Shown here: positions 1-64,000 of the stretch, in pieces | Layout: each line of letters begins with the position of its first letter | How positions within the stretch are numbered: position 1 is the first letter of the stretch | Virus record (IMG/VR): IMGVR_UViG_3300044833_000182 | Location: 1 to 64,000 of that record | Strand: one strand, 5' to 3' | DNA length: 64,000 bases | Source: a virus | The notes under the pieces: model-generated | The model's input: only the letters and a program-made list of their open reading frames with translations | Told to the model about the DNA's origin: nothing | The model's database searches: none | Made by a program: the position numbers and the translations under genes

Positions 1-424
1 TGGAATCCGGGGGACGTGGGACAGTAGCGAGCAGAGGCTCCCTTTCGACGCGGTCGCCGTGAATGCGGGAGAGTCGCCGACCTTGACACGCTGGCCGGAC
101 GGGAAAACCTCGAAGGAGCGGTTTGTCAACCTGCGGGCGGAGATGTGGTGGACGTTGCGGGCTCGGTTCGAGCGGACGTGGGAGCATGTGAACGATCTTG
201 CCGTTCACCCGCTTGAAGACTTGATATCGATACCGAACCATCCGCAGTTGATTGCGGAGCTGTCGCTGCCGTTGTACCACCGCAAGGACAACGGCAAGGT
301 GCAGGTCGAGAGCAAGAAGGCCATGCGAGAGCGAGGCATAAAGAGCCCGGACTTCGCCGACGCGCTCTGTCTGGCGTTCTGTCCCGTTGTACGCCGGGAA
401 GCAATGGCGGCGATGTTGAGCTGA
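1..424 (+). CDS. Terminase large subunit, C-terminal part (5' truncated)
   Basis: F.NLRAEMWW...LIAELS...VESKKAMRERGIKSPDFADAL nuclease-domain motif; upstream of portal. Confidence 0.85.
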   Translation, partial: GIRGTWDSSEQRLPFDAVAVNAGESPTLTRWPDGKTSKERFVNLRAEMWWTLRARFERTWEHVNDLAVHPLEDLISIPNHPQLIAELSLPLYHRKDNGKVQVESKKAMRERGIKSPDFADALCLAFCPVVRREAMAAMLS

Positions 425-441
425 ACCGGGAGGAAAGGAGC

Positions 442-633
442 ATGTACGACGAAGCAGAAATCGGCCTGTCCAACGCCTACAAGATGAATAGGCACCGGCG
501 GCATCGAAACGACGTTACACAGGCCAGACGAGACGGTGAGCCTGTCCTGAGTATCTGCGTGAACAGTCCATTGGACAAGAAGCCGTTCGGCCCGCCTCAC
601 GAGGCTTTATACGAACGGCAACACAGCGGGTAG
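442..633 (+). CDS. Hypothetical protein
   Basis: ORF with AAGGAG RBS in operon. Confidence 0.55.
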   Translation: MYDEAEIGLSNAYKMNRHRRHRNDVTQARRDGEPVLSICVNSPLDKKPFGPPHEALYERQHSG

Positions 634-636
634 CTA

Positions 637-846
637 ATGGCCGACAAGCAAAGCAGTTTGTTCGACGTGACGGTGACCGTGAGCGACCTCCTTCCGCGCA
701 CTGTCAAGGACGCCAGCGGCGTGGAGCATGAGTTGCTTGCCGTCATCCTCGACCGGCCCGCCGTCATGCCGCTGGGCTGGGAGATGGAAGAACCTCCGCC
801 GCTGGGCAAAATCACGCTGTTGCTGGGCAATCCTGTGAAGGGATGA
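637..846 (+). CDS. Hypothetical protein; N-terminus resembles portal N-terminus
   Basis: Tightly packed ORF; MADKQSSLF vs portal MADKWSTLF. Confidence 0.6.
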   Translation: MADKQSSLFDVTVTVSDLLPRTVKDASGVEHELLAVILDRPAVMPLGWEMEEPPPLGKITLLLGNPVKG

Positions 847-850
847 ATTA

Positions 851-2338
851 GTGGCCGACAAATGGTCCACCCTGTTCGCACCCAAGGCCGCCAAGGGCGA
901 CATGGCCGGCTCCCCGGCCGACGCGCAGGCCCGCGCCCGCTACCTGGCGAGCCTGCACAGCCCGGCGCCGGCGCAGTGGACCAGCAGCCACCTTGCCGAG
1001 GACATGCGCCTGACGGGCGCGGTGTACGTCGCGGTCAAGGTGCTGTGCGATCAGGCTGCCTCCGCCGAGGCGGGCGTCTTCCGCGTTCCGAAGGGCAAGC
1101 ACGCGGCCGACCCCGACGCCCGCGAGCCTGTCGAGCCCGATCACGCGCTGGCGACCCTGCTCCGCCGCCCCAACACGCAGGAAACAATGGGCGGCCTCCT
1201 GCGACGGATGACGCAGCAGATATCTCTCACGGGGACTGCTCTCGGCTGGCGAGTGGACGACGACTACGAGCCGCGCGAGGTGTGGAGCGTGCCCACGGGA
1301 ACGTATCAGCCCGTCGCCCCGGGTGGGTACTACCCGCAGGGGGCATACCGCATTCAGCCGTACTTCCCCGGGCCGTTCGCCATGATGCCGGGGATGGGAT
1401 TGGGTGGCGTCATCGTCCCGGCGGAGCAGATGATCGCGGCCCGCTACCCGCACCCGCTGCTTCCCGCGCACGAGGGGTATTCGCCATTGAACGCCTGTGC
1501 ATTGCCGCTGGACACGATCGAGATGATCGACCGGTCGCGGGCAAGTCGGGTCAGGAGAGGGGCGAACGTATCGGCGGCTGTGGAACTGGATCCGGGGATG
1601 AGCTGGCCCGACGGCGACGGCATGACGAGGCTTCGCGCGGAGATTCAGCAGTTGCTCGGTGGACCGGACAAGGCGGGTGGGATCGGCATACTTGGTCCGG
1701 GTATGAAACTGAATCAGGTCAGCAGCGACAATGTCGAGGTCGGCTGGATCGAGTCGTGGGGGCAACTGGTGAGCTTTGTCCTGTCGGTCTTCGGCGTGAC
1801 AAAGAGCCTGGCGTTCATGAGCGAGGAAACCACGTTCGCGGCGCTGTACGCAACGCTGAAACAGTTCGACCTGTTCACGCTGTGCCCGCTGCTGCAACTG
1901 ATTGCCGACGCGATCAACATTAGCCTGGTGTGGCCGTTCTACGGCGAGGAGTACTTCGTCGAGCTGAAGCCGAAGAAGATCACTGACGAGGATGCCGTCG
2001 CGAAGAAGGTGCAGCTTGCCGCGTCGGTCGGGGCGATCACGAAGAACGAGGTGCGCATCGCCCTGGACTGGGAACCGACGAAGGAGGCGTGGGGCGAGGA
2101 GCCCGCCGTGGTCGCGAAGGTGTCCGAGAAGGGCGATGTGGACCGCAGCGGCAGCATCGGCGGCGCGGGCGGTCCCGCAGGCGGCGGCAACGGCAAGCCT
2201 CCCGAGGAGCGGGGAGAACCTGCGGAAGTGGCGAAGGGGCGGGACAAGAACCCGCAGGGGCGCGGCAGTCTGGGCGACAGGAAACCGCTGGCAGGCGCTG
2301 GCAAGAGCAACGGTCACGCGGGGGGTGGGCGATGGTGA
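851..2338 (+). CDS. Portal protein (HK97 family)
   Basis: VYVAVKVL, HALATLLRRPN, GYSPL, ITKNEVRIALDWEP motifs; position. Confidence 0.9.
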   Translation: MADKWSTLFAPKAAKGDMAGSPADAQARARYLASLHSPAPAQWTSSHLAEDMRLTGAVYVAVKVLCDQAASAEAGVFRVPKGKHAADPDAREPVEPDHALATLLRRPNTQETMGGLLRRMTQQISLTGTALGWRVDDDYEPREVWSVPTGTYQPVAPGGYYPQGAYRIQPYFPGPFAMMPGMGLGGVIVPAEQMIAARYPHPLLPAHEGYSPLNACALPLDTIEMIDRSRASRVRRGANVSAAVELDPGMSWPDGDGMTRLRAEIQQLLGGPDKAGGIGILGPGMKLNQVSSDNVEVGWIESWGQLVSFVLSVFGVTKSLAFMSEETTFAALYATLKQFDLFTLCPLLQLIADAINISLVWPFYGEEYFVELKPKKITDEDAVAKKVQLAASVGAITKNEVRIALDWEPTKEAWGEEPAVVAKVSEKGDVDRSGSIGGAGGPAGGGNGKPPEERGEPAEVAKGRDKNPQGRGSLGDRKPLAGAGKSNGHAGGGRW

Positions 2339-2345
2339 CGCGGGC

Positions 2346-2450
2346 TTATCGGTTCCGGGGAGGTCGCAGGAACACAGCGAAGCACAGAGCGAAGAGTCCC
2401 ACGGCAAGAGTCCCGTTTGTGGCCACTTGGATGATTTCAGCGGTCGTCAT
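2346..2450 (-). CDS. 34-aa hydrophobic membrane peptide
   Basis: GGAGGAAAAC-ATG RBS; MTTAEIIQVATNGTLAVGLFALCFAVFLRPPRNR. Confidence 0.5.
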   Translation of the reverse strand: MTTAEIIQVATNGTLAVGLFALCFAVFLRPPRNR

Positions 2451-2497
2451 GTTTTCCTCCGAATTGGTGAACTGACATTCTATTCGCGAATGGAGGG

Positions 2498-2650
2498 GTG
2501 ATCTTGAACGACATGGAAATAGACGCGCCGGCGCGGCCTGCTTCGTGGGAGCAGCTGCTGTCGTTCGTGTTGTCGGTGTTCGACGTCCCGGCGGAAGTGT
2601 TTGAGGGAAGAGAGAACGGCAAGATCGTTCAGTCAAAGGACAAACGATGA
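2498..2650 (+). CDS. 50-aa protein containing a portal-like segment (not in ORF track)
   Basis: GGAGGG-GTG start, stop overlaps ATG of 2647 (ATGA); SWEQLLSFVLSVFDV. Confidence 0.55.
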   Translation: MILNDMEIDAPARPASWEQLLSFVLSVFDVPAEVFEGRENGKIVQSKDKR

Positions 2651-2958
2651 TCGCGTATCGCTGGAAAGCAAACGTTCTCGCTGGCGTCGGCGGCGCTGCC
2701 GAAGAGTACGCCGTCGAGATGAACCTCCCCGGCGAGGACTGGAGTAGCAAGAGCGCCGCGGCGTATGTTACCGCCGAGTTCCGCCGGCGACTGGATCGGC
2801 TGGTGGGCGAGCAGCACGGCGGCGGCGTGGAGTACCGGATTGAAGCAGTCGAGGCGCTGGGCGGCGCGCCGCCGCTGTCGCCGTTTCAGGGGGTCAGCGA
2901 CGATCCCTTGCCGAACGAGGGCAAGGGCGTCGGCCCGTGGCACCATACGAAAGGATGA
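2647..2958 (+). CDS. Hypothetical protein
   Basis: Coupled ORF. Confidence 0.6.
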   Translation: MIAYRWKANVLAGVGGAAEEYAVEMNLPGEDWSSKSAAAYVTAEFRRRLDRLVGEQHGGGVEYRIEAVEALGGAPPLSPFQGVSDDPLPNEGKGVGPWHHTKG

Positions 2959-2964
2959 AGGTCC

Positions 2965-3678
2965 ATGCTTACTTTGGCCAGCGGACAGGTTGCGGCGGCA
3001 GATGCTCCCGTGTACACGGTTGGCGCAGGCGTCAGCATCGTCTCTGCCATCTTCGATAACACCTCGGGTAGCACAACCGAGACTGTCGTCGTCAAACTGG
3101 TCGCCCTGGGCGCAACGGCGCGTCGCGTCGCCCGCGCCGTGCTCGCCCCCAACGAGCAACTGCTGATCCAGGGTTTGCCCATGTCGCCCGGGGACGTGCT
3201 GTCGGCGACGACCACGGACGCGACGACGGTGGACTACACCGTCTTCAGCAGCACTGGCGAGTTGCGCATGCAGACGCTCGACGCCAACGGGGCGCTCAAG
3301 GGCACGTCGGCCGGCGTCACGGGCAACCAGAGCGTCGGCGGTAAGCTGACGGCAAAACTGGTGGAGGTCGGCCCGCAGCCGGCCGACGTGTACGCGGCGA
3401 CGATGACCATTGACGTGACGTATGGGCTGCACATCGTCTCGGCAGTCAGCGGCACGTCGGCGACTTGCGCCATGACGCCATCCGCTGCCGGAACCGCCGG
3501 CGACGAGGTCACGATTGTCACCGAGGCCGATGCGTCCGGTACGGTGACGACTACTTACGCCTCGACGTTCCACTCCAGCGGCACACAGGCGACCACGGCG
3601 AGCCACAGCAGCAGCGTCACGTTCGTCAGTGACGGAGTAAAGTGGGTCGAGAAGTGCCGCACGACCAACCTGGCATAA
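2965..3678 (+). CDS. Thr/Ala/Val-rich putative virion protein
   Basis: Beta-rich composition, head region. Confidence 0.55.
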   Translation: MLTLASGQVAAADAPVYTVGAGVSIVSAIFDNTSGSTTETVVVKLVALGATARRVARAVLAPNEQLLIQGLPMSPGDVLSATTTDATTVDYTVFSSTGELRMQTLDANGALKGTSAGVTGNQSVGGKLTAKLVEVGPQPADVYAATMTIDVTYGLHIVSAVSGTSATCAMTPSAAGTAGDEVTIVTEADASGTVTTTYASTFHSSGTQATTASHSSSVTFVSDGVKWVEKCRTTNLA

Positions 3679-3689
3679 GAGGACAGTTC

Positions 3690-4046
3690 ATGATCCTTGC
3701 ACTGATCGATGTATCCCCGGCCGACCACGACGGCCGCACAAACCTGATCGCGAACCTGGAGCACGTCCAGACGATCACGCTGGAGGCTGACGGCCGACTG
3801 CTGCTGGCCATGACGGACGGGACGAAACTTCTGGCCGAACGCACCGAGGGGACGTGTGCGGTTCTCAACCGAGCGTGCAACGGCATTCAGGCGCAGTCCC
3901 GGCTGACGCCGCCGAAGGCGAAGGACGCGCCGAAGGATGGGCCGAAGGCCGACGCGAAGCCGGAACCCGTCCCGCCGCAATCGCCGCCGACCCCGGCGCC
4001 CGTACCGCACGCGCCGCCCCAGAGGCCCGCGAAGACGAAGGAGTAA
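3690..4046 (+). CDS. Hypothetical protein, Pro-rich C-terminus
   Basis: GAGGA RBS, ATG at 3690. Confidence 0.6.
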   Translation: MILALIDVSPADHDGRTNLIANLEHVQTITLEADGRLLLAMTDGTKLLAERTEGTCAVLNRACNGIQAQSRLTPPKAKDAPKDGPKADAKPEPVPPQSPPTPAPVPHAPPQRPAKTKE

Positions 4047-4049
4047 TCC

Positions 4050-4256
4050 GTGGCTGATACTGAGGCATATCTGCCGCCGCCTCCGAGTTACCTTAGCCGA
4101 ATGGAGTACAAACGCGAATTGCGCAACAAGGCCACGAGGTTGTTCCGGGAAAGCGGCGTCCAAGGAATGTACCTGCGAGGCCTCGCAAGATTGGACAAGA
4201 AGCCTTCTCTTGAGGACGGGGAGACAGCTCAGAATTTCGGCAGAGGAAGGCTTTAG
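4050..4256 (+). CDS. Hypothetical protein
   Basis: AAGGAG RBS, GTG start. Confidence 0.55.
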   Translation: MADTEAYLPPPPSYLSRMEYKRELRNKATRLFRESGVQGMYLRGLARLDKKPSLEDGETAQNFGRGRL

Positions 4257-4278
4257 CACCTGACCCAAGGAGTAACCC

Positions 4279-4506
4279 GTGGCTGATGCAAACGACGAAG
4301 CGGCGAAGGTCCAGGCCGCCCGCGAGGACGGCGTCCACGTCCTGACGTACCTGCAAACGCTGTCCCGCGCTTACCCCGGCCGCGTGGAGCCGGGGCTGCT
4401 GGCGTTCTTGGAGGCGGCGAACGGGTGTGCGTTCAGCGGCGAGGTGCTGGCGCGGGAGATGGTGAAGGCGGCGCAGACGCCGCACTTGCAAGCGAAGGCG
4501 GTGTAA
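4279..4506 (+). CDS. Hypothetical protein
   Basis: AAGGAG RBS, GTG start. Confidence 0.6.
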   Translation: MADANDEAAKVQAAREDGVHVLTYLQTLSRAYPGRVEPGLLAFLEAANGCAFSGEVLAREMVKAAQTPHLQAKAV

Positions 4507-4511
4507 GGGCA

Positions 4512-5141
4512 ATGGGCGAACGGCCGCAATACGTCTTGGAGTTGTCCGAGGACCACGTTCAACTGAGCGAGGAAGAGATTGCGCGTCTGCGGGCGGACGC
4601 TACGGACGCGCTGGCCAATCATCAACTGATGCTCCTTCCGCCCGGCATGAAGATGCGCCGCCTCGACGCCGGCGCGCCGCAAGCCCAGATGGACCGGCTC
4701 CTTGCCCTGCTGGCGCTGTCGCCCGAGGAGCGGACCTTTGTCACGTCGGCGTTGACGGGAGGCGACGGGGAGGACTTCTGGCAGGTGTTCGCGGACTACC
4801 TGGAAGAGAAGGGCGTGGCTGGGGCGGAGAGGATCAGGCGGACGGCCCCTGTGAGTGAGCCGGCCGCGCCGACAGTGGAGGTCAGGATGGCGCAGCCGGA
4901 GGAGCGGCGGTTGGGGATCGTTCGTGTAGATCTTTACATCTTGGCTGGCGCGCTTCATTTACCGCAGGCGGCTCGCATCGTCCGGGTGAGCGATCAGGCT
5001 TATTTCTCCTCCGGTCAACTCGGGCTGATGATCCACGACCCGGCTTTACCGGAAACGATGCCAGGAAATCAGGTTCCGGAAGTAACAGCGACGTATCACA
5101 CGGCCGACGACGGCCAGATTGTTGTCGAGTGGAGGCTTTAG
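4512..5141 (+). CDS. Protein with internal TIGR02996-like motif
   Basis: EDFWQVFADYLEEKG resembles the (I/V)YADWLEE.G motif. Confidence 0.5.
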   Translation: MGERPQYVLELSEDHVQLSEEEIARLRADATDALANHQLMLLPPGMKMRRLDAGAPQAQMDRLLALLALSPEERTFVTSALTGGDGEDFWQVFADYLEEKGVAGAERIRRTAPVSEPAAPTVEVRMAQPEERRLGIVRVDLYILAGALHLPQAARIVRVSDQAYFSSGQLGLMIHDPALPETMPGNQVPEVTATYHTADDGQIVVEWRL

Positions 5142-5145
5142 TTCG

Positions 5146-8100
5146 ATGACCCAGCTCCTGACCCGACCCGTGCGCCGCCGCCCGCTGGAGCCTGACGCTC
5201 TGGCGCTGCTGGCCGCGCGCGGATCAAATCAAGGAGACGGGTACTCTTACAAAATCGCTCCCGACGCCTACGCTCTCGACGCTCCCGCGTCGACAGAAGA
5301 TCCGGAGTTCAACGACCGCAGGCAAAGCATCACCTTCCCATTCGCTGCCAGTTTAGGGCGCGATCGCGTGGGCGATTGGCTGGACGTGGAGGGGATCGAC
5401 ACCCGGGCGCATCGTTTGTACCCAGTGGCGGCGCTCGACCATTTCAAATGGATGCGCTGGCCTTTGGGATTGACAGAAGATCCCGATAGTAGAGAATACA
5501 GGGTATGGATTGACGAAGACGCTGGCCTGGCGTGGTGCGAGGTCTTCATCAATTCACACGTCAAGGAGGCAGAGCAGGCTTTCAAGATGTTCCGCTCCAA
5601 GATATTGCGGGCGGGAAGCATCGGGTACAGGCCGCTTCGCGTGTCCAAACTCCCGGCCGATCCAGAGCAAGGGCAGTTGAAGCCGGGACTGACGCTGCAC
5701 GAGGTTGAACTCCTCGAAACAACGCTCGCCGTGTTACCCGCAAACGGCGATGCCGTCAGACGCTGCCTCATGGACGGCATCGAGGGCGAACCCCTCGCTG
5801 CGGGGTTCAAGTCGCTCCTCGCGCCTTTTGCAAGCGCCGCCCCGGAGATGGTTGTCGGCGGCTGGCAAACCAAGGACACGGCCCACAAACCAGCCGGCTC
5901 CTCCGAGGGCGGACAGTTCACCAGCGGCGGAGGGGGCGGCGCAGCGGCAACCACCGGCGCGCAGGCCAAGAAGAAGGAGAAACGCCGCGGCAGCGGCGGC
6001 ACATCAGCCCCCGCGCCTCGCCCGTCGCTCGCCCGTCGCGTAACGAGCGCCCTTGCCCGGCACGCCTCCACCATCGTCAAGGCGGGCCTGGGCGTCCCGA
6101 AGGAGAAACTCGCGGCCCTCTACCTGCACGTCCCGGAGTCGATGCGCGCCCCCGTGGGGAACCTCTGGCACGCAACGCACGCCGTGCTGATGTCCGCGAA
6201 CGCGGCAACGCAGGCGCTGGCCAAGCGGGTGATGGAAGACAAGGGCCTCGACGAGGCGGCAGTAACGAAGCTGGCGTGGCAGTTGGGCGCGGTGGACCTG
6301 GCGTTCCAGGGAACCATGATGGCAACGGCCATTGCGGCCGCCCCCGTGGCCCACGGCCTCGCGCTGGCGGCCAAGGCGGCGAGCTACTGCCCGGTGGCGA
6401 GCGCGGCCTACATCCTCCATGCCAGCGCGTCGCCGGGCAAGGCGATGAAGACGATCAAGAGCGCCTACGCTCTGCTCAAGGAGAAGTTCCTCGACCAGAT
6501 GCGCGGCAGCGCCGCCTTTGCCTGGGGTGCGGTGCGGAACCCGCTCACGTCGGCCGTCACCGTGGGCGCCGGCCACAAGACGGCGGGCGATTGGACGGAC
6601 GAGGGGGCGGCGCTGATCGCGGACGCCTACGCGGCGGCGGCGAACCCGGATATGTGGCTGGCGCTGTTCTCCGCGGCGTTCGACGACGTACGCGACGTGG
6701 CGGAAGCGGTGGAGATGGCGAACGCCTGCGCGGGAGAGGGCGGCTCACTGTCGGGTTCCGACAGTGAGAAGACGTTCCCCGGCAAGGCGGCGGACGGCGA
6801 GGTACACCGCTTTGCCTCGACGCAATTCGATCTTCCCGAGCCGATCCGTTCGCGCGTGCTGGAGCTGGCAGCGAAGATTCCCGACGAGGATCTCGCAGAG
6901 GATGGTCGCGAAGAACGCCCCCACATTACCGCACGCTTCGGGTTGCACGGGGATGACGGCGAGGACGGGGCGGCTGCTGTGCGCGGCGTTGTCGGCGGGT
7001 TCGGCCCGGTCAAGATCCGGCTTGGCGGTAAGTCGATCTTTGCCGGGGACGATTTCGACGTGGTGAAACTGGACGTGGAAGGCGACGATTTGCACCGTCT
7101 GCACGATGCGCTCGGCGACCTGAATCACATCGACACGCACCCGAAGTATCAGCCACACTGTACTTTGGCCTATGTCAAGCCGGGCATGGGCAAGAAGTAC
7201 ATCGGGAAGAGCGGGTTGGAGGGAGAGGAGGTTACTCTCGACAAGCTGGTGTACAGCGACCGCGAGCGGAACGAGACGGAGATTTTGCTGAAGGCCGACG
7301 GCAAGTCCTTCACCCCCTCCACCAAGGACGCCGTTGCCCCCTCGATGTCCGCGGGCGACATGACCACGGGCGGCGCGTTCATCGGCCCGGCGTCCTTCGG
7401 CAGGGGGATTACGCTTCATCGGGGCCGTCCCGCGATCCTGAAGCGCATCCGGCGGAAGAAACCGGGGCTTGCGGTGGGTAAGACGTTCGAGCCGGACGGC
7501 AAGACGGAGACGGCGCACAAACCCGCAGGCAGTCCCGAGGGCGGGCAGTTCACGACGGGAAGCGGAGGAGGCAGTAGCGCGGCTGGCGACGGTGGGAAGA
7601 AGCCGAAGAAGGCCGCGGCGAGCAAGGCGGAACCCGCCCCTCACCCCGGCAGCGTCCACGGCTCGGCCGTGACCGTCAAGCCGAGCAAGGAACGCGCCTG
7701 GGACGGCAAGCCGGCGCCGCTGAAGACGGCGCTCACAAAACAAGAGACTGGACAGGTGGGAGAAGCGGTGGCGCTGGCGTACCTCAAGAGCGTGATGGGC
7801 GCCGCCGACGCCCGGCCGCTGAATCTGGAGATGCCCAACGCGCCCATCGACTTGATCGAGGATCACGCGCCCACAGAAGTCAAGGCTGGACTCGCCGGGA
7901 ACAGCAAGAAAGCCCAGCAATGGCGACTGACGTTCTCCAAGGAGAGCGCGAAGGAAAAGGCGCTGTACGAGACGATGAGCAAGGAGGAGCGGGCGGCGTG
8001 GAACGCTCAGAAGCAGAAGCGCATCAAGGAACGAAAGGACGCGATGGTCAAGGTTCTGGAGAAGCGCACTGGGGGAAAGGTTAAGCCGCGTACACTCACC

Positions 8101-8226
8101 CTGATTGTTAACCCCGACACAAGGACAGCCGACGTGTACCTGTTTGACGGGCTTCATGACAGAATCGGGTGGGCGGGGCCGGAAACTGAAAAAGCCTATC
8201 GCGGATCGGTGAAGTACGATGGATGA
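5146..8226 (+). CDS. Prohead maturation protease fused to helical domain, 2H phosphoesterase and PD-(D/E)xK-like nuclease domain
   Basis: Protease motifs ALDH, GSIGYRP, LLETTLAVLPAN; 2H motifs HIT (6922) and HCT (7156); C-terminal GEAVALAYL...IDL...EVK. Confidence 0.8.
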   Translation: MTQLLTRPVRRRPLEPDALALLAARGSNQGDGYSYKIAPDAYALDAPASTEDPEFNDRRQSITFPFAASLGRDRVGDWLDVEGIDTRAHRLYPVAALDHFKWMRWPLGLTEDPDSREYRVWIDEDAGLAWCEVFINSHVKEAEQAFKMFRSKILRAGSIGYRPLRVSKLPADPEQGQLKPGLTLHEVELLETTLAVLPANGDAVRRCLMDGIEGEPLAAGFKSLLAPFASAAPEMVVGGWQTKDTAHKPAGSSEGGQFTSGGGGGAAATTGAQAKKKEKRRGSGGTSAPAPRPSLARRVTSALARHASTIVKAGLGVPKEKLAALYLHVPESMRAPVGNLWHATHAVLMSANAATQALAKRVMEDKGLDEAAVTKLAWQLGAVDLAFQGTMMATAIAAAPVAHGLALAAKAASYCPVASAAYILHASASPGKAMKTIKSAYALLKEKFLDQMRGSAAFAWGAVRNPLTSAVTVGAGHKTAGDWTDEGAALIADAYAAAANPDMWLALFSAAFDDVRDVAEAVEMANACAGEGGSLSGSDSEKTFPGKAADGEVHRFASTQFDLPEPIRSRVLELAAKIPDEDLAEDGREERPHITARFGLHGDDGEDGAAAVRGVVGGFGPVKIRLGGKSIFAGDDFDVVKLDVEGDDLHRLHDALGDLNHIDTHPKYQPHCTLAYVKPGMGKKYIGKSGLEGEEVTLDKLVYSDRERNETEILLKADGKSFTPSTKDAVAPSMSAGDMTTGGAFIGPASFGRGITLHRGRPAILKRIRRKKPGLAVGKTFEPDGKTETAHKPAGSPEGGQFTTGSGGGSSAAGDGGKKPKKAAASKAEPAPHPGSVHGSAVTVKPSKERAWDGKPAPLKTALTKQETGQVGEAVALAYLKSVMGAADARPLNLEMPNAPIDLIEDHAPTEVKAGLAGNSKKAQQWRLTFSKESAKEKALYETMSKEERAAWNAQKQKRIKERKDAMVKVLEKRTGGKVKPRTLTLIVNPDTRTADVYLFDGLHDRIGWAGPETEKAYRGSVKYDG

Positions 8227-8350
8227 GAAGCTGAAGGCGGAAGTGGAAGACGAGTTTGACGCCTGGCTCGACGAGTACATCGAGAAGTGGGGCGCTGCCG
8301 TCGAGGCGCACCTTGAAGAGATCGACGGGAAGGAGGGCAAGGAACAATGA
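8219..8350 (+). CDS. 43-aa acidic protein, candidate immunity protein (not in ORF track)
   Basis: MDEKLKAEVEDEFDAWLDEYIEKWGAAVEAHLEEIDGKEGKEQ overlaps both neighbours. Confidence 0.65.
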   Translation: MDEKLKAEVEDEFDAWLDEYIEKWGAAVEAHLEEIDGKEGKEQ

Positions 8351-9051
8351 CCGCCGCCGTTGCCGCACCCGAGACCAAGGCCCTCGCCGACGTGTTCAAG
8401 CCGTACCCGTACGACGACGAGCGCATCCCGCACATGGCGCAGTGCCTGGGCAACCTGTACGGCTGCCTTGAACAGTTCGCCTACCACGCCCGGTACATGC
8501 GGCAGTCCGGCGAGAACACGGATGTTCTTGCGTGGCTCGATTCCATCGACCCAGACGCGGAGGCGCTGGCCCGCAAGATTGCCGAGAAGTTCGCCGCAGC
8601 CTACCCCGACCTGGAGCCGCTGCTAAAAGAAGAGATCAATGGCAAAGACTTCAGTCCGTTCACCAAGGTAGTCGCCCTGAAGGAGGAAAAGACCATGCCG
8701 GAGCCTGTGATCCCGCCGGAGCCCAAGCCGCCGGAGAAGCGCGAGGAACCGCCCGAGAAGAAGGAGGAAACCAAGCGCCTTGCCTCCTACCACAAGAAGG
8801 CCATCGAGGGGGCGGCCGACCACCTCGACAAGCTGTCCAGTCATGACGGGCTGGAGGACGAGCACCAGAAGATGTGCTACCACCATGCCAAGGCGCTGGA
8901 GGGCGTGCTGGAGGATGACGAGGAGGGGCGTGGGGAGAAGGACGACGAGGAGATGACGCCGGAGGAAAAGAGCCTGATGCAGAAGGTGCTCGCCAAGCAG
9001 CAGCGTGAGATCGAGGACAACAACAAGATCCTGCAATCGCAGGGCAAGTAA
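8347..9051 (+). CDS. Charged helical protein, possible scaffold
   Basis: Between protease and capsid; E/K rich. Confidence 0.55.
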   Translation: MTAAVAAPETKALADVFKPYPYDDERIPHMAQCLGNLYGCLEQFAYHARYMRQSGENTDVLAWLDSIDPDAEALARKIAEKFAAAYPDLEPLLKEEINGKDFSPFTKVVALKEEKTMPEPVIPPEPKPPEKREEPPEKKEETKRLASYHKKAIEGAADHLDKLSSHDGLEDEHQKMCYHHAKALEGVLEDDEEGRGEKDDEEMTPEEKSLMQKVLAKQQREIEDNNKILQSQGK

Positions 9052-9121
9052 CGGAACGACACGCTCTTCGCGGCCTCGGAAACCGCGCTGGGCAAGGGGC
9101 CGAAACAGAGAAGAGGGCAAC

Positions 9122-10525
9122 ATGCCAGGACTCATGGATCAGTTGACGGAGAACAACCGCAAGCTGGACGAACAGCGTGCGTTGATTCAGCAGGGGCGCG
9201 CCGCGCGCCACACCGGAGCGGTCCCCGACCGCGCGCCGCGCGCCCGCCGCGGCGAGAACATCATGTCCAGCCGGGGGTTTCAGATCGGCAAGGTGATCGG
9301 CGTCGTCGGCAAGAACGCCAAGATGCGTCGCGACGAAGCGAAGATCGAACTGGAATTCTGTGACCGGCTGAACAACCAGATGGCCGCGCAGGGCTGGCGC
9401 GGCGAGCACCCCGACGGCGTCCTCATTCCCATCTGGCCCGACGGCTTCGACGAGAAATCCCTCGACACGGCGACCTGGAAGGAGATGAAGGACCTCCTCT
9501 ATGCGGGCGTCGATGGGGCCGACGAAGGGGAGATGCAGTGGCTGCGCGGCCAGTACGGTCAGAAGGCCGCTATCTCTCCGTCGATGTCCTGGAACGACCA
9601 GACCACCGGCGGCAGCTTTGTTGGCCCGCCCACGTTCGGGCCGCCCATCGAACTCCTGCGGGCGAAAGAGGCCATGCTCCAGGCGGGGGCTTCCCTCGTC
9701 CCTCTGGGGCCGACGGGTTCGCTGGCCATGCCACGCCTCGCGGCCGCGACCACGGGCGGATGGATCGGCGAGAATACGCAGGCAAGCGCGACCCCGCCGA
9801 AGACCGGCTCGCTGCTCCTCCGCGCGAAGAAGGCGTTCGGCATCGTCGCGTTCGCGGCCGAATTCCTCCGCTTCGGTTCGCCCGCGGCCGAAATGATCGT
9901 CCGCAACGACCTCATGCTGACCGTGTCGCTCGTCGCCGATAAGGGTCTGCTCGACGGTCCCGGCTCGGACAACGTCCCCCTGGGTCTCGCCACGATGGGC
10001 GCCGCCGCGGGCAACCCCTACGGCATCACCATCGTCACGCCGGCCAACGCCAACCAGCTTGCCCCGCAGGACGTGTACAAGTTTATCAGCGGCATCGAGG
10101 AAGCCAATGGGACCATGACGGCGTGGATCATGCGCCCCTCCATGTGCTGGTCGATCTACGGCGCCCGCTGGACGCCCTACTCCGGCGGCACGTCTCAGGG
10201 CGGCTTCATGTTCGAACTGATGCGCGGCATGGGCGACGAGATGGACGCCTACCTGTCCGGCCACAAGGTCGTCCGCAGCACGCAGGTCAGCAACAACCGC
10301 GGCGTGACCGATCACTCGCGGACCTACATCCTCGGTCTGAACGGCCCCAACTACCTGATGGGCGTCTTCGGTGCAATCGAGGTGATGACCACCGCCGAGG
10401 GATGGAACCTCGTCAGTTCGGACCAGGTAGCCGTGAGGGCGCTGATGCACGTCGATGGGGGCATGCGCAACAACGCCGAGTGTGCTTTCATGGACCTGAT
10501 CAACCCTGCCGTCGTGGCTGGTTGA
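9122..10525 (+). CDS. Major capsid protein (HK97 fold)
   Basis: TGGSFVGP, IELLRAK, GWIGEN, DKGLLDGPGSDNVPLG, DQVAVRALMHVDGG. Confidence 0.9.
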   Translation: MPGLMDQLTENNRKLDEQRALIQQGRAARHTGAVPDRAPRARRGENIMSSRGFQIGKVIGVVGKNAKMRRDEAKIELEFCDRLNNQMAAQGWRGEHPDGVLIPIWPDGFDEKSLDTATWKEMKDLLYAGVDGADEGEMQWLRGQYGQKAAISPSMSWNDQTTGGSFVGPPTFGPPIELLRAKEAMLQAGASLVPLGPTGSLAMPRLAAATTGGWIGENTQASATPPKTGSLLLRAKKAFGIVAFAAEFLRFGSPAAEMIVRNDLMLTVSLVADKGLLDGPGSDNVPLGLATMGAAAGNPYGITIVTPANANQLAPQDVYKFISGIEEANGTMTAWIMRPSMCWSIYGARWTPYSGGTSQGGFMFELMRGMGDEMDAYLSGHKVVRSTQVSNNRGVTDHSRTYILGLNGPNYLMGVFGAIEVMTTAEGWNLVSSDQVAVRALMHVDGGMRNNAECAFMDLINPAVVAG

Positions 10526-10543
10526 TCCCAATTGTACTTCGTT

Positions 10544-10569
10544 GGTTGAAGCGGCCCACCGCTTCAACT
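10544..10569 (+). terminator. Stem-loop after capsid gene (attenuator or mRNA stabiliser)
   Basis: GGTTGAAGCGG-CCCA-CCGCTTCAACT; no U-tract. Confidence 0.45.
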
Positions 10570-10591
10570 ACCCAATCAGGAGGTATTTTCC

Positions 10592-11029
10592 ATGCTGGTT
10601 GATTTGGTCAATGAGGTGCTGTGCGCCCAGGCGCTTCCTCCGCAGATCCTGACCGCGACGGCGCAAGGCTCTGCCATCGACATGTCCGACTGCCTCGCCG
10701 GAACCGGCGCCATCATCGACGTGGGCGCCATCACGGCTGCCAACGTGACCTCGCTCGTGGTGCAGATCGAGGAGTGTGCCACGACCAACGGAACCTTCAC
10801 GGCGATTCCCGGCATGGTGGCCACCATCACGGCGACCACCACGCCGGGCAACCTGCACCAGGTGGTTCGCGGTCTGCGCACGCAGCAGTTCGCCCGCGCC
10901 AACGCCGCCACGTTCGCGGCAACCACGACCACGGGGGCATTCCCCGTCAACGTGGAAATCGTGGCACAGAAGAAGTACGTGGGCATTGCGGGCCAACTGG
11001 GAGGCTTCGACAACTATCCGGGGACGTAG
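10592..11029 (+). CDS. Putative head decoration/structural protein
   Basis: Follows capsid gene; beta-rich; GSAIDM motif. Confidence 0.55.
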   Translation: MLVDLVNEVLCAQALPPQILTATAQGSAIDMSDCLAGTGAIIDVGAITAANVTSLVVQIEECATTNGTFTAIPGMVATITATTTPGNLHQVVRGLRTQQFARANAATFAATTTTGAFPVNVEIVAQKKYVGIAGQLGGFDNYPGT

Positions 11030-11082
11030 GCAGTAGAAATATCGCCCATATACTCTTTTATGCAGAAAGGAGAACAGAGCGG

Positions 11083-11880
11083 ATGCCGCGTTACAAGGTC
11101 GCTCTGGGGATTCTGGCGGTCGGCGGGCAGGAACGGTGCGAGGTGGGCTCGTTCCGCGAGACGGCGGCGGTTCACTGCGCCGGCCGCGCCGATATGGACC
11201 TGATCACCATACCCATTGCGCGGACGCCGACGCCCATTGCGCGCAACGTGCTGGTGAAGGTCGCGCGGGAGCATGGCTGCGATTTCCTGGTCATGCTCGA
11301 CGAGGATATGGGAGTGCCGCCTGCGTTCTTCAAGGAGGCGCTCGCGTTCCTCGTCAAGCATCCCGGCCCGGCAGCCATCGGCGTTCCCTACTGCACGTCC
11401 TCGCCGCGCGAGGACGTGCTGGTGTTCGAGCATGCTGCCGCTGAGAGCGGCGCGCCCGGCGCTGCGTGGGCTATCACGAACGTCGTGCGGGAGGACGCAG
11501 CGCGGCGAACTGGGATTGAAGAGTGCGCCAACATCGGGACAGGGTGTATCGCATACTCCATGTCCTTTTTCAACGCCCTGACGCTGCCGTACTTCGATTA
11601 CAGCTACAACGAGGATCACACACAGGTTATTGAAACCGAAGACTGTTACTGTCACCGGCGCGCCTGGCAGAAGGGCCTTGACCTCTTCGTCCATTGGGAT
11701 TTCTGGGGGAATCACTACAAGCTGAAGCGCGTGTCGAAGCCTATTCCGATTGGGCGTGATGATGTAGTCAAGGCGTTTGCCCGCGACGCTCAAGCGGTTG
11801 ATCGGTTGGCCGCAAGGGGGCAACGCCAAGCAGTCAATGGCACGTTGTCTGTGCGTGGCAACGGCTGCAAAGTGGAGTGA
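11083..11880 (+). CDS. Glycosyltransferase (GT-A fold)
   Basis: IARNVLVK, FLVMLDEDM (DxD), IGTGCIAY, TEDCYC. Confidence 0.7.
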   Translation: MPRYKVALGILAVGGQERCEVGSFRETAAVHCAGRADMDLITIPIARTPTPIARNVLVKVAREHGCDFLVMLDEDMGVPPAFFKEALAFLVKHPGPAAIGVPYCTSSPREDVLVFEHAAAESGAPGAAWAITNVVREDAARRTGIEECANIGTGCIAYSMSFFNALTLPYFDYSYNEDHTQVIETEDCYCHRRAWQKGLDLFVHWDFWGNHYKLKRVSKPIPIGRDDVVKAFARDAQAVDRLAARGQRQAVNGTLSVRGNGCKVE

Positions 11881-12697
11881 TTTCAAGCCAATGAGCGCTG
11901 TCGAATCCCTTGTGATGCTGATACTTCTTTGCCTGCATCCCGCAGCGGGAACAGGGGAGAGAAGCGGCGCGCGGCAAGACGCCAGCCTTCACGGCGCAGG
12001 TGACTGCGTGGTAAGCCTTCCTGCGGATTGCAAGGGGAACGGTTTCCCGTCTCGCCGGAGCAAAGAGTTCGGGAGAAACGGGCCAACCGTAGTCAACCAG
12101 CCGATTGTAGATGGTGACAGTGGGAATGCCGAATTCTCTACCCCACTGGGTAATCGTCTGGGTTCTCCCATTGTAGATAATCAGGTGGTTGTTTCGCTTG
12201 TTGCTTTCTTGCTCGATCCGGGTAGCCCAGCGAACGTTGCCTGGTTCGTAGTGACCATCGTTGTTGATCCGGTCAAGGCTGTGTTTCTTGCTCGGCTTCG
12301 GGCCAACGTCCGCAAGGAAATCGACGAAGGATGTACGCCAACGGTCGCAGACGCGAATGCCGCGAGCGCCGTAGTCGGCATAGGACTTGAGGTTCTCGTT
12401 CTGGCATCGCTGGATCATGTCCGCCCAGGCACCGTATTCGGGAGGACGCTTTTCTCCTCTCCGGAGAAGACCGTGCGTGGTTCGTTTTTCCTTGGCAAGG
12501 CATCCACACGACCGGGTGTTGCGGCTTTGCAGACAGTTGCCGATGACGATGACTTCAGCGCCGCAAGTACAGCGGCAAAGCCATCGAAGTTTTCCGGATG
12601 GGGAGCGGTCTGCGAAAGCGAGAATCACGAGTCGGTCGAACTCGTCGCCGACCTTGATTTTCTGTCGCTGTTTTCGGGTAGAATGGCTTTCACCCAT
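11834..12697 (-). CDS. Free-standing HNH homing-type endonuclease with two His/Cys modules
   Basis: WLCRCTCG, SCGC, YGARGIRVCDRW, SLDRINNDGHYEPGNVRWAT; C-terminal CSRC..HH..LCSRCH. Confidence 0.85.
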   Translation of the reverse strand: MGESHSTRKQRQKIKVGDEFDRLVILAFADRSPSGKLRWLCRCTCGAEVIVIGNCLQSRNTRSCGCLAKEKRTTHGLLRRGEKRPPEYGAWADMIQRCQNENLKSYADYGARGIRVCDRWRTSFVDFLADVGPKPSKKHSLDRINNDGHYEPGNVRWATRIEQESNKRNNHLIIYNGRTQTITQWGREFGIPTVTIYNRLVDYGWPVSPELFAPARRETVPLAIRRKAYHAVTCAVKAGVLPRAASLPCSRCGMQAKKYQHHKGFDSAHWLEITPLCSRCHAQTTCH

Positions 12698-12820
12698 GAC
12701 GTGCCTGCCTCCAACAGGTGCTTCGTGGCCAGAGCCGGCCGGCGTGCCAACAACACGCCCCGGCTCGCTTATTCTACCCTACCAAACACGATTCAACCAT
12801 CTCGGGAGGAAGATAATTCC

Positions 12821-13657
12821 ATGCTCATTGATCTGGTGAACAACGACCATGAGAAGATCCCATCGCGTCAGGAACCGCGCGAGATCGTCTTGACTCGTGA
12901 TCAGGTCTTCAACAACTCCATCGACCTGACGAGCGCGCGGCTGTGGAAGACAGCGCAAGAGGAGTACGCCGCCAAATGCTCCCGCGTCATCCCGGCTTAC
13001 GACCTCGCCGTGAATCCCAACGGCGAACCCTTCCCGCCGCCCGTCGCCGCCGAGTGGGCGCGCACCGTGGAAGGCTGGATGCACCCTGAAGAACTCATCT
13101 GGCTGGCGGAACAGGCGGCGAGACTTCAGCCGGGCGACGTGTGGGTGGAAGTGGGGGCATGGAAGGGGAGGAGCACGGCGGCGGTGGTGCTGGCGGCTGG
13201 CAAGGATGTCGTTGTCTGCACTGTGGATACGTTTGCGGGATCGCAAGAGCACATCGCGGCTGGCCTGTCCGTCAACGACCTGCGCGACTGTTTCCTGAAG
13301 ACGCGCGAGAAACTGGGTTGGCTGCGACCGAACGGTCCGGATCTGCTGATGCACTCGGGTTATTCTGTTCCGGTGGCCGTACTGTTTGATGATGCGTCCT
13401 GCGCCGCCGTCTTCATTGACGCCGCCCACGATTACGCCAGCGTCAAAGCCGACCTGGAAGTCTGGTTGCCGAAGGTGAAGCCGGGCGGATTGCTCGCAGG
13501 ACACGACCGCAACGAGCCAGGCGTGCGGCAGGCGCTGAACGACGCACTGGGCGGCGGGCAAGTCCACGACGGCCCCGGGTCGCTCTGGTGGATGCGCGTC
13601 GCGGCGGTGGAGACCGTGGCGTCGGGCAACGGTCAGAAGATCACAGCAGAGGGGTGA
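12821..13657 (+). CDS. Class I SAM-dependent methyltransferase (Methyltransf_24-like)
   Basis: VEVGAWKGRST, FIDAAHDY, VKPGGLLAGHD; RBS before ATG 12821. Confidence 0.85.
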   Translation: MLIDLVNNDHEKIPSRQEPREIVLTRDQVFNNSIDLTSARLWKTAQEEYAAKCSRVIPAYDLAVNPNGEPFPPPVAAEWARTVEGWMHPEELIWLAEQAARLQPGDVWVEVGAWKGRSTAAVVLAAGKDVVVCTVDTFAGSQEHIAAGLSVNDLRDCFLKTREKLGWLRPNGPDLLMHSGYSVPVAVLFDDASCAAVFIDAAHDYASVKADLEVWLPKVKPGGLLAGHDRNEPGVRQALNDALGGGQVHDGPGSLWWMRVAAVETVASGNGQKITAEG

Positions 13658-13660
13658 GAC

Positions 13661-14551
13661 GTGCCGTTGCAGCCGAATCCTGACCAGTTAACGTCCGCCC
13701 CTGCTGTCAAGGGTGTGCTCGGTATTGCCCAGAACGATCCGTCTTTCGATACGTTGCTTGGCATACTCATCAACGAAGCCAGCGCCTTGATTGGCGAGTC
13801 GCTGAACCGAGACGTTCTCCTGGCGAGCAATGCGGCCAACCCGATCACGGAGTTTCCCGTCGCTCGCGGCGGCGCCTGGCTGATGCTGGATAACGCGCCG
13901 ATCCAGGCGCCGATCCTCACCGGGACGACGGTTGCAGGGAGCGCGGTCGTGACAGGACTGTCAAGCACGCGATACCTCTTTCCCGGCCAGTGCGTCAGCG
14001 GAGTGAATCTGGCAAGCCAGGGCAGTTTCATCCTCAGCGTGGACAGCGCCTCGCAAGTCACGTTGAACGCGCCGGCAACGGCCAGCGGAACGGGTTCTCT
14101 GGTCTTCGGCATGGGTCTCTGGCTGGACAATGATGGGTATTACGGCTCGGTCCCGGGATCGTTCGGTGCCGGCACACAGCTTTTCGAGGGAAGCGATTTC
14201 GCGATTCCACGCGACGACACCGGCATGATCTTGCGGAGAAACGGCGTGTGGAACGTGCGATACACACGGGAGCGCGACGACCTGTCCGGGCAGCAAACAA
14301 CCGGCGGCGTGGGCAACATCAAGGCGATTTATTGCGCCGGCTGGCCGTCGGTTCCGGGCGACCTGGCTCTGGCCTGCGAACGGGTGATCGCGAAGGCGCG
14401 ACGGACGACGGCGTGGGGGGAGTTGTTGCAAACTCAGTCCTACGAGGGCGCTAGCTGGAGTGCGGTACAGAATGAGATGCGATTGGGCCTTCTTGGCGGC
14501 GACGTGGCGCCGATCCTGGCGCGGAGGCGGCTGTCGGGGTTGGGAGTGTAA
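13661..14551 (+). CDS. Head-tail connector (gp6-like) with inserted beta domain
   Basis: VKGVLGI..DTLLGILINEAS and IYCAGWPSVPGDLALAC. Confidence 0.65.
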   Translation: MPLQPNPDQLTSAPAVKGVLGIAQNDPSFDTLLGILINEASALIGESLNRDVLLASNAANPITEFPVARGGAWLMLDNAPIQAPILTGTTVAGSAVVTGLSSTRYLFPGQCVSGVNLASQGSFILSVDSASQVTLNAPATASGTGSLVFGMGLWLDNDGYYGSVPGSFGAGTQLFEGSDFAIPRDDTGMILRRNGVWNVRYTRERDDLSGQQTTGGVGNIKAIYCAGWPSVPGDLALACERVIAKARRTTAWGELLQTQSYEGASWSAVQNEMRLGLLGGDVAPILARRRLSGLGV

Positions 14552-14563
14552 AAGGAGGATGGC

Positions 14564-14947
14564 GTGGATCGGTTGCTTGCTCGCAACTTCTGGCTGACGA
14601 CCGTGCCAGGGCAGGAGGCTATGACCCTCCAATCCCGCACCAGCAACACCGCCTCCACGTTCGCGAGTTACGCCGTGCCGCGGGCGAAGAGGCGGCCGCT
14701 GACGGTAGCCGAGAGACAGATGGTGGGGGCGCTGCTGGGTACGGCGGAAATGGTCATCGAGGTATGGCGCGAGGCCCTTGACAACGCTGTGCCCGTCGCT
14801 CCGGCCGTTGCTCCCTGCCCGCGGCCGAAGCCAGGGGACGTGTGGACCGACACCTCGGGAATGAATTTGGTCATACTTCCCGCAGGAGTGGAAATGGGGT
14901 TGATGGACCAGAGGTTCAGGTGCTTCGTACAGCAAAAAACGGCGTGA
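14564..14947 (+). CDS. Putative head closure protein
   Basis: Position and size. Confidence 0.45.
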   Translation: MDRLLARNFWLTTVPGQEAMTLQSRTSNTASTFASYAVPRAKRRPLTVAERQMVGALLGTAEMVIEVWREALDNAVPVAPAVAPCPRPKPGDVWTDTSGMNLVILPAGVEMGLMDQRFRCFVQQKTA

Positions 14948-14953
14948 TTGTTC

Positions 14954-15685
14954 ATGAGTGCTACCCTCCTTATCTCTGATAATCTGGACGGCACAGGTGG
15001 AGTTGCCGTAGTTTCCGGCAGCGCCGGCGGCAGCACGAACAGCGTCTATTGCGCCACGTTCGCTGCGGGAATGGGGGTGCTGCCCTGGACGCTTGCCGGC
15101 AGCCGCACGGGGGACGGGACTTTCGCGGTTGCTCCGGGGACCGGGTATTACCTCTGGTATCTGGACAGTCTCTCGGGCGGCTCGCATGCAGTCGCGCCGC
15201 CGGTCTTCCAGAACCTGACGAACGCGACGCAGTCGGTTCACTACCGCTGCATGGTCGGCACGCAGTCGCTGATCCAGGCCCTCGCCCTACCCTCGCTGCC
15301 GTCGAGCCACGTCGGGCTGAAATGGTTGATTCAGTACCAGCAGGGCACGGATAAGCCGCTGCCGGTTATTATGATCGCCCCTATCGGCAAGGAAGGACAG
15401 CCTGGACTCCTGACGGGCCTGGACGACATCGAGTATCCGGTTGTTGTTGCCATTGTGGACGCAGGCAACAGCGACTTCACGCTGAACTTGCCCCTGCGGA
15501 CACTGTGGCGGCAGGGGATCTTCCGGATGCTGAGGCATCAGCGGCTGTCCGGTGTTCCAGAGATCGTCACGACCGACGTGGAACCCGATTTCGTGGTCGA
15601 TCCGGCGTGGTTCGCGAAGAACTATTTCTATTCGGCGATCCTGTTCAAGTTCAGGTCGAGAGAGCCCAGAGGCTTCGGAAGGTAA
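14954..15685 (+). CDS. Putative neck/tail terminator protein
   Basis: Position directly before tail tube. Confidence 0.45.
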   Translation: MSATLLISDNLDGTGGVAVVSGSAGGSTNSVYCATFAAGMGVLPWTLAGSRTGDGTFAVAPGTGYYLWYLDSLSGGSHAVAPPVFQNLTNATQSVHYRCMVGTQSLIQALALPSLPSSHVGLKWLIQYQQGTDKPLPVIMIAPIGKEGQPGLLTGLDDIEYPVVVAIVDAGNSDFTLNLPLRTLWRQGIFRMLRHQRLSGVPEIVTTDVEPDFVVDPAWFAKNYFYSAILFKFRSREPRGFGR

Positions 15686-15694
15686 GGAGGCGTC

Positions 15695-16561
15695 ATGAGT
15701 GGAAGCTACGGCTACGCATCCCAACTTGGGATCGACAGCACCAACCCGATCACGAAGCGCTTCGACTTCCAGAGCGAGAGCCTCGTCTGTGACGAGAACT
15801 TCGCGGACCTCAACGGCATGCGCGGCACGCGGTCGCGAGACATCAGCCGCGTTCGTCAGGGAAACCGCCGCGTTCACGGCCCGCTCCATTTTTTCCCGAC
15901 GACGCAGGAACTGGCCTACCTCCTGCCGTGGTGTTTCGGGGCGGCCGCCAGCGGCACGACGTACGCGCTGGCCGACAGCCTGCCAACGCGATTTGTCAAC
16001 GTGGACCGGGTGAACAACAGATTCACCTATAACGGATGTGTTGTGGATAAAGTTACTTTCCACGGTAGCGAGGGCAACGGGCTTGCGGTCAACATCGACG
16101 TGATCGGCATTGACGAAACGCCGTCCGCGACGGCGTTCCCGACGATCGCTCTCGACACGACCACGCCGCCCTTGATGTTCACAGATCTGGTGCTGGTGTT
16201 CAACAGCATCACCTACAACTGCAAGGAATTCACCCTTGAAGTCAACAACGACATTGACAAGGACCGCTTCTTCAACAGTCAAACTCTGACCAGCGGCTTC
16301 CCGCGCGACCGGCATGTCACGATCACGCATCCGCTGCCCTACGGCGACGCCAGCGCTTCGTACAACCCAGGCGTTGCGGGCGTGGCGGTGACTTGCACGT
16401 TTACGGCGGGGGCTCACATCCTGACGTTTTCACTGGCCAACGTCGCCTATCCGCGCAAGAGCCCCAGCGTTGCCGGTCGCCAGGAAATACTTTTGCCGAT
16501 GGTGGGCCAGGCGCTCAAGGGTTCGGGAACCTTGGAGCTTGTCACGACACTTGTCATATAG
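15695..16561 (+). CDS. Tail tube protein
   Basis: Size, VNVDRV..FTYNGCVVDKVTF, EFTLEVNN; precedes chaperone. Confidence 0.75.
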   Translation: MSGSYGYASQLGIDSTNPITKRFDFQSESLVCDENFADLNGMRGTRSRDISRVRQGNRRVHGPLHFFPTTQELAYLLPWCFGAAASGTTYALADSLPTRFVNVDRVNNRFTYNGCVVDKVTFHGSEGNGLAVNIDVIGIDETPSATAFPTIALDTTTPPLMFTDLVLVFNSITYNCKEFTLEVNNDIDKDRFFNSQTLTSGFPRDRHVTITHPLPYGDASASYNPGVAGVAVTCTFTAGAHILTFSLANVAYPRKSPSVAGRQEILLPMVGQALKGSGTLELVTTLVI

Positions 16562-16571
16562 AGGAGGGTTC

Positions 16572-16913
16572 ATGGCTGGATTGCTGATTCTGGACGGGTT
16601 CACCCTGACGGCAAAGATCGCGGCCCGCGGCCCGTGGCCGGCGCTGACGTGTCGCTATCGCGTCGCCTTGCCCGCGGCGGTTATGACCTACTCGGAGGAT
16701 TCCCGGCCGTCCGCTGCCGCCCGCATGGCGGCGACTGTCAAACTGCTTGCCGACCATCTCGCTTCATGGGACGTGACAGACGACAAGGGGGAGGTTCTCC
16801 CGGTGACGGCTACGAACCTGCGCCGGGTGCCGATGGCGTACCTCGACGAGTTGGTCAACCATGTTTCCGGATATTCAAGCTCTGCTCAGGAGGAAGACGC
16901 AAAAAACTCCTGA
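16572..16913 (+). CDS. Tail assembly chaperone (gpG-like)
   Basis: HLASWDVTDDKGEVLPVT..NL motif; ends in slippery site. Confidence 0.75.
   Translation: MAGLLILDGFTLTAKIAARGPWPALTCRYRVALPAAVMTYSEDSRPSAAARMAATVKLLADHLASWDVTDDKGEVLPVTATNLRRVPMAYLDELVNHVSGYSSSAQEEDAKNS
16901..16907 (+). promoter_or_regulatory. -1 programmed ribosomal frameshift site A AAA AAC
   Basis: X XXY YYZ heptamer just before the stop; -1 frame open to 17305. Confidence 0.8.
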
Positions 16914-17305
16914 CGACGGTGGTGATTCAGCGCTTCCACCCGGAATTCGCCGGGCGCACCTGTGCGGATTGCAAGCGCTGGCTCTACCGTCCCGACGGCT
17001 CAAAGATGGTTCGCGGCCGGCCGCAAGACGGCGGCCTACCTCTGGCCCGGCCGCCCGGACAACCGACGCCGTGCCATGAATGTCCGAAGGTTCCCGATGA
17101 CGCGCCGGAACGGACCAGCCACTACGCGATCGAGCCGAGCGAAAAGAGTAAACAAGCGTATCAGCACTACCTGGAGTGCGCGGCCGTGGGAAACTTTCCA
17201 GACGATCCGCTGGTCAAATGCAACGCCCGGATTATCCGGCAGGTGGAGCAGGCGTGGGAGCGGGCGCCGCTGCAACGGTTGCTGGCGCTGCTGACGAGGG
17301 CTTGA
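16907..17305 (+). CDS. Frameshift extension of tail chaperone (gpT-like)
   Basis: -1 frame ORF with CADC/CHEC motifs, ends next to the tape measure start. Confidence 0.7.
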   Translation, partial: LLTTVVIQRFHPEFAGRTCADCKRWLYRPDGSKMVRGRPQDGGLPLARPPGQPTPCHECPKVPDDAPERTSHYAIEPSEKSKQAYQHYLECAAVGNFPDDPLVKCNARIIRQVEQAWERAPLQRLLALLTRA

Positions 17306-17306
17306 G

Positions 17307-18866
17307 ATGGCGACGCTGCAAGACCTTATCGACGCAACGCACGGCGTGGCCGCGAGCGTACAGACGCTCGACAAGCGCATTGCCGAATCGCCGCTGATGA
17401 AGGCGGCAGGCCCTCCCCCCGGTGCAGCGCCATCGTGGATGACTTCTCTGCCCAGCGCCTTTCAGCAAGCCGGCAGCGGCCTCGGTGGTATCGCTGGGCT
17501 GGCCGGGAAGGGATTGGGGCAGGCACTGGGAGGCGCTGCCGGGGCAGGAGCGGCCGGGGCTGCCGGCGCGACTTACCTTGCTGCCACGGAAGCGATCGGC
17601 AAGACGGCGCAGGCGATGGAGATATTCGGCAATGGAGCACTGACGAGTCAGCAGAAGATGGATCGCTTCGCCTCGGAATTCGTCCCCGGGGCGCGGGCGC
17701 TGATCGAGTTCCGCGACGCGCTGAGCGGGACAAACGAGGCGATCCGCAAGGCGAAGGTGGAGTACCAGTTTCGCGGTCTGGAACAGCAGAGTCAGTTTCG
17801 CCAGCGTCAGGTGGTGTTGCAGGGGGCGGCAGACGTTGCCCTGCAAACCGGTCGAGCAACAGCCTTCGGGGCAATCCCTGTTGCCCCGACGCCTCTTGGA
17901 GATCGGGCGAGTTGGCAAGGCGATTTGGCGCACCAAGAAGCGCTGAGAAGAATGGAGAGGCAGGACGAGATCGCCCGTGCCCGTGCCGAAGTTGGCGGAG
18001 CGGGTGCTGCGCTGGAGGCGAGCCAGAAGCGCCTGGGCGGGCTGAAGGAGGAGGGGGCTGGCGCACAAGGGGAACTGGATCGCCAGATGCGCCGGCTGAA
18101 GTTTGAGCAAGGCAGAGAGCAGGACACTCCCGAGTCACGCGCGCGGATGGCCGGAGCGTATCGTCACTTCGGGGCCGGCCGGAACGAGGCTGACTTTCTC
18201 GCCAGGATCGGCGGCGGGAACATCGAAAACAAGGCGGGCATCGTTGGCGCCGGCCTCAAGGCGCAGTCGGCCGCCGTGGACGCGGCGAACGCCGAGAAGC
18301 TGATTCAGGGTGAGATCGTCAGACAAAAGGAGCTGGGCGTTCAATTCGCCGAGAAGGAAAGCGCCTTGCGGAAGGCGCAGATCGGTGCGGCCCGCGAGGA
18401 GTTGAGCATCCTCAAGAACCGTGCATCCCTCCTCTCCACGCAAGCCGTTCGTGCGGGTGGAATGCAGGAGTGGGAAGGGCAGCAGAGTTTGCAGGCCGCG
18501 CGGTTCATCAAGGAACACGGCCTTGGCGCTGCGCCGGCTTTCATCCAACAGCAAGCCGGGGCGGCTTTCCCCGAGTGGCTGGCCAAGGAACGTGAGAAGT
18601 ACGGCCAGACGGTCGGGTGGCACAAGGAAGGAGTGGCGGAAGGGTTCGGCTTGAAGGGCGATCTGAAAGAGGCGCGTGCGGCAGAGGCGAAGGTGAGTAC
18701 GGAGGTTCGTATCGCGGTCAACCTCGACACGGCCATCCTGGCAAGGGAAACCGCAGCGGCGCTCACCGGCTTCGTGCGCGAGATGATCCTGAGCATCAAG
18801 GCAGAGATGGGCGACCTGAAGAAGGCGATGGAGGCGGGGAATATCGTTCGCAACCGGGGCGGGTGA
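17307..18866 (+). CDS. Tape measure protein (short, 519 aa)
   Basis: Ala/Gly/Gln-rich helical protein after chaperones. Confidence 0.7.
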   Translation: MATLQDLIDATHGVAASVQTLDKRIAESPLMKAAGPPPGAAPSWMTSLPSAFQQAGSGLGGIAGLAGKGLGQALGGAAGAGAAGAAGATYLAATEAIGKTAQAMEIFGNGALTSQQKMDRFASEFVPGARALIEFRDALSGTNEAIRKAKVEYQFRGLEQQSQFRQRQVVLQGAADVALQTGRATAFGAIPVAPTPLGDRASWQGDLAHQEALRRMERQDEIARARAEVGGAGAALEASQKRLGGLKEEGAGAQGELDRQMRRLKFEQGREQDTPESRARMAGAYRHFGAGRNEADFLARIGGGNIENKAGIVGAGLKAQSAAVDAANAEKLIQGEIVRQKELGVQFAEKESALRKAQIGAAREELSILKNRASLLSTQAVRAGGMQEWEGQQSLQAARFIKEHGLGAAPAFIQQQAGAAFPEWLAKEREKYGQTVGWHKEGVAEGFGLKGDLKEARAAEAKVSTEVRIAVNLDTAILARETAAALTGFVREMILSIKAEMGDLKKAMEAGNIVRNRGG

Positions 18867-18883
18867 TCAATGCTGGAGACGTG

Positions 18884-19492
18884 TTATTTCTTGACGCCCA
18901 TTCTGCGACAGGTATCCAGGAACAGCGGTTCCTTCCAGAGTTCGTAGGCGTCCGCGTCAAGACCACAGGCCTTGCGAAAGTATTCGGCAAGCTTGAGGGA
19001 GTTGAACGACCGTTCCTTATCTCTTTGGACGATGCCGATTACCCCAAGGCGATAGGCAACCTCAAGGAGAAGGAGTTTTTGCTCATGGGTTGGCGAGGCA
19101 GGCTTGTCGGCAAGGGCGTAACTGATGGCTGCTGCGGCTTCTTCCGTCTTGCCTTGATCGAGCAATGCGAGACCCTCCGCAAGGCGCCGTCGCGACTTTT
19201 CCTCCCACTCTTTGTTGGGGTGTAGCGGGACGGGTGGTTTGACGGGCGGCTCAGCCTTTACGGGCGCCGGTTTCACGGCTGGCGGGATTCTGGGCTTGCC
19301 AGCAACGACCGGCGGCGGCGCAGAGCGAGAGAGGAAGATGTAGGCGATGCTCCCGCCCACGCCCAGCGCCAGGAGCAGGGCAATCACGGCAAGGAGCCAG
19401 ACCGCAGCGGAAGGGCCACCGCTTTTAGGCCGGCGGCGACGAGGGAGCGATTCCTCCTCCGGTTCGGTGAAGTCAAGCGGGTTGTCGGGCAT
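18884..19492 (-). CDS. Antisense moron: single-pass membrane protein with Pro linker and helical domain
   Basis: GGAGG RBS; VWLLAVIALLLALGVGGSIAYIFL TM segment. Confidence 0.7.
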   Translation of the reverse strand: MPDNPLDFTEPEEESLPRRRRPKSGGPSAAVWLLAVIALLLALGVGGSIAYIFLSRSAPPPVVAGKPRIPPAVKPAPVKAEPPVKPPVPLHPNKEWEEKSRRRLAEGLALLDQGKTEEAAAAISYALADKPASPTHEQKLLLLEVAYRLGVIGIVQRDKERSFNSLKLAEYFRKACGLDADAYELWKEPLFLDTCRRMGVKK

Positions 19493-19585
19493 CGCAGCGG
19501 CCTCCAGGGGTGTACAGGTCCACTGACATGATCGGGCGCCGCAGGACGGCAGGCAAGGGAAAAGAGGATCGAGGCGTGACAGGTC

Positions 19586-20305
19586 ATGCAGTTGAAGTGC
19601 GGCAACTATGCGTTCGACCCGAATTCCACCCTCCTGACGGGCGAAGTGGAGACGTTGTGGAACGCCGGGGGCCAGCCTTACGCTCAGAAAAGGAGCTTGC
19701 ACGTCCAGGGGTATATCAACGTCAACGGGCAGGACGACGCCATCCAGAAGGTAAGCGCCCTGGCAACGGCGCTTGCCGTGCCGTTTCAGGACATTATCTT
19801 TTTCGCCGACGACGGGACGCCGACGGAATTGCGCCTCCAGAACATCGGCAGCATCACGGGGGTTCACGTCCGGGACCTGAAGTTTCCCGAGACGAAAGGG
19901 CCCGAGTACGTCTCGATCCGGAGTTTCGAGTTCCGCGCGGAAGCGGAATACCCGCTGCAAGGCAGCAGTATTCTTTTGCTATTGTTCAAGGAGACGCTGA
20001 CCTTCTGGGGGGGCGGGCCGATTTACAAGCACCGCATGGCGATCAACGGGCCGCCGCAGAAGCAGCTCGTCTACCCCCAGAGCGTGTATTACGCGACGCA
20101 GACGGGCGAGTTGACGGGCTACATCACCGCCCGGCTTCCCCCCGGCCCCATCTGGCCGAGCGCCCTGATGCACGCCCCGCGCAAGACCGATGCGGCGCCG
20201 GAGCGGCGCAGCTTCGGGAACTACTCGGGCGAGAAGATCACCTGGCAATACGACTTCGAGAGCGCCGCGCCGCTGGTTGCCAGGCCCAATTTTTGGATAA
20301 AGTAG
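19586..20305 (+). CDS. Tail-tip protein (distal tail-like)
   Basis: Position after tape measure. Confidence 0.5.
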   Translation: MQLKCGNYAFDPNSTLLTGEVETLWNAGGQPYAQKRSLHVQGYINVNGQDDAIQKVSALATALAVPFQDIIFFADDGTPTELRLQNIGSITGVHVRDLKFPETKGPEYVSIRSFEFRAEAEYPLQGSSILLLLFKETLTFWGGGPIYKHRMAINGPPQKQLVYPQSVYYATQTGELTGYITARLPPGPIWPSALMHAPRKTDAAPERRSFGNYSGEKITWQYDFESAAPLVARPNFWIK

Positions 20306-20312
20306 GTGGCAA

Positions 20313-20609
20313 ATGAAGACGCGCGTCGAGATCGAGGAATGGGCAACGGCGCTGCGGCATCAGGTTCAGCAACTGGAGTGGCAAAAGCTGTCGCTGGGCG
20401 ATCGGCGAGATGCGGACGGACTTGATGACCTTGAAGAGTTGCTTGCCGCGCGACGATCGCGGCTCGAAGTCCTGGAGTGGATGCTTGCTCCGTCGCTGCG
20501 TCTGGCTCCCGACAACAGCCTGACGATGCACGAGATGGAGCAGCGGATCAAGAGGAGCATTGACGAGATGGTCGCGAAACTGATTGCCGAAATCAAGGCG
20601 AGGGCGTGA
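20313..20609 (+). CDS. Hypothetical coiled-coil protein
   Basis: RBS, packed ORF. Confidence 0.55.
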   Translation: MKTRVEIEEWATALRHQVQQLEWQKLSLGDRRDADGLDDLEELLAARRSRLEVLEWMLAPSLRLAPDNSLTMHEMEQRIKRSIDEMVAKLIAEIKARA

Positions 20610-20610
20610 C

Positions 20611-22197
20611 ATGGCCATCATAAGTTGGCGCGGGGACGCCGCTGCGGTGGCCAAGGTGGTCAATTTGACCGTCGGCGGCCAGCCTCTGCCCGGCGACGTG
20701 TTCGCCGTGCCGATGAACGGCAAGACCGTCCAGTACGTCGAAGGCGCGACGGCCACAATCGCCGACGTGGTCGCGGGCCTGCAAACGGCGCTTGCCGCTA
20801 GCGTGATCGCGGAGTTCCAGGAGGTGACGTGGACCGCGGCTAGCCCTGCCGTCGCCGGCACGGCCGCCGCCGCTGGCGTTCCCTTCACGGTTTCCTCGCT
20901 GGTGCTGACGCCGGCCAACCTCGCCGTGCCCGTACAGAGCGCGACCAGCGGTACAACAGGCGGGACGTTGACGAACGGCACGACGTATTTTTACGTCGTG
21001 ACCGCCACAAACTCAAATGGGGAAACGACTAAGAGCAACCAGCAGTCCTACGCGGCGACCACGCTGAACCCAACGGCAGTGCTGACGTGGGCAGTGGTTC
21101 CCGGAGCGGCCGGCTACAAGGTCTACCGCAGCACGACGAGCAACACTTACGGGGCAACTTCGCTGCTCGCCACGATCGGTAGCGGCGCGACCGTGACTTA
21201 CAACGACACCGGCACGGCGACCGGAGCAGGCCAGCCACCGGGATCGAACGGCGCGAGCAGTACGGCGACCTTCGTTCTCTCGACGCCGACGGCCAGCAGC
21301 GGGCCGAACGACGTGAGCGTACCGGCGAACTACAGCACGGGCAGCCTGCCCGTCAACGGCGATTCGCTCTACATCCAAAACACGGCCAGCAGCCTGCTCT
21401 ACGGCCTGTCGGCGCTGTCGGGGGTGACGCTAACGCTGCTGGTGATCGACAGCACGTTCACCGGAACGATTGGCCTGCCGCAGTGGAACACGCTGGGATA
21501 TTGGGAGTACCGACCTCTCTATTTCCAGGTGGGGGCAACGACGTTCAACGTCCTGCCCGGTCCGGGCGGCGGCAGCGGCTTCAAGCAGATCAACCTGGGA
21601 AGCGTCCAGACCACGGCGAATGTCGCCGACGTGGGCACACCAGGGCAGCAGGGCCGGCCGGCGCTCACGCTGCTGGGGACGCATGCAGCCAACGTGCTGA
21701 ACCTCACCCAAGGCAACGTGGGTTCCGCGATCGACCCGGGCGATGTCAGCACCTGGGTAACGGTGAACATCGGCTACCAGTCGAGCCAGCCCAATGACGT
21801 GACGCTCTTGCTCGGGAGCGGCTGTACGCTCACGACCATTAACCAGGACGGCGGCAACCTGACCTACCAGTCGGCGCTGACTACCTACCTGGGGTATGCG
21901 GGGAAATGCAAAGTCCTGGGAACCGCCGCAACTACCATCCTGAATGCTCAGAGCGCAATGGTGTCCTACCAGAGCAGTGGCACGGTGACGACGGCGACGG
22001 CCGGCGCAAGCGGGACGATTGATTGCTCGCCAGACCCCCGCGGCCGGATATTCACCAACACCACGATTTACGGGGAACTGATCGATCCTGACCACACGGT
22101 GACTCACACCAATCCGGTTAGTTGCCCGAACGGCATCGGCGGACCGAACGGCGCAACGATCAACTGGGGCACGAATTTCTCGATCCAGAGGAGTTGA
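20611..22197 (+). CDS. Virion structural protein with FN3-like and beta-helix-like regions
   Basis: YFYVVTATNSNGET, LTWAVVPGAAGYKVYRST; Thr/Gly rich. Confidence 0.65.
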   Translation: MAIISWRGDAAAVAKVVNLTVGGQPLPGDVFAVPMNGKTVQYVEGATATIADVVAGLQTALAASVIAEFQEVTWTAASPAVAGTAAAAGVPFTVSSLVLTPANLAVPVQSATSGTTGGTLTNGTTYFYVVTATNSNGETTKSNQQSYAATTLNPTAVLTWAVVPGAAGYKVYRSTTSNTYGATSLLATIGSGATVTYNDTGTATGAGQPPGSNGASSTATFVLSTPTASSGPNDVSVPANYSTGSLPVNGDSLYIQNTASSLLYGLSALSGVTLTLLVIDSTFTGTIGLPQWNTLGYWEYRPLYFQVGATTFNVLPGPGGGSGFKQINLGSVQTTANVADVGTPGQQGRPALTLLGTHAANVLNLTQGNVGSAIDPGDVSTWVTVNIGYQSSQPNDVTLLLGSGCTLTTINQDGGNLTYQSALTTYLGYAGKCKVLGTAATTILNAQSAMVSYQSSGTVTTATAGASGTIDCSPDPRGRIFTNTTIYGELIDPDHTVTHTNPVSCPNGIGGPNGATINWGTNFSIQRS

Positions 22198-22198
22198 C

Positions 22199-22411
22199 AT
22201 GGAAGAGTTGCTGAAAGAGCTGGGGAAAAGGTATTCCCGTCTCACGGTGGAAAGCATAACGATTCGCGGCGATGGAAAAGAGCCGGTTGAGATCGACGTG
22301 GATTTCATCGAGCCTTGCACCTGTTCGCCCGAATGCCCTCCTGCCTGTCGCGGCGGTTGCGGCTCCAAGGGTTGTCTTCAAGCGTACAGCGACTTTCTCA
22401 GTGGAGAGTAA
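22199..22411 (+). CDS. Small Cys-rich protein
   Basis: GAGGAG RBS; CTCSPEC..CRGGCGSKGC. Confidence 0.5.
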   Translation: MEELLKELGKRYSRLTVESITIRGDGKEPVEIDVDFIEPCTCSPECPPACRGGCGSKGCLQAYSDFLSGE

Positions 22412-22413
22412 TC

Positions 22414-24273
22414 GTGGCTCGCGGCGGCGTCATTCATGGCACAGTCTCTTTTCCCGGCGTTATTGCCGTGGAAAGTGCTACCTATACCATCTCACATGGT
22501 GTAAGTCCAGGTACAGCCGTCCTGCGCGTGACGCCGCAGCCGACCTCGCCCGCCTCGTTCGGAACTCTCGTCATCAGCGACGGGCAAGGGACGATCGTGA
22601 TTCCCGGGTGCCGGCTGGACGCGCTCAAGACGCATCAGGACGAATCGGGCGTGTACTGGACGCTGGAGATCGTTGACCGGCGGTGGCGATGGCGGGAACT
22701 GGGCTCCCTCAGCGGGTGCTACAACCAACTCGACCCGTTCGGGAAGCTCATTCCCTGGACGATCCGCAGCCCAAAGGAACTGGCGACGATCTGCCTGGAA
22801 GCGATGGGCGAGACGAACTACATCCTCGACTTCCCGGCCGGGTTGAACTATCCCGGTCCGTTCACCAGCAGTCCAATAGTCAACATAACGGGGGCGAATC
22901 CTCCCGTAAACTGGGACGGCGTCCCCCCTGCACAGGCGCTGCAACAGCTTGCGGATCAATACAGCTTGAGGGTTATTTATCAGCTCGCGAAGGACCGCAT
23001 CCTCGTGTCTACTGCCGGCATCGGCGGCCCTCTGCCGAAGGGGAGCCTCCACCGGCAGGGGCCGTCGCTCAAGAGCCCGGAGACGCCGGACTCGATCGCC
23101 GTGCTGGGAGCGGCGACGAAGTATCAGGTGCGACTTGTATTCCGCGCCGTCGGGGAGGACTGGGACCACAGCTATCGACTGCTGGACGATCTGAGCTACG
23201 CGCCGTCGCAAAAAGAGGGTGGCTGGACGACGTGTTTTCCGCCGATGTTCAGCGTGGATCTGTCGGGCAAGAGCACGGCGGGAGTTCAGGCAACCGACCG
23301 TCTTACTGTCGCTGATGCGCTGAAACTGGCCCAGCGGTCGGTCTACAAGACCTACCAGCTCGTCAACGTCGCGGGGGACATGAGCCCTGGCATCGCCGTC
23401 CCCGGAATCACGGGTAGGCTGCTTCGCAAGGAACAGGTGATCCTGCAAGACACGCAGGTCGATCAGATCGTGCCCGCGGCGAACGACCCTGGGCTGATCG
23501 ACAAGGTGACTGGCCAGCCGATCACGGTGAACCTCTACAACGGCTACTCGCGGGACAAACCAGCGGCGGCCTACGGCGCGGCGCTGCTCAACGTGAATCA
23601 GGGCGTCTGGTACAAGAAGATCGCGGCAGCGGTCAACACCCGGTCCCAGGATCAGATTTTCGTTCCGTTCGCCCTGGACCCGGTGCGCTACTTGCTGACG
23701 TTCGGAGACTACGTCTTTCAGCAAGTCGATGGAAAGTGCTTCCCGCCGATCGTCCAGCTTCAAACGGGGATTCAGGTCCGCGATGCGCTGACCAACGCGC
23801 CCATTTGCTATTTCCAGGTGCTGCCGCTGGGCGCCGGTGCGGGGACCAATCCCAGAGTCTACAACCATCCCGACGTGCAGCTCAACATCACCTGCTCGTT
23901 CAACAGCGTCGGCATGCCGGAAGCCGTGCAGATTCTGGAGGCTGATCCGCTGCTGCGGGCCACTTCCTACCTTCAGGCGCACCTGCTGGAGTACCTGCCC
24001 TCAGGTGGGCAGATCCTCGATTATAACGGCATCATTCGCATCGACCTGGACGGGGCGATCCAGCAAGTCACTTGGAGCGTCGGCGACGACGGCGCAACCA
24101 CGACGGCGAGCGTCAACACCGAGCATTCGCCGTGGATTCCGCCGTATCCCGTGAGGCGGCGCGCGGAGTTCCTGCCGCCAGTCTTGCAGCCGCGGATCGG
24201 GGCGCCACGGGTGAACATGCCGGCGCCGGGCGCCGGTCCTGGCAGCGATTCGCTGTTTGGAGGAGGAGCATGA
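22414..24273 (+). CDS. Tail hub/baseplate-like protein
   Basis: Position and size. Confidence 0.55.
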   Translation: MARGGVIHGTVSFPGVIAVESATYTISHGVSPGTAVLRVTPQPTSPASFGTLVISDGQGTIVIPGCRLDALKTHQDESGVYWTLEIVDRRWRWRELGSLSGCYNQLDPFGKLIPWTIRSPKELATICLEAMGETNYILDFPAGLNYPGPFTSSPIVNITGANPPVNWDGVPPAQALQQLADQYSLRVIYQLAKDRILVSTAGIGGPLPKGSLHRQGPSLKSPETPDSIAVLGAATKYQVRLVFRAVGEDWDHSYRLLDDLSYAPSQKEGGWTTCFPPMFSVDLSGKSTAGVQATDRLTVADALKLAQRSVYKTYQLVNVAGDMSPGIAVPGITGRLLRKEQVILQDTQVDQIVPAANDPGLIDKVTGQPITVNLYNGYSRDKPAAAYGAALLNVNQGVWYKKIAAAVNTRSQDQIFVPFALDPVRYLLTFGDYVFQQVDGKCFPPIVQLQTGIQVRDALTNAPICYFQVLPLGAGAGTNPRVYNHPDVQLNITCSFNSVGMPEAVQILEADPLLRATSYLQAHLLEYLPSGGQILDYNGIIRIDLDGAIQQVTWSVGDDGATTTASVNTEHSPWIPPYPVRRRAEFLPPVLQPRIGAPRVNMPAPGAGPGSDSLFGGGA

Positions 24274-25475
24274 TCCCCTCTCAGCAGCAGAATCACGGCC
24301 GGGGTTACACGCCGGAGATACGCTGGGTGGGCGTGAAGAACACCGACGCGACGGCCGCGCCACCATATGCCGTCATGGGCGTGACCGGGGTGAGCGACGA
24401 TGGGGCCGTGCTGGTTGCCAGGCCGACGGGCAACGCGCAGGCGTACCTGATCAACAGTGGCGGTACGATTGCGGCGGGGGCCTGCGGGCAGGGACACAAC
24501 ACCTATCCGGCCATCGTGGCCTATGACACGGACGCAACTCCACCGGCGGCCACGCAAACCTGGGGACCGGTTGCGAACTCGTGGACGCTGGACCCAACCG
24601 GCGCCGGCTTCATGATTCTCGGGGGAAGCAGTAGTGGCTTGACGACGGCGATGACGGAGGGCGGCGGCGGGAGTCTGAATGGGATGTGGTGGGTGCGCAT
24701 CCTTTGCGCTGCCGTTGGTCCCAGCGGCTACCCCGGGCTCGTGCAGAGCTACGACAGCGACACCGAGACCTACGAGGACGTCAACGGCGTCTCGGTGACG
24801 TTCTACCCCTCCATCACGAGCGGCGTCCACACGGTCACGCCCAGCAGCCTCACGGGGATCGCGATCGGCACGCCATTCATGCTGATCGACGGGCTGTGCA
24901 ACTCGCAGGTGATCACGCCCACGGCGATATCGGGGGCGAACTTCACGGCGAACTTCACGGATGCCGCGACGGCACACGGCATCAGCAGCGTCACGATGAC
25001 GAACCCCGGTAGCGGTTACGCTGGCAGCGGCATCCCGCCCACGGTGAGCTTCACGGGCGGCGGCGGCTCGGGCGCGACGGGAACGGCCGTCCTCGACGCG
25101 CTCACGTTGGACACAGTCGCCAGCGTAACCATCACGAATCCCGGGAAGGATTACACCAGCGTTCCCACGGTGGTTTTCAACAACAGCGGCACGTCGGGAT
25201 CTGGAGCGGCAGGCACGGCGGTCGTCAGCGGGCCGATCAAGATTTATCTCTCGGCGGTGTGGGTGCAGTTCGTGCCCGGCACGAGCCTGTTCACGCCCGC
25301 GGCGGTGGACGTGTCCCTCCCCGTGGTTCGCCTGGCGCGGCAAGAAGAGAACGCACCGGACGGGATCGCGGTGTACGTGGCGCCGGCCGGGCAGACGTTT
25401 ATCGCGAACTGCACGGACGGGAGCAGTTTCACCGTGTTTGATGGACGAATAGTTCAGAATACTCCGGCCCCATGA
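24270..25475 (+). CDS. Tail fibre-like protein
   Basis: SVT(M/I)TNPG..Y...PTV.F.GGGGSGA repeats. Confidence 0.6.
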   Translation: MIPSQQQNHGRGYTPEIRWVGVKNTDATAAPPYAVMGVTGVSDDGAVLVARPTGNAQAYLINSGGTIAAGACGQGHNTYPAIVAYDTDATPPAATQTWGPVANSWTLDPTGAGFMILGGSSSGLTTAMTEGGGGSLNGMWWVRILCAAVGPSGYPGLVQSYDSDTETYEDVNGVSVTFYPSITSGVHTVTPSSLTGIAIGTPFMLIDGLCNSQVITPTAISGANFTANFTDAATAHGISSVTMTNPGSGYAGSGIPPTVSFTGGGGSGATGTAVLDALTLDTVASVTITNPGKDYTSVPTVVFNNSGTSGSGAAGTAVVSGPIKIYLSAVWVQFVPGTSLFTPAAVDVSLPVVRLARQEENAPDGIAVYVAPAGQTFIANCTDGSSFTVFDGRIVQNTPAP

Positions 25476-25489
25476 GCCATTGATAAAGA

Positions 25490-25885
25490 ATGATACCAAT
25501 CATCAACGCCTGTTTGTGCGCAGGCCAGCCGGGACCGCCGAATCCCTGTCCCGGGCAGACGATACCCAATGGGCTCACGCTGACGGTGACGAATTATGGG
25601 GGGGCATGGAGTACCTCGACTCCTTTTGGGCCCATCGGAACGACGTATGCGATCACGGGTACACCCTACCTCTGGACGGCATCCGTTGGATCGCCCCCGC
25701 CGGGATCGCCGAATTTCAACCTCTACAGCGCCAACAGCCCGGGGACGGGAAATTGGGGATGGGACATGAACCTGACTGCCGGGCAGTTTACCTTTATCAG
25801 TTGCCCGCCGTCGCTCTTCCTGGGGCTGTTCTTTCAGTCGCCCTTCTCTGGTAGTGATTTCGCCGAGTTCACGGTGAGTCCATGA
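25490..25885 (+). CDS. Hypothetical tail-associated protein
   Basis: Packed ORF. Confidence 0.5.
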   Translation: MIPIINACLCAGQPGPPNPCPGQTIPNGLTLTVTNYGGAWSTSTPFGPIGTTYAITGTPYLWTASVGSPPPGSPNFNLYSANSPGTGNWGWDMNLTAGQFTFISCPPSLFLGLFFQSPFSGSDFAEFTVSP

Positions 25886-26067
25886 GACGCTCCTGCGAGT
25901 GTGGCAACGTGGAGGCGTGCGGCGTCTGCCGGCTGTGGGCCGACCCGGCGCGGGCGGCGCTGCTGGCGCAGGTTCCCGACGTGGAGGAGTTCAGGCGGCG
26001 GAAGGGGCGGCCGGTCATCAATAAACCCCGTCTGTCGTTCGACCAGCGAGCCGAGCGGAAGCGCTGA
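25882..26067 (+). CDS. Small Cys-containing protein
   Basis: ATGA overlap; CECG..CGVC. Confidence 0.45.
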   Translation: MRRSCECGNVEACGVCRLWADPARAALLAQVPDVEEFRRRKGRPVINKPRLSFDQRAERKR

Positions 26068-26187
26068 TGGGAGAAGAAGGAGATGGGCGTGCCCTGTCCG
26101 CCCGCCCCGCCGGCGCAGGCGGAAGCGGCGGCCGGCGAGTGAAAGGAGAGCGAGAATGTCCGGAGAATTCGCGAGGGAGGCAGCGCC

Positions 26188-28284
26188 ATGAAGCGCGTGT
26201 GCGAAACAATGGGCGGCCTCGGCGGGCTGTCGGACATGATTGCCCTGAACGCGGGGCAGGCGGCGCCAACTCCGCCCCTGCTCCTGGCGCTGCAGGCAGC
26301 TGGTCTGTACGCCTACATCCCGGCGGCCGGCAAGCTGTGGCAGGAGAGCAACGGTTCGCGCGTCACCCCCGCAGCGGCAGACGGCGACCCGGTGGGTGAA
26401 ATGGCCGAGTACACCGGAACGGGGCCGACCGCCCTGGCCGACTCGAACGCCGCAAGGGCTGTTCTGCGCGTCCGGGGCGGCCTGCGCTGGCTGGAAGTGG
26501 ACGGCGTGGACGACGCCTACTCGATGGGCAACGCCATTTTGCAGGACAACAACGCCTCGGTGAGTTACTTCGCGGCGCACAACCCGACCAGCACCACGGG
26601 CACGGGCGTCCGGATGCTGCTCAGCAAGGGCCATTACGTCGATCCCTACACCGAATGGGGCGCGTTTGGCCTCGCCGACGGAGTGCTGCGGGTTGAGTTT
26701 GGCATCTTCGCCCAGTTCCATCCCGACGCCGTACTGAACCGAGCCGCCGGGTTTGATTATGTGGACGACGTTCATAATGGAACGGCCCTCGATTGTTTCA
26801 TCAACGGAGTGCAGGACGGGGCGTCAGAGCCGGTGAGGGTAACGGGCGCCGACTCGCAGCCAATACGGCTGTTCCGGCAGGACCGCGGCCCCACCGTCTA
26901 CTACGCCGGCCGCTGCTATGGCATCGCGATTGGCCCGTTCGTGGCGGCCGGGGCAACGCGGGACAACGTGCGAACGCAAATGGGCGTCATCGCGGGGTTA
27001 CACCTCAACTACATGGCCTTTACTCCGGCCGCACTGCCCACGCTGGTTGCTGACTTCAACCCGCGCACCGGGGCGTATCAGGACTTCGCCGGGACCGTGC
27101 CGGTGACTGCCGACGGGCAGACCGTGGAATCCATCCGGAGCGGCTCGCTCAATGCAGTGGCGAACAACGCAGGCGCTTCTGCGGGTTTCGGCAAGGCGCT
27201 GCTCGCGGTCGGCACCATGTTTTCCGTTTCCGGGGCCGGGATCGACCGGCGCAATTTCAGCCTCCACCATGTGTTCCAGCCGGACGTGGTTGCCCGGGGG
27301 ACCGCGCCGCCCGGCTACGCCATGTTCGGCCTGGGCAGCGGCCAGAACGCCCAGATCAATCCGGCGGGGCAAATCCTCGTCAACGCGGGCGGCTCGGCCG
27401 TCGCCGGCAGCGTCCTGTTTCCGCCGGAACTGGCGGTGTTCGGCGTGGTCGCCAACGGCAGCAGCATTCAGGGGAGGTTCGACGGCGCCGCAGCGGACGC
27501 CCTGGCCGCCAACTTTGCCGCCGGGACCAGCGATCTGGACCTCTTCGGAGCGACGGGCGACCTGACCAATTACCTCACGGCCACCGTCTTCCGCACCGTG
27601 GTCTGTTCGCCGCGCCCGGCCGACGCCGATCTCGCCAAGCTCGAAGAGTACCTGCTGCGGAACTATCCGCCGATCAAGCTGGATCTGATGTCGGTTGGCG
27701 TGGTCACGCACGGCAACTCCCTCGTCGCCCAGATGGGGGTGGCGGCGATCATCACGGATCTCGGCGCAGGTTACGCGGGCAAGAACCGGGGCCTGGCGGG
27801 GCAGACGACGCCCATGATGATCGTCTCCGGCCCGGCCGACGCCGACCCGTACTTCGACGCCACCCGGTACGCCGGCAACGTGCTGGTCGCATGGGAGATC
27901 ACCAACGACATCCGCATCAACAACCCGAGTGCGGCCGTCGTGCTGGCGAACTATCGGGCCTACCGCGCCGCCCGCGAGGCGGTGTGGGGGGCGGGCAACG
28001 TCATCATGCTCGACTGCCTCCCGGCGACCGATTTGACCGTCGGCAACGGCAAGGAAACGACCCGCTTGGCCGTCAACAGCGGCCTGGCAAGCGAGTACTC
28101 GATTGCCACCGCCAATCCGCGCGTCTGGAAAAAGGCCGGGGGCGGACTGCTGGTCAAGGTGTCGGCCAACCCGTCGCTCACGGACCCGACCAACGTGATC
28201 TATTACGCGGACGGCTTGCACCTGACAACAGCCGGTTACGCGCTGGTCTCGGCGGACGTGGCGGCGGCAGTGCTGCTGCGATAA
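26188..28284 (+). CDS. Receptor-binding protein with LamG-like domains and C-terminal SGNH esterase
   Basis: HGNSL, NRGLAGQTT, EITND, DGLHL blocks. Confidence 0.7.
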   Translation: MKRVCETMGGLGGLSDMIALNAGQAAPTPPLLLALQAAGLYAYIPAAGKLWQESNGSRVTPAAADGDPVGEMAEYTGTGPTALADSNAARAVLRVRGGLRWLEVDGVDDAYSMGNAILQDNNASVSYFAAHNPTSTTGTGVRMLLSKGHYVDPYTEWGAFGLADGVLRVEFGIFAQFHPDAVLNRAAGFDYVDDVHNGTALDCFINGVQDGASEPVRVTGADSQPIRLFRQDRGPTVYYAGRCYGIAIGPFVAAGATRDNVRTQMGVIAGLHLNYMAFTPAALPTLVADFNPRTGAYQDFAGTVPVTADGQTVESIRSGSLNAVANNAGASAGFGKALLAVGTMFSVSGAGIDRRNFSLHHVFQPDVVARGTAPPGYAMFGLGSGQNAQINPAGQILVNAGGSAVAGSVLFPPELAVFGVVANGSSIQGRFDGAAADALAANFAAGTSDLDLFGATGDLTNYLTATVFRTVVCSPRPADADLAKLEEYLLRNYPPIKLDLMSVGVVTHGNSLVAQMGVAAIITDLGAGYAGKNRGLAGQTTPMMIVSGPADADPYFDATRYAGNVLVAWEITNDIRINNPSAAVVLANYRAYRAAREAVWGAGNVIMLDCLPATDLTVGNGKETTRLAVNSGLASEYSIATANPRVWKKAGGGLLVKVSANPSLTDPTNVIYYADGLHLTTAGYALVSADVAAAVLLR

Positions 28285-28298
28285 GGGGAGGAAAGACA

Positions 28299-28478
28299 AT
28301 GGCCAAGCGACAGATCAAGGCGGAAGCCCAGCCGGAAGTTCCTCAAGACAAAAGCCTCGCTGGCGTGTTTGGCGATCAAGTGCATCCCACCGAAGAGGGG
28401 TTCCGCATGATCGAGGAAGCCTTGGAGGCGATGAGGCAAAAAAGGACGAAGCGGGAGCGCCGGCGCTTGCGGTCTTAA
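28299..28478 (+). CDS. Hypothetical protein sharing its N-terminus with the next gene
   Basis: GGGGAGG RBS; MAKRQIKA. Confidence 0.55.
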   Translation: MAKRQIKAEAQPEVPQDKSLAGVFGDQVHPTEEGFRMIEEALEAMRQKRTKRERRRLRS

Positions 28479-28501
28479 TGAACACCTTCTGAGGAGTTGA
28501 T

Positions 28502-29632
28502 ATGGCAAAGCGACAAGTCAAGGCCGGTTCAACGTCCGTCATCCTGGGGGACGTGTTCCTTCAGGACAGCAGCAAGCAAGACGGCTCGGGACTACCCGGC
28601 ATCGTCTTCAACACAGCGGGGTTAACCTGCTACTACCACAGAAATACAGGCAGCACTGACGTTGCCGTGACGTTGGCGAACATGACTCTGGGCACGTTTA
28701 CCGCCAGCGGCTTCAAGGAAGTGAACGCAACGACCATGCCTGGCATTTACTCCTTCTGCCCTCCGGATCTGGCGCTTGCGGCCGGGGCGCAGATGGTGAC
28801 GTTCTACTTCAAGGGCGCGACTAACCTCGCCGTCGAACCGCTTGACGTTGAACTGACGGCGACCGACAACCAGGACGCCGTTCGCGGCGGCATGACGGCT
28901 CTCCCCAACGCGAACGCGGCGGCAGCGAACGGCCTGCTCGTCAACGGCGTCAACGTGGGGACGGTCACGCTCGCGGCTCTCACGGTGTCCGGGGCGACGG
29001 TGCTGACGGGCAACCTCTCCTGCGCGGCGGGGGTGACGATCACGCAGTCGGCCACCAACGCGAGCGCCCTCGTCGTCACGGGCAACGGCAGCGGGGACGC
29101 GGTGTTCGCAACGGGCGGGACGACCGGCAACGGGGCGACGTTCGCGGGCGGCGCGACCAGCGGCTACGGCGTGCGGATGCTGGGCAACGCCGCCCCCGGC
29201 CTCTACGCGGCGGGCGGCGGCGCCTTTGCGGGAATCTACGCCCTTGGCGGGATGACGGGGGCGGGGTTGCAGTGCGTCGGCGGCGCCACGTCGGGCGACG
29301 GGGCGGTCTTCACCGCCGCCGCTGGCAACGGCAACGGCGTCACGTTCGCCCACGCAGGCAGCGGTAAGGATCTCAACGCGACCACGACGCCGCTGACACT
29401 GACGGCAGGCGTCGTGCTGGCGCCCGCCGGCCTCGACGCCGTCGTGGTGGAGGCGGGATTGAACGCGAGGCAGGCGCTGTCGATCAATACCGCCGTGCTG
29501 GCCGGCGTACTGTCGGGCGCGGCGGGAACGTCCATCGTGATCTTCGGGGCGGGGGTCGCAACGCAGCGGCTGTCTGCTACGGTCGATTCCAGCGGCGACA
29601 GGATTGCTATTGTGTTGTCGCCGCCTGCTTAG
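28502..29632 (+). CDS. Gly/Ala-rich repetitive virion protein
   Basis: GG.T.G.G repeats. Confidence 0.6.
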   Translation: MAKRQVKAGSTSVILGDVFLQDSSKQDGSGLPGIVFNTAGLTCYYHRNTGSTDVAVTLANMTLGTFTASGFKEVNATTMPGIYSFCPPDLALAAGAQMVTFYFKGATNLAVEPLDVELTATDNQDAVRGGMTALPNANAAAANGLLVNGVNVGTVTLAALTVSGATVLTGNLSCAAGVTITQSATNASALVVTGNGSGDAVFATGGTTGNGATFAGGATSGYGVRMLGNAAPGLYAAGGGAFAGIYALGGMTGAGLQCVGGATSGDGAVFTAAAGNGNGVTFAHAGSGKDLNATTTPLTLTAGVVLAPAGLDAVVVEAGLNARQALSINTAVLAGVLSGAAGTSIVIFGAGVATQRLSATVDSSGDRIAIVLSPPA

Positions 29633-29640
29633 AGGAAGCC

Positions 29641-30087
29641 ATGTTCGCACCTGTTTACTACCCCCGGACGTTCTTCCCCGGCCGCTGGTTCCCGCCGGTT
29701 GGCGGGTCTGGCGCGCCTATCCGCGTGATCTCGCTTCGGGGTTGCGTCGGCGTCCCCGTCCAGCAGAGCTTCAGCTTCTTCTGCGGCGACGACGTGCTCC
29801 TGCCCATCACCATCTATCAAGCGGATGGCGTTACTCCGCAGAACATCAGCGGGTGGGGGATACAGATGGTAATCCACCTTCCCGGCGGCCCGCCCATCGT
29901 GACGAAGGCCACGGGCGGCGGCGGGCTGGTGCTGACCACGCCGGCAAGCGGGCTGGTGACGGGAACGATCCTGCGGGCGGACACGGTGAACCTCGCGGCG
30001 GGAGTTTATCTGTTTTTCGTCGAGCGGACGGATGTCAACACGGACGCCGTCCTGTGCTACGGCACGCTGACGCTCAATGGAAAATAA
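29641..30087 (+). CDS. BppU N-terminal-like structural protein
   Basis: GDD..L.ITI..DG.TP.NISG, DT.NLAAGVY, GTLTL. Confidence 0.55.
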   Translation: MFAPVYYPRTFFPGRWFPPVGGSGAPIRVISLRGCVGVPVQQSFSFFCGDDVLLPITIYQADGVTPQNISGWGIQMVIHLPGGPPIVTKATGGGGLVLTTPASGLVTGTILRADTVNLAAGVYLFFVERTDVNTDAVLCYGTLTLNGK

Positions 30088-30195
30088 ACAAGGGCCGCGC
30101 GACCCGTCGGAGATCGTGCGGCCCCTTCTCCCTCCCTCGCTCGCCAACGAGGAGAGGCCGTTGGAATTCTATCGCCCGTCAAGGAGTCTGACAAT

Positions 30196-30651
30196 ATGCA
30201 CTCTCGATCTTGCTTCTTTGCTCTCGCTTTCGCCCGGCTCGCCTCGCTCGCGGCTATCCTCTGTCTCGTCGCCGGGCTGTTCGCCGCGACCGGCACGGCC
30301 GCACCTGTACCGCAACCCAAGCCTGATGCGAAGTCGCCTCCCTCTCACGATGTGATCGGAACCTGGTCGCTAACCTGGATGGGCGAAGGGGGCGGCAATA
30401 GCGTCTGTACGCTGCGCCGGGAAGGCGGGTGGTTCTGCCAGTGGCATGGTATGCCGTGGATCGGCCATTGGAGCCTGGACGGCGACGTACTTACCGTGAC
30501 CGAAGCACTCAAGCCTTCTCGACCAGACAAGATGCCGTCGTGGTACACCTGGAAGGTCACGCTGAAGTCGGGCGGCAAACTGGAGGGCAAGCTGAAAAAC
30601 GGTGGGGCGTTCAAACTGACGCCGGTCAAGAAGGTCAAACCAGACTTTTGA
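30196..30651 (+). CDS. Secreted beta-barrel-like protein with signal peptide
   Basis: Hydrophobic N-terminus then AAPVPQPKP; VIGTW, GHWSLDGDVLTV. Confidence 0.65.
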   Translation: MHSRSCFFALAFARLASLAAILCLVAGLFAATGTAAPVPQPKPDAKSPPSHDVIGTWSLTWMGEGGGNSVCTLRREGGWFCQWHGMPWIGHWSLDGDVLTVTEALKPSRPDKMPSWYTWKVTLKSGGKLEGKLKNGGAFKLTPVKKVKPDF

Positions 30652-30863
30652 CTGCGCGCGGGAACGCCGCCCGGGTCTGCTTCCGGACGGCGCTCCACGG
30701 CGGAGACGGAGATAGAGCGTTCTACATGTGGTCAGGCATGGCGCGGCCTCCTCAAAAGGTGTTGTCTACTTGCGACGGAGATCAGCACATTTTACCGCCG
30801 GCTGCGCGCCGCGGCAAGGCGGCGGGCGCTGGCGGCGTCGCCGCTACTTTCCGCCGGACCGTC

Positions 30864-31160
30864 GTACGCCCAAGTACACCCGACGCCCGAATACACCGCG
30901 TTTCCAAACGACTTGCGGCGACGCGCGGCAGGCACGGCTCCTCTTGCTTTTTCCCGTCTCTCCGGCGTAAACTATCACCACTAACCACGTTCCAGCCGGC
31001 AGGGAGGCCGGACGAGTCAGGCGCCCGCATTGCCTCTTAATCAGCGGGTTGTAGGTTCGAGTCCTACGCGGGGCACTTCGCAAGATCAACCCTCTCTTGA
31101 TCTTGCGACAGCCGCAACAGCAGTCCGCCGCCTCCCGGCCCGGCGCGAAATGGTGTACTT
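30864..31160. repeat. Putative integrase arm-type sites
   Basis: GTACGCC (30864), AAGTACACC (30872), ATACACC (30891) and inverted GGTGTACTT (31152). Confidence 0.55.
31034..31075 (+). other. attP core: 3' half of tRNA-Lys(CTT)
   Basis: CTCTTAA-TCAGC-GGGTT-GTAGG-TTCGAGT-CCTAC-GCGGGGC-A; no 5' half upstream; next to integrase. Confidence 0.9.
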
Positions 31161-31196
31161 TGGCACCATCGCTTCGCGGCAAGGAGGTCCCGTCCG

Positions 31197-32525
31197 ATGA
31201 AAAAGCTACCCCGTCTGTGCATCCACCCTTCCAAGCAGCTCTACTACATCCGGATCGACCGCAAGCCCATCTATCTCGGGAAGGTCGGCGGTCCCGAAGA
31301 AGAGGCGAAGGCCGAAGCCGAACGGCTGCGCGTGCTGGGCGAGTTCCGGGCGACGGGTTCTTACTCCCGGCCGTCAGATTCGGGAGTGCTGATCGCCGTG
31401 CTCGTTGCTGCCTACATGCGCCACGTCGAGGTCCACTACCGCAAGAGGGACGGCCGGCCAACGAGTGAACAGCGGGTGATTGCCCTCGCCCTTCGGCCCC
31501 TGCTGGCCCGCTACGGTCACACGCGCGCCGCGGACTTCGGCCCGCGTGCGCTACAGGCTGTGCAGGCGCTCATGGTGGACGGCTCGTGGATGAGCGAGGC
31601 GGACAGGGAAAGAGCGGGCGAGCGGTACAAGGGGGGCTGGTGCCGGAAGCTCGTCAACGCGAACGTCAACCGGGTGCGGCGGATGTTTAAGTGGGGGGTG
31701 AGTCAGGAGTTGGTCCCCGCGACGGTGCTGGCCAGCCTGGAAACAGTGGCGCCGCTGCTGCAAGGACGGACGGCGGCCCGCGAGACGCGCGAGGTGCCGC
31801 CGGCCCCGCAGGAGTCGATTGACGCCGTACTGATGTACGCCTGCCGGCAGGTCGCCGACATGGTCCGGCTGCAACTCCTGACGGGAGCGCGACCCGGCGA
31901 GGCCGTGCGCGTGCGCCCGGTGGACCTGGACCGCAAGGGTGACGTGCTGGCCCGGGTGGTTGGCGAGGCTGTGCCGATGGGCAAGGTGTGGGTCTGGCTC
32001 CCCGGGCTGGAGGAAATCGAGGGGGCGCTCGAGCAGGACCACAAGACGACGCACCACGAACAGGACCGGGTGATCCCCGTCGGCCCGCAGGCTCAGGCGC
32101 TGCTGGCGCCGTACCTGGCCGGCCGCGATCCGGCTGCCCCGCTGTTCTCGCCTGCGGAGGCGCGAAAAGAGCGCAACGCTGCCCGGCGAGCGGCGCGAAA
32201 GACGCCCGTGCAGCCGTCGCAGCAGGACCGCAGCAAGAAGGACCCGGCGCGGAAGCCTGGCGAGCGCTGGACCACGGAGAGCTACGCTCACGCGATCGCC
32301 AGCGCGATCCGCAAGGCCAACCGGGCGCGAGCGGAGAAGGGACTGCCGCCCGTCGCTCACTTTCACCCTCATCAGCTTCGCCATAACGCGGCGGGAGAAC
32401 TGAAGCGGCAATTCGGCTGGGAAGTTGCCCGAATTGTCTGCGGCCATACGAGCGTCCAGACCACGTCGGGGTACGTCCAGCGCGATCTTCGCGCGGCTTT
32501 CGAGGCCGTTGAGAAGGTCGGTTGA
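31197..32525 (+). CDS. int: Tyrosine integrase
   Basis: TGARPGE, HKT, HQLRH, CGH, Y catalytic pattern. Confidence 0.92.
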   Translation: MKKLPRLCIHPSKQLYYIRIDRKPIYLGKVGGPEEEAKAEAERLRVLGEFRATGSYSRPSDSGVLIAVLVAAYMRHVEVHYRKRDGRPTSEQRVIALALRPLLARYGHTRAADFGPRALQAVQALMVDGSWMSEADRERAGERYKGGWCRKLVNANVNRVRRMFKWGVSQELVPATVLASLETVAPLLQGRTAARETREVPPAPQESIDAVLMYACRQVADMVRLQLLTGARPGEAVRVRPVDLDRKGDVLARVVGEAVPMGKVWVWLPGLEEIEGALEQDHKTTHHEQDRVIPVGPQAQALLAPYLAGRDPAAPLFSPAEARKERNAARRAARKTPVQPSQQDRSKKDPARKPGERWTTESYAHAIASAIRKANRARAEKGLPPVAHFHPHQLRHNAAGELKRQFGWEVARIVCGHTSVQTTSGYVQRDLRAAFEAVEKVG

Positions 32526-32659
32526 CACCGTGGCGCTATAATTCACCTGACGCGCGACGACGGCCGGCTGTCATTCCTGGGAATTGCGAAAAAGGACGTG
32601 ACGCCAGCGCTGCCGCGGTGTTGTAATACCCGCTCGCACCAGGTGGATCTCGTCTTTCA

Positions 32660-33091
32660 ATGTCAGATAGCGAATATCTGCTATTAAGGATGCCCCCTGC
32701 GGCATCCCCCTCCACCGGGCGCATGGAACGGCGTACACTATTTCAGTGTCCCGTGAAACAAGGATTGCGCCCCATGCAGGAATCAGAAGCGGAAGCCTTG
32801 CACCGGCTGGCGGCGCAGGCCCTTCATTACGCAGCCGAGCGGATGACACAGGTTCGGGAGGAACCTGTGTCGGAAGACGCTGCCTCGTCAGAGGAAAAGT
32901 ACCTTCTGTTCTCGCCCACAGAGGAAGCGATTCTCGCCGCCGTGCCCGTCGAAGGTTGGATGACAGCCGAACTGATCGCGGAAGCCATCGACGAACCGCT
33001 GGAGGGCGACCTGAAACCGCTCCTGCGGAACCTCGTGGCCCGCAAGGCGCTGCGCAGCGCGCAGGGTAGGGGCTACCGGCGCCGAGCCTGA
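32660..33091 (+). CDS. Putative winged-helix DNA-binding protein (start uncertain)
   Basis: TAELIAEAI..LRNLVARKAL..GRGYRR. Confidence 0.5.
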   Translation: MSDSEYLLLRMPPAASPSTGRMERRTLFQCPVKQGLRPMQESEAEALHRLAAQALHYAAERMTQVREEPVSEDAASSEEKYLLFSPTEEAILAAVPVEGWMTAELIAEAIDEPLEGDLKPLLRNLVARKALRSAQGRGYRRRA

Positions 33092-33190
33092 ATCCGGCTA
33101 AGGGGGCCTTGCCGCGGCAAAGGGGTCTTAGCGCTAATTCCCGGCTAAAGGGGCTTTTGTTTGCCGCCGCGCCCCGCATATTATTGCGGC

Positions 33191-33457
33191 ATGCTCGATC
33201 CCACGAGAGAGAGACTGATCGGTATGACGGAGGCCGGCCGGCTGATGGGCCGGCACCGCGAGACGATGCGCGCACTGGTGAAGCGCGGGGCGATCGAGGG
33301 CGTGGAGATGGCCGGCCGGCTGTACACGTCGGCGGAGGCAATCCGCCGGGCGGTTGTACCCGTTGAGGAAGGCCCGCAGCCTGCGTCCGCCGTGGACGTG
33401 CAGGCGGACTATCGGCGAGCGATGGACGATCTGCGAAGGCGCGGGATGGTGACGTAG
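33191..33457 (+). CDS. Excisionase-like HTH protein (DUF1580/MerR-like)
   Basis: LIGMTEAGRLMGRHRETMRALVKRG..GRLYTSAEAI. Confidence 0.65.
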   Translation: MLDPTRERLIGMTEAGRLMGRHRETMRALVKRGAIEGVEMAGRLYTSAEAIRRAVVPVEEGPQPASAVDVQADYRRAMDDLRRRGMVT

Positions 33458-33486
33458 CCGCGCCCACTACCCGGAGGACCACGACC

Positions 33487-33759
33487 ATGAGTATCAATGA
33501 CCAGCCCCCGCAGCCGTCCGCCTTCGTTCCCGGCGCCAGCGTGCGGTTGAAGTCCGGCGGCCCGGAGATGCGCGTGGTCGTTACGGTCGGCGGGTGGGTG
33601 TGCTGCGCCTGGGTTGACGCAGACGGCGTGCAGGAGGCGCACACGTTCGACGGCGACGCGCTACAGCCCGTGGACGCTGGCGAGGCGATGGAGAGGCGGG
33701 AGTCGGGCGAGCCCGCGTGGGGTGAGGAACGGGAGGGGGACGGGGAGGAGCAACCGTGA
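33487..33759 (+). CDS. YodC/DUF2158 family protein
   Basis: GASVRLKSGGPEMRV..CAW. Confidence 0.8.
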   Translation: MSINDQPPQPSAFVPGASVRLKSGGPEMRVVVTVGGWVCCAWVDADGVQEAHTFDGDALQPVDAGEAMERRESGEPAWGEEREGDGEEQP

Positions 33760-34364
33760 ACGTACTTCCGGGAGAGAACATCCGCACGCCGGCACTCCAG
33801 GCCGCGAAACTGGCGCTGCTGTTCCGCGGCCTGGCCGATTGGACGGTCGTGTACGATTCAAACGCCGAATACAAGGGCCAGATGACAGTTCACCCAGAAG
33901 AAAAACGGGCGGTGATCTACGCTTGGGGCGAGCTGACCGCGGAGCCGCCCGATTACCTCTTCCACGAGGTGTTGCACGCGGCCTACCGGGCGGCCGTCCG
34001 AAAGGGTTACGACGGCGAGGAGGAGTTCGTCCAGGACGTGTGCGGTATTCTGACCGGGGGAATGACCATGAGCGACGGCGGGCAGTTCAAGGCAAGCGAC
34101 GAGCGGCAATTCCAGCCGGGCGACGTGGTGCGGCTGAAGAGCGGCGGGCCGGCGATGACGGTGATGGAAGCCACGCCCGGCAGATGGATTCACTGCCGCT
34201 GGTTCGTGTTCAGCGAGCAACGGCTCAAGAAGGCTGTGTTCCTTGACGTGTGCCTGAAGAAGGATCCGGGCGAACTGCCCGCGGCAACATCGCCTGCGGT
34301 GGAGGAACTGCGCCGGCACTGCCTCGGACCTGATCGGCCACCGATGTACGGCGGGCAAAAGTAG
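33756..34364 (+). CDS. HExxH zincin-like domain in frame with YodC/DUF2158 domain
   Basis: LFHEVLHAA; FQPGDVVRLKSGGPAMTV..CRWF. Confidence 0.65.
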   Translation: MNVLPGENIRTPALQAAKLALLFRGLADWTVVYDSNAEYKGQMTVHPEEKRAVIYAWGELTAEPPDYLFHEVLHAAYRAAVRKGYDGEEEFVQDVCGILTGGMTMSDGGQFKASDERQFQPGDVVRLKSGGPAMTVMEATPGRWIHCRWFVFSEQRLKKAVFLDVCLKKDPGELPAATSPAVEELRRHCLGPDRPPMYGGQK

Positions 34365-34397
34365 GCTTATTACCTAAAAGCCTATACGGCGGCGGAA

Positions 34398-34590
34398 TGC
34401 TCGAGCAGGGCGGCGGAGACGATGCACGATTATGCTCGAGCATAACTTTCGCGGCTGATGACATCGAATCGCATAATCGGGACCAACTCGAAGTCCTTTG
34501 CCGTCAATAGGTTGCGTTCTCGAGTAGAGGCGGCTCGATCCGGGCGGGCGGTTTCTCGAGAAGCCCGCTCGAGGTAGCGGCTGCTCGAGC
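34398..34590. repeat. Cluster of six CTCGAG palindromes
   Basis: CTCGAG at 34400, 34435, 34519, 34555, 34568, 34584. Confidence 0.8.
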
Positions 34591-34678
34591 TAGCGGCCGG
34601 TTGCTTGCGGGCGGGTGGGGGTGCGAGGGCGGCGAGGGGAAGGCTTGCGGCTCTCCCCCTCGCGGAAGGTGGGATGGG

Positions 34679-35512
34679 TCAGGTGGATTCGATCAGATCC
34701 CACACCCGACGACGGTAGTCTTCCCGGATCGCCTTTGCCCCTTCTGGCGTGATGTGATCGCAGAGTGGCGGAAGGTCGGAGTCGGCTTCTTTCCACGACG
34801 AGACGCCGGGGAATGCCCGCGAGAGGACAGGCCACCAGTGGGGATCGTTCAGCGGAGCGCCCCTTGCGTTCACGTCCCAATAGTCATCGGTTGTGAAGTC
34901 GGCGTCTTGGTCGCCATCGACGAGGGTCTGATGGAGAACGGCGTAATACCAATACCGCGGATCGTCCTCGCACGGCGCGATCTCGACGATGCGAACGACG
35001 GGCTTGCCCATTTCCAAGGGCGTGTGCGTATCGCCCCGATAGGACTTCCCCGGCAGCAAGGGCGGCATCGGAACGGAACCGGGCACAGCGGCCGTCTGTT
35101 CGACAGCCTCTTCGGCGTCCATCTGAGCGAGCGCCGGGGCTTCCGGTTCGACCTGCGGAGCATCCATCTCCGTGAGGAGTTGCAAGGCCCCGTCAACGGT
35201 GAGGGGCGGTTCGCCGGCCTCTTCACGGAGGCGGATCGGCTCTTCGAGACGGTGCCAGTTCTCGGCGAGACGCATGCGCACCTGTGCGGTCCGGAGCGGG
35301 GCGCGGAAATTCTTCTGGACGAAAGGAATCCATCCGCCGTGGCCGACGAGTGGCTTTGCCTCCAAGAGAACGCGGCCGACATGGACGGCGTCGGCGAGAG
35401 AGGCAGTGGTGTGCCGGAGTTCGCTGCTGTAGTAGTCGTTCGCCCGCTGGCACAGCGCAAGCGCCTGCTGCTGGGACGACACGACGATGGCCGGGGGATT
35501 GAGGTTCTTCAC
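34679..35512 (-). CDS. DUF3102 domain protein
   Basis: VGRVLLEAKPLVGHGGWIPFVQKNF..RTAQVRMRLA. Confidence 0.75.
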   Translation of the reverse strand: MKNLNPPAIVVSSQQQALALCQRANDYYSSELRHTTASLADAVHVGRVLLEAKPLVGHGGWIPFVQKNFRAPLRTAQVRMRLAENWHRLEEPIRLREEAGEPPLTVDGALQLLTEMDAPQVEPEAPALAQMDAEEAVEQTAAVPGSVPMPPLLPGKSYRGDTHTPLEMGKPVVRIVEIAPCEDDPRYWYYAVLHQTLVDGDQDADFTTDDYWDVNARGAPLNDPHWWPVLSRAFPGVSSWKEADSDLPPLCDHITPEGAKAIREDYRRRVWDLIEST

Positions 35513-35577
35513 GATGTCTCTCCGTGGAGGATGGGTGAGGCCAAAAGCGCAGGATGTCTGCGCATTTGAGGGACTGC

Positions 35578-35847
35578 TTACCTCTTGTCCGTTGGGTCTG
35601 GATGGTCCTTCTTGAACTTGCCGTAGTCCCGAAGGACGTTGGGGCGGAGGTAGCCGTCGATCATCTGGGCAATCTTCATCCGCTTGTTGCGACTGTCGCG
35701 AGTGAAGAAACACATTTCACGGATCATCTCCAGGAGATCAACAGCGATGCGAGCGGTCTCCGACTCCGGCTCTTTGGACGCATCGTCAGGGGGAGGCGAC
35801 GGAGGCTTCTTGCCCATGATTGGCTCCAGCAAGAACACTGCCGACAT
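35578..35847 (-). CDS. Small repressor-like protein 1 (ribbon-helix-helix-like)
   Basis: GGGAGG RBS; TARIAVDLLEMIREMC; divergent from early operon; paralog of 50894-51175. Confidence 0.6.
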   Translation of the reverse strand: MSAVFLLEPIMGKKPPSPPPDDASKEPESETARIAVDLLEMIREMCFFTRDSRNKRMKIAQMIDGYLRPNVLRDYGKFKKDHPDPTDKR

Positions 35848-35970
35848 TGTGACGCCTCCCGATGTTACCCGCGACAAGTGGAAACGGACAAGCCATTTAA
35901 GTATACCAGGGCGACGATTCTGTGACAAGGGATTTTAGCCCCGATTTCCAGTTTCCAGTCACAAATCACC

Positions 35971-35999
35971 TTGACACCAGTTACTCACCCTGCTAAGAT
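35971..35999 (+). promoter_or_regulatory. Sigma70-type promoter of early operon 1
   Basis: TTGACA-17 bp-TAAGAT. Confidence 0.75.
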
Positions 36000-36045
36000 A
36001 CACATCAGTCACCCAACCACCGCCCGCCCCTCCGGAGCTTCGACC

Positions 36046-36207
36046 ATGACGACCACAAAGACTTTCGCGAAATCGATCAAGTGCCAGGTCTGCGGCTGCA
36101 CCGTGATGGTGGCGCGCACCGCGAGGTTGCCGGTGCGGACGTGTCGGGCGCTGGCCCTGGCGAACCATGTCCAGACACTGCACTCGCACCTGCTGCCGCG
36201 GAAGTGA
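36046..36207 (+). CDS. Small zinc-finger protein
   Basis: CQVC...NHVQTLH. Confidence 0.5.
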   Translation: MTTTKTFAKSIKCQVCGCTVMVARTARLPVRTCRALALANHVQTLHSHLLPRK

Positions 36208-36248
36208 TATTTCCACCTTTGCCTTCGCCTCCTCCGGAGCCTCCCGCC

Positions 36249-36737
36249 ATGTGCGCCACCCCGACCGCCGCCCCCGCGACCCGCCCGACGCCCTGCATCA
36301 TCGCCGCAGGCAGCGTGGTCAGTTTTCAGTGCGCCCACGGCGAACACGCGAGGTGCCGGGTGGAAGCATGTGCCTGCTCCTGCCACAAGCCGAAGACGCC
36401 CGCGGCGGCAACGGTCGCCGCCCGCCCGACGCCCCGCAGCAAGCCCGCCCGCACGCTGCGCATCCTGTGCCGCCCCGCCCCGGGCGAGTTGGTGGTGGAA
36501 GTGACGGCCAGCGACGGCCGGAACATGTATCACGTCTTCGCCTGCCCGCCGTTCAGCGGCACGGGGCGCGCGTGGATCTGGCAGGGGCTCGGCCGCAAGA
36601 CCGGGTCGCGCTACGAAGTGAATATGGGCAGTGGCAGCGGCGACGGGCAGGGCGGGTCGTGCGAGTGCAGGTCGCGGGTGACGTGCCGCCACCGCAGCGC
36701 CACCGAAGCCTTGTTGGCGCGCGGCGACCTGTCCTGA
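36249..36737 (+). CDS. SWIM-type zinc-finger protein
   Basis: YEV..SCECRSRVTCRH. Confidence 0.6.
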   Translation: MCATPTAAPATRPTPCIIAAGSVVSFQCAHGEHARCRVEACACSCHKPKTPAAATVAARPTPRSKPARTLRILCRPAPGELVVEVTASDGRNMYHVFACPPFSGTGRAWIWQGLGRKTGSRYEVNMGSGSGDGQGGSCECRSRVTCRHRSATEALLARGDLS

Positions 36738-36774
36738 TTGTTGCCTCACACCCTTTACCTCGGAGGATCGAGAG

Positions 36775-37044
36775 ATGGCAGACCATACACCCGGCCCGTG
36801 GAAAGTGCTGCCGAAGAGCAGCCACCTCAGCATCATGGAAGGCGACGAGTGGAGCGCCGTCCCTATCTGCGATGTCTATATCGCGTCGCGCCCAGACGAG
36901 GGGAAAGCCAACGCCCGGCTGATCGCCGCCGCGCCAACGATGTACGACCTGTTGCACGAGATCCGGCATCGTGTCCCGGCCGGCAGCGAAACGCACGGGT
37001 TGATTGCCGCCGTGCTGGACGAGATCGACAACGGCGCGCCCTGA
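36775..37044 (+). CDS. Conserved phage protein
   Basis: HTPGPW...ANARLIAAAP motif. Confidence 0.75.
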   Translation: MADHTPGPWKVLPKSSHLSIMEGDEWSAVPICDVYIASRPDEGKANARLIAAAPTMYDLLHEIRHRVPAGSETHGLIAAVLDEIDNGAP

Positions 37045-37157
37045 CCGCTAACCCAGCCCGCCCCTCGCCCCCCCCCTCGCCCCCGGGGAGTGCAGCCCGT
37101 CCGCCCCCGGCGGCGTCCTCCCGCGACGACGAGTAACCCAAACACTACTGGAGCGAC

Positions 37158-37346
37158 ATGAGCATTAACGAGGCTGTGGAATCTCTGAGGCAGAAACTTG
37201 GAGAACCCGACGTGTTCATCGTCCGCCATGACGGCACGACGATAACGGTCGATGTGAACTTCGTCTACCGGGTCGAGGAAGTGAAAGCACTTGGCGACAA
37301 GTGGCAGGATTTCCCCCTGCAAATCGGTAGGCGAAGTTGTTGGTGA
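37158..37346 (+). CDS. Hypothetical protein
   Basis: GGAG RBS. Confidence 0.5.
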   Translation: MSINEAVESLRQKLGEPDVFIVRHDGTTITVDVNFVYRVEEVKALGDKWQDFPLQIGRRSCW

Positions 37347-37476
37347 GAACACAGTGCGGCGCGTCCGCCCCCGGCGGCGTGTGGCCGGGGAGTAAGGAGT
37401 CCAAGCTATCACCGAACTTCACGCCGACAACCTGAGCAACCGCCTGCGGGAATGCTCCTTCTCGTTCGATCGGGCA

Positions 37477-37926
37477 ATGGCTTCCGGAAACTGGCCAGCC
37501 GCCATGCGCCTGTGGCTTGATCTCCTCGCCGCTTACAGTACGGTCATTCGCGAGGCGCGGTCGGCCAGCGTCGAGAATGACGCCCTGTCCGCGGAACTGA
37601 AGGTCTACCGCCCTACCCGCACCGGCCGGCCAGCAGCGCCATTCCTCGAACGGCACATCTACGTCTTCACGGCGCGATCTCCGTGGGTGTGCGCGGCGGT
37701 GGAGTTGCGTCAGACAATTCAGATACCACCTATCTTTGGAGGCGGATATTATCAGGAGCATTACGTTCCAGAGAAAAAGACGGTGTGCGGGAAAACAACG
37801 TCCTACCCGGTGTCGGAGCGGTTTACGTCGGGCGGGTGGCCGCGCCTGCATGAGTTGTGCCCCGAATGCACGACGGCGCTCGTCAAGGCGGGAGCATTCC
37901 CCGTCGAACCTATCACCGGTAGTTGA
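37477..37926 (+). CDS. Hypothetical protein (start uncertain)
   Basis: ORF in operon; LCPEC. Confidence 0.5.
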   Translation: MASGNWPAAMRLWLDLLAAYSTVIREARSASVENDALSAELKVYRPTRTGRPAAPFLERHIYVFTARSPWVCAAVELRQTIQIPPIFGGGYYQEHYVPEKKTVCGKTTSYPVSERFTSGGWPRLHELCPECTTALVKAGAFPVEPITGS

Positions 37927-37935
37927 GGAGTCAAC

Positions 37936-38286
37936 ATGCCGACTGAACCACCAGCCCCGCTGTCCAGCGCCGAGGGCGCCGTCCTCTACCTCTTGCGGCG
38001 CATCGCCCGCGATCCGGGCCTGCGCTGGCTAATGCTCCACACCCAGGCGTTCGGCAAGCTATGCGAGGCGGAAGCTCTTCGCACCGAAACGACGGTGGAC
38101 GCTGTCGAGAAGAAATACGGCGTGCCGTGCCAGGAGGGGAGCGTCGAACTGGTCCGGCTGCGGAAGGTCAAGGAGGCAGCGGAAACGCTGATCGAGTTTA
38201 TCGAGCAAGACGGCGGGAAACTACTCTTCAAGGAATCCAGTGTTGTGCTGGATCTGCGCGCCGCCCTGTCGAAAGACGGTGAGTGA
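37936..38286 (+). CDS. Hypothetical protein
   Basis: GAGGAG RBS. Confidence 0.6.
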   Translation: MPTEPPAPLSSAEGAVLYLLRRIARDPGLRWLMLHTQAFGKLCEAEALRTETTVDAVEKKYGVPCQEGSVELVRLRKVKEAAETLIEFIEQDGGKLLFKESSVVLDLRAALSKDGE

Positions 38287-38378
38287 CGGCCGGCAAGCAG
38301 CGTCAGGGCGAGAACGAAGCGGCGGCCCGCGCGGGCGCCGGTGTACGGGGAAGCGGAGACCTTTTAAGGAGAATCACG

Positions 38379-38816
38379 ATGGAGAACTGGCGGAAGGTGT
38401 TTCGCGACGGTCTGGCTCCCCTGCTCTCCGTGGAGCATTTGGAGGCTTTGAAAGAGGCGCTGGAGAGTGACGATCCTGCTCTGCTGCAAGGCTCAACAAT
38501 GATGCCTCCATTTTACCGATCTGAATGGTTGGTGGAAGGCGCATGCTTGCTGGCTTACCCATACGCGGCTGTCAATGGAGGTTTTCTGCACGACGACGAT
38601 CCCTCCGAACTCAACATTGAAGCGGCGCAGGCTGGCGACGTTGAGGCATTCTTCGCGCAAACGTGTTCTGGCATCGATCAACGGCTGGCGGACGCGGAAG
38701 AACCAACACCCCACCAACTCCTGCTGGAATGGTTTGACGAGACGCCGCGCGACGAGATGCGCATCAACCTCCTTCCTGAAATCGAGCGCGAACTGACGCG
38801 GCGCGGCGGTCTCTGA
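38379..38816 (+). CDS. Hypothetical protein
   Basis: AAGGAG RBS; MENWRKVFRDGLAP. Confidence 0.65.
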   Translation: MENWRKVFRDGLAPLLSVEHLEALKEALESDDPALLQGSTMMPPFYRSEWLVEGACLLAYPYAAVNGGFLHDDDPSELNIEAAQAGDVEAFFAQTCSGIDQRLADAEEPTPHQLLLEWFDETPRDEMRINLLPEIERELTRRGGL

Positions 38817-38844
38817 CTCCTGACTTCCCGGCCGGAGTCCACGG

Positions 38845-39120
38845 ATGGCGACGTATCCGATCACCGGCCCAGACGCTCAGATCCTTAACGCTGGAGCGGT
38901 ATGTACCTACCTCGGTTGCGAGTTGCGCACTCTCCGCCGCTGGATCGAGGCCGGCCGCTTTCCCCGGCCCCGGCGCGTCGGCCGAACGCGGTTCTGGACC
39001 GGGCAGGACATTGCCGCCTATCTGTCCCTTGAAGGCCGGTATGTCGTCGGCCCGCAGGAAACTGATGACGAGGAACCGCCGAAAAAAAGCAAAAAGAAGG
39101 GCGAAACGCCGCCCGGGTAA
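38845..39120 (+). CDS. AlpA/excisionase-like HTH protein
   Basis: VCTYLGCELRTLRRWIEAGRFPRPRRVGRTRFW. Confidence 0.8.
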   Translation: MATYPITGPDAQILNAGAVCTYLGCELRTLRRWIEAGRFPRPRRVGRTRFWTGQDIAAYLSLEGRYVVGPQETDDEEPPKKSKKKGETPPG

Positions 39121-39138
39121 AGGATTCTTTCGGTGTCA

Positions 39139-39188
39139 CTCGCGGCCACTGATGACCACTGGCGTACATCTCGCGGCCACTGATGACC
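39139..39188 (+). repeat. 19-bp exact direct repeat, 31-bp period
   Basis: CTCGCGGCCACTGATGACC at 39139 and 39170. Confidence 0.85.
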
Positions 39189-39227
39189 GGGCAAAGCCGA
39201 TGCCAAAAAATAGAGAAAATGTAGCTG

Positions 39228-39255
39228 TTGACAGCATGGAAATCGCGTGTAATCT
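39228..39255 (+). promoter_or_regulatory. Sigma70-type promoter
   Basis: TTGACA-16 bp-TAATCT with A-rich upstream tract. Confidence 0.55.
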
Positions 39256-39285
39256 TCTTGAGTCGCCTGCGAAAGGCCCTCGACC

Positions 39286-39594
39286 ATGACGAGCGAAACG
39301 CGGCTCATGTCCGCCTTGCACGACCTGCCCGCGGGCAACGCCGAGCCCGCCGCCAGCGCACCGCAACCGGCTGCGAAGGTGCTGTCTCCGATCAAACTCC
39401 CCTGCCCGTTGTGCGGAGAGGAAGACGCTGACATCAGCGTGCATCTGGCGAACCTGGGGAGCGGTGAAGAGTTCATGTGCGACGACTGCGGCGAGGACTT
39501 CAGCATCGCCGAGGTTCGCCGGTTCATCGCCCGATGGACGCCGATTTTGGATTGGTTGAGCGCCATTCCGACGACGCCGCCCGACGCCGAGTAA
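39286..39594 (+). CDS. Zinc-ribbon protein
   Basis: CPLCG...CDDCG. Confidence 0.65.
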   Translation: MTSETRLMSALHDLPAGNAEPAASAPQPAAKVLSPIKLPCPLCGEEDADISVHLANLGSGEEFMCDDCGEDFSIAEVRRFIARWTPILDWLSAIPTTPPDAE

Positions 39595-39631
39595 CGCCCC
39601 GCACCCCTTCGCCCCGACATGAGGCCACCAC

Positions 39632-39949
39632 ATGCTCACCCGCTCCCTCCGCACGCCGTACCCCCTGCCCACCGACGCGCCACCGCGCCGGCGCATCACG
39701 GAGGTTGAGGCCGCCGTCATGGTGTCGGCCGTGGGCGGCCTGGCGGACCTGGTGGCCGTGCGGAAGACGCTGGCGATGTTGCTCAACTGGGACCGCGAGC
39801 AGCAGGACCGCGAGATCGAGGCGGCGCGGCGCAGCGGCCGGGTCACGGGGACGGCGCGCGAGGGACGCAACGGTGTGACGGCCGAGCAGCGGGCGACGGA
39901 GACGGCGGACGGGTGCGGGTATCTGAGCATCCGCGAGGAGGGGGCATGA
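39632..39949 (+). CDS. Hypothetical protein
   Basis: Coupled to MTase gene. Confidence 0.55.
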   Translation: MLTRSLRTPYPLPTDAPPRRRITEVEAAVMVSAVGGLADLVAVRKTLAMLLNWDREQQDREIEAARRSGRVTGTAREGRNGVTAEQRATETADGCGYLSIREEGA

Positions 39950-41181
39950 TCGCAACCGCAAAGGACGTGCTGGAGGGACGGGCGGCGTGGGCGTGTGACC
40001 CGGCCGACAACCTCGTATGGCTGGCCAGCCTTCCTGCGAGCTGCTGTTCGCTTTCGGTCACATCCCCGCCATACGAAGGTCAGAGACTTTACGGAGCCGT
40101 CAAGTTCAAGCTCGTGGGTCAGGCGTGGGTGGACTGGATGATTCCGCGCGTCGTCGAGATGTGCCGGGTCGTCAACGGTCTGGTGTGTATCAACATGAGC
40201 GGTTGCGTCGAGGATCGGATGTATCACCCCGTCGTCGAGTGGTTGGTTGCCGACCTGACGCGGAATCATGGTCTGGTGTGCGGCCCCGCCCCCTACGTCT
40301 TTTTCCGCTACGGTATCCCCGGCTCGGGAGGGTCGGGAAAAATCGACCGCTACCACCGGCGGGATTGGGAACCGGTGTACGCCTTTGCCCGTCTGGAGAA
40401 CCTGCCGCTGAAGTGGACGGACGCGACGGCGATGGGGCATCCGCCGAAGTGGGCGCCGGGTGGGGAGATGAGCAATCGGCTGAAGAACGGCCAGCGCGTC
40501 GGCAAGTTCGGTGCGGGCGGAAGCAGCAACAGCAAGGGAGGTATGGGCCGTAAGAAGAACGGCGAAATGGAACCGACGCGCAACTCTTCCCTGGCGGAAA
40601 CTGTGATCGTTGGCGGCGAGACTCCCGGTCTGTTCGGCCCTGTCGAGGAACCGCCAGCCGATCCCTACGGCCACGACCGCGCGACTTCGGGCGGCAAGAG
40701 AGCGAACGGCGAGCGGAAACCGCCAACGAAGCACGTCACCCGTCGCCGTCACGGCGACGGGGAGCGCGACGACGGCCAGTATGAACCGCCCGTTTTGGCG
40801 AACCCCGGGAATGTGATCAAGGCGCTGTACAACGCCGAAGAAGTCCGCCAACTCTTTGACGACCTCGTGACGCAGAAGATCGAGCCTGGCGACGTGGTCC
40901 GTTGTCTCGTCGGCGGCGGTCTGATGGGGCATCCGTTGTGCCACCGCAATGAAGCCCCGTTTCCAGAAAGCCTCGTGGAGTTCTTCATCCGTTCCTACGC
41001 CGCTCCCGGCAGCATCGTCCTTGACGCCTTCTCCGGGAGTGGTACGACGGGCGCCGTCGCGGTGCGGGAGGGGCGGCGGTTCATCGGCGCGGACGTGCGG
41101 CCCGATCAGATCGAGGTTGCCCGGCAGCGGATTAGTGGCGAGACGCCGTCTCTCTTCGCCGCGCAGGAGCCCCCGCCCTGA
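39946..41181 (+). CDS. DNA amino-methyltransferase, beta class (SPPY, likely m4C)
   Basis: TSPPY, APFPESLVEFFI, VLDAFSGSGTTG. Confidence 0.9.
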   Translation: MIATAKDVLEGRAAWACDPADNLVWLASLPASCCSLSVTSPPYEGQRLYGAVKFKLVGQAWVDWMIPRVVEMCRVVNGLVCINMSGCVEDRMYHPVVEWLVADLTRNHGLVCGPAPYVFFRYGIPGSGGSGKIDRYHRRDWEPVYAFARLENLPLKWTDATAMGHPPKWAPGGEMSNRLKNGQRVGKFGAGGSSNSKGGMGRKKNGEMEPTRNSSLAETVIVGGETPGLFGPVEEPPADPYGHDRATSGGKRANGERKPPTKHVTRRRHGDGERDDGQYEPPVLANPGNVIKALYNAEEVRQLFDDLVTQKIEPGDVVRCLVGGGLMGHPLCHRNEAPFPESLVEFFIRSYAAPGSIVLDAFSGSGTTGAVAVREGRRFIGADVRPDQIEVARQRISGETPSLFAAQEPPP

Positions 41182-41182
41182 C

Positions 41183-41290
41183 GAACCACCCCCTCCGGCC
41201 GCGCCAGGCCCCGCTCGTTGCGGAATCAGCCTGGCCGCCGCGGTTCACGCCCGCGGACGCATCCCTTGCCGGCCGGGATGGGGAGTTTTC
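41183..41290 (+). ncRNA. Intergenic structured element with C(UCGUU)G hairpin, copy 1
   Basis: CCGC-TCGTT-GCGG at 41211-41223 inside GCCAGGC/GCCTGGC stem. Confidence 0.5.
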
Positions 41291-41318
41291 AGATCGCCCG
41301 CAACCGAAGGAGCAACCT

Positions 41319-41756
41319 ATGGGAACTCGCGCCGACGTATATCTCGGTCGCGGCGAGCAGGCTGAATGGCTCGGCAGTATCGCCTGGGACGGCGACCCTG
41401 ACGGCGTCCAGGCCGCGCACCGCACCTACGGCGAACACGGCCGCGCCATGCTGCGGGCGACCGACGAGAAGGCGTTCCGCGAGGCCGTCAAGGCGTTCCT
41501 CGCGGCGCGCGAGGACGACGCCACCCTCCCGGAGATGGGCTGGCCGTGGCCGTGGGAGAACAGCCGCACCACGGATTTCGCCTACGCCTTCGACGGCGGC
41601 AAGGTGTGGGCGTCCTGCTTCGGTTATGCGTGGTTCGATCCGCTGCTGCCGATGCCGGAAAGCGACGGGCCAAAGTCGGCCGTTTTCCCGGACATGACGC
41701 ATCGCCAGAAGGTGACGATGGGGCCGCGGTCGGGGCTGATCGTGCTGGGAATGTAG
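41319..41756 (+). CDS. Conserved phage protein
   Basis: MGTRADVY..WLGSIAWDG. Confidence 0.7.
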   Translation: MGTRADVYLGRGEQAEWLGSIAWDGDPDGVQAAHRTYGEHGRAMLRATDEKAFREAVKAFLAAREDDATLPEMGWPWPWENSRTTDFAYAFDGGKVWASCFGYAWFDPLLPMPESDGPKSAVFPDMTHRQKVTMGPRSGLIVLGM

Positions 41757-41757
41757 C

Positions 41758-41856
41758 GAACCATCCCGGGCCGCGCCGCCGCGCCGAGAGCGTCGGCAGC
41801 GTGACACGCCTTCCTGCCCCGGCTCGTTGCTGGCGGCGGGTGGGCGGCCCGGGGGA
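41758..41856 (+). ncRNA. Intergenic structured element with C(UCGUU)G hairpin, copy 2
   Basis: CCCGGGCCGC/GCGGCCCGGG outer stem; CCGGC-TCGTT-GCTGG at 41819-41833. Confidence 0.5.
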
Positions 41857-41878
41857 AGGAAACAAAGGAGAAGACGAC

Positions 41879-42148
41879 ATGGCATGCCCCACATGTAATG
41901 CGACGATGGCAAACCTTGGCCTGGAAAGCGAACGCGTCTTCCACTGCGCGACGTGCGGGACGGTCAAGAGCGTGGACGCGAACGGATTCGAGAACGTGAC
42001 CGTTCCCGCACTCGTCGGCCGGGTGCGCGACTGTCTCAAGCAGTCCATCGCCGAGCCGCGCAGTTTCTCCGTCGCCGCGTGGTACTTCAGGGCGGCGTGC
42101 GAGGCGGCAGGCCTCGAGGTGGACGCTGTGAAGCAGGATTCACCGTGA
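41879..42148 (+). CDS. Zinc-ribbon protein
   Basis: CPTC...CATCG. Confidence 0.6.
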   Translation: MACPTCNATMANLGLESERVFHCATCGTVKSVDANGFENVTVPALVGRVRDCLKQSIAEPRSFSVAAWYFRAACEAAGLEVDAVKQDSP

Positions 42149-42259
42149 GACCAGCCGGCCGGACACGCCTTTTCATGAGGCGTTGGGGCGCACCCCGCAG
42201 ACGACTGGGCAACGTCTGCGGGCGTCCGGCTGGTGGATAGACGCCCGGAGGAAGCAACG

Positions 42260-42511
42260 ATGCCTGAAGACCCCATCGACCAGATCGCCCGCGAGCTTGG
42301 CCTGGGAGCCACGAACCGTTACCCACACGGCAAGAACGCCCCCGATGACGAGGGCGAACTGAGGGCTGGCGTCACGCTTCAGGACGAGTTCATCATCCTG
42401 GCGTTCGGCAAGCCGGTGTCATGGGTAAGCATGACGGCGGCGAATGCCCGAGAGATAGCGGCGCTATTGCTGAAGAAGGCTGACGCGCTGGACGTCGCAC
42501 GGCGAAACTGA
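42260..42511 (+). CDS. Conserved phage protein
   Basis: LGATNRYPHGK..DDEGEL..FGKPVSW. Confidence 0.7.
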   Translation: MPEDPIDQIARELGLGATNRYPHGKNAPDDEGELRAGVTLQDEFIILAFGKPVSWVSMTAANAREIAALLLKKADALDVARRN

Positions 42512-42541
42512 TCGCCCTTCACCCAACCGAAAGGACACACC

Positions 42542-42997
42542 ATGACCCTGAACGAACAGCCGCCGCTCGACGCCGACCGCTGGGATGACGCCGCCTACCG
42601 CGACGAACTGCTGCTGCGCGTGCTCCCGGAGTGTCTCTGGGACGACGCGAGCGGAGACTACTCCACGCCAGAGGAGGCGAACAAGCGCGCCGAAGACTTC
42701 GTCGCGGAGGCCATGCGCCGCCGGGCGGCAAGGCGCAAGAAGCGGCAGACGGACGCGACCGGCGCAGACGACTCGCCCAGCTTCATCGGCGCGGCCATCC
42801 ACCGGATCGACGGCGAGGAGCGGCGGCGCCGCCGGGACGCGCGGCCGGACGCCGTGGCGGCGAGGCAGCAACGCCGCCACCCGTCATGGACGCCGCGACA
42901 AGGTCCGAAGCCATCTCCCTGTCCGGGCAGGAAGCGCTCGACGCGCTTCTCCGCGACCGGGAACGGCACAAGGCGATCCGTCGTCAGGAGCCGCTGA
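42542..42997 (+). CDS. Hypothetical protein
   Basis: AAGGA RBS. Confidence 0.5.
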   Translation: MTLNEQPPLDADRWDDAAYRDELLLRVLPECLWDDASGDYSTPEEANKRAEDFVAEAMRRRAARRKKRQTDATGADDSPSFIGAAIHRIDGEERRRRRDARPDAVAARQQRRHPSWTPRQGPKPSPCPGRKRSTRFSATGNGTRRSVVRSR

Positions 42998-43152
42998 ACA
43001 GCGAGCCCGAGCCGGACGGCCGGTGTGCGGCGGGCGAGTGCGAAGTGATCGAAGTGGTGGACCAGCGGGAAGAGGCGTTACAGTTCCGAATCGTCGGTGG
43101 GGGCGAGCCCGAGAATATCCCGCACCACTATGAGGCAGACTTGCGGGACTGA
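42886..43152 (+). CDS. Hypothetical acidic protein
   Basis: ATG 42886; overlaps previous ORF. Confidence 0.4.
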   Translation: MDAATRSEAISLSGQEALDALLRDRERHKAIRRQEPLNSEPEPDGRCAAGECEVIEVVDQREEALQFRIVGGGEPENIPHHYEADLRD

Positions 43153-43297
43153 GTCACGAGGAAGCGCTACCTGCGGCGTGCCACATTCGCGGTTCCTAGG
43201 TTATCGCGTCATAGGCGTCAGCAGGAACCCCCGGACGCCCGCCCATAACGGCGGGGCCGCGTCGAGAGGCGCGCCGTAGCGACGGTCGGGGGACTTT

Positions 43298-43409
43298 GCC
43301 CCTGTGCATGGTGCATTCGACGAACTACTGCCGGTCTGGGCGCTGGGGCCGAAACCCCGTGCGACCCCATTCCGGCAGCGTTGATCGGGTTCGATTCCCG
43401 GCCGGGGCC
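43298..43409 (+). ncRNA. tRNA-like RNA with extended arm
   Basis: Acceptor GCCCCTG/CCGGGGC, T-arm TCGGG-TTCGATT-CCCGG, long stem TCGACG..CTGCCGG/CCGGCAG-CGTTGA. Confidence 0.6.
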
Positions 43410-43435
43410 TGAACAGAACTACGGAGAAACCAGCT

Positions 43436-43978
43436 ATGGAACGCTCCCCACCCGACGCCCCCACGCTCTCCGACCTGGCCGGCCGCGCCCGCGAACTGGC
43501 CGACGCCCTCGCCGTGTCCCCGCCCTGCACGGAGGCGATAGCGGGGCGGGCGTCGTGCCTCTCTCTGAAGGAACAGGAGTGGCGGCGATTCCGAGACCTG
43601 CGCAACGTCCCCTCCCTGACGCTCTACCGCCGGTTCGGCGAGCACGACCTCTGCCAGCCGTGCCGCGCCTACTGGTTCGCCCGCCGCTGCGAGATGGTGG
43701 TGCAAGAGATGCTTGACGCCGCGCCGCCGCCAGAAGCGCCGGCCGTTGCGCCGCCCGCGTTCGACCCGGCAGCGTGGTTCCAGCAGACGCGGCCGGGGTT
43801 TCCCGTCGCCTGCTTGGGGGCGGTAATGGTTCTCCCCGCGATGACCGATTGCCCTCTCGGCTCCCTCGTCCCGCTGGCAGAGTGGCTCCTGGAGCAGCGG
43901 CCGGATTTAGAGGGGGCGATTCACACGGCCGTGCTGGAGCTGACGCGGAATGAGGATTTGAACGCGGCGGGGTGCTGA
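43436..43978 (+). CDS. Hypothetical protein
   Basis: GGAG RBS. Confidence 0.6.
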   Translation: MERSPPDAPTLSDLAGRARELADALAVSPPCTEAIAGRASCLSLKEQEWRRFRDLRNVPSLTLYRRFGEHDLCQPCRAYWFARRCEMVVQEMLDAAPPPEAPAVAPPAFDPAAWFQQTRPGFPVACLGAVMVLPAMTDCPLGSLVPLAEWLLEQRPDLEGAIHTAVLELTRNEDLNAAGC

Positions 43979-44046
43979 GGATGAGGGGATGCGAGGAGAT
44001 TGAAAGCAGACGAGAATTTGGGCGGATATAGCGGAAGGAGATCCAG

Positions 44047-44607
44047 ATGACGAAAAAGGCAAGTCCGAAAAAGGCGAGTCGCCGCGTAAGCGTGAGCGAC
44101 CGTGCCAGCGAAATCATTCAGAGGACGTGGGGGGATGTCCCCGTTCTCGATGCCACGGAGAATTTGCGCGTATTCATTCTTCCGGAAGACACGGTCGGCG
44201 CAGTCCGAAAAGATCCTGGATGCTGCGTCTTCGCGCGTGCATGCCAACGCACCTTTGGGGCAACAAAGGTTCTCTTTTTCCGCTCCGTTGCCTACGTCGA
44301 ACTTCCCGACGACGCGGGCAAGAAGCGGGTCGAGAGGTTTACCATGACCCCGGGCATGCGCAAACTCGTCGAGGCGTTCGATGCGGGGAAAAGCGTGATT
44401 CCCGAGGGTGGCTTCCTGCTGAAAGCACCTACTTACAGCAGGACCTTTGAACACTCCCGCGCCAAGAAAACCGCACAGCGGGAGCGGCAGAAGTTGCTCG
44501 GCAAGGCAGAACGAAAAGGCAACGCGGGCTCTGGCAGATACGAAGACGCTCCGCTCGTCGTTGATCTTTCTGTCCGTTCAGGTACGGGAGCCGTCCATTT
44601 CTCCTAG
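44047..44607 (+). CDS. Hypothetical basic protein
   Basis: AAGGAG RBS. Confidence 0.65.
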   Translation: MTKKASPKKASRRVSVSDRASEIIQRTWGDVPVLDATENLRVFILPEDTVGAVRKDPGCCVFARACQRTFGATKVLFFRSVAYVELPDDAGKKRVERFTMTPGMRKLVEAFDAGKSVIPEGGFLLKAPTYSRTFEHSRAKKTAQRERQKLLGKAERKGNAGSGRYEDAPLVVDLSVRSGTGAVHFS

Positions 44608-44649
44608 AAGGACGGTTCGCCCGGATGCTGAACACAGGAGACCGGCACG

Positions 44650-44832
44650 ATGCCCACACTCACCCGATGGACGCCCTTCGCGGCAGGCGTCTGCAAAAAG
44701 CTCAGGCGCTGGCTGCTGTTCGCAGCCGGCATGCTGCTGGGGACTTTGGAAGCCACCCTCTGGCTAGGCGAGTACGAGTTGCTCGCGGCGGCGCTGATGT
44801 TGATGGAAGCGGCGGTGGGAGAGACCTACTAA
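44650..44832 (+). CDS. Small hydrophobic protein
   Basis: AGGAG RBS. Confidence 0.5.
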   Translation: MPTLTRWTPFAAGVCKKLRRWLLFAAGMLLGTLEATLWLGEYELLAAALMLMEAAVGETY

Positions 44833-44853
44833 CGCCCTGAAGAGAAAACGCTG

Positions 44854-45432
44854 ATGCTCGCCGCCGAAGAAGACGCCCTGATCCGCCTCCACTGGCCTCT
44901 GGCCCGCCTCCTGGCTGGCAAGCACGGTCGCGGCCGTCTGCGCTCCGACGACGGCGAGCGCCTCAGCGACGCCCTGCTTGGCCTGCTTCGCGCCGTCCGC
45001 ACTCACCGCCCGCACTGGTTGCACCTGCACGCCTGGATCGAACGAAAGGTTAGAGGCGCTCTCCTCGACGGCGACCGCGAGCGGAGCGTGATGTCACGGT
45101 CACTGACGAAAGAAGTTGTCGCCGGCCGTCGCGAGGCCCTTCACCCTGCGACGAGACAGGAATTGCCTGATGGGATTTTCAGTCTGCCTGACTGCCGTGA
45201 GGAGGCTCCCGATGCTTCCCTCGTGCGCCGGGACCTGCTTGGCCGCCTGCTGCGCGACCTCAGCGTCAGCGAGCGCTCGACGGTTGAGCGCTATTACCTC
45301 GACGGTCTGACCCACGCGCAGATTGCAGCGGCGGACAGTCTCTCTCGGACGGGCGTCTTGCGGCGTCTCACTGATCTGATGCAGCAGTTGCGCGAGAAGG
45401 CCGCGCTGCTGGCCGAACGGGAGAAACGCTGA
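44854..45432 (+). CDS. Sigma-70 family factor (FliA/WhiG-like)
   Basis: SDALLGLLRAV..WIERKVRGALLD; LSVSERSTVERYYLDGLTHAQIA. Confidence 0.75.
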   Translation: MLAAEEDALIRLHWPLARLLAGKHGRGRLRSDDGERLSDALLGLLRAVRTHRPHWLHLHAWIERKVRGALLDGDRERSVMSRSLTKEVVAGRREALHPATRQELPDGIFSLPDCREEAPDASLVRRDLLGRLLRDLSVSERSTVERYYLDGLTHAQIAAADSLSRTGVLRRLTDLMQQLREKAALLAEREKR

Positions 45433-46049
45433 TGCCCGCCGCCGACTTGGCCCGCCGTTCCACCTGCCGCCCGGGACTGACGAGCCGCAGCTACCGCCGG
45501 GAGCACCCGTCGAAGGCGCTGGCCCCGGCCAGCGATTGCTGCCTGCTGGACGCGGCCCGACAGGAGAGGATCGCCCAGCACGCCGCCCGCCGCCGAGAGG
45601 GAATTGCCGTGACGCGACAATCGATCCTCGCCGAAGTGTCTGCCGAACGCGACCGTCAGGACCGCGACTACGGCGCCAGGCATGATGACGGCCTTCAGCG
45701 AAACGACTGGTCTGCCATCGCCGCCCGTCATCTCGGGCTCGCTTCCAGCGACGGCGCGGAGACGGACGCCGACCGCTGGCGTCGCCAACTCATCCGCCTC
45801 GCAGCCGTTGCCGTGGCCGCCATCGAGTCAGCCGACCGCAAGGGCCAATCTCACCCGGAACTGGCGGCACGATTGCAGGCGCTCGCCGATCAGCACTGCG
45901 AGCCCGTGTTGCTGCTGGCGGACGGTGCGCCCGGGATGGAGTACCGGTCGCGCACTCCCTACGGCGTGTTGCTGAGTCAGGCGAGCGGGTGGGAGAAGGC
46001 AAATCAGATGAGGACGATTGAGCCAACGAAAATGGAGGGCGTCTCGTGA
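45432..46049 (+). CDS. MazG-like helical protein (alternative GTG start 45609)
   Basis: EVSAERDRQD..W..RRQLIRLAAVAVAAIES. Confidence 0.5.
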   Translation: MPAADLARRSTCRPGLTSRSYRREHPSKALAPASDCCLLDAARQERIAQHAARRREGIAVTRQSILAEVSAERDRQDRDYGARHDDGLQRNDWSAIAARHLGLASSDGAETDADRWRRQLIRLAAVAVAAIESADRKGQSHPELAARLQALADQHCEPVLLLADGAPGMEYRSRTPYGVLLSQASGWEKANQMRTIEPTKMEGVS

Positions 46050-46570
46050 AACGCTGCCTTATTTACAGAGGCTTGCCGGGCGCCGGAAAAAGTACGGCGG
46101 TTCGCTGGCGTCGAGCATCCCTCGCCTGGGACGGCGTCGAGTTCGTGGTTTGCTCTTCAGACGATCACTTCATCGGGCCCGACGGCGTCTATCGCTTCGC
46201 GCTCGCCGAGTTGCCTGATGCTCACGCCGCATGTCAGCAGAAATGCCTGGACGCAATGGCCCGGGGCGTCAGCGTGGTCCTGATCGACAACACCAACGTC
46301 ACCGCGAGGGAGTGCAGGCCATACGTCGATCTCGCTCAGCGGTACGGCTACACCGTGGAGTTCGTCGAGCCCAGCACGCCGTGGGCGTTCGACCTGACGG
46401 AGTTGAGCAACCGCAACACGCACGGCGTTCCCTTGGCGACCCTCCAGCGGATGCTGTCGCGATGGGTTCCCGACATGACCGTGGAGAAGGCGCTGACGGC
46501 CGACCCCGCGCCTGGGAAGCCGACCAACGATGAACGATGCGCCGATCTCGCCCGGGAGGTGCGGAAATGA
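46046..46570 (+). CDS. P-loop kinase (AAA_33, N4BP2-like)
   Basis: RGLPGAGKST, SSDDHF, IDNTN, RNTHGVP. Confidence 0.85.
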   Translation: MKRCLIYRGLPGAGKSTAVRWRRASLAWDGVEFVVCSSDDHFIGPDGVYRFALAELPDAHAACQQKCLDAMARGVSVVLIDNTNVTARECRPYVDLAQRYGYTVEFVEPSTPWAFDLTELSNRNTHGVPLATLQRMLSRWVPDMTVEKALTADPAPGKPTNDERCADLAREVRK

Positions 46571-46857
46571 GCAAATCCCTCAACCTCGACCGCCTCTCCC
46601 CTGACGACCTGCGCCGTCTGGTTGTCGTCCTGATCAGCCGCCTCGACCAGGCCCGCATGGGCGAACGCGACGCCGGACGCAGTGCGACCAGGGCGACGCT
46701 GCAAGCCGCGGCAGCACTGGCAAACGAGCGGCGAGCGGTGCAGGAGACGATCGAAGCGGTTCGCGGCGAGCGGGACGCTCTGCGCTGGGCGGCGGAGGCG
46801 GAGCGGGAGGTGCGGGGGCTGCGATGGATGCTGAAGCAAGAGAGGAGGAGAAAGTGA
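46567..46857 (+). CDS. Hypothetical coiled-coil protein
   Basis: ATGA overlap. Confidence 0.55.
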   Translation: MSKSLNLDRLSPDDLRRLVVVLISRLDQARMGERDAGRSATRATLQAAAALANERRAVQETIEAVRGERDALRWAAEAEREVRGLRWMLKQERRRK

Positions 46858-47075
46858 GCTACAACCGCGAGAGCCTGATTCCGTTCTCAACCTGGAAACA
46901 CGTCGTGACCGGGTCGTTTTACACCGTCTTCGGCATTGCCTCCTGCTCCACGAACGGGCCGCGCGAAGGAGTGGAGGAATCCGTGGTCTACGTCAGCCAC
47001 ACATACGATGGGTTGCTCTACCGCGAACTCAGCGAATTCACCGATGGCAGATTTGAGCCGGTTACGCCCACCTGA
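46854..47075 (+). CDS. DUF1653-like protein
   Basis: WKH..G..Y.V.GIA..VVY..R.LSEF..RF. Confidence 0.65.
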   Translation: MSYNRESLIPFSTWKHVVTGSFYTVFGIASCSTNGPREGVEESVVYVSHTYDGLLYRELSEFTDGRFEPVTPT

Positions 47076-47077
47076 AG

Positions 47078-47152
47078 CCGCGGCCGGCGGCGGGTGTGCG
47101 GGCGCTCGCTCGTTGCGGACAACATCGCTGGGCTCGCGCCCGATGGCCGGCC
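47078..47152 (+). ncRNA. Intergenic structured element with C(UCGUU)G hairpin, copy 3
   Basis: CGGCCGGC/GCCGGCCG outer stem; TCGC-TCGTT-GCGG at 47106-47118. Confidence 0.5.
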
Positions 47153-47174
47153 GTGAACGGATCTGGAGGGGAAA

Positions 47175-47780
47175 ATGATCAGCTTGATTGTTGCCATGAC
47201 CAAACGCGGCGTCATCGGGGACAGCGGCCGAATCCCCTGGCACTGTCCGCCGGACCTGAAGCGGTTCCGTGATCTCACGATGGAAAAGGCTGTCGTCTTC
47301 GGTCGCAAGACGTGGGAGAGCATCAGCAAGCCGCTTCCCGGACGGCGCGTCTGGGTCCTCACGCATCGACCGGACCTGTACGAGACGGCAACGGCCGACG
47401 ACCCGGATTACTTCGGACATCTATGGGAGCAATTGGTGCATCTGGGCGCTGGTTGGCCGGAGGTGCTGATCTGCGGCGGCGCGTCGGTGTACCGGCAGGC
47501 GCTCGCTCTGACCACGCAACTCGGGGGAATCGACTGGAAGAAAGCGCCGCCGATGGTGACGCGGATGTATCTCACGGAGTTGGACGCCGACGTTCCCGGT
47601 AGCGTCTTCTTCCCGCCGTGGGACCGCGGCGTGTGGCGAGTGATCTCGTCGGAGCGGTGTGAGGGCGACGGGCCGAACGCGATGCCGCACACGTTCAGCG
47701 TCCTGGAACGTTCCGGGAGAGCGGTTCCCCCGGGCTCTTCGCCCGCAACCTCCTTGTCAGAGGGCGCGCCTATGGGCTGA
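47175..47780 (+). CDS. folA: Dihydrofolate reductase
   Basis: MISLIVAM..VIG..IPW..DLKRFRDLT..GRKTWESI.KPLPGR, ICGGASVY, YLT. Confidence 0.9.
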   Translation: MISLIVAMTKRGVIGDSGRIPWHCPPDLKRFRDLTMEKAVVFGRKTWESISKPLPGRRVWVLTHRPDLYETATADDPDYFGHLWEQLVHLGAGWPEVLICGGASVYRQALALTTQLGGIDWKKAPPMVTRMYLTELDADVPGSVFFPPWDRGVWRVISSERCEGDGPNAMPHTFSVLERSGRAVPPGSSPATSLSEGAPMG

Positions 47781-47868
47781 CGTGATAGTGAAGGCAGGTT
47801 GGGGCGCGGCGGCGTCTGCTGGCAATCGAACGCCGCCGCGCGTTTCGCCCGGGAAAGGAGCATCGACG

Positions 47869-48081
47869 ATGGAAGACAACAAAGATCCTCAGGGGTGTTT
47901 CTACTGCTGCCTCGCCGCGGTGCATGTCTGCTCTGGGTCCGGCGGCTGCGGCAAGCCGATCTGCGTCGTTCACAGCCAGCCTTACGATGGGGGCGGCGGC
48001 TGGCGGTGCCAGACGATTCTGACGCCAGCAGCTGAACTGGCGGTCACGCCCGCCAGCGAGGATGACGGTTCGCCTGACTGA
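47869..48081 (+). CDS. Small Cys-rich protein
   Basis: AAGGAG RBS. Confidence 0.5.
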   Translation: MEDNKDPQGCFYCCLAAVHVCSGSGGCGKPICVVHSQPYDGGGGWRCQTILTPAAELAVTPASEDDGSPD

Positions 48082-48094
48082 GAGAGGAGACGCG

Positions 48095-48286
48095 ATGAAG
48101 GCATACACCTGTACGCAAGCCGAGCCCTGTCCGGAGAAGCGCGCCAAGGCGGAGACTCCCGCGGGGCATCTGTTCATCGTGAACCATCCCGACGCCGCGA
48201 AAATGGAAGTCATGGAAACGGACGGCAAGGGCGCAGAACACAAGCGCATGGCGAATGTGTGTCCCCACTGCCGGGAAATCTGGTGA
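48095..48286 (+). CDS. Small zinc-binding protein
   Basis: GAGGAG RBS; CPHC. Confidence 0.5.
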   Translation: MKAYTCTQAEPCPEKRAKAETPAGHLFIVNHPDAAKMEVMETDGKGAEHKRMANVCPHCREIW

Positions 48287-48452
48287 GGAGCGACCCCATG
48301 AAGAAGCACATCTTGCACTTCGCCCAGCTCCGCCACCGCGGCGAGCGCATCCACCCCCGGCACCGGCGGGATCGGGCGTTGTGGCGGGTGGTGCTGCGGG
48401 TGGTGCTGCGGGCGGTGGCGCCGCTGGTACGGCTACGGAAGGAGGAACAATC

Positions 48453-48731
48453 ATGGGCATGAACCCTGAACAGCGAGCAACGGTGTACGCGGACAAGATC
48501 GCCCAATCCTTCGGGATGGACAACAAGGACCGCAAGGAGGTGTATCTGCTGTTCCTCGAAGCACTCAAGGCGCAACAGGCGGACGCAATGCAGCCGCTGG
48601 TAACGATCCGCGACATTGCCCGCGAAGCGCCCGAAGGCGAACACGGCAGCGCGGACGAGGTTGTGGCCCGGTTGGGGGAGATTGCCCGCGACGCCCTGCG
48701 GCAGACGCTGGATCTGGAGGGGGACGCCTGA
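48453..48731 (+). CDS. Hypothetical protein
   Basis: AAGGAGG RBS. Confidence 0.55.
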   Translation: MGMNPEQRATVYADKIAQSFGMDNKDRKEVYLLFLEALKAQQADAMQPLVTIRDIAREAPEGEHGSADEVVARLGEIARDALRQTLDLEGDA

Positions 48732-49144
48732 TGATGACCCAGAACGATTGGGACCGCCTACAAACCATGATCCGAGAGGAGTTGGCGCGCGACGGCAAAC
48801 TGCGGGTGGACGTGGACGTTCTCTCCGCCCTCATCGGCGAGAAGCTCGCCCCCGTCGTCGCCGGCGCCGTGGCCGTCATGCAGGAAATGCGCGAGCGTGA
48901 CCGGAAGGCCGCAGGACACCGCGCCGCCCTGGAGCGAATCAGACTCCATGCCAACATCGGCGAACCATACTCCGCTGATGTCGCCCGGGAGGCGCTCGCC
49001 GGCACCAGCGAGAAACCAGCCGACCCCTGCCGCACCGCCCTGGAGCGCATTGCCCGTGAGTGCGGGGCGAGCCCGCAAGAGGCTACCGGCGTGCTGGCGG
49101 CGCGGATTGCAGGGGAAGCGCTGAAGCAGGAGGAAACGACGTGA
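48731..49144 (+). CDS. Hypothetical protein with internal repeat
   Basis: R.ALERI...A..A(L) twice. Confidence 0.55.
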   Translation: MMTQNDWDRLQTMIREELARDGKLRVDVDVLSALIGEKLAPVVAGAVAVMQEMRERDRKAAGHRAALERIRLHANIGEPYSADVAREALAGTSEKPADPCRTALERIARECGASPQEATGVLAARIAGEALKQEETT

Positions 49145-49845
49145 TCCGCACCGTGGGAGACGAGTTGCTGCAAGCGATCCGCGAAGAACCTGGCGTCGAT
49201 GCGCCGCGGATGATCTACGCCGACTGGCTGGAAGAGAACGGCGGGGACGCCGACCGCGCCGCCTTCATCCGCCTGTGCTGCATCAAGGGACGGTCCATGC
49301 TGCCCGTTGCGGCCGGGAAGATGCTCGACGCGCACGCGGACAAGTGGCTGCTGGAGCCGCTGGAGAAGCTGACCGGGCTGCCGATGATGGTTGGCTGGAG
49401 GAAGGGGCGCAGGTTGGCCTTGCGCGTCACAGGCGGGGGCAGCGTGAACGCCTGGGCAATCCTGAACTACCGTCGCGGGTTCGTCGCTGACGCGACGTTC
49501 TACACAATCAAGCAGGCGTACTACCTCGCCGGGGCGGTTATGGCGATCGAGCCAACGGCCGTCTGCCGCTTCGCCCATTCGCAAGCATTACCGTGCGGTT
49601 CATGGCATATCGACTGCCGGACGTTCATGGAGCCGCCGCCACTCGTCCCGCGCCCGTGGGAGCGCTTTTACGCGGAGTGGTTCGACCTGCTTGCCGGGTT
49701 CGAGGGGACTTCGGACGGCCACAAGCACTACATCCGCCAGTCGCGCGAGTCCCCGCAGCAGTGGCGCGACCGGGCGCATGGCGCCGCCGACGCGGCCTTG
49801 ACGGCGCTGGCACGGCAGAAGGCGGCGATGCTGTCGGCCGATTGA
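49141..49845 (+). CDS. TIGR02996 domain protein
   Basis: LLQAIREEPGVDAPRMIYADWLEENG..RAAFIRL, YRRGFV. Confidence 0.85.
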   Translation: MIRTVGDELLQAIREEPGVDAPRMIYADWLEENGGDADRAAFIRLCCIKGRSMLPVAAGKMLDAHADKWLLEPLEKLTGLPMMVGWRKGRRLALRVTGGGSVNAWAILNYRRGFVADATFYTIKQAYYLAGAVMAIEPTAVCRFAHSQALPCGSWHIDCRTFMEPPPLVPRPWERFYAEWFDLLAGFEGTSDGHKHYIRQSRESPQQWRDRAHGAADAALTALARQKAAMLSAD

Positions 49846-49927
49846 ACCACCCTTCCCCGGCGTGCGGCTTGTCGCCGCCGTCCCGCACTCGTTGGGCGCT
49901 TGCGCTGGGCCGGGAGAGGGGGACTTT
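49844..49927 (+). ncRNA. Intergenic structured element with C(UCGUU)G hairpin, copy 4
   Basis: Starts GAACCACCC like copy 1; CGCAC-TCGTT-GGGCG at 49884-49898. Confidence 0.45.
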
Positions 49928-49948
49928 CGCCAGTGAAGGAGGAACGCG

Positions 49949-50434
49949 ATGGCTGAGGAGAACGAATCGCCCAATGAAAGACCTCCGTTGTTCGTTGAGC
50001 CAACGACCAGGCAGGAGGCCGAAAAAAGGATTGTCACGCTCAACGGCGAGAAGGCCAGCATCGAGGGGCAACTCTCAAACATGGGGAAGAGGCATCCGGA
50101 CGGGCAGATGATGACCGGCGTTGAGTACCATCAGTGGCGACATCGCGCCATCTGCGCGGTGAAGTGGAAGACAAGCGAGGCGCTCTTCCTGAAAAGGTGG
50201 CTAGCGGCTCATCCGCCGGCAAGCGAGGGCGTCGGTGGGAGCCTGAAGCGCCCTATGGGAAACATCATGAAAACGCTCGGCAGGCAGGTGGCGGCGATGG
50301 AGAAAATACGCCTGGCCGCGATGGAATTGCTGGAAGGTCTGCCCGCCGATCAGACCGAAGAGGTTGAATTGCTGACGGACAACCTCGCGGCGGCGCTCGA
50401 TGCGTTTGAACAAACAACCGCGGAAGATTCCTGA
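49949..50434 (+). CDS. Hypothetical protein
   Basis: AAGGAGG RBS. Confidence 0.6.
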   Translation: MAEENESPNERPPLFVEPTTRQEAEKRIVTLNGEKASIEGQLSNMGKRHPDGQMMTGVEYHQWRHRAICAVKWKTSEALFLKRWLAAHPPASEGVGGSLKRPMGNIMKTLGRQVAAMEKIRLAAMELLEGLPADQTEEVELLTDNLAAALDAFEQTTAEDS

Positions 50435-50448
50435 TAGGAGCAACGCCG

Positions 50449-50838
50449 ATGCAATCCGGAACCATCCACCTGCCCCGCCCCTGCCGCAAGCGCGTCGCCT
50501 CCCTCGACGCGCTCTTCCCGGACGACGCGCGGCTCGGCGACTTCCTCAGCGGCGACAACCGCCCGGACTGCACCAGCGCCGCGGGCCGCGACCGGATGGA
50601 CCGGCTCGATGAGTTGCTGGCCCTGCTGACGGCGCGACAGCGGGAGATTCTCCTGATGAGCGTCGAGTGCGGCAACGTGGAGGCGGCCCGGCGGCTGGGG
50701 GTGGTGGTCGGCAGCGTTGCGATGACGAAAGCCCTTTGCTTGCTGAAGTTTCAGCGGGCGATAGCCGGACAGCGGGTGTGCGCGTGGCGGGGGCGGCCGG
50801 AGAAGGTCAAGCGGCGGCCGGGGGAGAGGGCGGGGTGA
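50449..50838 (+). CDS. Sigma-70 region 3/4-like protein
   Basis: VASLDA..RLGDFL; LTARQREIL..EAARRLGV. Confidence 0.65.
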   Translation: MQSGTIHLPRPCRKRVASLDALFPDDARLGDFLSGDNRPDCTSAAGRDRMDRLDELLALLTARQREILLMSVECGNVEAARRLGVVVGSVAMTKALCLLKFQRAIAGQRVCAWRGRPEKVKRRPGERAG

Positions 50839-50893
50839 ACCGCGGACCGCGGTGGAGGAGCGACGAGGGGCGGGGGAGGGGAGGGATGATGGG

Positions 50894-51175
50894 TTACTTC
50901 TCCGGCCTCCTCAGCCTATCCATTACCGCCTGATAATCCCGGGTGATTGCTGGACGGTTGATGGAATCGAGGTAGTCGGTGAGTTTTAGGCGCTTACCGC
51001 CCGGCGCCTTGGTGTGAGCGCAAACGATCCGGGCTTGCTCGATCAGTTCGACCGCAAGACGGACGGTCGCAGTAGGAGCCTGGTAGGGTTCCGGCTCCGG
51101 AGGAGGATCAGGCGCGGGAGGGGAAGAAGGTGTCTTCTTTGCCACGGCAGGGTCCAGTAATGCCAGGGTCGTCAC
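50894..51175 (-). CDS. Small repressor-like protein 2 (ribbon-helix-helix-like)
   Basis: TVRLAVELIEQARIVC..KRLKLTDYLD..RP..RDY; paralog of 35578-35847. Confidence 0.6.
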   Translation of the reverse strand: MTTLALLDPAVAKKTPSSPPAPDPPPEPEPYQAPTATVRLAVELIEQARIVCAHTKAPGGKRLKLTDYLDSINRPAITRDYQAVMDRLRRPEK

Positions 51176-51287
51176 AAACTACTCCTGTTTCAAGGGTAAC
51201 AGTGTCGATGGCACACGACCAGACGCCGTACCATTGTACGCGGAAATCCCGTTCCAGTGACACTTGTAAATTACGGTTTCTGTGTCA

Positions 51288-51316
51288 TTGACACTTTGTG
51301 TCAGTAGCACTATACT
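51288..51316 (+). promoter_or_regulatory. Sigma70-type promoter of early operon 2 overlapped by TGACAC/GTGTCA motifs
   Basis: TTGACA-17 bp-TATACT. Confidence 0.8.
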
Positions 51317-51364
51317 ACGTTCTGACAAACAACGCAACCCCATCGCCCACGAGGAACTGTCGCA

Positions 51365-51571
51365 ATGAGGTACTACCTGGAGATCGAAGAGAACAACGAC
51401 CGCCTCCCGGTCGGCAACCTCCGCGGTTACACCACGCTCGACGAAGCGAAGAAGGAAGCCGAGAAGTACGTTGACGACACTCTCCCCGCCAACCGCGTTC
51501 GCGTCTTTGCCCACGTCGCGACCGCGTATCTTCGCGGCGACGGCGAGGCCGCCGTTCAGGACGAGAAGTGA
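51365..51571 (+). CDS. Hypothetical protein
   Basis: First ORF after promoter. Confidence 0.6.
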   Translation: MRYYLEIEENNDRLPVGNLRGYTTLDEAKKEAEKYVDDTLPANRVRVFAHVATAYLRGDGEAAVQDEK

Positions 51572-51607
51572 ACCCCATCGCTCCTTCACCCCACGAGGTC
51601 ACCTACC

Positions 51608-51790
51608 ATGACTCGCCGCGCAGCAAGACTCCTGAAGCGGTTTGAGAACGCCGCCCGCGAACTCTCCTGGCTCGGCGGGCGCGATCCGGACGCCCACGAC
51701 GAGATCCAGAGTGAGTACAAGGCGGCGCGGAAGGCGCTGATGGAGTACATCGGAGAACTGGAGAAGGCCACGGAAGGGGTGAGGCAGTGA
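51608..51790 (+). CDS. Hypothetical protein
   Basis: GAGG RBS. Confidence 0.6.
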   Translation: MTRRAARLLKRFENAARELSWLGGRDPDAHDEIQSEYKAARKALMEYIGELEKATEGVRQ

Positions 51791-52047
51791 AAGCATGTGA
51801 CCGCTGCCTGGCAGCAAATGCCTTCAAGACATCCATCCTGTTCGGCAAACACGACGGATCACGGAAGAGCGGCGCGCGCCGGATTCTGAGCGTGAACTGT
51901 GAGTTGTGCGACCAGTGTATCACCGATTTGCTTCACGAGTTCGGCCGGTTGAAGGCGGCCTTCCTCAAGGCCGGCATCAGCCCGGACGGCCCAGCGAAAA
52001 ACATGAAAGAACCCATTTCGCCCGCAACAATGGAGACCGCATCATGA
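51787..52047 (+). CDS. Zinc-binding protein
   Basis: CDRC...LCDQC. Confidence 0.55.
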   Translation: MKACDRCLAANAFKTSILFGKHDGSRKSGARRILSVNCELCDQCITDLLHEFGRLKAAFLKAGISPDGPAKNMKEPISPATMETAS

Positions 52048-52778
52048 GCGTTTTCAAGCGTCCCACGGGCAAGACCGGCAGCGGCGGCGACTTCGAGTTG
52101 CCCAGCGAAGAACCCCAACCCGCCGTCCTCATCGGTATCATCGACATCGGCACGCAGACGAGCCCGAAGTACGGCAAGAGCCGTCAGGGCGTGTTCATCT
52201 GGGAGTTGACCGGCGAGGAGAGGAAGAAGGACAACACCCCTTTCATCCTGGCGCACAAGTTCACGTTGAGCATGAACGAGAAAAGCAACCTGTACAAGTT
52301 CGTCAAGGCGTGGCGGAAGAATGTCACGGACGGCGAGGAGTACGACGTGGCCGGACTCCTCGGGATGAAGGCCGTGCTCAACATCGAGCTGAAGGGCGGG
52401 CAGGGCGAGAAGGGGGACCGGACCTACCTGGAAATTCTGGGGGCGAACAAGCCGGCCAAGGGCCAGACGGTGAACGACCCGGAGAACGACCCTCTCCTCT
52501 GGGAGATCGAGGGCGGGAGTGAGTTGCCCGAGCAGAAGTGGATTCCCAACCTCTACGGCAAGCCGATCCAGGAGATGATTCGCGAGTCCGACGAGTGGCG
52601 CGCCCGCGAGGCGCAGCGCGCCGGCGCCGAGAAGACGAAGGCTGTGGAGAAGGAAGCCGACGCCGCGTTCAGCAGGGCCGCCCCGGCGCCTGAACCTGAG
52701 CCGGAGGAAGAGCCGCCCGTGCGCGCCGGCAAGCGGCAGACGACAGCCGCGGCTGTTGAAGACGAGATCCCGTACTGA
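52044..52778 (+). CDS. Putative single-stranded DNA-binding replication protein
   Basis: IIDIGTQ, FTLSMNEKSNLYK, acidic tail EDEIPY. Confidence 0.65.
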   Translation: MSVFKRPTGKTGSGGDFELPSEEPQPAVLIGIIDIGTQTSPKYGKSRQGVFIWELTGEERKKDNTPFILAHKFTLSMNEKSNLYKFVKAWRKNVTDGEEYDVAGLLGMKAVLNIELKGGQGEKGDRTYLEILGANKPAKGQTVNDPENDPLLWEIEGGSELPEQKWIPNLYGKPIQEMIRESDEWRAREAQRAGAEKTKAVEKEADAAFSRAAPAPEPEPEEEPPVRAGKRQTTAAAVEDEIPY

Positions 52779-52794
52779 TCCAAGCGAGGCTGAC

Positions 52795-53115
52795 ATGGCC
52801 AGCATCTTTCTTCAGTGCGTGGTGGGCGGCGGCACGGAAGCTCCGCCCACCGGCGCCCCGTCGCTCCTGATGGAGCCGGTCGTTGTTCGGGAAGCGAACC
52901 TCGTGGTGAACGAGATCGCCTGCGCGAACGGCCGTGCCTGGCAGGTTCGCCGTACTTCTGCGCTCAAGGCAGGCGCAAAGGAGCCGGGCGACGTTCACCG
53001 GGTGACGTTCGCCTCGGGCGTGTGGTCATGCTGCTGCAAGGCGTGGCAGTATCGGGGCGCGTGCAGGCACGCCAGCGCCGTCAAGCAACTGCTCAACGGG
53101 GAAAGTCATGGGTAA
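52795..53115 (+). CDS. SWIM zinc-finger protein
   Basis: WSCCCKAWQYRGACRH. Confidence 0.75.
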   Translation: MASIFLQCVVGGGTEAPPTGAPSLLMEPVVVREANLVVNEIACANGRAWQVRRTSALKAGAKEPGDVHRVTFASGVWSCCCKAWQYRGACRHASAVKQLLNGESHG

Positions 53116-53344
53116 GAACGTGTGCTCCCACGTCCGCAAGGCGTTCTTCCGCCAGCAGATGGCGGACGGCCGATTTCAGGTGCGCGAGGCCTGCCTCGAT
53201 TGCTGGGAGAACCCGCGCGGGAGTGGAGTCTGGGTGAGCCGGAGCGAGTTGATCGTCCCGCTGGAAGACCTGCCCTTGTATCCGGACGCGCAAGAACGGG
53301 TCATCCCTGGCCAGCCCCGGCAAGGCGATCTTTTCGGGGGCTAA
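53108..53344 (+). CDS. Hypothetical protein
   Basis: Overlapping coupled ORF. Confidence 0.55.
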   Translation: MGKNVCSHVRKAFFRQQMADGRFQVREACLDCWENPRGSGVWVSRSELIVPLEDLPLYPDAQERVIPGQPRQGDLFGG

Positions 53345-55542
53345 TGATGGCGAGCATCTTCACCGTTCCCGTGGAAGCAGCAAGCAACACCTCTACAGCG
53401 GACATCGACGCCGCGGAGATTCGCCGCGCCATGACCCTTTTCGGGGCTCACGAGAAACTGGTGGAGATCCGCGCTGTCTTCGGCGAGCGTCGCAAGGCGA
53501 GAGGGCGATTCCATCCAGGCACAGACCTTGACGCTTTCGTAGAGACGGCGCGGATGTTTTCGGGCGAGGGAGCGACCAGCATCTATTTCACCATCAATCC
53601 TGTACCAACGGAGCCAGCCAAACTCACCACCGACAATGACGTTTTGCATCGACAGCTACTGTTCATTGACGTGGACGCTCTCACGCCCGACGCACACAGC
53701 AACAGCAGCGAGCCGGAGCACGAGGCGGCGCGAGAAATGGCGCTTGCCGTCCGCGAAGCACTTGCAACGGAAGGCTGGCCGACGCCGATTCTCGCCGACA
53801 GCGGCAACGGCTGGCATCTCTATTACTGGATCGACCTGCCCGCTGACGAGCCCACCCGGGAACTTATCTCCGCTTTCCTGAAGCGGCTCAAGACGAAGTT
53901 TGACGGCGGCGGCAAGATCGACCCGGCCGTCTCCAACGCCGGGCGAATCAGCAAACTCCCCGGAACATGGGCGCGTAAAGGTCTGGACAGTCCAGACCGT
54001 CCCCACCGACAGGCGCGCCTGCTCTGGGTTCCGGAGGAAAAAGAGCTTGTTTCGCCAGAACAGATTGGAGCGTTTCTCGCAGCAACTACCGAAAAGACCC
54101 ACAAGGCCAACGGGACAGTGCCGCCCTTCTCGGCGTTGAAGCCGCGAGTGAACGCCAGCGGCAGCGATTCCGCCTACGCCCGCAAAGCGCTCGCGGACGA
54201 ATGCGCCCGCATGGCGATGACTTCCAGCGGCGGCTTGAACACCCAGCTTTTTAAGTCCGGCGCCGCGTGCGGGAACTTCGTCCCGCACCTTCTTTCCGAG
54301 GCTGAGGTTTTCGATTGTCTTCTAGCGGCCGCGCATACGGCGGGATGCGACAACCCCGCCAAGGATGAGGACACCCTCCGGCGGGGCATCCACCAGGGCA
54401 TGGAGACGCCCCGGTATGCACCCAAGCCAGCGCCCGTCAGTGCGCCGCCTTCCGCGACGGAAGCCAACGGCGTTCTGGAGCGGGTCACAATCACGGCCAT
54501 TGAAATAACACCGCGAAAGGTTGAATTCCTCTGGCCGGGCCGGATTCCCGCCAACAAATTGACTACCTTCGCCGGAGTTGGGGGACTGGGAAAAACTTTT
54601 TCACTCTGCGACATAGCCGCCCGCTTGAGTACCGGCGCTCCCTGGCCCGACGACCCGGACAGCGCTGCGCCCAAGGGGCGGTCGCTCATTATCAGCGGCG
54701 AGGACGACGCCGACGACACGCTTGTCCCCCGTCTGATCGGCATGGGGGCCGACCTTAACCGCGTGTCCTTCCTGACCATCAAGGCCCTTGACCATTTCAC
54801 CCTCCAGCAGTTGCCCTTGCTGGAGCGCGCCTTGGAAGAGATGCGCGGCGAATGCCGATTCCTCGCCATCGACCCGCCCACGGCCTACCTCGGAGGGATC
54901 GACGATCACAAAAACGCCGAACTCCGGCAACTGCTGACGCCCCTGAAGAGTTTCGCGCACAAGCACAACGTCGCCATCGTTTTCAACACGCACATCACGA
55001 AATCCGGAGGCGTCAAGGTAGAGGCGATGATGCGCGTGATGGGTTCCGTTGCCTGGGTCAACGCCGTCCGCGCGGCACACCTGTTCGCCCGCGACCCCGA
55101 TGATAAGGACCGCCGGCTCTTCCTCTGCATGAAGATGAACGTGGCCAAGGAGAAGAGGGGCCTCGCCTATCGGCTCGTGGGCGAGCCGGGCGAGGACGCA
55201 GGGCGCCTGGAATGGATGGGTGAAGTGGACACGTCGGCGGACGACGCCATCAACGCTGGCGGCAAGCAGTCACGCGGGGTTGTCGCTTCCCGGTGGTTAA
55301 TCGAGCGGTTCCGCGAAAACCTCGAATGGCGGTCAGACGACCTGATCGAGGCCGGTAGGCAGAACGGCGTCAGCCGCAACGCCCTCTTCGAGGCGAAGGA
55401 TCGCCTTTGCCTGCCCAAGGCAAGGAAGACCACCCACACCAACGGAGACACCTGCTGGGTCTGGTGGGTTCCGGCGGACTGGCCTCATTTCCAGGCGTCC
55501 GTTAAACCGGAAGCCGCTGGGCCCGATGAAACGCCGTTCTGA
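53344..55542 (+). CDS. Primase-helicase (RepB/AEP-like primase plus AAA_25 ATPase plus C-terminal winged-helix-like domain)
   Basis: FIDVD, DSGNGWHLY, KLPGT; GVGGLGKT, SGEDD, LAIDP. Confidence 0.85.
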   Translation: MMASIFTVPVEAASNTSTADIDAAEIRRAMTLFGAHEKLVEIRAVFGERRKARGRFHPGTDLDAFVETARMFSGEGATSIYFTINPVPTEPAKLTTDNDVLHRQLLFIDVDALTPDAHSNSSEPEHEAAREMALAVREALATEGWPTPILADSGNGWHLYYWIDLPADEPTRELISAFLKRLKTKFDGGGKIDPAVSNAGRISKLPGTWARKGLDSPDRPHRQARLLWVPEEKELVSPEQIGAFLAATTEKTHKANGTVPPFSALKPRVNASGSDSAYARKALADECARMAMTSSGGLNTQLFKSGAACGNFVPHLLSEAEVFDCLLAAAHTAGCDNPAKDEDTLRRGIHQGMETPRYAPKPAPVSAPPSATEANGVLERVTITAIEITPRKVEFLWPGRIPANKLTTFAGVGGLGKTFSLCDIAARLSTGAPWPDDPDSAAPKGRSLIISGEDDADDTLVPRLIGMGADLNRVSFLTIKALDHFTLQQLPLLERALEEMRGECRFLAIDPPTAYLGGIDDHKNAELRQLLTPLKSFAHKHNVAIVFNTHITKSGGVKVEAMMRVMGSVAWVNAVRAAHLFARDPDDKDRRLFLCMKMNVAKEKRGLAYRLVGEPGEDAGRLEWMGEVDTSADDAINAGGKQSRGVVASRWLIERFRENLEWRSDDLIEAGRQNGVSRNALFEAKDRLCLPKARKTTHTNGDTCWVWWVPADWPHFQASVKPEAAGPDETPF

Positions 55543-55544
55543 GG

Positions 55545-55814
55545 TCAAGTGTCCCGGTTTCTCTCCCCAAGTGGGGCCGGGACGATTGGGACGATTGCAA
55601 CACTTGAGGTTAAGTCTATATGCGACAACATGTTGGGTCTGTCCCATTTACCACTGTCCTCGAATGGAGAGCGGGACACTTGAAAAGTGCCGGGACACTT
55701 GAGCGCTTTTTCAAGTGTTTCAATCGTCCCGGTTTAAATTTCCACCGGGACGATTGAAACACACCTGTTTAGCTGTGAAACAGGTCAAGTGTTGCAATCG
55801 TTTCAATCGTCCCG
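55545..55814. repeat. Putative replication origin: direct and inverted GGGACGATTG / GGGACACTTG repeats
   Basis: Forward copies 55579, 55588, 55673, 55692, 55747; inverted copies 55546, 55721, 55804. Confidence 0.75.
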
Positions 55815-55835
55815 AAAACCCTCTAGGAGGATTCC

Positions 55836-56213
55836 ATGAAACAGATCATTTTGACCCTTCCCGAGAACGTCGAGCTTCTCCTGAACGAGGCCGCCACTCG
55901 TCACTTGATGAGCCTGGAAGGCTACGCTTCCCACGTCCTGACCCGGGCGCTTCAGCGGGGCAGTCGCCATCAGGGACAGACCCCTTACCGCCGCAAGAAC
56001 GCCGCCGCGTTTCTCCACAGACTCGCAGCCGAAAAGACCCTCTGGGTTGCCACGGACTTGTGGACTCGCGCCCGGGAAGACGGCGTCAGCCGACAGGCCA
56101 TCTTCGAGGCGAAGGAGGATTCGCTGATCGAGATCCGACGCAGAAAGATGGAAGAGTCCGTCTGCTGGATCTGGGACCTGAGCCAGCTTGTCCAGAGCAA
56201 CGATCACTCCTAA
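55836..56213 (+). CDS. RHH-like N-terminus fused to a copy of the primase C-terminal domain
   Basis: GVSRQAIFEAK..CWIW vs primase GVSRNALFEAK..CWVW. Confidence 0.65.
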   Translation: MKQIILTLPENVELLLNEAATRHLMSLEGYASHVLTRALQRGSRHQGQTPYRRKNAAAFLHRLAAEKTLWVATDLWTRAREDGVSRQAIFEAKEDSLIEIRRRKMEESVCWIWDLSQLVQSNDHS

Positions 56214-56240
56214 CCACCCAAACGCTTGAAGGGAGATTAC

Positions 56241-57401
56241 ATGGCCAGACTCGCTGATCTCATCTCGCAATGGAAATGGACGCCCCCTGTCACCTACTCC
56301 GGGGCGACTGACGACGTGCTTGCGGAATGGAAAACCGCCGCCGATGATCTGCGCGACAAGATTGCCGCTTCGGTGATCATCTCTGCCGACAACGTTTGCG
56401 AGTACCTCTTCGCTGGAACGGACCAGGAAGAATGGGAATACATGAAGGATTTCCCCTGCTGCGCCCCGCCCTTCCCGTCCTTCTTTATCGAGATGGCTCG
56501 CCCCTCTCGCATCACTTCAGAGAAACCTCGTCCCGGGTCGTCCGCCTCCATGCTCCCCTTGCAATGGGGTTGGTATTTCGAGGCGATCGACCACGCCGAA
56601 ATCATCGCCGGACAAACCGAGACGCCCGGGGAAGCCGTATCCCGCCTGGAGAAAATCGCTGCACAAGTTGAGCGGGTAATCGATGTTCGCCTTATCCAGG
56701 CTGCGGCACAGTCAACAAACCACGGCGTTGACCCAGCAGCCGCGTTTGCCGGATTGCCTGATCGCGAGAAAGACTACGTCATGCTTCTTCGCACCATCGA
56801 AGCCGCAAAAGAAGGTAACGCCAACTTTGCCCAGGGCGTAGCCCAGGAGCTTGCGGCTACATCCTGGATTCTCAAAGCCGTTCTGGTTGCTTCGTCGCCT
56901 GGAAAAATCGTTGGCCCGTCTCTCGCCCTGTCTTTCCAGATTGGCGAGGCCGGAAACATCCTCCACAAGCCGATGTTGCAGGTTTATGGAAACCACGCCT
57001 TTAACAATCGATCTCTTGCCGAAGGGTTGAGTCAGACTTCCGGGCCGCTGATCTTCCCTGCTCTTCTCGCGCTCTCATTCGTCAATTGCAAGAACGTACA
57101 GGTCGTGAATCACGAGCCGGCGCCGCCATCGTCCGGTACTCACCTGAAGCGCCCGCTTCTTCGTTACCACGTTCTCAACATCGAACCGATGAAGACGGTT
57201 CTTCGGCGTGATGGCGGCTCGGAGACTGCCGGTGTGAAACGCGCGCTTCACATCTGTAGGGGCCACTTCGCTAACTACACCGAGCGCGGCCTGTTCGGTA
57301 AGTATTTCGGCCGCTTCTGGGTTCCCTCCCACGTTCGCGGCAGCACATCTCAGGGATACATGGAAAAGGACTATGCGGTTCAACCCGGGAAGCATTCGTG
57401 A
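56241..57401 (+). CDS. Conserved phage protein of unknown function
   Basis: C-terminal HICRGHF..FWVPSHVRG motif. Confidence 0.65.
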   Translation: MARLADLISQWKWTPPVTYSGATDDVLAEWKTAADDLRDKIAASVIISADNVCEYLFAGTDQEEWEYMKDFPCCAPPFPSFFIEMARPSRITSEKPRPGSSASMLPLQWGWYFEAIDHAEIIAGQTETPGEAVSRLEKIAAQVERVIDVRLIQAAAQSTNHGVDPAAAFAGLPDREKDYVMLLRTIEAAKEGNANFAQGVAQELAATSWILKAVLVASSPGKIVGPSLALSFQIGEAGNILHKPMLQVYGNHAFNNRSLAEGLSQTSGPLIFPALLALSFVNCKNVQVVNHEPAPPSSGTHLKRPLLRYHVLNIEPMKTVLRRDGGSETAGVKRALHICRGHFANYTERGLFGKYFGRFWVPSHVRGSTSQGYMEKDYAVQPGKHS

Positions 57402-57453
57402 CCACCGACGCCGTCTGTGAGACAAACAATCCCAACCCTTGAGGACCAGTGCC

Positions 57454-57936
57454 ATGCCGACCTACCGCACCGCCACAAAGGAAGTCACTTCGCTGATAAG
57501 CGAAGTGATGAATCAGTACCACCCGGACCTGGAAAAGGCCGGAGTGACCGTGTCCGCTCTCTTCGCCGATGAACTTCGGCACCACGGATATTCCGCCCGG
57601 GCGACCATCAAGATCAACAGCGTGAAGGACCGGATTGAGGGCAAGGCTGACTGCACCCTCACCATCTGCGAACCGGATTGGGAAGAGATGAGCGCAGAGG
57701 AACGGTCGGCTCTGATCGACCACGAGGAAACCCATCTCATCCTCGTGCGCGATGAAGACAAGCGGGTGAAGTACGATCAGGCCGAGCGGCCGAAACTGAA
57801 GATGCGCGAGCACGACTTCCAGGGCGGCTACTTCTTCGAGGTGGCTGAGCGGCACAAGGAATCCTCGCCGGAGGCCGTCAGTTACAAGCCCTTACAAGCC
57901 CGAATGCGACAGCTTTTACTCTTCGAGGACTCCTGA
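57454..57936 (+). CDS. Putative phage metallopeptidase
   Basis: W..MS.EERSALIDHEETH..HD. Confidence 0.7.
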   Translation: MPTYRTATKEVTSLISEVMNQYHPDLEKAGVTVSALFADELRHHGYSARATIKINSVKDRIEGKADCTLTICEPDWEEMSAEERSALIDHEETHLILVRDEDKRVKYDQAERPKLKMREHDFQGGYFFEVAERHKESSPEAVSYKPLQARMRQLLLFEDS

Positions 57937-57937
57937 C

Positions 57938-58150
57938 ATGCGTGTTCCCGTCGAGATCGAAGAAATAGAACTGGACGGCGATCACGCGCCCGTGCCCAGC
58001 ATCCAGGCGACCTGCCAGCGGTGCGGACATGAAACGCAGTCGTTCGGCACATCGGAGAAATCCGTCAAGCGCTGCCTCGTCTTGCTCCGCAAGGAATGCA
58101 GGAACGAGGAGAGCAATTTCTATGTCGCCAGCGAGGAGGATGAATCGTGA
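57938..58150 (+). CDS. Small zinc-binding protein
   Basis: CQRCGH. Confidence 0.55.
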   Translation: MRVPVEIEEIELDGDHAPVPSIQATCQRCGHETQSFGTSEKSVKRCLVLLRKECRNEESNFYVASEEDES

Positions 58151-58779
58151 CCCCAGCCGTCTTCCTCGCCGACCTGCGCCGCGCCGGCTTTTCCCTCCGC
58201 TCCGAGGCCGGCAAGCTCCTCATCGCCCCGTCGAGCAAACTGACCCCCGCGCAGGTTGCCCTGATCAAGCAGCACCGGGACGCCCTCCTCCTCCTCCTTG
58301 CCGACGAGGAGGCGGCCCTGTCGGCGCTGGCCGACCGCGCCTTTCTGGGACAACCCGTTCGCGGACCCACCGAGCAAGACCGCGCACGAGCCGACCGTGC
58401 TGCTGAGGTGGGAGAGCGGCGAGGTAATGGCGTTCAGTCGTCGCTTCGTCTTGTGGTGGGAGGCGCGAGCGGCAGAGGGCAGGGCGACCGCGGAGAAACT
58501 CGCCCGGCGAGACCGGGAAAAGGCGAAGAAACGGGCGAAGGCGCGGAAGCAGAAGCAGGCCCGGCTGTTCGACCCGGAACAGCGCCCGGAGGCGATGTAG
58601 GCGTGTGGACCGGATGGATCAAGATGCTGGGCGAGCCGTGGCGGCGGCTCGTTGCCCACGAGGACCGCTGGGAGTGCTGGCGCCGCTTGCTCGACCTGCG
58701 GCCGGGCGTGGACGAAGCAAGTTTTGAGCTTCTCGTGAACGAAGGGCAGACGCCAGACCATCGAAGGAAACCCAGATGA
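58147..58779 (+). CDS. TubC N-terminal docking-like protein; 3' part ambiguous (possible frameshift)
   Basis: FLADLRRAGFSLRSEAGKL..APSSKLT..IKQHRDALL. Confidence 0.5.
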   Translation: MTPAVFLADLRRAGFSLRSEAGKLLIAPSSKLTPAQVALIKQHRDALLLLLADEEAALSALADRAFLGQPVRGPTEQDRARADRAAEVGERRGNGVQSSLRLVVGGASGRGQGDRGETRPARPGKGEETGEGAEAEAGPAVRPGTAPGGDVGVWTGWIKMLGEPWRRLVAHEDRWECWRRLLDLRPGVDEASFELLVNEGQTPDHRRKPR

Positions 58780-59093
58780 CCGACCGCGACGCGCTCAACA
58801 ACGACCTGGAAGCCGGCCCCGCCCTCACCCTCGCCGCCGGCTTGTTCGTCATCGGCGGCGGCCGTCCGGCGGCGCGGCAGACACAGGAGGGACGCAACAT
58901 GGCTACCGCCGCCGAATGGACGGTGCTGGACAACCTCGAACACCACTGGCCCGTGCGAACGAACCTGCCGCTGGATGTGGCCGAGGCCGCTTACGAAGCG
59001 TGCGAGGCCCGGGGGTGGGTGAGCGACGGGGCGGTTACGCCAGCTGGGAAGGTGGAGTTGCTCAAGCCGCTGACGATGGAGAGCGAACCATGA
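58776..59093 (+). CDS. Hypothetical protein
   Basis: ATGA overlap. Confidence 0.5.
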   Translation: MTDRDALNNDLEAGPALTLAAGLFVIGGGRPAARQTQEGRNMATAAEWTVLDNLEHHWPVRTNLPLDVAEAAYEACEARGWVSDGAVTPAGKVELLKPLTMESEP

Positions 59094-59377
59094 CCGATTA
59101 TGAAGCACTCAAGATGGAACTGGAAGGCGTCAAAAAGGCGTTCGCCATCATGGAAAAGGGCCTGGAATCGGCGTGCGAGCTGATGGACGATCTGAAGCAG
59201 CAGACGCGAGCGCAGGCCGCCGAGATCAACCGTCTTGCAGACGAGGCGGCGCGGCTGCGGAGGCTGTGTATTGCGCACCACGTTGATCCCGACCGGTGCG
59301 GCGAGTTTCCCGGTGGGGAGCAGTGCGGCCGAAGGCATGGGCATGAAGGGAAGTGCTGCTGGCTGAATGGAGACTGA
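59090..59377 (+). CDS. Coiled-coil protein with Cys/His tail
   Basis: ATGA overlap. Confidence 0.55.
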   Translation: MTDYEALKMELEGVKKAFAIMEKGLESACELMDDLKQQTRAQAAEINRLADEAARLRRLCIAHHVDPDRCGEFPGGEQCGRRHGHEGKCCWLNGD

Positions 59378-59391
59378 AGGAGGATTGAAGG

Positions 59392-59628
59392 ATGACCAGA
59401 CGCAACATTCAGAACGCCCTCGCCCGCGCCTTCAATGAAGGTTCGGACTCGTGTCTCGCCGGTCTCAAGCCGTGCGACAACCCGTACAAGGACGGTGGCT
59501 TGCCTGCCCTCTACGAGAAATGGCGACAAGGCTGGTGGCATATTCAACTAAATTGGTGTGCCAGCGTCAACGGCCGCTGGCCGGCTGGCGCGCCGCGGCC
59601 GTGTGCAGCGGGAAGGAGGGCGAAGTGA
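59392..59628 (+). CDS. Rmf/CrpP-like small protein
   Basis: RAFNEG..CLAG..CDNPY...WRQGW. Confidence 0.55.
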   Translation: MTRRNIQNALARAFNEGSDSCLAGLKPCDNPYKDGGLPALYEKWRQGWWHIQLNWCASVNGRWPAGAPRPCAAGRRAK

Positions 59629-60176
59629 GCGCAAACGTCAACAACCCGACTCATCGAAAGAGCAAACAGCGCCTTGCCGTGGAAGCAGCAATCCGCACCA
59701 ATCGCAGCTTGACACACAAGGCTCTGGCGAAACGGTTCGGCGTCTCCCCGCAGAGGATATCCCAGATCAACCTGGCGATGCCTCCCGCTGAACGCTTGTT
59801 CGGAAAGAGATGGGAGCCGACAGAGGCGCAGCGTAACCGAGCCGACGCTATCGCCGCTGCTCTGCGAGAACGCTGTGACCGTTCCGATACGGAGATAGCC
59901 AGGCTGGCTGGTTGCGCCTGCTCCACTGCGGGAAGGCACAGGAAGCGTCTTGGGTATCCCCGGTACTTCGCCCCAAACAGGAACCGAGGAGTCAAGGGTC
60001 AGCGCCGCCTTGCTATCGAAGCAGCGCTTCTCGAAAAGCCGATGAGTTACGGCCGTATCAGGGAGATCGCTGAGGATTTGGGCGCGTCGTACGAGTACGT
60101 TTCTTGGTTGTGGTTCCATCTGAAGCCGGCCGATGCGCCCGATCTGCGCAAGGTGAAAAGGAGGGGGACGTCATGA
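59625..60176 (+). CDS. Multi-HTH DNA-binding protein 1
   Basis: ALAKRFGVSPQRISQI, DTEIARLAGC, EIAEDLGAS. Confidence 0.7.
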   Translation: MSANVNNPTHRKSKQRLAVEAAIRTNRSLTHKALAKRFGVSPQRISQINLAMPPAERLFGKRWEPTEAQRNRADAIAAALRERCDRSDTEIARLAGCACSTAGRHRKRLGYPRYFAPNRNRGVKGQRRLAIEAALLEKPMSYGRIREIAEDLGASYEYVSWLWFHLKPADAPDLRKVKRRGTS

Positions 60177-61415
60177 CCTCACGGCTTGCACCGGAGGCTT
60201 GCAGGCAGTCTTGGCCGGATACATCGGCGGCAACGGCGACCCCTGCAATAGGGCGCATGACGACGCCCCTTTATCTCTAATGTTTCGAGCAGCGTTTTCG
60301 TCCGCAGGCGATTCATGACCACACGCACGGCACACAAACTGATCCCGACTTCTCCGGTTGGCCTTCTCACAGTGGCCGCATTGGGAGCAAGTTCGCGACG
60401 TGTTCCGTGGATCGATGAAGACCACGGGAACGCCAGCGCGAGCCGCTTTGTATGTCAGGAATCCCCGAAGCTGATGAAACGCCCACCCCTTGAGACGGTT
60501 GAGTTGATCAGGCCCGCGAGCGGTTGTCCGGCTGCCGATTCCCTGGAGATCCTCCAGAGCGATCACGCTGCCGGTGTCTTTGGCCTTCTCGACGATGCAC
60601 TTAGTGATTCGATGGTTCTCGTTTGCCCTGAAGCGAGCCTCCTTCTTGCGGATCTTTCTGAGATGACGCCGGGCGCTCTTGCTACCGCACCTGTTCAGGT
60701 TGCGCCGATGCTTCCCGTAGCGCTTACGGACTTCTTCCACCTTCGCCCCGGAGAAGACTTCTCCATCGCTGTCCACGGCAAGGTTTACCACGCCAAGGTC
60801 AACGCCGATTACATCGGAAACGGTGATGGACTCGGGCGCTTCGTCCTTGATCTGGACGTGAAGGAAGTATCCGCCGTCTGGGCGCTTGACGAGCGTGGCG
60901 CTGGTGGGGTATTGGTCGCGAAGAGCGTCCCGCTGGAAGTCGCCGACCGAGGTAGCAAATCTTTCGCGGCCTTGCAGGAGTGTCAGGCCGAAAGTCCAAT
61001 CATTTTCATGGAAGCGAAAGATGCGAACGTCATAGTCGATGCTGGTCGGATTAAACATCGAGTCGCACCTATTAGGAACCTTGAGCGCCGTACAGGCGCG
61101 GGCGATGGCGCGAATGGTCAGGTTGGCGGACAGGCCGAATTCGGCCCGCACAGTGTGGTAACAGGCTTCCTGAACCTCGATCTTGTTTGTGCTACCGATG
61201 GCGCGGCAAACGTTCGCGATACGGTTGCAAGCAGCGGCGAACGCTTTGAGTGTGGCGTCAATCTCCAACGCCTGTTCGGCTGTGGGATCAAGCTTACAGC
61301 AGATGGTACGCACAAGTTCCATGCGACTATTTTACCACGAAAGATGTCGCTTTACCATGTCGGTAGGCGACGGTTTTACCTACTGCCTAAAGGCAGTGAT
61401 TCCCGGGAGTGGGAC
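60170..61415 (-). mobile_element. Non-autonomous IS200/IS605-family (tnpB-only) element
   Basis: Left-end hairpin ACTGCCTTTAGGCAGT, right end GCAAGCCTCCGGTGCAAGCCGTGAGGTCATGAC; removal restores an RBS and GTGA overlap. Confidence 0.75.
60171..61322 (-). CDS. tnpB: TnpB RNA-guided nuclease
   Basis: GVDLG, LEDL, TSRTCSQCG, CRACG..ADENAARNI. Confidence 0.93.
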   Translation of the reverse strand: MELVRTICCKLDPTAEQALEIDATLKAFAAACNRIANVCRAIGSTNKIEVQEACYHTVRAEFGLSANLTIRAIARACTALKVPNRCDSMFNPTSIDYDVRIFRFHENDWTFGLTLLQGRERFATSVGDFQRDALRDQYPTSATLVKRPDGGYFLHVQIKDEAPESITVSDVIGVDLGVVNLAVDSDGEVFSGAKVEEVRKRYGKHRRNLNRCGSKSARRHLRKIRKKEARFRANENHRITKCIVEKAKDTGSVIALEDLQGIGSRTTARGPDQLNRLKGWAFHQLRGFLTYKAARAGVPVVFIDPRNTSRTCSQCGHCEKANRRSRDQFVCRACGHESPADENAARNIRDKGASSCALLQGSPLPPMYPAKTACKPPVQAVRS

Positions 61416-61883
61416 GTGAGCGCACCAGGTCAGAGATTCCCCCGCCGCCTTGCCATTGAGGCGGCAATTCGAGCCGATCCCTCCGCTCCGTTTCCCGTGA
61501 TCATCGCGGAGGTAGAGAGGCAGATGCCCGCAGCGGAGCGGATTCCGAGGAAGATGGGGCCGCCGTCGAGTAAAGCTCCCGCCATCCGGGCGGCGCTGCT
61601 GGACAACCCCCGGCAGACAAACGACGAGGTTGCCCGGAAGGTGGGATGTCACCCGAGTTACGTCAGCGATATTCGTTCCCGCTTCGGGTTCCCGACCGTC
61701 CGTAAGCCGAAGCCCATCGGCAAGGTTCGTCGGCTTGCGGCGCAGATGCTCCTCGCGGAACCCATGCGCCGCGGCCGGGTGCAGGAGGTTGCGGACGCTC
61801 TTGGCGTCTCGCGGGGGTGCATCTACGCCATCTGGTTCAGGATCAAGCCGGCCGGCGCGGTTGACTTGCGGAGGGCGAAGTGA
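61416..61883 (+). CDS. Multi-HTH DNA-binding protein 2 (paralog of 59625-60176)
   Basis: RRLAIEAAI, NDEVARKVGC, WFRIKPAGAVDLRR. Confidence 0.7.
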   Translation: MSAPGQRFPRRLAIEAAIRADPSAPFPVIIAEVERQMPAAERIPRKMGPPSSKAPAIRAALLDNPRQTNDEVARKVGCHPSYVSDIRSRFGFPTVRKPKPIGKVRRLAAQMLLAEPMRRGRVQEVADALGVSRGCIYAIWFRIKPAGAVDLRRAK

Positions 61884-62230
61884 GTATCCGCAAACCGCGA
61901 GAGACTGATTTGATCCGCCCCGCCCTGCAACTGCTGGCGATGCGTGGCTGCTTCGCGTGGCGGTCAAACTCGGGTGCGGCTCGCTTGCCTGGCCGCGGCG
62001 GCAAGCTGCAACTGGTGCGGTTCGGCACGCCCGGGGTGTCAGACCTCCTTGCAGTAGCGCCGGGCGGTAAACTGATCGCTGTCGAACTGAAGGCCGGGAA
62101 GAACCCGCAGACGAAGGCGCAGGCCGCGTTCGCGGAGCAGGTTGTGGCGCGCGGCGGGATCTACCTGCTTGTCCGTGACCTGGCGCAACTCAACGAGGAA
62201 CTCGACCGCTTGCTCAAGGAGGCACGATGA
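61880..62230 (+). CDS. VRR-NUC-like nuclease / resolvase
   Basis: GVSDLL..IAVELKAGK..Q..F. Confidence 0.8.
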   Translation: MSIRKPRETDLIRPALQLLAMRGCFAWRSNSGAARLPGRGGKLQLVRFGTPGVSDLLAVAPGGKLIAVELKAGKNPQTKAQAAFAEQVVARGGIYLLVRDLAQLNEELDRLLKEAR

Positions 62231-62556
62231 GCGTTTACGTTGACCGACTCCGGGATTGGGGCTGGCGGCTCGGTCCCTCATCGCACCTTATCACCGACGA
62301 GGGGAACGAAGTTCTTCACGCCTTCGCGGCTAGCATCGGCTTACGAAAAGCCTGGTTCCAACCGTCGCCGTCCGGCGTTCACTACGATCTGTGCGCATCC
62401 AAGCGACGTACAGCGGTTGCTCTGGGTGCAATCGAGCTGGACGACGCGTCCTTCCACGCGATCCTCAAGGCGTGGCGCGGCAGGGCGGTTGCCGCCGTCA
62501 ACGCCGCCGTTACGGAAGAAGAAAAGGCCGCTGTCCGGATGCACCTCTTTCGCTGA
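62227..62556 (+). CDS. DUF4031 family protein
   Basis: MSVYVD..SHL..LHAFAASIGL..WFQ..HYDL. Confidence 0.8.
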   Translation: MSVYVDRLRDWGWRLGPSSHLITDEGNEVLHAFAASIGLRKAWFQPSPSGVHYDLCASKRRTAVALGAIELDDASFHAILKAWRGRAVAAVNAAVTEEEKAAVRMHLFR

Positions 62557-62568
62557 GGAGAACCATTC

Positions 62569-63312
62569 ATGACCACCACGACCACCGCATCTCGCCCCCT
62601 CCCCTGGCTCTCCGCCCTGTGCGACGAGGAGCGCTCCGGATCACTGTACCGCGAGCCGCACCGCCTGCCCGACGGCTCGCTCGTCGCCACGGACGGCCGC
62701 GTGTTGTTCCGCGTGACCGGACTGGCCGCCGACTACCCGCCGTCGGAGGGAGACCGGCTGGCCTCTGTGCAGGCCATCCTCGCCGCGCCGGCCTCGCCGC
62801 TGGGCGTGATCGACGGCGCGGTGTTCCGGGAGTTTGTCGATCCCGCGTGCAGCGCGTGCAACGACATGGGCGTTACGGAGTGCAAGGAGTGCGACGGAAA
62901 CGGCGTGATTGAATGCGAGACGTGCGGCCACGAGGCCGACTGCATCGAGTGTCACGGCGATGGTCCCCGCGACGGCTGCTCCGTCTGCGGGGCCAAGCCG
63001 CCGCCGTACGAACAGCGGCATCACCAGTGCGAGGCGGGCGGGCGGTTCTTCGATCGGCTGCTGCTGGCCAAGCTGCCCCGGGAATGTACGGGCGTCTTCC
63101 GCGTGGGCGAGGCGGCGCTGCCGGGCGGGGAGAAGTGGGTTCTCCGGCTGGCGGGCGAGAGCGTCATCGAGGGCGCGGCGTGCGCGTGGTCGATGATCGT
63201 GGTGGCGATGGACCGGAAGGCGGATGGAGAGGTTCCGGCGCTGCCGATGCAGGGCGGCGAACCCCCGCCGTCCGGCGAGGCGGCGGGTGAGGGAGAGGAG
63301 GCGACGACGTGA
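62569..63312 (+). CDS. Protein with DnaJ-type CxxCxGxG zinc fingers
   Basis: CKECDGNG, CIECHGDG, VATDGR. Confidence 0.65.
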   Translation: MTTTTTASRPLPWLSALCDEERSGSLYREPHRLPDGSLVATDGRVLFRVTGLAADYPPSEGDRLASVQAILAAPASPLGVIDGAVFREFVDPACSACNDMGVTECKECDGNGVIECETCGHEADCIECHGDGPRDGCSVCGAKPPPYEQRHHQCEAGGRFFDRLLLAKLPRECTGVFRVGEAALPGGEKWVLRLAGESVIEGAACAWSMIVVAMDRKADGEVPALPMQGGEPPPSGEAAGEGEEATT

Positions 63313-64000
63313 AGGACGCGACGGCGGAGGATGTGATCGCCGGACGGGAGCCGCACGCGGTTCTTCTCGGGGACTGCTTGCAAGTGCTGCCAACGCTGCC
63401 GGACGGATGCGCCGATGCGATCATTTGCGATCCACCTTATGGGCTGGATTTCATGGGTCGTGCGTGGGATCACGGCGTCCCGGGGATACCGTTCTGGGAA
63501 GCGATCCTCCGTGTCTGCAAGCCCGGTGCGCATCTGCTGGCGTTCGGCGGGACGCGAACCTTCCACCGCCTGACGTGCGCCGTCGAGGATGCCGGATGGG
63601 AGATAAGAGATACGCTTATGTGGTTATATGGATCTGGCTATCCGAAATCGCATGACGTGAGCAAGGCTATTGACAAGGCGGCAGGCAGAGTAAGTCATTC
63701 GGTCGTGACATTGAAGCGCCGTCTCGCCGAACTGTTCGACGCCAGCGGCAAGCAGCGGAAGCAGATCGACCATGAATGCGGCTTTCGCGCCTGCAATTAT
63801 CTCACATTGCCGGGAGAGGGGAAGCGGCCGGACCCGTGGGTCAACGTGCTGCCGTCTCAGGAGAAGTGGCAGACGATCAAGCGGGTGCTGGGTTGCAATG
63901 CTGACATCGCAGAAGAACTCGACGCGATCTACGCCGAGGCCGAGCGGGAAGTCATCGCGAAGGGGTTCCGAGTCCGCCTGTCGAGCACCGTCCAGTTTTG
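63309..64000 (+). CDS. DNA amino-methyltransferase, beta class (DPPY, likely m6A), 3' truncated
   Basis: Own translation: GDCLQVL, IICDPPYGL, KPGAHLLAFGGTRTFHRL, WLYGSGYPKS. Confidence 0.88.
   Translation, partial: MKDATAEDVIAGREPHAVLLGDCLQVLPTLPDGCADAIICDPPYGLDFMGRAWDHGVPGIPFWEAILRVCKPGAHLLAFGGTRTFHRLTCAVEDAGWEIRDTLMWLYGSGYPKSHDVSKAIDKAAGRVSHSVVTLKRRLAELFDASGKQRKQIDHECGFRACNYLTLPGEGKRPDPWVNVLPSQEKWQTIKRVLGCNADIAEELDAIYAEAEREVIAKGFRVRLSSTVQF

Follow-up and report, generated by a model that had tools for sequence, protein, structure and literature searches.

Paquin, Laforest and Lang reportedly described in 1994 a mitochondrial endonuclease ORF that had been inserted at the end of atp6 in the fungus Allomyces macrogynus together with a foreign copy of that end, leaving the old end stranded beside it. 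Unlike that mitochondrial case, which concerns the 3' end of one gene, several such events, mostly at 5' ends, would have occurred in the single phage genome considered here, the 96-kb genome of an uncultured phage. Its window (the whole stretch of DNA under study, 64,000 nt) supplies the coordinates below, on the + strand unless stated, and the set of about 157 genes was built for this analysis.

In Aeromonas phage Aeh1, a gene split by a free-standing homing endonuclease is known from mobE in nrdA (Crona et al. 2011, PMC3045599), noted as the single known instance (Barth et al. 2023, PMC10448857). The locus at 10592-13657 is similar in that an HNH endonuclease gene lies within a coding region, leaving two pieces that are predicted to be translated separately, and in that insertion-born sequences form new tails on the pieces. 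It differs in its target, a glycosyltransferase-methyltransferase gene, in the opposite strand of its endonuclease, in the start of its 3' piece, which copies the RBS, in part, and the first 8 codons of a nearby gene family where mobE/nrdA has unique sequence, and in the presence of about 30 residues around the split twice. Insertion with long target duplication is known for RM genes in bacterial chromosomes from empty-site comparisons (Furuta, Abe and Kobayashi 2010, PMC2853133, and earlier work cited there). Here, too, blocks are bracketed by target-derived direct repeats far longer than transposase-type duplications; in this phage, however, the repeats reach only 15-55 nt, less than in those chromosomes, have translation starts at their centre and come without empty sites. 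In homology-facilitated illegitimate recombination, one end joins by homology and the other illegitimately (definition, PMC3240628), as shown experimentally in bacterial transformation and conjugation. Such a process would likewise yield orphaned recipient and donor copies of a start, synonymously diverged, but unlike in those experiments it is read here solely from the scar layout in a phage genome.

Two phage systems pair repeated expression signals with neighbouring genes. The PeSL of T4-type phages form one conserved intergenic family with an early promoter and a terminator stem-loop, and adjacent copies recombine, so that the genes they enclose are inserted, deleted or circularised (PMC2839356, Arbiol et al. 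2010; PMC4122927, Comeau et al. 2014). The repeats described here are also short expression signals flanking non-essential ORFs, but they form many private families of 2-4 copies, centred on the RBS and start codon and often running into coding sequence. The SAS of Cluster K has a single 13-bp consensus, GGGATAGGAGCCC, at 10-20 genes per genome, across subclusters and never coding (Pope et al. 2011, PMC3203893). Like SAS/ESAS, our repeats lie directly upstream of starts, all oriented alike, cover the position of the RBS and are concentrated at non-structural genes; unlike SAS, they have no common consensus, and their similarity drops with gene distance.

Likeness of neighbouring gene starts

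Gapped local alignment of the region from -40 to +30 around every start placed the 11 best of 12,246 start pairs at most four genes apart, all with their start codons in register. Under gene-order permutation, the ten best start-region matches of the window include 4 at d<=2, against 0.42 expected (P=3e-4), and those of the whole genome include 8 (P<5e-5), bearing out the claim of an earlier sequence-only reading that near pairs start more alike than random pairs do. N-terminal residues 2-9 agree at five or more positions in only 7 of 11,935 pairs, the top three being 637/851, 28299/28502 and 10592/12821. This likeness between neighbours is specific to N-termini, where four near pairs exceed the 99.9th percentile (0.32 expected); none does so at C-termini or for mid-protein segments. 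Without recourse to annotation, 8 direct repeats of at least 18/20 nt at a spacing of 30-300 bp were observed versus 0.37 expected, and a gene start sits at the same offset in both copies of 7 of 23 short-range repeats versus 1 of 65 long-range ones.

All nine pairs quoted in the earlier reading lie where it had placed them, with unequal strength. Four are strong (best empirical p 8.5e-5 to 3e-4), namely 637/851, 4050/4279, 10592/12821 and 28299/28502, and two further strong pairs in the window, 44854/45432 and 59625/61880, had escaped its list. Four are marginal (p about 1e-3 to 5e-3): 36046/36249, with CCTCCGGAGC(T/C)TC upstream (36029-36041 and 36231-36243; 12/13 nt, p about 4e-3); 51365/51608, with AACCCCATCGC plus CCACGAGG (first copy 51336-51354, second copy 51571-51598 with a 9-nt insert; p about 3e-3); 52795/53347, both MASIF (52795-52808 and 53347-53360; 13/14 nt, p about 5e-3); and 58776/59090, MTDRDALNNDLE / MTDYEALKMELE (58776-58815 and 59090-59129; 29/40 nt, N-terminal Smith-Waterman p about 1e-3). 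The ninth, 25882/26188 (MRRSCE at 25882-25899, MKRVCE in its partner), is at chance level, with p=0.22 for nucleotides, p=0.014 for amino acids and no excess over chance.

That last pair is what would be expected if biased N-termini and RBS composition yielded look-alikes that were then picked selectively from about 100 neighbour pairs, and so are the marginal p values of 1e-3 to 5e-3, since some 300 near pairs give 0.5-1.5 expected per metric; the window was, moreover, chosen from a very large scan. Chance is nevertheless highly improbable given the permutation results, the annotation-free repeats and their concentration at starts, the lack of any effect at C-termini, in mid-protein segments or in the control phage Charlie, and the independent biology that corroborates the pair 10592/12821. 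As a global explanation it is refuted, and it applies to no more than single weak pairs.

That neighbours arose as tandem duplicates and then diverged until the start region alone was recognisable has even less to commend it. Internal segments are common to the helicase C-terminus and gp55836 and to 33487 and 33756, and the two HTH copies flanking a TnpB gene are true paralogues. However, none of the nine listed pairs shows full-length paralogy, as the earlier reading had held in calling the partners unrelated; with the first 15 residues removed, 0/9 pairs score above shuffled controls, the remaining start pairs with shared repeats show no paralogy in all-vs-all BLASTP, and the partner families (portal, methyltransferase, sigma-like) are unrelated. 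Its statement that there is not one shared motif also holds, each in-window repeat having exactly two copies genome-wide. The DNA between strong repeats has a GC of 0.559, 0.571, 0.603 and 0.601 versus 0.639 for the genome, low as in nuclease cassettes, which counts in favour of insertion. The portal protein has a best match of 54% amino acid identity, and no DNA match was found in phage, viral or metagenome collections.

A split glycosyltransferase-methyltransferase gene and other nuclease insertions

The pair 10592/12821 is three genes apart, so that the adjacency of partners claimed earlier fails here. Its first copy (10588-10611) is the start of gp10592 (MLVDLVN), and its second (12817-12840) comprises TTCC upstream, the ATG and the first 7 codons (MLIDLVN) of a methyltransferase piece, gp12821 (12821-13657, Methyltransf_24), whose 8th grafted codon is 12842-12844. 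The copies are identical at 20/24 nt and 5/8 amino acids; the two 7-codon stretches have five differences, four synonymous and one Val/Ile. ML(V/I/L)DLVN is kept in 14/16 fetched homologues of gp10592, being absent in P0107 and P0109 (both 136 aa), and the MLIDLVN variant occurs naturally in the family (P0118), which is the native owner of this start.

Between the copies lie the glycosyltransferase piece gp11083 (11083-11880) and, on the - strand, an HNH homing-type endonuclease gene (11834-12697; phrog_374 HNH endonuclease, 1e-63) in a low-GC insert (11881-12820, GC 0.572). This endonuclease is 32% identical over 227 aa to one at genome 84447-85130. A fused homologue, P0121, is a single 470-aa GT-methyltransferase protein; gp11083 is 47% identical to its residues 1-239 (E=1e-74), and gp12821 from residue 9 is 46% identical to its residues 211-468 (E=1e-66). 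Residues 9-37 of gp12821 repeat, in diverged form, a segment also present at residues 210-238 of gp11083. The comparison resolves this pair: it shows a predicted GT-methyltransferase gene split by an HNH endonuclease, its 3' piece beginning with a grafted gp10592-type start made of the RBS, in part, and 8 codons. A breakpoint at the repeat had been anticipated, and in this pair, the only one with an uninterrupted homologue for comparison, the copied start ends precisely where P0121, at 46% identity, places the junction. The copied start was supposed to serve a newcomer; here it serves the 3' piece of a split resident gene.

The TnpB block and an HNH cassette at 65.1 kb show the same layout. 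At 59577-59636, a duplicated junction joins an orphan 3' end (..PAGA..RRAK*) to the GTG start used by HTH copy A (59625-60176); the TnpB (IS605/Cas12f-like) gene follows on the - strand (60171-61322; Pfam OrfB_IS605 7e-11, Cas12f1-like_TNB 9e-23), and HTH copy B (61416-61883) leads into the resident junction with the gp61880 start (feature 61416-61895). The junctions at 59577-59636 and 61870-61895 share a 15/15-nt core, GGAGGGCGAAGTGAG, which grows to 22/22 nt if one 4-nt gap is allowed, and the HTH copies on both sides of TnpB are 36% identical (tblastn 9e-22). The block 59625-61879 follows a duplicated junction made of the HTH gene 3' end and the gp61880 GTG start. Outside the window, in HNH cassette 1 (genome 65119-66874), the resident gene's orphaned N-terminus reads in frame into an HNH ORF (HNH_3 domain), and a diverged second copy of the start restarts that gene; in HNH cassette 2 it is the C-terminus that is duplicated.

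An explanation has to begin from what is observed, namely the repeats, their start-codon register, the excess among neighbours, the nuclease genes between copies and the gene split with a grafted start. We consider it probable that most shared starts are recombination scars of foreign DNA joined at or just after translation starts. Judged from these sequences, such putative scars often involve selfish nuclease genes, and in the best-resolved cases the copied start would keep the flanking gene or piece expressed. It is a recurrent and unusually readable case of a known kind of process, and the mechanism is not new.

Small genes that share a neighbour's start

The pair 4050/4279 consists of two 21-nt copies identical at 20 positions: 4038-4058, with the stop of gene 3690-4046, an RBS and the GTG start of ORF 4050-4256, and 4267-4287, with an RBS, a relic TAA and the GTG start of gene 4279-4506. 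The 229-bp segment between these repeats of stop, RBS and start (4050-4278) is low in GC (0.559, 5th percentile) and non-native, lacking the native codon signal. In 44854/45432, 21/22 nt are identical between 44846-44867 (spacer, relic TGA and ATG start of gene 44854-45432) and 45424-45445 (last codons and stop of that gene, overlapping the ATG of 45432-46049); gene 44854-45432 is sigma-70 region 4-like by Pfam and PHROG matches. In both pairs each repeat holds a stop codon; that of one copy is functional and its counterpart a relic, which also speaks for insertion. That duplicated start regions bracket inserted DNA is borne out by HNH cassette 1, the TnpB block and, probably, 4050-4278, as is the claim that they confer expression signals; duplication of the RBS itself holds for 4050/4279, partly for 10592/12821, and fails for 637/851 and 28299/28502.

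In the latter two pairs the likeness is one of peptides. The start of the 69-aa ORFan gene 637-846 (MADKQSSLF, copy at 635-663) and that of the portal gene 851-2338 (VADKWSTLF, native copy at 849-877; Pfam Phage_portal, 8.7e-36) agree at 6/8 residues, a level reached by 0/11,781 far pairs; their DNA matches only at 12/13 nt around the start, making the pair strong at peptide level only, the upstream RBS regions are unlike, and a shared Ser is AGC in one and TCC in the other. Gene 637-846 has a strong native coding signal, fully native codon usage and no homologue among 1.84e9 representative proteins. The start of the 59-aa ORF 28299-28478 (MAKRQIKA, 28299-28321) and the native start of a 376-aa structural gene with a tail-fibre-like N-domain (28502-28524, MAKRQVKAGSTS) are identical at 20/23 nt and 6/8 aa, with three synonymous differences and one Ile/Val; here too the RBS regions are unlike, and the interval has a GC of 0.571 and a borderline coding signal.

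Such pairs could instead reflect a functional N-terminal tag or mimicry, whereby a small upstream protein and its neighbour are recognised by the same partner, or the small protein competes with that neighbour, and selection keeps the peptides alike; this would cover 637/portal, 28299/fibre-like gene and perhaps 58776/59090. For 637/851 and 28299/28502 it is a live rival, in agreement with their different codons, their unlike RBS regions and the genuine, natively coded appearance of gp637. There is a precedent in nine Cluster K mycobacteriophages, whose Zn-ribbon gene (TM4 gp35) and the next, MRE11-like nuclease gene (gp36) co-vary N-terminally (ADRL/ADRL; AEHL/SEHL; ADDVAA/ADDAAA); without exception, their Ser is encoded by AGY in one gene and by TCN in its neighbour, which rules out DNA conversion, so neighbour likeness can be a long-lived co-evolving peptide feature without insertion. 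Portal orthologues conserve the motif (K/D)KWS(G/T)xF, with Trp in 11/11 fetched orthologues retaining this segment, and the Trp-to-Gln exchange in the 637 copy (CAA vs TGG, three changes) with flanking residues kept is odd and would speak against a drifting scar. The small ORFs at 637, 28299 and 44854 hold no mobile gene, which also counts against the scar reading. Yet portal relatives do without such a small gene: in L008 and L009 the terminase abuts the portal, and L013 has a small gene that does not resemble its portal. A mimic gene is likewise absent in relatives of the 28502 gene, whose homologues in L001-L007 keep the N-terminal motif (A/G)(S/T)TS. Nor does a tag explain the DNA-level repeats with non-coding bases, or the copy in 10592/12821 on an unrelated enzyme piece made by HNH insertion, and as the main explanation we regard it as unlikely. 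Immediately downstream of the portal gene lies part of a second portal allele, matching 12/15 residues of the family's most conserved motif, which we count in favour of recombination scars. The small-ORF pairs 637, 4050, 28299 and 44854 may all be insertions.

Possible recombination routes and families of regulatory elements

The joined DNA would comprise free-standing HNH endonuclease genes, the TnpB element and small accessory ORFs, arriving in repeated events. Surviving events would leave two initiation regions, each with the upstream gene's last bases, an RBS, the start codon and the first 3-12 codons, one driving the inserted ORF or a stranded gene piece and the other keeping the resident gene intact. 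By one possible route, in-situ long target duplication would produce near-identical 21-25-nt repeats including the RBS, as may be the case for 4050/4279, 44854/45432, 59625/61880 and arrays at 71-81 kb. By another, repair from a diverged relative, homologous on one side and illegitimate on the other, would leave two alleles of one gene start, an orphaned one of the recipient and one of the donor; these would differ mainly synonymously, having evolved under selection in separate lineages. This would fit HNH cassette 1 and 10592/12821, and perhaps 637/851 and 28299/28502. Duplication of the resident initiation region had been proposed, but in several pairs the copies differ mostly at synonymous sites and therefore do not represent a fresh in-situ duplication; such copies are either diverged alleles of a donor and a recipient, or peptides held alike by selection. 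The single dedicated start-targeting process also proposed has not emerged: selection among random insertions can give a start bias, and we suggest that selection on surviving insertions, rather than a start-targeting enzyme, produced it. Loss of an insert by recombination between repeats of 21-25 nt and about 90-95% identity, short and imperfect, could in principle occur. Taken as a whole, the earlier interpretation is partly supported.

Some repeats could belong to local families of regulatory start-associated sequences at co-regulated neighbours, a common translation-initiation or promoter-proximal element comparable to the SAS/ESAS of Cluster K phages or the PeSL of T4-type phages, recombination being a by-product. 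Outside the window, at 71-81 kb, runs of 2-4 small genes carry common elements of 19-27 nt that end at the ATG, with a hairpin-like element 25-35 nt upstream of three starts; these arrays have native composition and purely upstream repeats, and the same pipeline applied to Paola and TM4 recovers SAS/ESAS with a neighbour excess. In Cluster K, however, far pairs score like near pairs (top pair d=42) and there is one genome-wide motif, whereas each family here has 2-4 local copies, exactly 2 in the window. Several of our repeats, moreover, run 9-23 nt into unrelated coding sequences or are purely coding, and the relic stops within them lack a regulatory rationale. For the shared starts in general we hold this explanation to be unlikely, slightly more so than a peptide tag; the arrays at 71-81 kb fit regulatory motif families as well as they fit scars.

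Similar start regions among neighboring genes

Comparing every pair of starts in a gene set built with a self-trained codon model and RBS-aware start choice, we found that the most similar start regions belong to neighboring genes (pairs are named here by the start coordinates of their two genes). At the protein level, five or more identities within residues 2-9 occur in only 7 of 11,935 pairs, the best three being 637/851, 28299/28502, and 10592/12821. In gapped local alignments of positions -40 to +30, each of the top 11 among 12,246 pairs joins genes no more than four apart, with the start codons in register. The neighbor excess expected by the sequence-only reading was borne out when near pairs were compared with random ones by shuffling gene order (window, P=3e-4; genome, P<5e-5), while neither C-terminal and mid-protein segments nor the control phage Charlie showed a neighbor effect. 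When repeats were compared as 20-nt windows as well as around gene starts, an annotation-free count gave eight direct repeats with 18 or more of 20 nt identical and copies 30-300 bp apart, against 0.37 expected from the long-range repeat rate, and a gene start lies at equal offset in both copies of 7 of 23 short-range repeats versus 1 of 65 long-range ones. Full-length paralogy, including tandem paralogues, was rejected as the source of the pairs because similarity over the protein length is absent. Generic short-range repeat enrichment was likewise set aside as a marker, being non-specific: other phage loci have it through intragenic tandem repeats. The distinguishing feature is the register of the repeats with gene starts.

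All nine neighbor pairs listed in the sequence-only reading were found in place, but they differ in strength against the far-pair null, with four individually strong, four marginal, and one, 25882/26188, noise. Two further strong pairs in the window had been overlooked, namely, 59625/61880 and 44854/45432, the latter with 21/22 nt matching over the overlap of a stop and a start codon. On the coding strand, the strong repeats without exception either stop at the start codon or extend through it, and by eye those in the window consist of RBS, start codon, and codons. An intron or riboswitch explanation was rejected, since Rfam and tRNA scans of the genome were empty.

The contig is 96,108 bp long with 64% G+C and nearly all of its genes on the plus strand. 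Its ends overlap exactly over 126 nt (window 1-126 and genome 95981-96106), so that the genome is complete or circularly permuted, by circular assembly or terminal repeat, at about 95,980 bp. Judging from sequence comparison, it is a tailed phage without a close relative, cultured or uncultured. Megablast of the genome against 50,697 phage records gave no match, the best identity of the portal protein among 5.8 billion proteins is 54%, and the capsid protein is 27% identical to those of Burkholderia phages. An identical portal occurs in a second assembly. Searches by tblastn with the portal, MCP, and primase reached at most 30% identity, and neither a scan of genome contigs for close relatives nor exact 28-mer scans over viral and metagenome contigs found any. 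The six related viral loci (L008-L013) are too distant for breakpoint comparison.

Endonuclease insertion and the grafted start of a split gene

In pair 10592/12821, the shared N-terminus ML(V/I/L)DLVN is kept in 14 of 16 fetched gp10592 homologues, the remaining two starting later, and is therefore native to the upstream gene; a copy is carried by the methyltransferase gp12821. The closest gp12821 homologue, P0121 (470 residues), is an uninterrupted form covering both gp12821 and the glycosyltransferase gp11083: its residues 1-239 align with gp11083 (47%, 1e-74) and its residues 211-468 with the part of gp12821 that begins at residue 9 (46%, 1e-66). The two pieces are separated by 940 nt of low-GC DNA (0.572), and between them sits an HNH endonuclease ORF (11834-12697, minus strand; phrog_374, 1e-63) that is homologous to another endonuclease gene located at 84.4 kb. 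Since P0121 spans both pieces with the HNH gene between them, the insertion of an endonuclease evidently split a fused glycosyltransferase-methyltransferase gene. About 30 residues around the split occur twice, and the 3' piece opens with exactly eight residues grafted from a gp10592-type start, whose upstream bases match as well.

Of the five differences between the 7-codon copies, four are synonymous and the fifth is a Val/Ile replacement, and MLIDLVN is a natural variant within the gp10592 family (P0118). The mostly synonymous differences and the natural occurrence of this variant indicate that the graft came from the gp10592 allele of a diverged relative, and it probably travelled with the endonuclease from its former position. 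Position 12821 was also considered as an internal Met of a long ORF (11777-13657), which was rejected; the in-frame upstream stretch has no coding signal, so 12821 is a genuine start. The presence of an endonuclease between segments and the existence of an uninterrupted host gene form, as in P0121, agree with homing-endonuclease insertions that rebuild host genes, and the closest published precedent known to us is the Aeh1 nrdA/mobE split (PMC3045599). It adds to that precedent a second phage gene that a homing endonuclease has split, with a new start borrowed from a neighboring gene family rather than from novel sequence.

Homing-type endonucleases also lie between duplicated or split segments at two other places in the genome. 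In the first (genome 65119-66874), an HNH_3 domain continues in frame from an orphaned N-terminus, and a diverged copy of this N-terminus opens the resident gene anew, a layout in which the newcomer would be expressed from the resident start exactly as the sequence-only reading had proposed. At genome 84142-85233, two versions of a C-terminus flank an HNH endonuclease (phrog_374, 1.5e-53). No nuclease lies between the copies in 637/851, 4050/4279, 28299/28502, or 44854/45432. A minus-strand TnpB gene (OrfB_IS605/Cas12f-like TNB; 60171-61322) is flanked by HTH gene copies that are 36% identical (59625-60176 and 61416-61883), and the junction formed by the HTH gene end and the GTG start of gp61880 is duplicated ahead of the first HTH copy (copy A). 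The TnpB block is thus flanked by a duplication, although, to our knowledge, TnpB/IS605-type elements make no target duplication. A second gene of this TnpB type lies on the plus strand directly after an HNH cassette (genome 85371-86573, L015:5371-6573).

Small-ORF pairs and shared N-termini

The segment 4050-4278 is low in GC, lacks native codon usage, and is bracketed by 20/21-nt repeats, each of which holds the stop codon of the gene upstream, the RBS, and GTGGCTGAT. Similarly, the gene at 44854-45432 has its start in one repeat copy and its end in the second, where its stop codon overlaps the following ATG. Relic stop codons present in one repeat copy support a single ancestral junction. 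From these layouts, both look like insertions with long target duplication (compare Furuta et al. 2010, PMC2853133).

In 637/851 and 28299/28502, the likeness is at the peptide level and the RBS regions differ. The downstream gene of each pair owns the native N-terminus, because the portal N-terminal motif is present in orthologues of gene 851 and the (A/G)(S/T)TS motif, KAGSTS here, in relatives of the fibre-like gene 28502. In both pairs, one-sided homologous repair (HFIR, PMC3240628) may have joined a recipient allele to a donor allele, and selection that keeps the N-termini alike as a shared tag would fit as well. The 69-residue gp637 is an ORFan with no homologues found, PHROG and Pfam searches with the small ORFs gave no matches, and a small gene like 637 is absent from the relatives' loci examined. 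The seven loci with relatives of gene 28502 (L001-L007) have only the N-terminal domain in common with it and carry no mimic gene. Just after the portal gene, a 48-codon ORF (2504-2650) carries SWEQLLSFVLSVFDV, which matches 12 of 15 residues of the portal family's most conserved motif, SWGQLVSFVLSVFGV (1754-1798), and this ORF appears to be what is left of a second portal allele.

A precedent for a shared tag comes from Cluster K mycobacteriophages, whose gp35 and gp36 N-termini co-vary at the peptide level. The same pipeline applied to TM4 picked out a small Zn-ribbon gene, gp35, and the adjacent MRE11-like nuclease gene, gp36 (MSLADRLGPL/VSLADRLSTP), which are alike in their first six to nine residues. 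The likeness is seen at L018:24776-26195 (TM4), L017:17151-18606 (Paola), and L019-L025, and the gene pair is conserved in 269 records. Across subclusters, the N-termini change together in nine sampled phages (ADRL/ADRL, AEHL/SEHL, and ADDVAA/ADDAAA), and in all nine one gene uses AGY for Ser where its neighbor uses TCN. DNA-level gene conversion was rejected for this pair, as the Ser codon families are consistently different, and the pattern appears to reflect co-evolution, at the level of the peptide, of an N-terminal tag that both proteins share, and not a scar. We know of no description of this co-variation, and co-evolving N-termini on adjacent unrelated proteins may be the more surprising lead.

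For the present genome, we consider it unlikely either that the start regions are dedicated recombination sites in this lineage or that the N-terminal peptides are deliberately shared as a recognition tag. Recombination sites would imply promoter-less, start-less cassettes and an integron-like capture without integrase, perhaps through a phage recombinase acting on 20-25-nt repeats, and would explain small-gene arrays that each have the same private start. A recognition tag would act between a small protein and its larger neighbor (portal or fibre-like protein), with Cluster K gp35/gp36 as the first documented case. The process we favor is of a known kind, comprising homing-endonuclease insertion with rebuilt gene ends, long target duplication, and HFIR.

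Relation to known systems and other repeats

The repeats are not members of the PeSL or SAS families. PeSL cassettes, whose shuffling (PMC2839356) functionally resembles the process here, have one conserved motif family at many intergenic sites of hyperplastic regions, whereas the repeats here have exactly two copies each in the window and two to four per family outside it, so the earlier claim that no single motif is shared holds. PeSLs also combine a sigma-70-like promoter with a terminator stem-loop, and their motif bounds indels among close relatives and gives rise to detectable mini-circles. By eye, only the family at 79-81 kb here has a hairpin-like GCGGCC..GGCCGC. SAS/ESAS, the known start-associated motif of Cluster K (Pope et al. 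2011, PMC3203893), resembles the present repeats in its RBS position and single orientation but has a genome-wide consensus 3-7 bp upstream of many starts, whereas the families here are private and local. In the Cluster K controls this motif lifts the far pairs to the scores of the near ones, and the 99.9th percentile of far pairs is 13 here versus about 20 in Paola and TM4. Transposon target-site duplication does not match either, as it involves fixed 2-15-bp repeats, terminal inverted repeats, and a transposase, whereas the repeats here vary in length over 15-55 nt.

Thus, the observation made in the sequence-only reading, the pairs and their neighbor excess, stands, and its interpretation that genes are gained by duplication of the resident initiation region is partly supported. 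Gene uptake by mosaic phages without breaking tightly packed, translationally coupled operons is usually inferred by comparing related genomes; in this single genome, six events or more can be followed base pair by base pair. They point to a rule whereby an insertion would survive if two start-region copies remain, so that the newcomer (or stranded piece) and the resident both stay translated. Moreover, the flanking repeats predict instability, by loss or circularization of the intervening genes. The novelty is modest; what makes this genome useful is how many such events can be read in it, together with the start grafted onto the split gene.

Beyond the window, genome 71600-81000 (L014:7600-16000 and L015:1-1000) holds small-gene arrays in which each gene is preceded by one of several private 19-27-nt elements ending at the ATG, for example CCCCGAAGGAGTCCCGACC-ATG in three copies, and three starts are preceded, at a distance of 25-35 nt, by the hairpin-like CGCGGCCCCGGCCGCACAC. 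Within the window, a 30-nt G+C-rich direct repeat (26/30) at 37089-37118 and 37353-37382, just after two consecutive stop codons, may be a terminator-like element that is repeated. The last ~60 residues of the primase/helicase (53344-55542) reappear, at about 33-42% identity, within the C-terminal half of the gene that follows it, 55836-56213 (55327-55464 versus 56031-56174, including GVSR(N/Q)A(L/I)FEAK); either the gene end was duplicated or the two have a small domain in common. Residues 727-766 of the 1026-residue protease polyprotein and residues 144-183 of the putative major capsid protein, 40 residues each, are 52% identical (7324-7443 versus 9563-9682), and the adjacent genes at 33487-33759 and 33756-34364 have in common a "VRLKSGGPxM" small-domain segment that is 56% identical over 32 residues.

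Follow-up and report, generated by a model that had tools for sequence, protein, structure and literature searches.

What is a prohead protease doing with about 780 residues that it does not seem to need? Free enzymes of the S78 family measure ∼220 aa, unlike the 1026-aa product of the gene P0001, in which a protease is only the beginning of the chain. The gene occupies positions 5146 to 8226 (+ strand) of the window, the 64,000-nucleotide stretch analysed here (positions 1 to 64,000 of IMG/VR record IMGVR_UViG_3300044833_000182), and belongs to a 96-kb phage in which the portal gene lies upstream of it and the major capsid gene downstream. An earlier note on this DNA had read it as a single open reading frame in which an HK97-type protease is followed by extra domains; the gene is indeed continuous and that domain parsing holds. 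The answer favoured here, on analysis of the locus and its relatives, is that P0001 is probably a polyvalent head protein: its protease would bring cargo into the procapsid and cut its own chain, and the fragments would be ejected into the next cell. That answer is preferred with some reserve.

A prohead protease of such unusual length raises the suspicion that separate genes have been joined by mis-assembly or a frameshift. No support for this was found, and it is extremely improbable. The frame starts with an ATG at 5146, is preceded by GGAGG 10 nt upstream and runs uninterrupted to a stop at 8224 to 8226, with a GC3 of 0.80 that is uniformly high along its whole length. Many further long protease fusions exist, and P0002, an independent metagenome protein of 1015 aa from another sample, repeats the order protease, 2H phosphoesterase and C-terminal module, so the fusion is no assembly artefact. 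Because the module borders offer no internal ribosome-binding site with a start codon, separate products would need proteolysis. A phage GenBank collection gave no DNA match to the sequence and, at the protein level, a match to the 2H domain alone, in four huge uncultured phages. PDB sequence searches with the whole protein and with profiles of the protease, C-terminal and Ala-rich modules returned nothing relevant.

The neighbouring genes place P0001 among head functions. The portal gene (851 to 2338, +), which sets this context, is followed by small genes, P0001, a gene for an acidic scaffold-like protein of 234 aa (8347 to 9051, +) and the gene for an HK97-fold major capsid protein with an N-terminal delta region of ∼147 aa (9122 to 10525, +). 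A 43-aa acidic ORF (8219 to 8350, +) overlaps both the stop of P0001 and the start of the next gene. The scaffold-like protein is homologous to a tail that relatives fuse to their protease, matching that of P0103 (E 1e-10) and showing no significant match to that of P0107 (E 3.4).

The first 240 residues (5146 to 5865, +) form the S78/HK97-family protease domain, with His99, Ser158 and conserved C-terminal helices ending in GGW. Unlike typical S78 enzymes, the domain scores under the curated HMM thresholds (15.1 bits against 21 for PF04586, the Pfam S78 model, and 16.9 against 59 for TIGR01543), while homologues at 43–54% identity exceed the S78 threshold (P0081 with 28.2, P0107 with 32.9 and P0043 with 27.1 bits). 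Alignments of 12 and of 8 sequences show no variation at the catalytic His99 and Ser158. Foldseek, at E ≤ 0.001, found no match for the model of this domain or of the C-terminal module, and the folds were assigned by VIA-align. With that method the AlphaFold model of the protease aligns to T4 gp21 (5jbl_A) with a Z of 10.1 over 140 residues (rmsd 3.1), followed by the cytomegalovirus (CMV), VZV and KSHV proteases, which are herpesvirus assemblins (Z 5.6, 5.4 and 4.4), and then by unrelated folds at 3.4 or below. The fold and the invariant dyad thus bear out the earlier assignment of an HK97-type protease to the first ∼240 residues. The likeness to HK97 gp4 and Peptidase S78 extends from fold and dyad to the position of the gene between portal and capsid genes. 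The 96-kb record encodes no ClpP, no S77 and no second S78 protease, and the N-terminal domain of P0001 is the only recognisable prohead maturation protease of the phage. As the sole protease found, encoded between portal and capsid genes, it presumably also cleaves the capsid protein.

Three further modules are attached to this protease. The first, labelled HEL (aa ∼285–535; 5998 to 6750, +), recurs in other multidomain phage proteins. The Ala-rich hydrophobic stretch that had been described behind the protease is evident in its composition: residues 301–535 are 26% Ala, and the 19-residue hydrophobicity window peaks at 1.6 over residues 391–409. The module has no match in Pfam, PHROGs, NCBIfam or PADLOC, and two atlas searches with it gave 0.83–0.84, which is the chance level. 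Named atlas clusters (colicin-like, RTX, glycine zipper) reached 0.77, a weak lead towards membrane activity.

The second module, at aa 546–720 (6781 to 7305, +), was recognised at the outset as a 2H phosphoesterase, an assignment strengthened by a PF13563 score of 38.2 bits (cut-off 27) and by both HxT motifs, H593-x-T595 and H671-x-T673. Judged by these features, it is a LigT-like member of the 2H superfamily. Acb1, the anti-CBASS protein, resembles it as a phage-encoded 2H fold with two HxT motifs, and there is a faint Pfam match (PF23474, 13.7 bits, E 0.055). P0001 differs in passing the LigT-like model and staying below the Acb1 cut-off of 27, and membership of the Acb1 family was rejected on this score; P0057 gives 16.9 bits with the Acb1 model. 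Acb1 itself is a free early protein rather than part of a head-protein fusion.

The third module, CDOM (aa 828–1026; 7627 to 8223, +), had been called nuclease-like, and its predicted structure agrees. The model (pLDDT 90.9) contains an inserted helical hairpin, and its best fold matches, at moderate Z, are I-Ssp6803I (8.2), NhoI (8.1) and Hjc (7.2), then two at 7.0 and 6.7. Fourteen of the first 15 VIA matches are PD-(D/E)xK or related endonucleases, the 15th being the uncharacterised protein 3fov. Residues E873, D902 and K913 are invariant in 26 sequences, and E911, which completes the motif E911-x-K913, is kept in at least 90%. The UPF0102/YraN family (PF02021) weakly matches three of these 26 members (best E 4.9e-4) but not the P0001 copy, and the searches run against Pfam, PHROG and NCBIfam yielded no match to CDOM. 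Fold model and residues together indicate a PD-(D/E)xK nuclease-fold module, perhaps YraN/Hjc-like, with a predicted intact catalytic set.

These modules are widely shuffled. At least one of them is matched by 5407 library proteins, and CDOM is present in 102 of the 151 related proteins examined. Each recurs in other combinations, fused to MuF, Mu-type portals, ParB or within giant proteins; CDOM terminates MuF and Mu-portal fusions, and the protease is elsewhere joined to ParB, 2H, HNH-like domains and very long tails. P0001 therefore counts as a polyvalent protein as defined by Iyer, Burroughs, Anand, de Souza and Aravind, who described such proteins in phages and conjugative elements (Iyer et al., 2017; PMC5512222). 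It shares with them at least two effector-type domains on one polypeptide, varied domain combinations and a gene among those for head and packaging functions. Published polyvalent proteins include 2H domains fused to MuF or portal, as well as assemblin-like peptidases predicted to process proteins during virion assembly (PMC5512222). In contrast to those described there, P0001 and many of its relatives carry the protease in an N-terminal or internal position. For the Ala-rich and C-terminal modules, Pfam searches found no named counterpart. A MuF polymorphic toxin was also considered and rejected, as the N-terminal Phage_Mu_F domain (PF04233) that CDOM relatives such as P0004 carry is missing from P0001, and indeed from the whole 96-kb record. 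In actinobacteriophages of Microbacterium, head genes are likewise fused, as protease-MuF, protease-scaffold-capsid or protease-capsid (PMC7302621). The maturation protease is joined to other head functions there too, and MuF toxins similarly place enzyme or toxin domains on a head protein. Unlike the fused head genes, P0001 has three enzyme-type modules and no structural protein as partners; unlike the MuF toxins, neither it nor the genome contains a MuF domain.

The borders between the modules carry signals of two kinds. The earlier note had seen two cargo blocks open with the same tag, and the repeat is real: tag 1 (aa 245–261; 5878 to 5928, +), of the type HKPAGS-x-EGGQF, and tag 2 (aa 789–805; 7510 to 7560, +) are identical at 15 of 17 residues. 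Each is followed by a Gly/Lys-rich linker, which after tag 1 extends to about residue 300. Their DNAs differ at synonymous sites (Ser, for instance, is TCC in one and AGT in the other), so the peptide has been conserved and the repeat is no recent DNA duplication. Among the 151 related proteins, 40 contain 61 such tags, where 0.95 would be expected by chance, and 60 of the 61 fall outside mapped domains, between modules. Three forms occur: HKPAGS-x-EGGQF, aromatic-DE-xx-HPR-x3-G-x-F and GHEHKG-x-G-x-GGQF. The prediction that the cargo behind a tag would vary is confirmed by CDOM, ParB, an HNH-like finger and the Ala-rich module, which follow tags in different proteins; CDOM alone does so in MuF-, portal- and protease-fusions. 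The tags belong to a widespread punctuation motif between modules, with selection acting on the peptide. A literature search on the motif (GGQF) found nothing relevant; the paper on MuF toxins mentions no motif or linker (PMC5576092), and an inter-module tag is apparently not described for polyvalent proteins (PMC5512222).

Both tags might instead be sorting or cleavage signals that define the cargo blocks, with cuts at the lysines just before them (QTK|D and DGK|T). Their non-random placement between modules and the retention of the peptide despite synonymous changes speak for such a role, as does the lysine before both P0001 tags, the first context, TK|D, resembling that of the capsid-junction copy discussed below. 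Tags of the same type in relatives, on the other hand, show no conserved upstream lysine; the HPR type has an aromatic-Asp-Glu upstream, and Lys at −7 in 8 of 25. Tags also turn up where a portal or MuF is the fusion partner, in phages with unknown proteases, and no other protein of the 96-kb genome carries one. With no conserved lysine and no tag elsewhere in the genome, a cleavage-site or phage-wide sorting role is unsupported, and the signal reading is considered unlikely.

The second signal bears on self-processing. A stretch of ∼40 residues between the 2H domain and tag 2 (aa 727–767; 7324 to 7446, +) copies the delta/N-arm junction of the capsid protein, whose own junction is encoded at 9560 to 9685. 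The alignment has 38% identity over 76 columns (E 3e-8), and the copy ranks the capsid protein of its own phage first of 121. The copy in locus L013 places the capsid protein of its own phage 5th of 121. This co-variation test covers just these two phages, since loci L006–L008 and L011, obtained by scanning viral and metagenome sequences, stop short of the capsid gene; a scan of genome contigs for loci of protease relatives found none. The junction element also lies next to the protease in P0002, P0011, P0070, P0079, P0103, P0107 and L013. In the protease-scaffold fusions P0103, P0107 and L013 it sits exactly between the protease and the scaffold-like tail. Every copy is preceded by Lys, mostly then followed by Asp, and in 120 capsid homologues the junction motif comes after a stretch rich in indels and, in most cases, a Lys. 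The fit of the P0001 copy to its own capsid protein gives sequence support to one cleavage site, at Lys727|Asp728, the scissile bond in the capsid protein being likewise predicted. As in HK97, the HK97-fold capsid protein bears a delta region, and in a TIGR01554 alignment the predicted cut falls near the HK97 cut position.

The proposal that the protein processes itself gains real if indirect support from the junction copy, which has its cognate capsid protein as best match and which the earlier note had only touched upon. The K|T, K|S, K|D and K|A steps first listed in the linkers as signs of cleavage had to be discarded as evidence: 26 of the 76 lysines of P0001 precede S, T, D or A, a frequency not above chance, and they are spread throughout the folded domains as well. 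The copy could also be a docking element that mimics the N-arm and anchors the cargo to the inner shell or to the delta/scaffold layer, any release of cargo then happening at other sites. It does run ∼38 residues beyond the predicted cut, through Phe-Gly and a helix-like stretch; binding would explain co-variation with the cognate capsid protein equally well, and P0055 has a copy without a protease domain. Docking is nonetheless judged rather improbable. The protease-scaffold fusions keep just the first ∼15 residues after the Lys, exactly where the two parts must separate, Lys and usually Asp precede every copy, and past Phe-Gly the P0001 copy gives way to an Arg/Lys-rich stretch unlike the capsid protein.

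Processing of head cargo at the motif of the capsid protein has a precedent in phage T4, whose internal proteins IPI–III and Alt are targeted to the head, trimmed by gp21 at that motif and then ejected (PMC9026906). The model proposed for P0001 shares with it prohead cargo that is trimmed at the capsid motif, stays in the head and leaves together with the DNA; in both, related phages also differ in their set of cargo. In T4, however, the cargo proteins are small, stand-alone products whose 10-residue N-terminal signal binds the scaffold core, and gp21 belongs to another family (S77) and cuts after Glu. In P0001 cargo and protease are covalently linked, with a junction copy of 15–40 residues after Lys as the shared element. 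The idea is thus not new, combining the polyvalent-protein concept (PMC5512222) with T4-type processing of capsid cargo (PMC9026906). To the polyvalent picture it adds, as read from the sequence, an N-terminal protease and a 40-aa capsid-junction copy between modules.

Delivery by P0001 would proceed as follows. The protease domain would take the entire chain with it into the procapsid, just as HK97-type proteases go there when free. Once active, it would cleave the capsid protein at the delta/N-arm junction and P0001 itself at the copy of that junction (Lys727|Asp728), probably also at one or more further linker sites. These cuts would free a fragment of ∼50 kDa (Ala-rich module and 2H) and one of ∼26 kDa (nuclease). 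Folded fragments of this kind would be too large to leave the shell; they would remain in the head and be ejected with the DNA. In the recipient cell, the nuclease may attack resident DNA, and the 2H domain may degrade either nucleotide second messengers or RNA ends of the 2',3'-cyclic or 2'-5' kind. Should every copy of the protease bring cargo along, protein would, by our own estimate, plausibly take up ∼5% of the capsid volume.

Packaging and delivery are presumed in this scheme, and the extra modules may act only in the producing cell or the assembling head, as an enlarged scaffold or filler, in trimming nucleic acid during packaging, or as a toxin to neighbours released at lysis. Relatives attach a scaffold-like tail to the same protease instead, the small acidic ORF, which is kept downstream of the nuclease module, might shield the producer as an inhibitor or immunity factor, and MuF polymorphic toxins have been discussed as weapons of the lysogen population (PMC5576092). 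Yet this phage has a separate scaffold-like gene, the modules are enzymes with intact predicted active sites, and the same modules occur in fusions with portal and MuF, proteins that remain in the virion. A role confined to the producer seems, on this evidence, fairly unlikely, and delivery to the next host is preferred.

Capsid-borne proteins arrive in the next host ahead of all phage gene expression and are therefore prime candidates for first-strike counter-defence. To our knowledge, examples of capsid-delivered proteins beyond T4, P1, N4 and the jumbo phages are few. P0001 offers a concrete, testable case in an HK97-type phage, in which the vehicle would be the maturation protease itself and one cleavage site can be predicted from the sequence of the capsid protein. 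Its putative cargo includes a nuclease with an intact predicted catalytic set and a 2H phosphoesterase that might break down immune nucleotide signals. Two widespread modules that lack a Pfam, PHROG or NCBIfam match, CDOM and the Ala-rich module, are now delimited together with the family of inter-module tags. They could improve the annotation of polyvalent proteins and the design of capsid-loaded cargo.

A broader and more doubtful proposal is that these elements form a general plug-in grammar for capsid loading, in which the junction copy releases any module placed behind the protease and the tags are read by a conserved partner. The junction copy may be kept matched to the cognate capsid protein, allowing spliced modules to be released inside the head. 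The tags may be an undescribed short linear motif that marks module borders in polyvalent proteins of many unrelated phages. A chaperone, a second protease, and the portal or ejection channel are candidates for their partner. As a third element, the small acidic helix gene behind the nuclease module might serve as a docking handle or an inhibitor; the motif of this 43-aa ORF is kept after the same C-terminal module in three further loci.

The polyprotein gene is a single open frame of high GC3, as in the real genes of the window, running from an ATG at 5146, preceded by GGAGG, to a stop at 8224-8226 (+) and encoding 1026 aa. The window is the leading 64 kb of a 96-kb viral record (64% G+C, ~89% complete by CheckV) whose genes all lie on the + strand. 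A portal gene (851-2338, +; PF04860, E 9e-36) stands upstream, separated from it by several small genes without family matches. Downstream follow an acidic 43-aa ORF (8219-8350, +), an acidic 234-aa gene (8347-9051, +) and the HK97-fold major capsid gene (9122-10525, +; PF05065; TIGR01554, E 3.5e-17), whose product has a delta region of ~147 residues. This portal-to-capsid order puts the polyprotein gene at the exact place expected of a prohead protease. Directly 5' of it, an ORF at 4425-5141 (+) has no family match, an uneven GC3 (0.72) and an ambiguous start, and the coding signal is weak at 4046-4430. Within the structural operon, just past the capsid gene region, a 626-aa ORF (11777-13657, +) carries a Methyltransf_24 domain (E 2e-13).

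Residues 1-240 of the polyprotein itself score below the family cut-offs (PF04586, 15.1 bits vs 21; TIGR01543, 16.9 vs 59). They can nevertheless be assigned as a prohead protease, because relatives with 43-54% identity to the domain clear the Pfam PF04586 threshold, His99 and Ser158 are invariant in alignments of relatives, and the AlphaFold model (pLDDT 74) fits T4 gp21 (Z 10.1 over 140 residues). Herpesvirus assemblins match the model at Z 4.4-5.6 and unrelated folds at no more than 3.4. The HK97-type protease that an earlier note had proposed from the sequence is thus borne out. The 96-kb record shows no detectable protease of the ClpP or S77 type, no second S78 protease and no MuF.

The same note's 2H phosphoesterase and nuclease-like domain also hold. 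The former (residues 546-720) exceeds the PF13563 cut-off (38.2 bits vs 27) and has both HxT motifs; an identity as Acb1 was rejected, the score of that model being below threshold. The C-terminal module (residues 828-1026) matches no family by itself, but its confident model (pLDDT 90.9) finds best structural neighbours that are uniformly of the PD-(D/E)xK fold (I-Ssp6803I, Z 8.2; NhoI, 8.1; Hjc, 7.2; Eco15I, 7.0). E873, D902 and K913 are invariant in 26 relatives, E911 is present in 90% or more, and the UPF0102/YraN model weakly matches three relatives of the module. The Ala-rich module (residues ~285-535; 26% Ala, a single stretch of borderline hydrophobicity) is a unit conserved in other proteins and matched nothing named in any library tried.

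Compared with its own genome, the polyprotein has a second match, inside the capsid gene: residues 727-767 align with capsid ORF residues 187-226 (38% identity, 76 alignment columns, E 3e-8). In 120 capsid homologues strong conservation begins with this stretch, which comes after a region rich in indels and, in most cases, a Lys. In the HK97 capsid model it falls close to the site of the HK97 maturation cut, and on these grounds it is predicted to be the delta/N-arm junction. The element recurs beside the protease in six related proteins (P0002, P0011, P0070, P0079, P0103 and P0107) and one relative's locus (L013), always preceded by Lys, usually as Lys-Asp. The protease-scaffold fusions among these (P0103, P0107 and L013) keep only the ~15 first junction residues, exactly at the border between protease and scaffold-like tail. 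Rare local variants in the phage's capsid protein reappear in the polyprotein's copy, for which that capsid protein is the top scorer of 121 capsid junctions; in L013, the other of the two phages compared, the own capsid protein ranked 5th of 121. On these sequence comparisons the copy is read as a substrate site, after whose Lys727 a capsid-cutting protease would cut its own chain; the main alternative is a docking element. The other Lys-Ser/Thr/Asp/Ala steps that the note had listed in the linkers are uninformative, as 26 of the 76 Lys precede such residues, many within folded domains. At the module borders no ribosome-binding site accompanies an internal start codon, so separate products would require proteolysis. 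After the junction copy lies an Arg/Lys-rich stretch (7399-7470, +; aa 752-775), absent from the capsid protein and conserved in kind in P0002, P0011, P0070 and P0079, which could bind DNA or contain more cut sites.

The 234-aa gene product is homologous to the scaffold-like C-terminal tail that, in relatives such as P0103 (E 1e-10), is fused to the protease behind the junction motif. Probably it is a scaffold that this phage encodes in a gene of its own, and the effector modules stand where the protease of relatives bears that tail.

The repeated tag noticed at two cargo blocks is real: the copies at 5878-5928 and 7510-7560, of the type HKPAGS-x-EGGQF, have 15 identical residues out of 17. 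At the DNA level several synonymous sites have diverged, with TCC in one copy and AGT in the other for the same serine, so it is the peptide that is under selection. Further forms of the family are aromatic-Asp-Glu-x-x-His-Pro-Arg-x3-Gly-x-Phe, Gly-His-Glu-His-Lys-Gly...Gly-Gly-Gln-Phe and Gly-Gly-Glu/Gln-Phe-Ile-Pro-Gly. A strict pattern found 61 tags in 40 of 151 module-sharing proteins, against 0.95 in shuffled sequences, and none in 120 capsid proteins. All but one of the 61 avoid the mapped domains, and 27 precede the C-terminal module by no more than 90 residues (median 28). No conserved Lys precedes tags of the window's type in relatives, tags are absent from the rest of this phage's proteins, and no description of the motif was found in the literature searched. 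The tags are genuine punctuation between modules, and candidates for sorting signals, cut sites or other roles. P0013, a 3100-aa relative with an internal protease (842-1085) and a 2H domain, has seven strong tags of both types, not counting a weak match to the pattern at 221-224 that would make eight, and is a good subject for asking if the tags are sites of cleavage.

Scanning all of 1.84 billion representative proteins yielded 5407 matches; in the best 150 of these the four modules were mapped separately. The C-terminal module is present in 102 of the 151 related proteins examined, which are 218 to ~2100 aa long, and lies almost always at their end, including a MuF fusion (P0004) and Mu-type portal fusions (P0005, P0006). 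The 2H module is found inside giant proteins (1000-4800 aa), and the Ala-rich module is partnered with 2H, NUDIX, DarB-like and other parts. The protease stands alone in P0081, precedes a scaffold-like acidic tail in P0103, P0107 and L013, is joined directly to 2H in P0043, P0046, P0057 and P0078 and to an HNH-like finger in locus L007, and is internal in P0013 and C-terminal in P0070. P0002 keeps the polyprotein's overall order, with ParB replacing the Ala-rich module. With modules so shuffled, the polyprotein behaves as polyvalent proteins are defined to (PMC5512222). That work already includes 2H fusions to MuF and portal, and assemblin-like peptidases, which it describes as always C-terminal (PMC5512222); the protease here is N-terminal. 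In L007 (7151-8779) the protease is followed by a tag of the HPR type, a series of Pro-Thr-Ala-Ser-Lys repeats and the Cys-rich finger; the adjacent ORF (8754-10364), with an HExxH metallopeptidase motif, looks like a second polyvalent protein of the same head module.

Three of the four modules are identified, and gene context, shuffling, tags and junction copy are observed; a mechanism can be proposed by analogy with HK97-type proteases, with T4 gp21 and the internal proteins and Alt (PMC9026906), and with polyvalent proteins. The protease domain would co-assemble the whole chain into the procapsid, and cuts at Lys727|Asp728 plus one or more other linker sites would leave a ~50-kDa fragment (Ala-rich plus 2H) and a ~26-kDa nuclease fragment in the head, both to be ejected with the DNA. 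Nucleotide signals or RNA ends as 2H targets, and resident DNA as that of the nuclease, are guesses. The earlier note's observation of a protease fused to tagged cargo stands, and its interpretation, self-processing that frees effectors in the head for delivery, is partly supported. What the polyprotein, in itself no new class, has to offer is the N-terminal protease as vehicle, a junction copy that gives a precise, testable cleavage prediction, the tag family, and two widespread modules without a name.

The 43-aa acidic ORF overlaps the polyprotein stop (ATGGATGA) and the start of the next gene (ATGA). Its motif reads Glu-Phe-x2-Trp-Leu-Asp-Glu-Tyr-Ile in the window and stands directly behind this nuclease-fold module in three further loci as well (L003, ~10580-11864; L004, 4430-5011; L005, ~3137-3292). 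The product of the ORF could be an inhibitor, immunity factor or docking handle. A longer protein of L003, which also has a tag-like motif and a P-loop domain, has the conserved motif as its N-terminus, as does a 193-aa protein of L004 that contains a hydrophobic stretch.

Follow-up and report, generated by a model that had tools for sequence, protein, structure and literature searches.

Four GC-rich spacers (E1–E4) of an uncultured phage are best read as intercistronic stem-loops that punctuate a long early mRNA by 3′-end protection, processing or leaky termination, a reading to which we give a probability of roughly 0.45. They are four of about ten heterogeneous GC-rich structured spacers and not copies of one element. 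The modules in common are a post-stop start, (CG)AACCAYCCC..GGCCGCGCC (in E1, E2, E4 and one more spacer), outer-stem palindromes of the CGGCCG/GCCGGC/CCCGGG type, and a C(UCGUU)G hairpin. In predicted folds E1 and E2 clearly form this hairpin, E3 may form it and E4 is doubtful, and it may be a small shared module. A selected RNA family united by a constant loop has weak support and is a lead, not yet a discovery. How phages of Planctomycetota regulate their genes is, to our knowledge, almost wholly uncharted. Should the spacers prove to be signals for processing or stability, they would reveal how such a phage sets expression within very long operons that lack internal promoters.

Genomic Setting

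The window (the whole stretch of DNA analysed, 64,000 nt) makes up the first 64 kb of an IMG/VR virus genome of 96,108 nt, which has about 64% GC and carries nearly all of its genes on the + strand. The host is probably a planctomycete. The four elements sit in a rightward operon of about 15 kb that starts at a sigma-70-like promoter (35971–35999). Spacers bracket single accessory genes, including a 145-aa gene with homologues in phages and genomes of many phyla, a Zn-ribbon gene and a dihydrofolate reductase (DHFR) gene. The small early proteins gave no informative Pfam or PHROG matches. The sole recombinase seen is a tyrosine integrase of ordinary type (31197–32525), which adjoins attP and lies 9 kb from the elements.

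The original prediction placed four GC-rich elements between a stop codon and a ribosome-binding site (RBS), and this is what the DNA holds. The gaps are non-coding on the + strand at 41182–41318 (E1), 41757–41878 (E2), 47076–47174 (E3) and 49846–49948 (E4). The upstream stop is TAG for E2 and TGA for the others, and each gap ends in a Shine-Dalgarno sequence and ATG. Every gap contains a folded element of 72–106 nt with 72–74% GC, the outer stems being taken from minimum-free-energy folds. Running from stop codon to RBS, all four lie on the coding strand among genes of one direction, which counts for punctuation.

Predicted Folds of the Four Elements

E1 (41183..41288, + strand) is a branched spacer that follows a DNA methylase gene (Pfam N6_N4_Mtase match; stop 41179–41181) and precedes the ATG at 41319. 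In its outer stem GAAC/CCC/TCCGGCCG pairs with CGGCCGGG/GGG/GTTT. This stem encloses two hairpins, an inner one of CCAGGCC..GCCTGG with CCGC-TCGTT-GCGG at its tip, and CGCGG-TTCACGC-CCGCG. The 3′ side continues with AGTTTTC and the RBS GAAGGAG before the start codon. The CTCGTTG heptamer of E1 (41214..41220, + strand) lies within a 13-mer common to E3, CGCTCGTTGCGGA, and within a 14-mer, CCCGCTCGTTGCGG, common to hairpins of two other genomes described below.

E2 (41761..41859, + strand), also branched, lies between the 145-aa gene (stop 41754–41756) and the ATG at 41879, which is preceded by the RBS AAAGGAG. Its outer stem is a perfect 10 bp, CCCGGGCCGC/GCGGCCCGGG, a length equalled in only 1% of shuffles. 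Inside are a 5′ hairpin and, on the 3′ side, a long irregular one with CCGGC-TCGTT-GCTGG, which includes one G-U pair, at its tip; the heptamer is at 41823..41829 (+ strand).

E3 (47079..47155, + strand) is one long irregular hairpin, located after an 83-aa gene (stop 47073–47075) and before the gene with the DHFR match (ATG 47175). Its arms are based on CGGCCGGC/GCCGGCCG, with an outer-stem P of 0.055 against shuffles. The tip has two alternatives, of which GTTG-CGGA-CAAC is favoured over TCGC-TCGTT-GCGG (P = 0.042); the heptamer is at 47109..47115 (+ strand). E3 lacks the GAACCA start.

E4 (49850..49921, + strand) follows a gene with a TIGR02996 domain, whose TGA stop (49843–49845) overlaps the GAACCA of the element. 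The outer stem, CCCTTCCCCGGC/GCCGGGAGAGGGG, is followed by GACTTTC, the RBS GAAGGAGG and the ATG at 49949. The candidate hairpin CGCAC-TCGTT-GGGCG, around the heptamer at 49888..49894 (+ strand), contains an A-G mismatch and is not predicted to form.

Compared with dinucleotide shuffles, the folds of E1 (z = −2.7) and E2 (z = −3.2) clearly exceed shuffled sequence in structure, while those of E3 (z = −1.4) and E4 (z = −0.3) are at chance for such GC content. No consistent strand preference emerges: the minus strand gives the better fold for E1, the two strands are equal for E4, and for E2 and E3 the sense strand is about 10 kcal/mol more stable owing to G-U pairs. With such wobble pairs, the hairpins of E2 and E3 are more in keeping with a single strand, of RNA or ssDNA, than with a double-stranded palindrome.

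Shared Modules and the Wider Class of Structured Spacers

Three elements begin with GAACCA (41183, 41758 and 49844), as had been predicted. At these stop codons the match extends to GAACCAYCC, a 9-mer with 7 occurrences in the window where 1.03 are expected. The full 5′ module stands directly after the stop in E1 (41183..41205, + strand), recurs in E2 (41758–41778), and is found more loosely in E4 (49844–49868). E1 and E2, which flank the 145-aa gene, are near-identical over their first ~22 nt. A fifth spacer with this module lies outside the window, 52 kb off, at genome position 93436–93454, and differs from E2 at a single position out of 19 (94.7% identity, E = 4e-4).

Beyond these modules the elements have little in common. 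Their four-way alignment is poor (mean column identity 60%, 16 invariant columns), and an all-against-all BLAST of the gaps returned short common segments only, of just 7–25 nt among E1–E4. This is not the whole-palindrome likeness expected among copies of a REP/BIME repeat. The hexamers CGGCCG and GCCGGC, which make up outer stems, are 2.2–2.3-fold over-represented in gaps. The gap at 42149 contains a spacer of like build without TCGTT (42150..42236, + strand; z = −4.0), in which an outer stem, ACCAGCCGG/CCGGCTGGT, encloses two inner hairpins, so the class of structured spacers is wider than the four elements. Strong folds without TCGTT also occur in gaps at 94132 (z = −3.7), 80671 (z = −4.8) and 93436 (z = −2.2).

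The recurring start raises the alternative that the elements act at the DNA level, as junctions for gene-cassette exchange or as small palindromic repeats, mobile or host-derived (REP or MITE-like), that come to lie directly after stop codons. The bracketing of single accessory genes, the spread of 145-aa homologues over many phyla, the near-identical starts of E1 and E2 with their distant recurrence, outer stems resembling terminal inverted repeats, and further short repeats at gene boundaries in the genome are all consistent with this. However, bodies and inverted repeats differ among the elements, unlike copies of one mobile element, and the recombinase seen is the ordinary integrase beside attP only. 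Nothing meaningful matched the elements among GenBank phages and PLSDB plasmids, and no element like E1–E4 was found in IMG/VR; a search with the 5′ module gave 15 matches, mostly inside long open frames. We consider a DNA-level role unlikely.

The CTCGTTG Heptamer and Its Flanking Pairs

The original prediction centred on a TCGTT hairpin in every element, with a constant loop on stems that differ and still pair. The heptamer CTCGTTG is indeed present on the sense strand of all four, in one operon and within 8.7 kb, but the loop is predicted in E1 and E2 only: the ensemble probability of a C-G-closed TCGTT pentaloop is 0.999 in both, 0.042 in E3 and 0.001 in E4. The stems had been quoted correctly, yet their difference was overstated, since the first two pairs are the same in E1–E3 and E1 and E3 have the 13-mer in common (about five between-gap 13-mer matches are expected by chance in the genome). 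With stems mostly the same, two double changes each confined to a single sequence, and the loop in two of four folds, the argument from constant loop and varying stems to selection on structure is not supported. The family claim comes down to a 7-nt string in four sequences, within structured spacers of a familiar kind.

It is the placement of CTCGTTG that stands out, not its count. With 12 copies against 11.6 expected, the window shows no enrichment of the heptamer, and although four of its six + strand copies in the genome are in gaps, other heptamers are equally gap-enriched. At least four consecutive flanking pairs are found in 3/4 intergenic copies (E1–E3) against 0/16 others (n = 20, both strands, whole genome), for which a Fisher calculation gives about 0.004.

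These flanks count for another reading, in which the C(UCGUU)G hairpin, with core CGCUCGUUGCGGA, is a cis-acting RNA signal bound by a sequence-specific phage or host protein and controls processing, read-through or translation in a loose clade of planctomycete-type phages. In the aligned 5-bp helix 85–87% of cells are paired, a level that 6 of 500 shuffles reach, compared with 66% in shuffles overall and 30–65% when the partner strand is slid, and two wobbles preserve pairing. Clear covariation, however, is not seen: the double changes comprise two pairs only, 23–30 of 500 shuffles match them, and the 4–6 sequences in the alignment are too few. Moreover, 15% of shuffled gap sets equally share an A/T-rich pentaloop among at least three simple hairpins. 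The hairpin is also not constant in its position within the element or in its distance to the next start codon (50–99 nt), and no candidate binding protein was identified. On balance a protein-binding signal is a tentative reading that we hold to be somewhat improbable. If true, a protein-binding hairpin common to distant relatives would provide a handle on an RNA-binding regulator and a marker for the phage group.

Occurrence in Other Genomes

That the elements belong to no described RNA family agrees with Rfam 15, in which the 64-kb window had no match at gathering thresholds; relaxing the threshold to E up to 10 for 36000–51500 gave 7 weak matches, none overlapping an element. No close relatives of the phage are present in the collections searched. 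A covariance model built from E1–E4 found one further match, in genome G001 (21 bits against a background of at most 15.4; E = 0.045). This match is in non-coding DNA, and G001 shares the methylase and the TIGR02996 domain with this phage. In G004, which shares a capsid protein (34% identity) and a prohead protease (41%), an identical 15-mer tips a hairpin that runs from stop codon to RBS and is followed by A(G/C)UUU.

Each of these two distant relatives thus has one CCCGC-TCGTT-GCGG hairpin in a non-coding spacer, the genomic contexts being different. Both findings count for the protein-binding signal, while the single copies, the differing contexts and stems identical to that of E1 count against it; the search of relatives that had been proposed yielded a match and no gain in covariation. 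The 14-mer has at least 120 matches in IMG/VR, and 74 of the 80 examined are inside long open frames. Judged by sequence comparison, recurrence of the hairpin in two distant relatives is suggestive, not significant. It is possible, though rather improbable, that CCCGC-UCGUU-GCGG(A), of 13–15 nt, is a conserved signal of an undescribed clade of planctomycete phages, occurring four times here and once in each of two relatives. A dedicated protein of phage or host would then read it to control processing or read-through where genes meet, and with the post-stop AACCAYCCC it would form a new modular intercistronic control element.

Proposed Punctuation of the Early Transcript

What the analysis shows is where the elements lie, their sequences and predicted folds, the modules in common and the absence of a known family; that they act on RNA and punctuate the transcript is what we infer. 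A stable stem-loop 1–7 nt past a stop codon would shield the upstream message from 3′ exonucleases. Such stem-loops may also offer double-stranded sites for endonucleolytic processing, or could cause RNA polymerase to pause or terminate weakly. Protection, processing or pausing would then result in unequal expression of neighbouring genes.

Further points for this reading are the short U-runs 3′ of E1 (AGUUUU) and E4 (ACUUU), and the irregular helices of E2 and E3, which at about 20 bp or longer are of the kind used by RNase III. E3 has about 29 pairs in one irregular hairpin and the TCGTT arm of E2 about 16, while E1 and E4 are branched with outer stems of 12–15 bp, against a criterion of about 20–22 bp (two turns) of coaxial helix, often containing an internal loop, that is based on E. 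coli and may not be that of the host.

Some observations count against punctuation. The specificity of the GAACCAYCC module after the stop goes far beyond what a generic stabiliser would need and is left unexplained, and the CCCGC-TCGTT-GCGG of two distant relatives hints at something more specific. In addition, E3 and E4 are no more stable than shuffles, strand preference is inconsistent, and none of the four passed a scan for consensus terminators.

The last point bears on whether the spacers are factor-independent terminators or attenuators of the proposed high-GC kind, with a strong hairpin and a short or absent U-tract, possibly acquired with moron-like genes. In keeping with this, a strong GC-rich stem directly follows each stop codon, A(G/C)UUU is found 3′ of E1, E4 and the G004 hairpin, and a simple 12-bp hairpin with GUUUC (47804–47845) comes after the DHFR gene. 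Yet none of the four elements passed a scan for a GC-rich hairpin (loop of 3–8 nt) with a U-tract within 2 nt (at least 5 T in 8), and terminator-like sites in 35500–52000 numbered 9 against 12.5 expected in shuffles. E1 and E4 carry just 3–4 U after a long-range stem, E2 and E3 lack a U-run, and closing stems that enclose 70–100 nt of branched RNA are kinetically poor for termination. For mycobacterial RNA polymerase, a requirement for the U-tract has been demonstrated. Dedicated terminators are quite unlikely here.

Comparison with Known Systems

Integron attC sites are imperfect palindromes of 57–141 nt that follow each cassette ORF and, like the present elements, have little conserved sequence except at their ends. 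As a folded ssDNA cassette-recombination site of the attC type the elements fail, because both core sites, RYYYAAC and GTTRRRY, are missing. The 5′ ends GACGAAC, AGCGAAC and ATTGAAC (E3 has none) end in AAC by loose resemblance only, and GTTRRRY is at no 3′ end. The setting is a phage operon without an integron integrase; the only tyrosine recombinase seen (31197–32525) scores far below the Xer and integron-integrase cut-offs.

Lambda nut sites also combine a small 5-nt-loop hairpin, an early phage transcript and, as proposed here, protein binding. In lambda, the N-bound boxB has a GNRA-like loop (GAAAA or GAAGA), comes together with a boxA, and occurs once per early operon near the promoter. 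The present hairpins, four copies with a UCGUU loop, are scattered between genes across 9 kb, and the small early proteins showed no N-like match in Pfam or PHROG. Upstream of the hairpins no boxA was found, the pattern YTCTTTRA (for a GYUCUUUAANA-like consensus, PMC5725501) occurring in the window just once, at 40852 inside the methylase gene. The UCGUU loop in all four, which is not GNRA-like, and the missing boxA count against a lambda-type nut site, and with it against the boxB-like antitermination first envisaged.

A related proposal takes GCUCGUUG itself as a boxA-like loading site for NusB/NusE, with the spacers renewing an antitermination complex along the operon. In keeping with this, an Aquifex boxA reads GGCUCCUUGGCA. 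The first four letters and UU of GCUCGUUG are like E. coli boxA, UGCUCUUUAACA (PMC13753749, PMC5725501). However, about 6 of 11 consensus positions match, the consensus being that of E. coli and perhaps not of the host, and GCUCGUUG lacks the conserved U5 and the A-rich tail, which even B. subtilis retains (AUGAUCUUUGAAA). BoxA is also recognised as single-stranded RNA, while GCUCGUUG is partly in a stem. Together with the solitary YTCTTTRA inside a gene, this makes a boxA role highly improbable.

In line with the favoured reading of intercistronic punctuation are the mRNA-stabilising hairpins between cistrons of the Rhodobacter puf operon and the REP sequences of the E. coli malEFG operon. 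REP sequences differ in being high-copy host repeats of conserved sequence, while the present elements are few and heterogeneous and carry a specific post-stop motif. The likeness consists of GC-rich stem-loops that immediately follow a cistron of a polycistronic operon, in a high-GC organism, and that would be expected to stop 3′ exonucleases and determine the stability of mRNA segments.

In phage T7, the early polycistronic precursor of about 7000 nt is punctuated by five RNase III signals, and the idealised E. coli substrate of this enzyme is 22 bp (PMC3867540). Each T7 site is a single hairpin that has a characteristic internal loop, and the sites are mutually alike. In the present phage E1 and E2 are branched, and short modules are all that the elements have in common. 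In both phages, several structured elements lie between the genes of one long early transcript, on the sense strand, and the irregular helices, of about two turns in T7, may be of like length here. In T7 the 3′ hairpin left by cleavage stabilises the upstream message, and the same would apply to the present elements if they are cleaved.

Genomic Setting and Relatives

The window covers the opening 64 kb of an IMG/VR phage record that comprises 96,108 nt, is 89% complete by CheckV, has a GC content of about 64%, and carries almost all of its genes on the + strand, including those for an HK97-type capsid and a tyrosine integrase. A sigma-70-like promoter at 35971-35999 opens a rightward block of small genes, and a second is found at 51288-51316, where this block ends. 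The block encodes a DNA methylase (39946-41181), a widespread 145-aa phage protein (41319-41756), a Zn-ribbon protein, an ECF-type sigma factor that scores 50.8 bits with TIGR02937, above the 42.9 cut-off (44854-45432), a dihydrofolate reductase (DHFR, 47175-47780), and a protein with a confirmed TIGR02996 domain match (49141-49845). The NCBIfam name of the TIGR02996 model is rpt_mate_G_obs, and the presence of this protein supports a Gemmata-like planctomycete as the probable host.

No close relative of the phage exists in the data reached. Scans of IMG/VR with the methylase, the 145-aa protein, DHFR, the TIGR02996 protein, and the portal protein returned at best non-syntenic matches of 41-53% identity, or none. 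The maximum in JGI metagenomes was 62% identity. Matches in GTDB genomes were spread across many phyla, with none in planctomycetes. The 145-aa protein has a 75%-identical homologue on a 4.9-kb Logan contig. At the homologue loci in IMG/VR, JGI metagenomes, and GTDB genomes, no hairpin motif was found in a comparable place; one apparent 6-bp TCGTT hairpin upstream of a homologue (L048-L050) falls within a 72-aa open reading frame. The planctomycete-type phages G001 and G002 contain no GC-rich spacers like those described below.

Anatomy of the Four Elements

Four intergenic elements occur in the rightward block, all on the + strand: E1 (41183-41288), E2 (41761-41859), E3 (47079-47155), and E4 (49850-49921). 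Each occupies a non-coding gap that has a stop codon at one end and a ribosome-binding site (RBS) and ATG at the other. They are 72-106 nt long and 72-74% GC, all four are closed by a long-range stem, and each contains a sense-strand copy of the heptamer CTCGTTG. In three of the four, GAACCAYCC directly follows the stop codon. The anatomy given in the original prediction is therefore correct, as gap placement, closing stems, sense CTCGTTG, and post-stop GAACCAYCC were all found.

The window contains 7 copies of GAACCAYCC where 1.03 would be expected, and its position right behind the stop codon in three elements cannot be chance. The post-stop module reads AACCAYCCC..GGCCGCGCC. E1 and E2, which flank the 145-aa gene, are nearly alike over their first ~22 nt, and the post-stop end of E2 has 18 of 19 nt in common with a spacer at genome position 93436.

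Significance of the TCGTT Pentaloop

The TCGTT pentaloop, a loop closed by a C-G pair within CTCGTTG, is less secure, and the chance tests on it are mixed. Several count against a shared signal. CTCGTTG occurs 12 times in the window compared to 11.6 expected; 293 heptamers are present in at least four gaps, and two others match or exceed it in gap-to-coding count ratio. A 13-mer is common to E1 and E3, but about five such exact 13-mers join unrelated gaps of the genome, and 15% of dinucleotide-shuffled gap sets yield some A/T-rich pentaloop common to at least three simple hairpins. Partition-function folding gives the C-G-closed pentaloop a probability of 0.999 in E1 and E2, 0.042 in E3, and 0.001 in E4. 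At the tip of E3, GUUG-CGGA-CAAC outcompetes it in the predicted fold. Compared to shuffled sequence, E3 (z = -1.4) and E4 (z = -0.3) gain no stability.

Other results count in favor. Among the 20 CTCGTTG copies on both strands of the genome, at least four consecutive flanking pairs are found solely at the intergenic copies in E1-E3. In the five-pair helix, 85% of cells are paired compared to 66% in shuffles, a value that 6 of 500 shuffles attain, and only 30-65% are paired when the partner is slid. In E2 and E3, pairing is preserved by two wobble pairs. Formal covariation in this helix is thin, with one double change at each of two pairs, which 30 of 500 shuffles equal. The description of a constant loop with varying stems was thus overstated, as the stem is mostly constant as well and the covariation amounts to two single double changes. 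The original observation is confirmed in part: what stands is the spacers, their placement, and the shared string; the pentaloop is predicted in E1 and E2 only, and the heptamer is not enriched.

Recurrence of the Hairpin in Distant Phages

The 19-nt hairpin was modelled by covariance from the four copies, and the model was run over 242 kb made up of this genome together with two contigs of planctomycete type. It recovered the four training copies and then one outlier, GTCCCGCTCGTTGCGGGTC, at 21 bits (E = 0.045), with the next match at 15.4 bits. The outlier lies in non-coding DNA of G001 (IMGVR_UViG_3300044511_000090), a distant relative that has a methylase of 49% identity and a TIGR02996 segment in common with this phage. 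A pattern scan of IMG/VR with the 14-mer CCCGCTCGTTGCGG gave at least 120 matches, and 74 of the 80 examined fall in long open frames. One of the six non-coding matches among these 80 is in G004 (IMGVR_UViG_3300050821_006637), whose HK97 capsid protein is 34% identical over 445 aa and whose prohead protease is 41% identical to those of this phage. There the hairpin forms the tip of a 44-nt stem-loop, CACTCCCGG..CCGGGAGTG, located in the interval from a stop codon to an RBS, with AGTTTG after it; its build is much like that of E1 (..CCGGGATGGGGAGTTTT) and E4 (..CCGGGAGAGGGGGACTTT). A stricter, three-part pattern returned G004 and two coding matches from IMG/VR, which is about the chance expectation, and the 5' module gave 15 matches there, the majority in long open frames.

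The G001 and G004 recurrences contribute no covariation because their stems are identical to that of E1. They are suggestive, each amounting to an event of roughly p = 0.05, and they keep alive, but do not establish, the hypothesis of a specific signal. That the hairpin is a specific protein-binding site is possible but unlikely. With a basis of four to six short sequences, a TCGTT hairpin family is unproven.

Within G001 56385-56510 (L087:16385-16510), the TCGTT hairpin lies ~20 nt downstream of an ECF-promoter-like GGAAC-N16-CGTC, and a canonical terminator, CGCCCGGATTGG..CCAATCCGGGCG TTTTT, follows ~40 nt after the hairpin. This region may represent a gene for a small RNA roughly 110 nt long.

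Comparison with Known Families

The claim that the elements match no described family holds. Rfam 15 gave no match in the whole window at gathering thresholds and, with the E limit relaxed to 10, none that overlaps an element; BLASTN searches with E1, E2, and E4 produced only chance-level matches in GenBank phages and PLSDB plasmids. The original interpretation as a whole is supported in part. Antitermination of the boxB/nut type fails on the defining features of nut/boxB and boxA, and a boxA-like Nus site is highly improbable. For a folded single-stranded cassette-recombination site, the elements likewise lack the defining features of attC. They also lack the defining features of intrinsic terminators; that they are U-poor terminators is improbable.

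An ECF promoter with GAAC as -35 and CGTT as -10, suggested by the ECF-type sigma factor that the phage encodes, was rejected. The two strings are 29, 63, and 42 nt apart where 16-18 would be needed, E3 has no GAAC, and no common -35 element is found 16-18 nt upstream of CGTT. tRNA-like punctuation was rejected for all four elements, as ARAGORN finds no tRNA in the window; the second hairpin of E1, which resembles a T-arm (5-bp stem, loop TTCACGC), is missing A58 and has no acceptor stem before ACCA. A CRISPR-repeat mimic, an idea suggested by PMC10651486, was set aside because the copies have 7-13 nt in common and not a 28-37-nt repeat. Rfam CRISPR-DR families have no match in the window.

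The outer stems have C-rich 5' arms, which resemble the anti-Shine-Dalgarno sequence, and G-rich 3' arms. That they sequester the Shine-Dalgarno sites or couple translation is not supported, as in each of the four elements the true sites lie beyond the stems. Stop-codon read-through, SECIS function, and ribosome bypassing were rejected because the downstream genes have their own RBS and starts that agree with homologues, and a G-quadruplex because each 3' arm has at most three G3 runs.

A Wider Set of Structured Spacers

Of the 54 gaps in the genome that measure 55 nt or more, about ten are strongly structured GC-rich spacers. Those at 42149, 94132, 80671, and 93436 have no TCGTT; spacer 42149 has the same build, an outer stem and two hairpins (z = -4.0). 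The spacers have short modules in common rather than overall similarity. Their outer stems are made of CGGCCG, GCCGGC, and CCCGGG palindromes, the first two being 2.2-2.3x over-represented in gaps, and their folding strand preference is inconsistent. That the elements act in DNA, as cassette junctions or REP-like repeats, is rather unlikely.

Spacers at genome 79992-80062 and 80671-80734 (L089:15992-16062, 16671-16734) are 83% identical over 58 nt and clearly paralogous. Both have CCCCAC(A/C)CCC directly behind the stop codon and end ..GCAGACGCAAGGAG before the next start. A 28-nt segment, AGTGCRGCSCGTCCGCCCCCGGCGGCGT, which includes a CCGCC-CCC-GGCGG hairpin, is found at 37089-37116 and 37353-37380 (93% identity) in two successive gaps close to where the early operon begins. 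As a repeat (E = 1e-7 among gaps), it is statistically stronger than the TCGTT motif. Directly 3' of the major capsid gene, window 10526-10591 holds a perfect 10-bp hairpin, GTTGAAGCGG-CCCA-CCGCTTCAAC, which has no U-tract and is a further case of the U-less post-gene hairpins in this phage.

Other Features of the Genome

A perfect 31-nt inverted repeat at genome 77255-77285 and 78455-78485 (L089 approximately 13255-13285 and 14455-14485) surrounds a minus-strand gene (77281-78228), which suggests that the enclosed segment may be invertible or inserted. Gaps also contain strings of canonical T-arm type (GGTTCGAGTCC and similar), at window 31054-31067, within 42998-43435, and at genome 71482-71669, although ARAGORN calls no tRNA. 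The AT-richer gap 39121-39285 contains a 19-nt exact direct repeat (..CGCGGCCACTGATGACC..) at 39142-39191, just upstream of a promoter-like TTGACA-N17-TAATCT string. Across the whole genome, coding DNA is strongly depleted of CTCGAG (4 copies against about 29 expected), but six copies lie in gaps (region: window 34398-34590).

Possible Function and Known Analogues

The best, though tentative, reading (probability roughly 0.45) is that the four elements punctuate a long polycistronic transcript at the RNA level. Stable stem-loops that begin 1-7 nt behind stop codons could shield upstream segments from 3' exonucleases; alternatively, they could supply double-stranded processing sites or weakly attenuate transcription. 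Any of protection, processing, or attenuation would lead to unlike levels for neighbouring genes.

As structured spacers, the elements belong to a known kind. One analogue, second to that of T7, is the stabilising hairpins between cistrons in high-GC operons. The nearest documented analogue of the spacers is the set of RNase III signals in T7, five of which are carried by its early precursor (PMC3867540).
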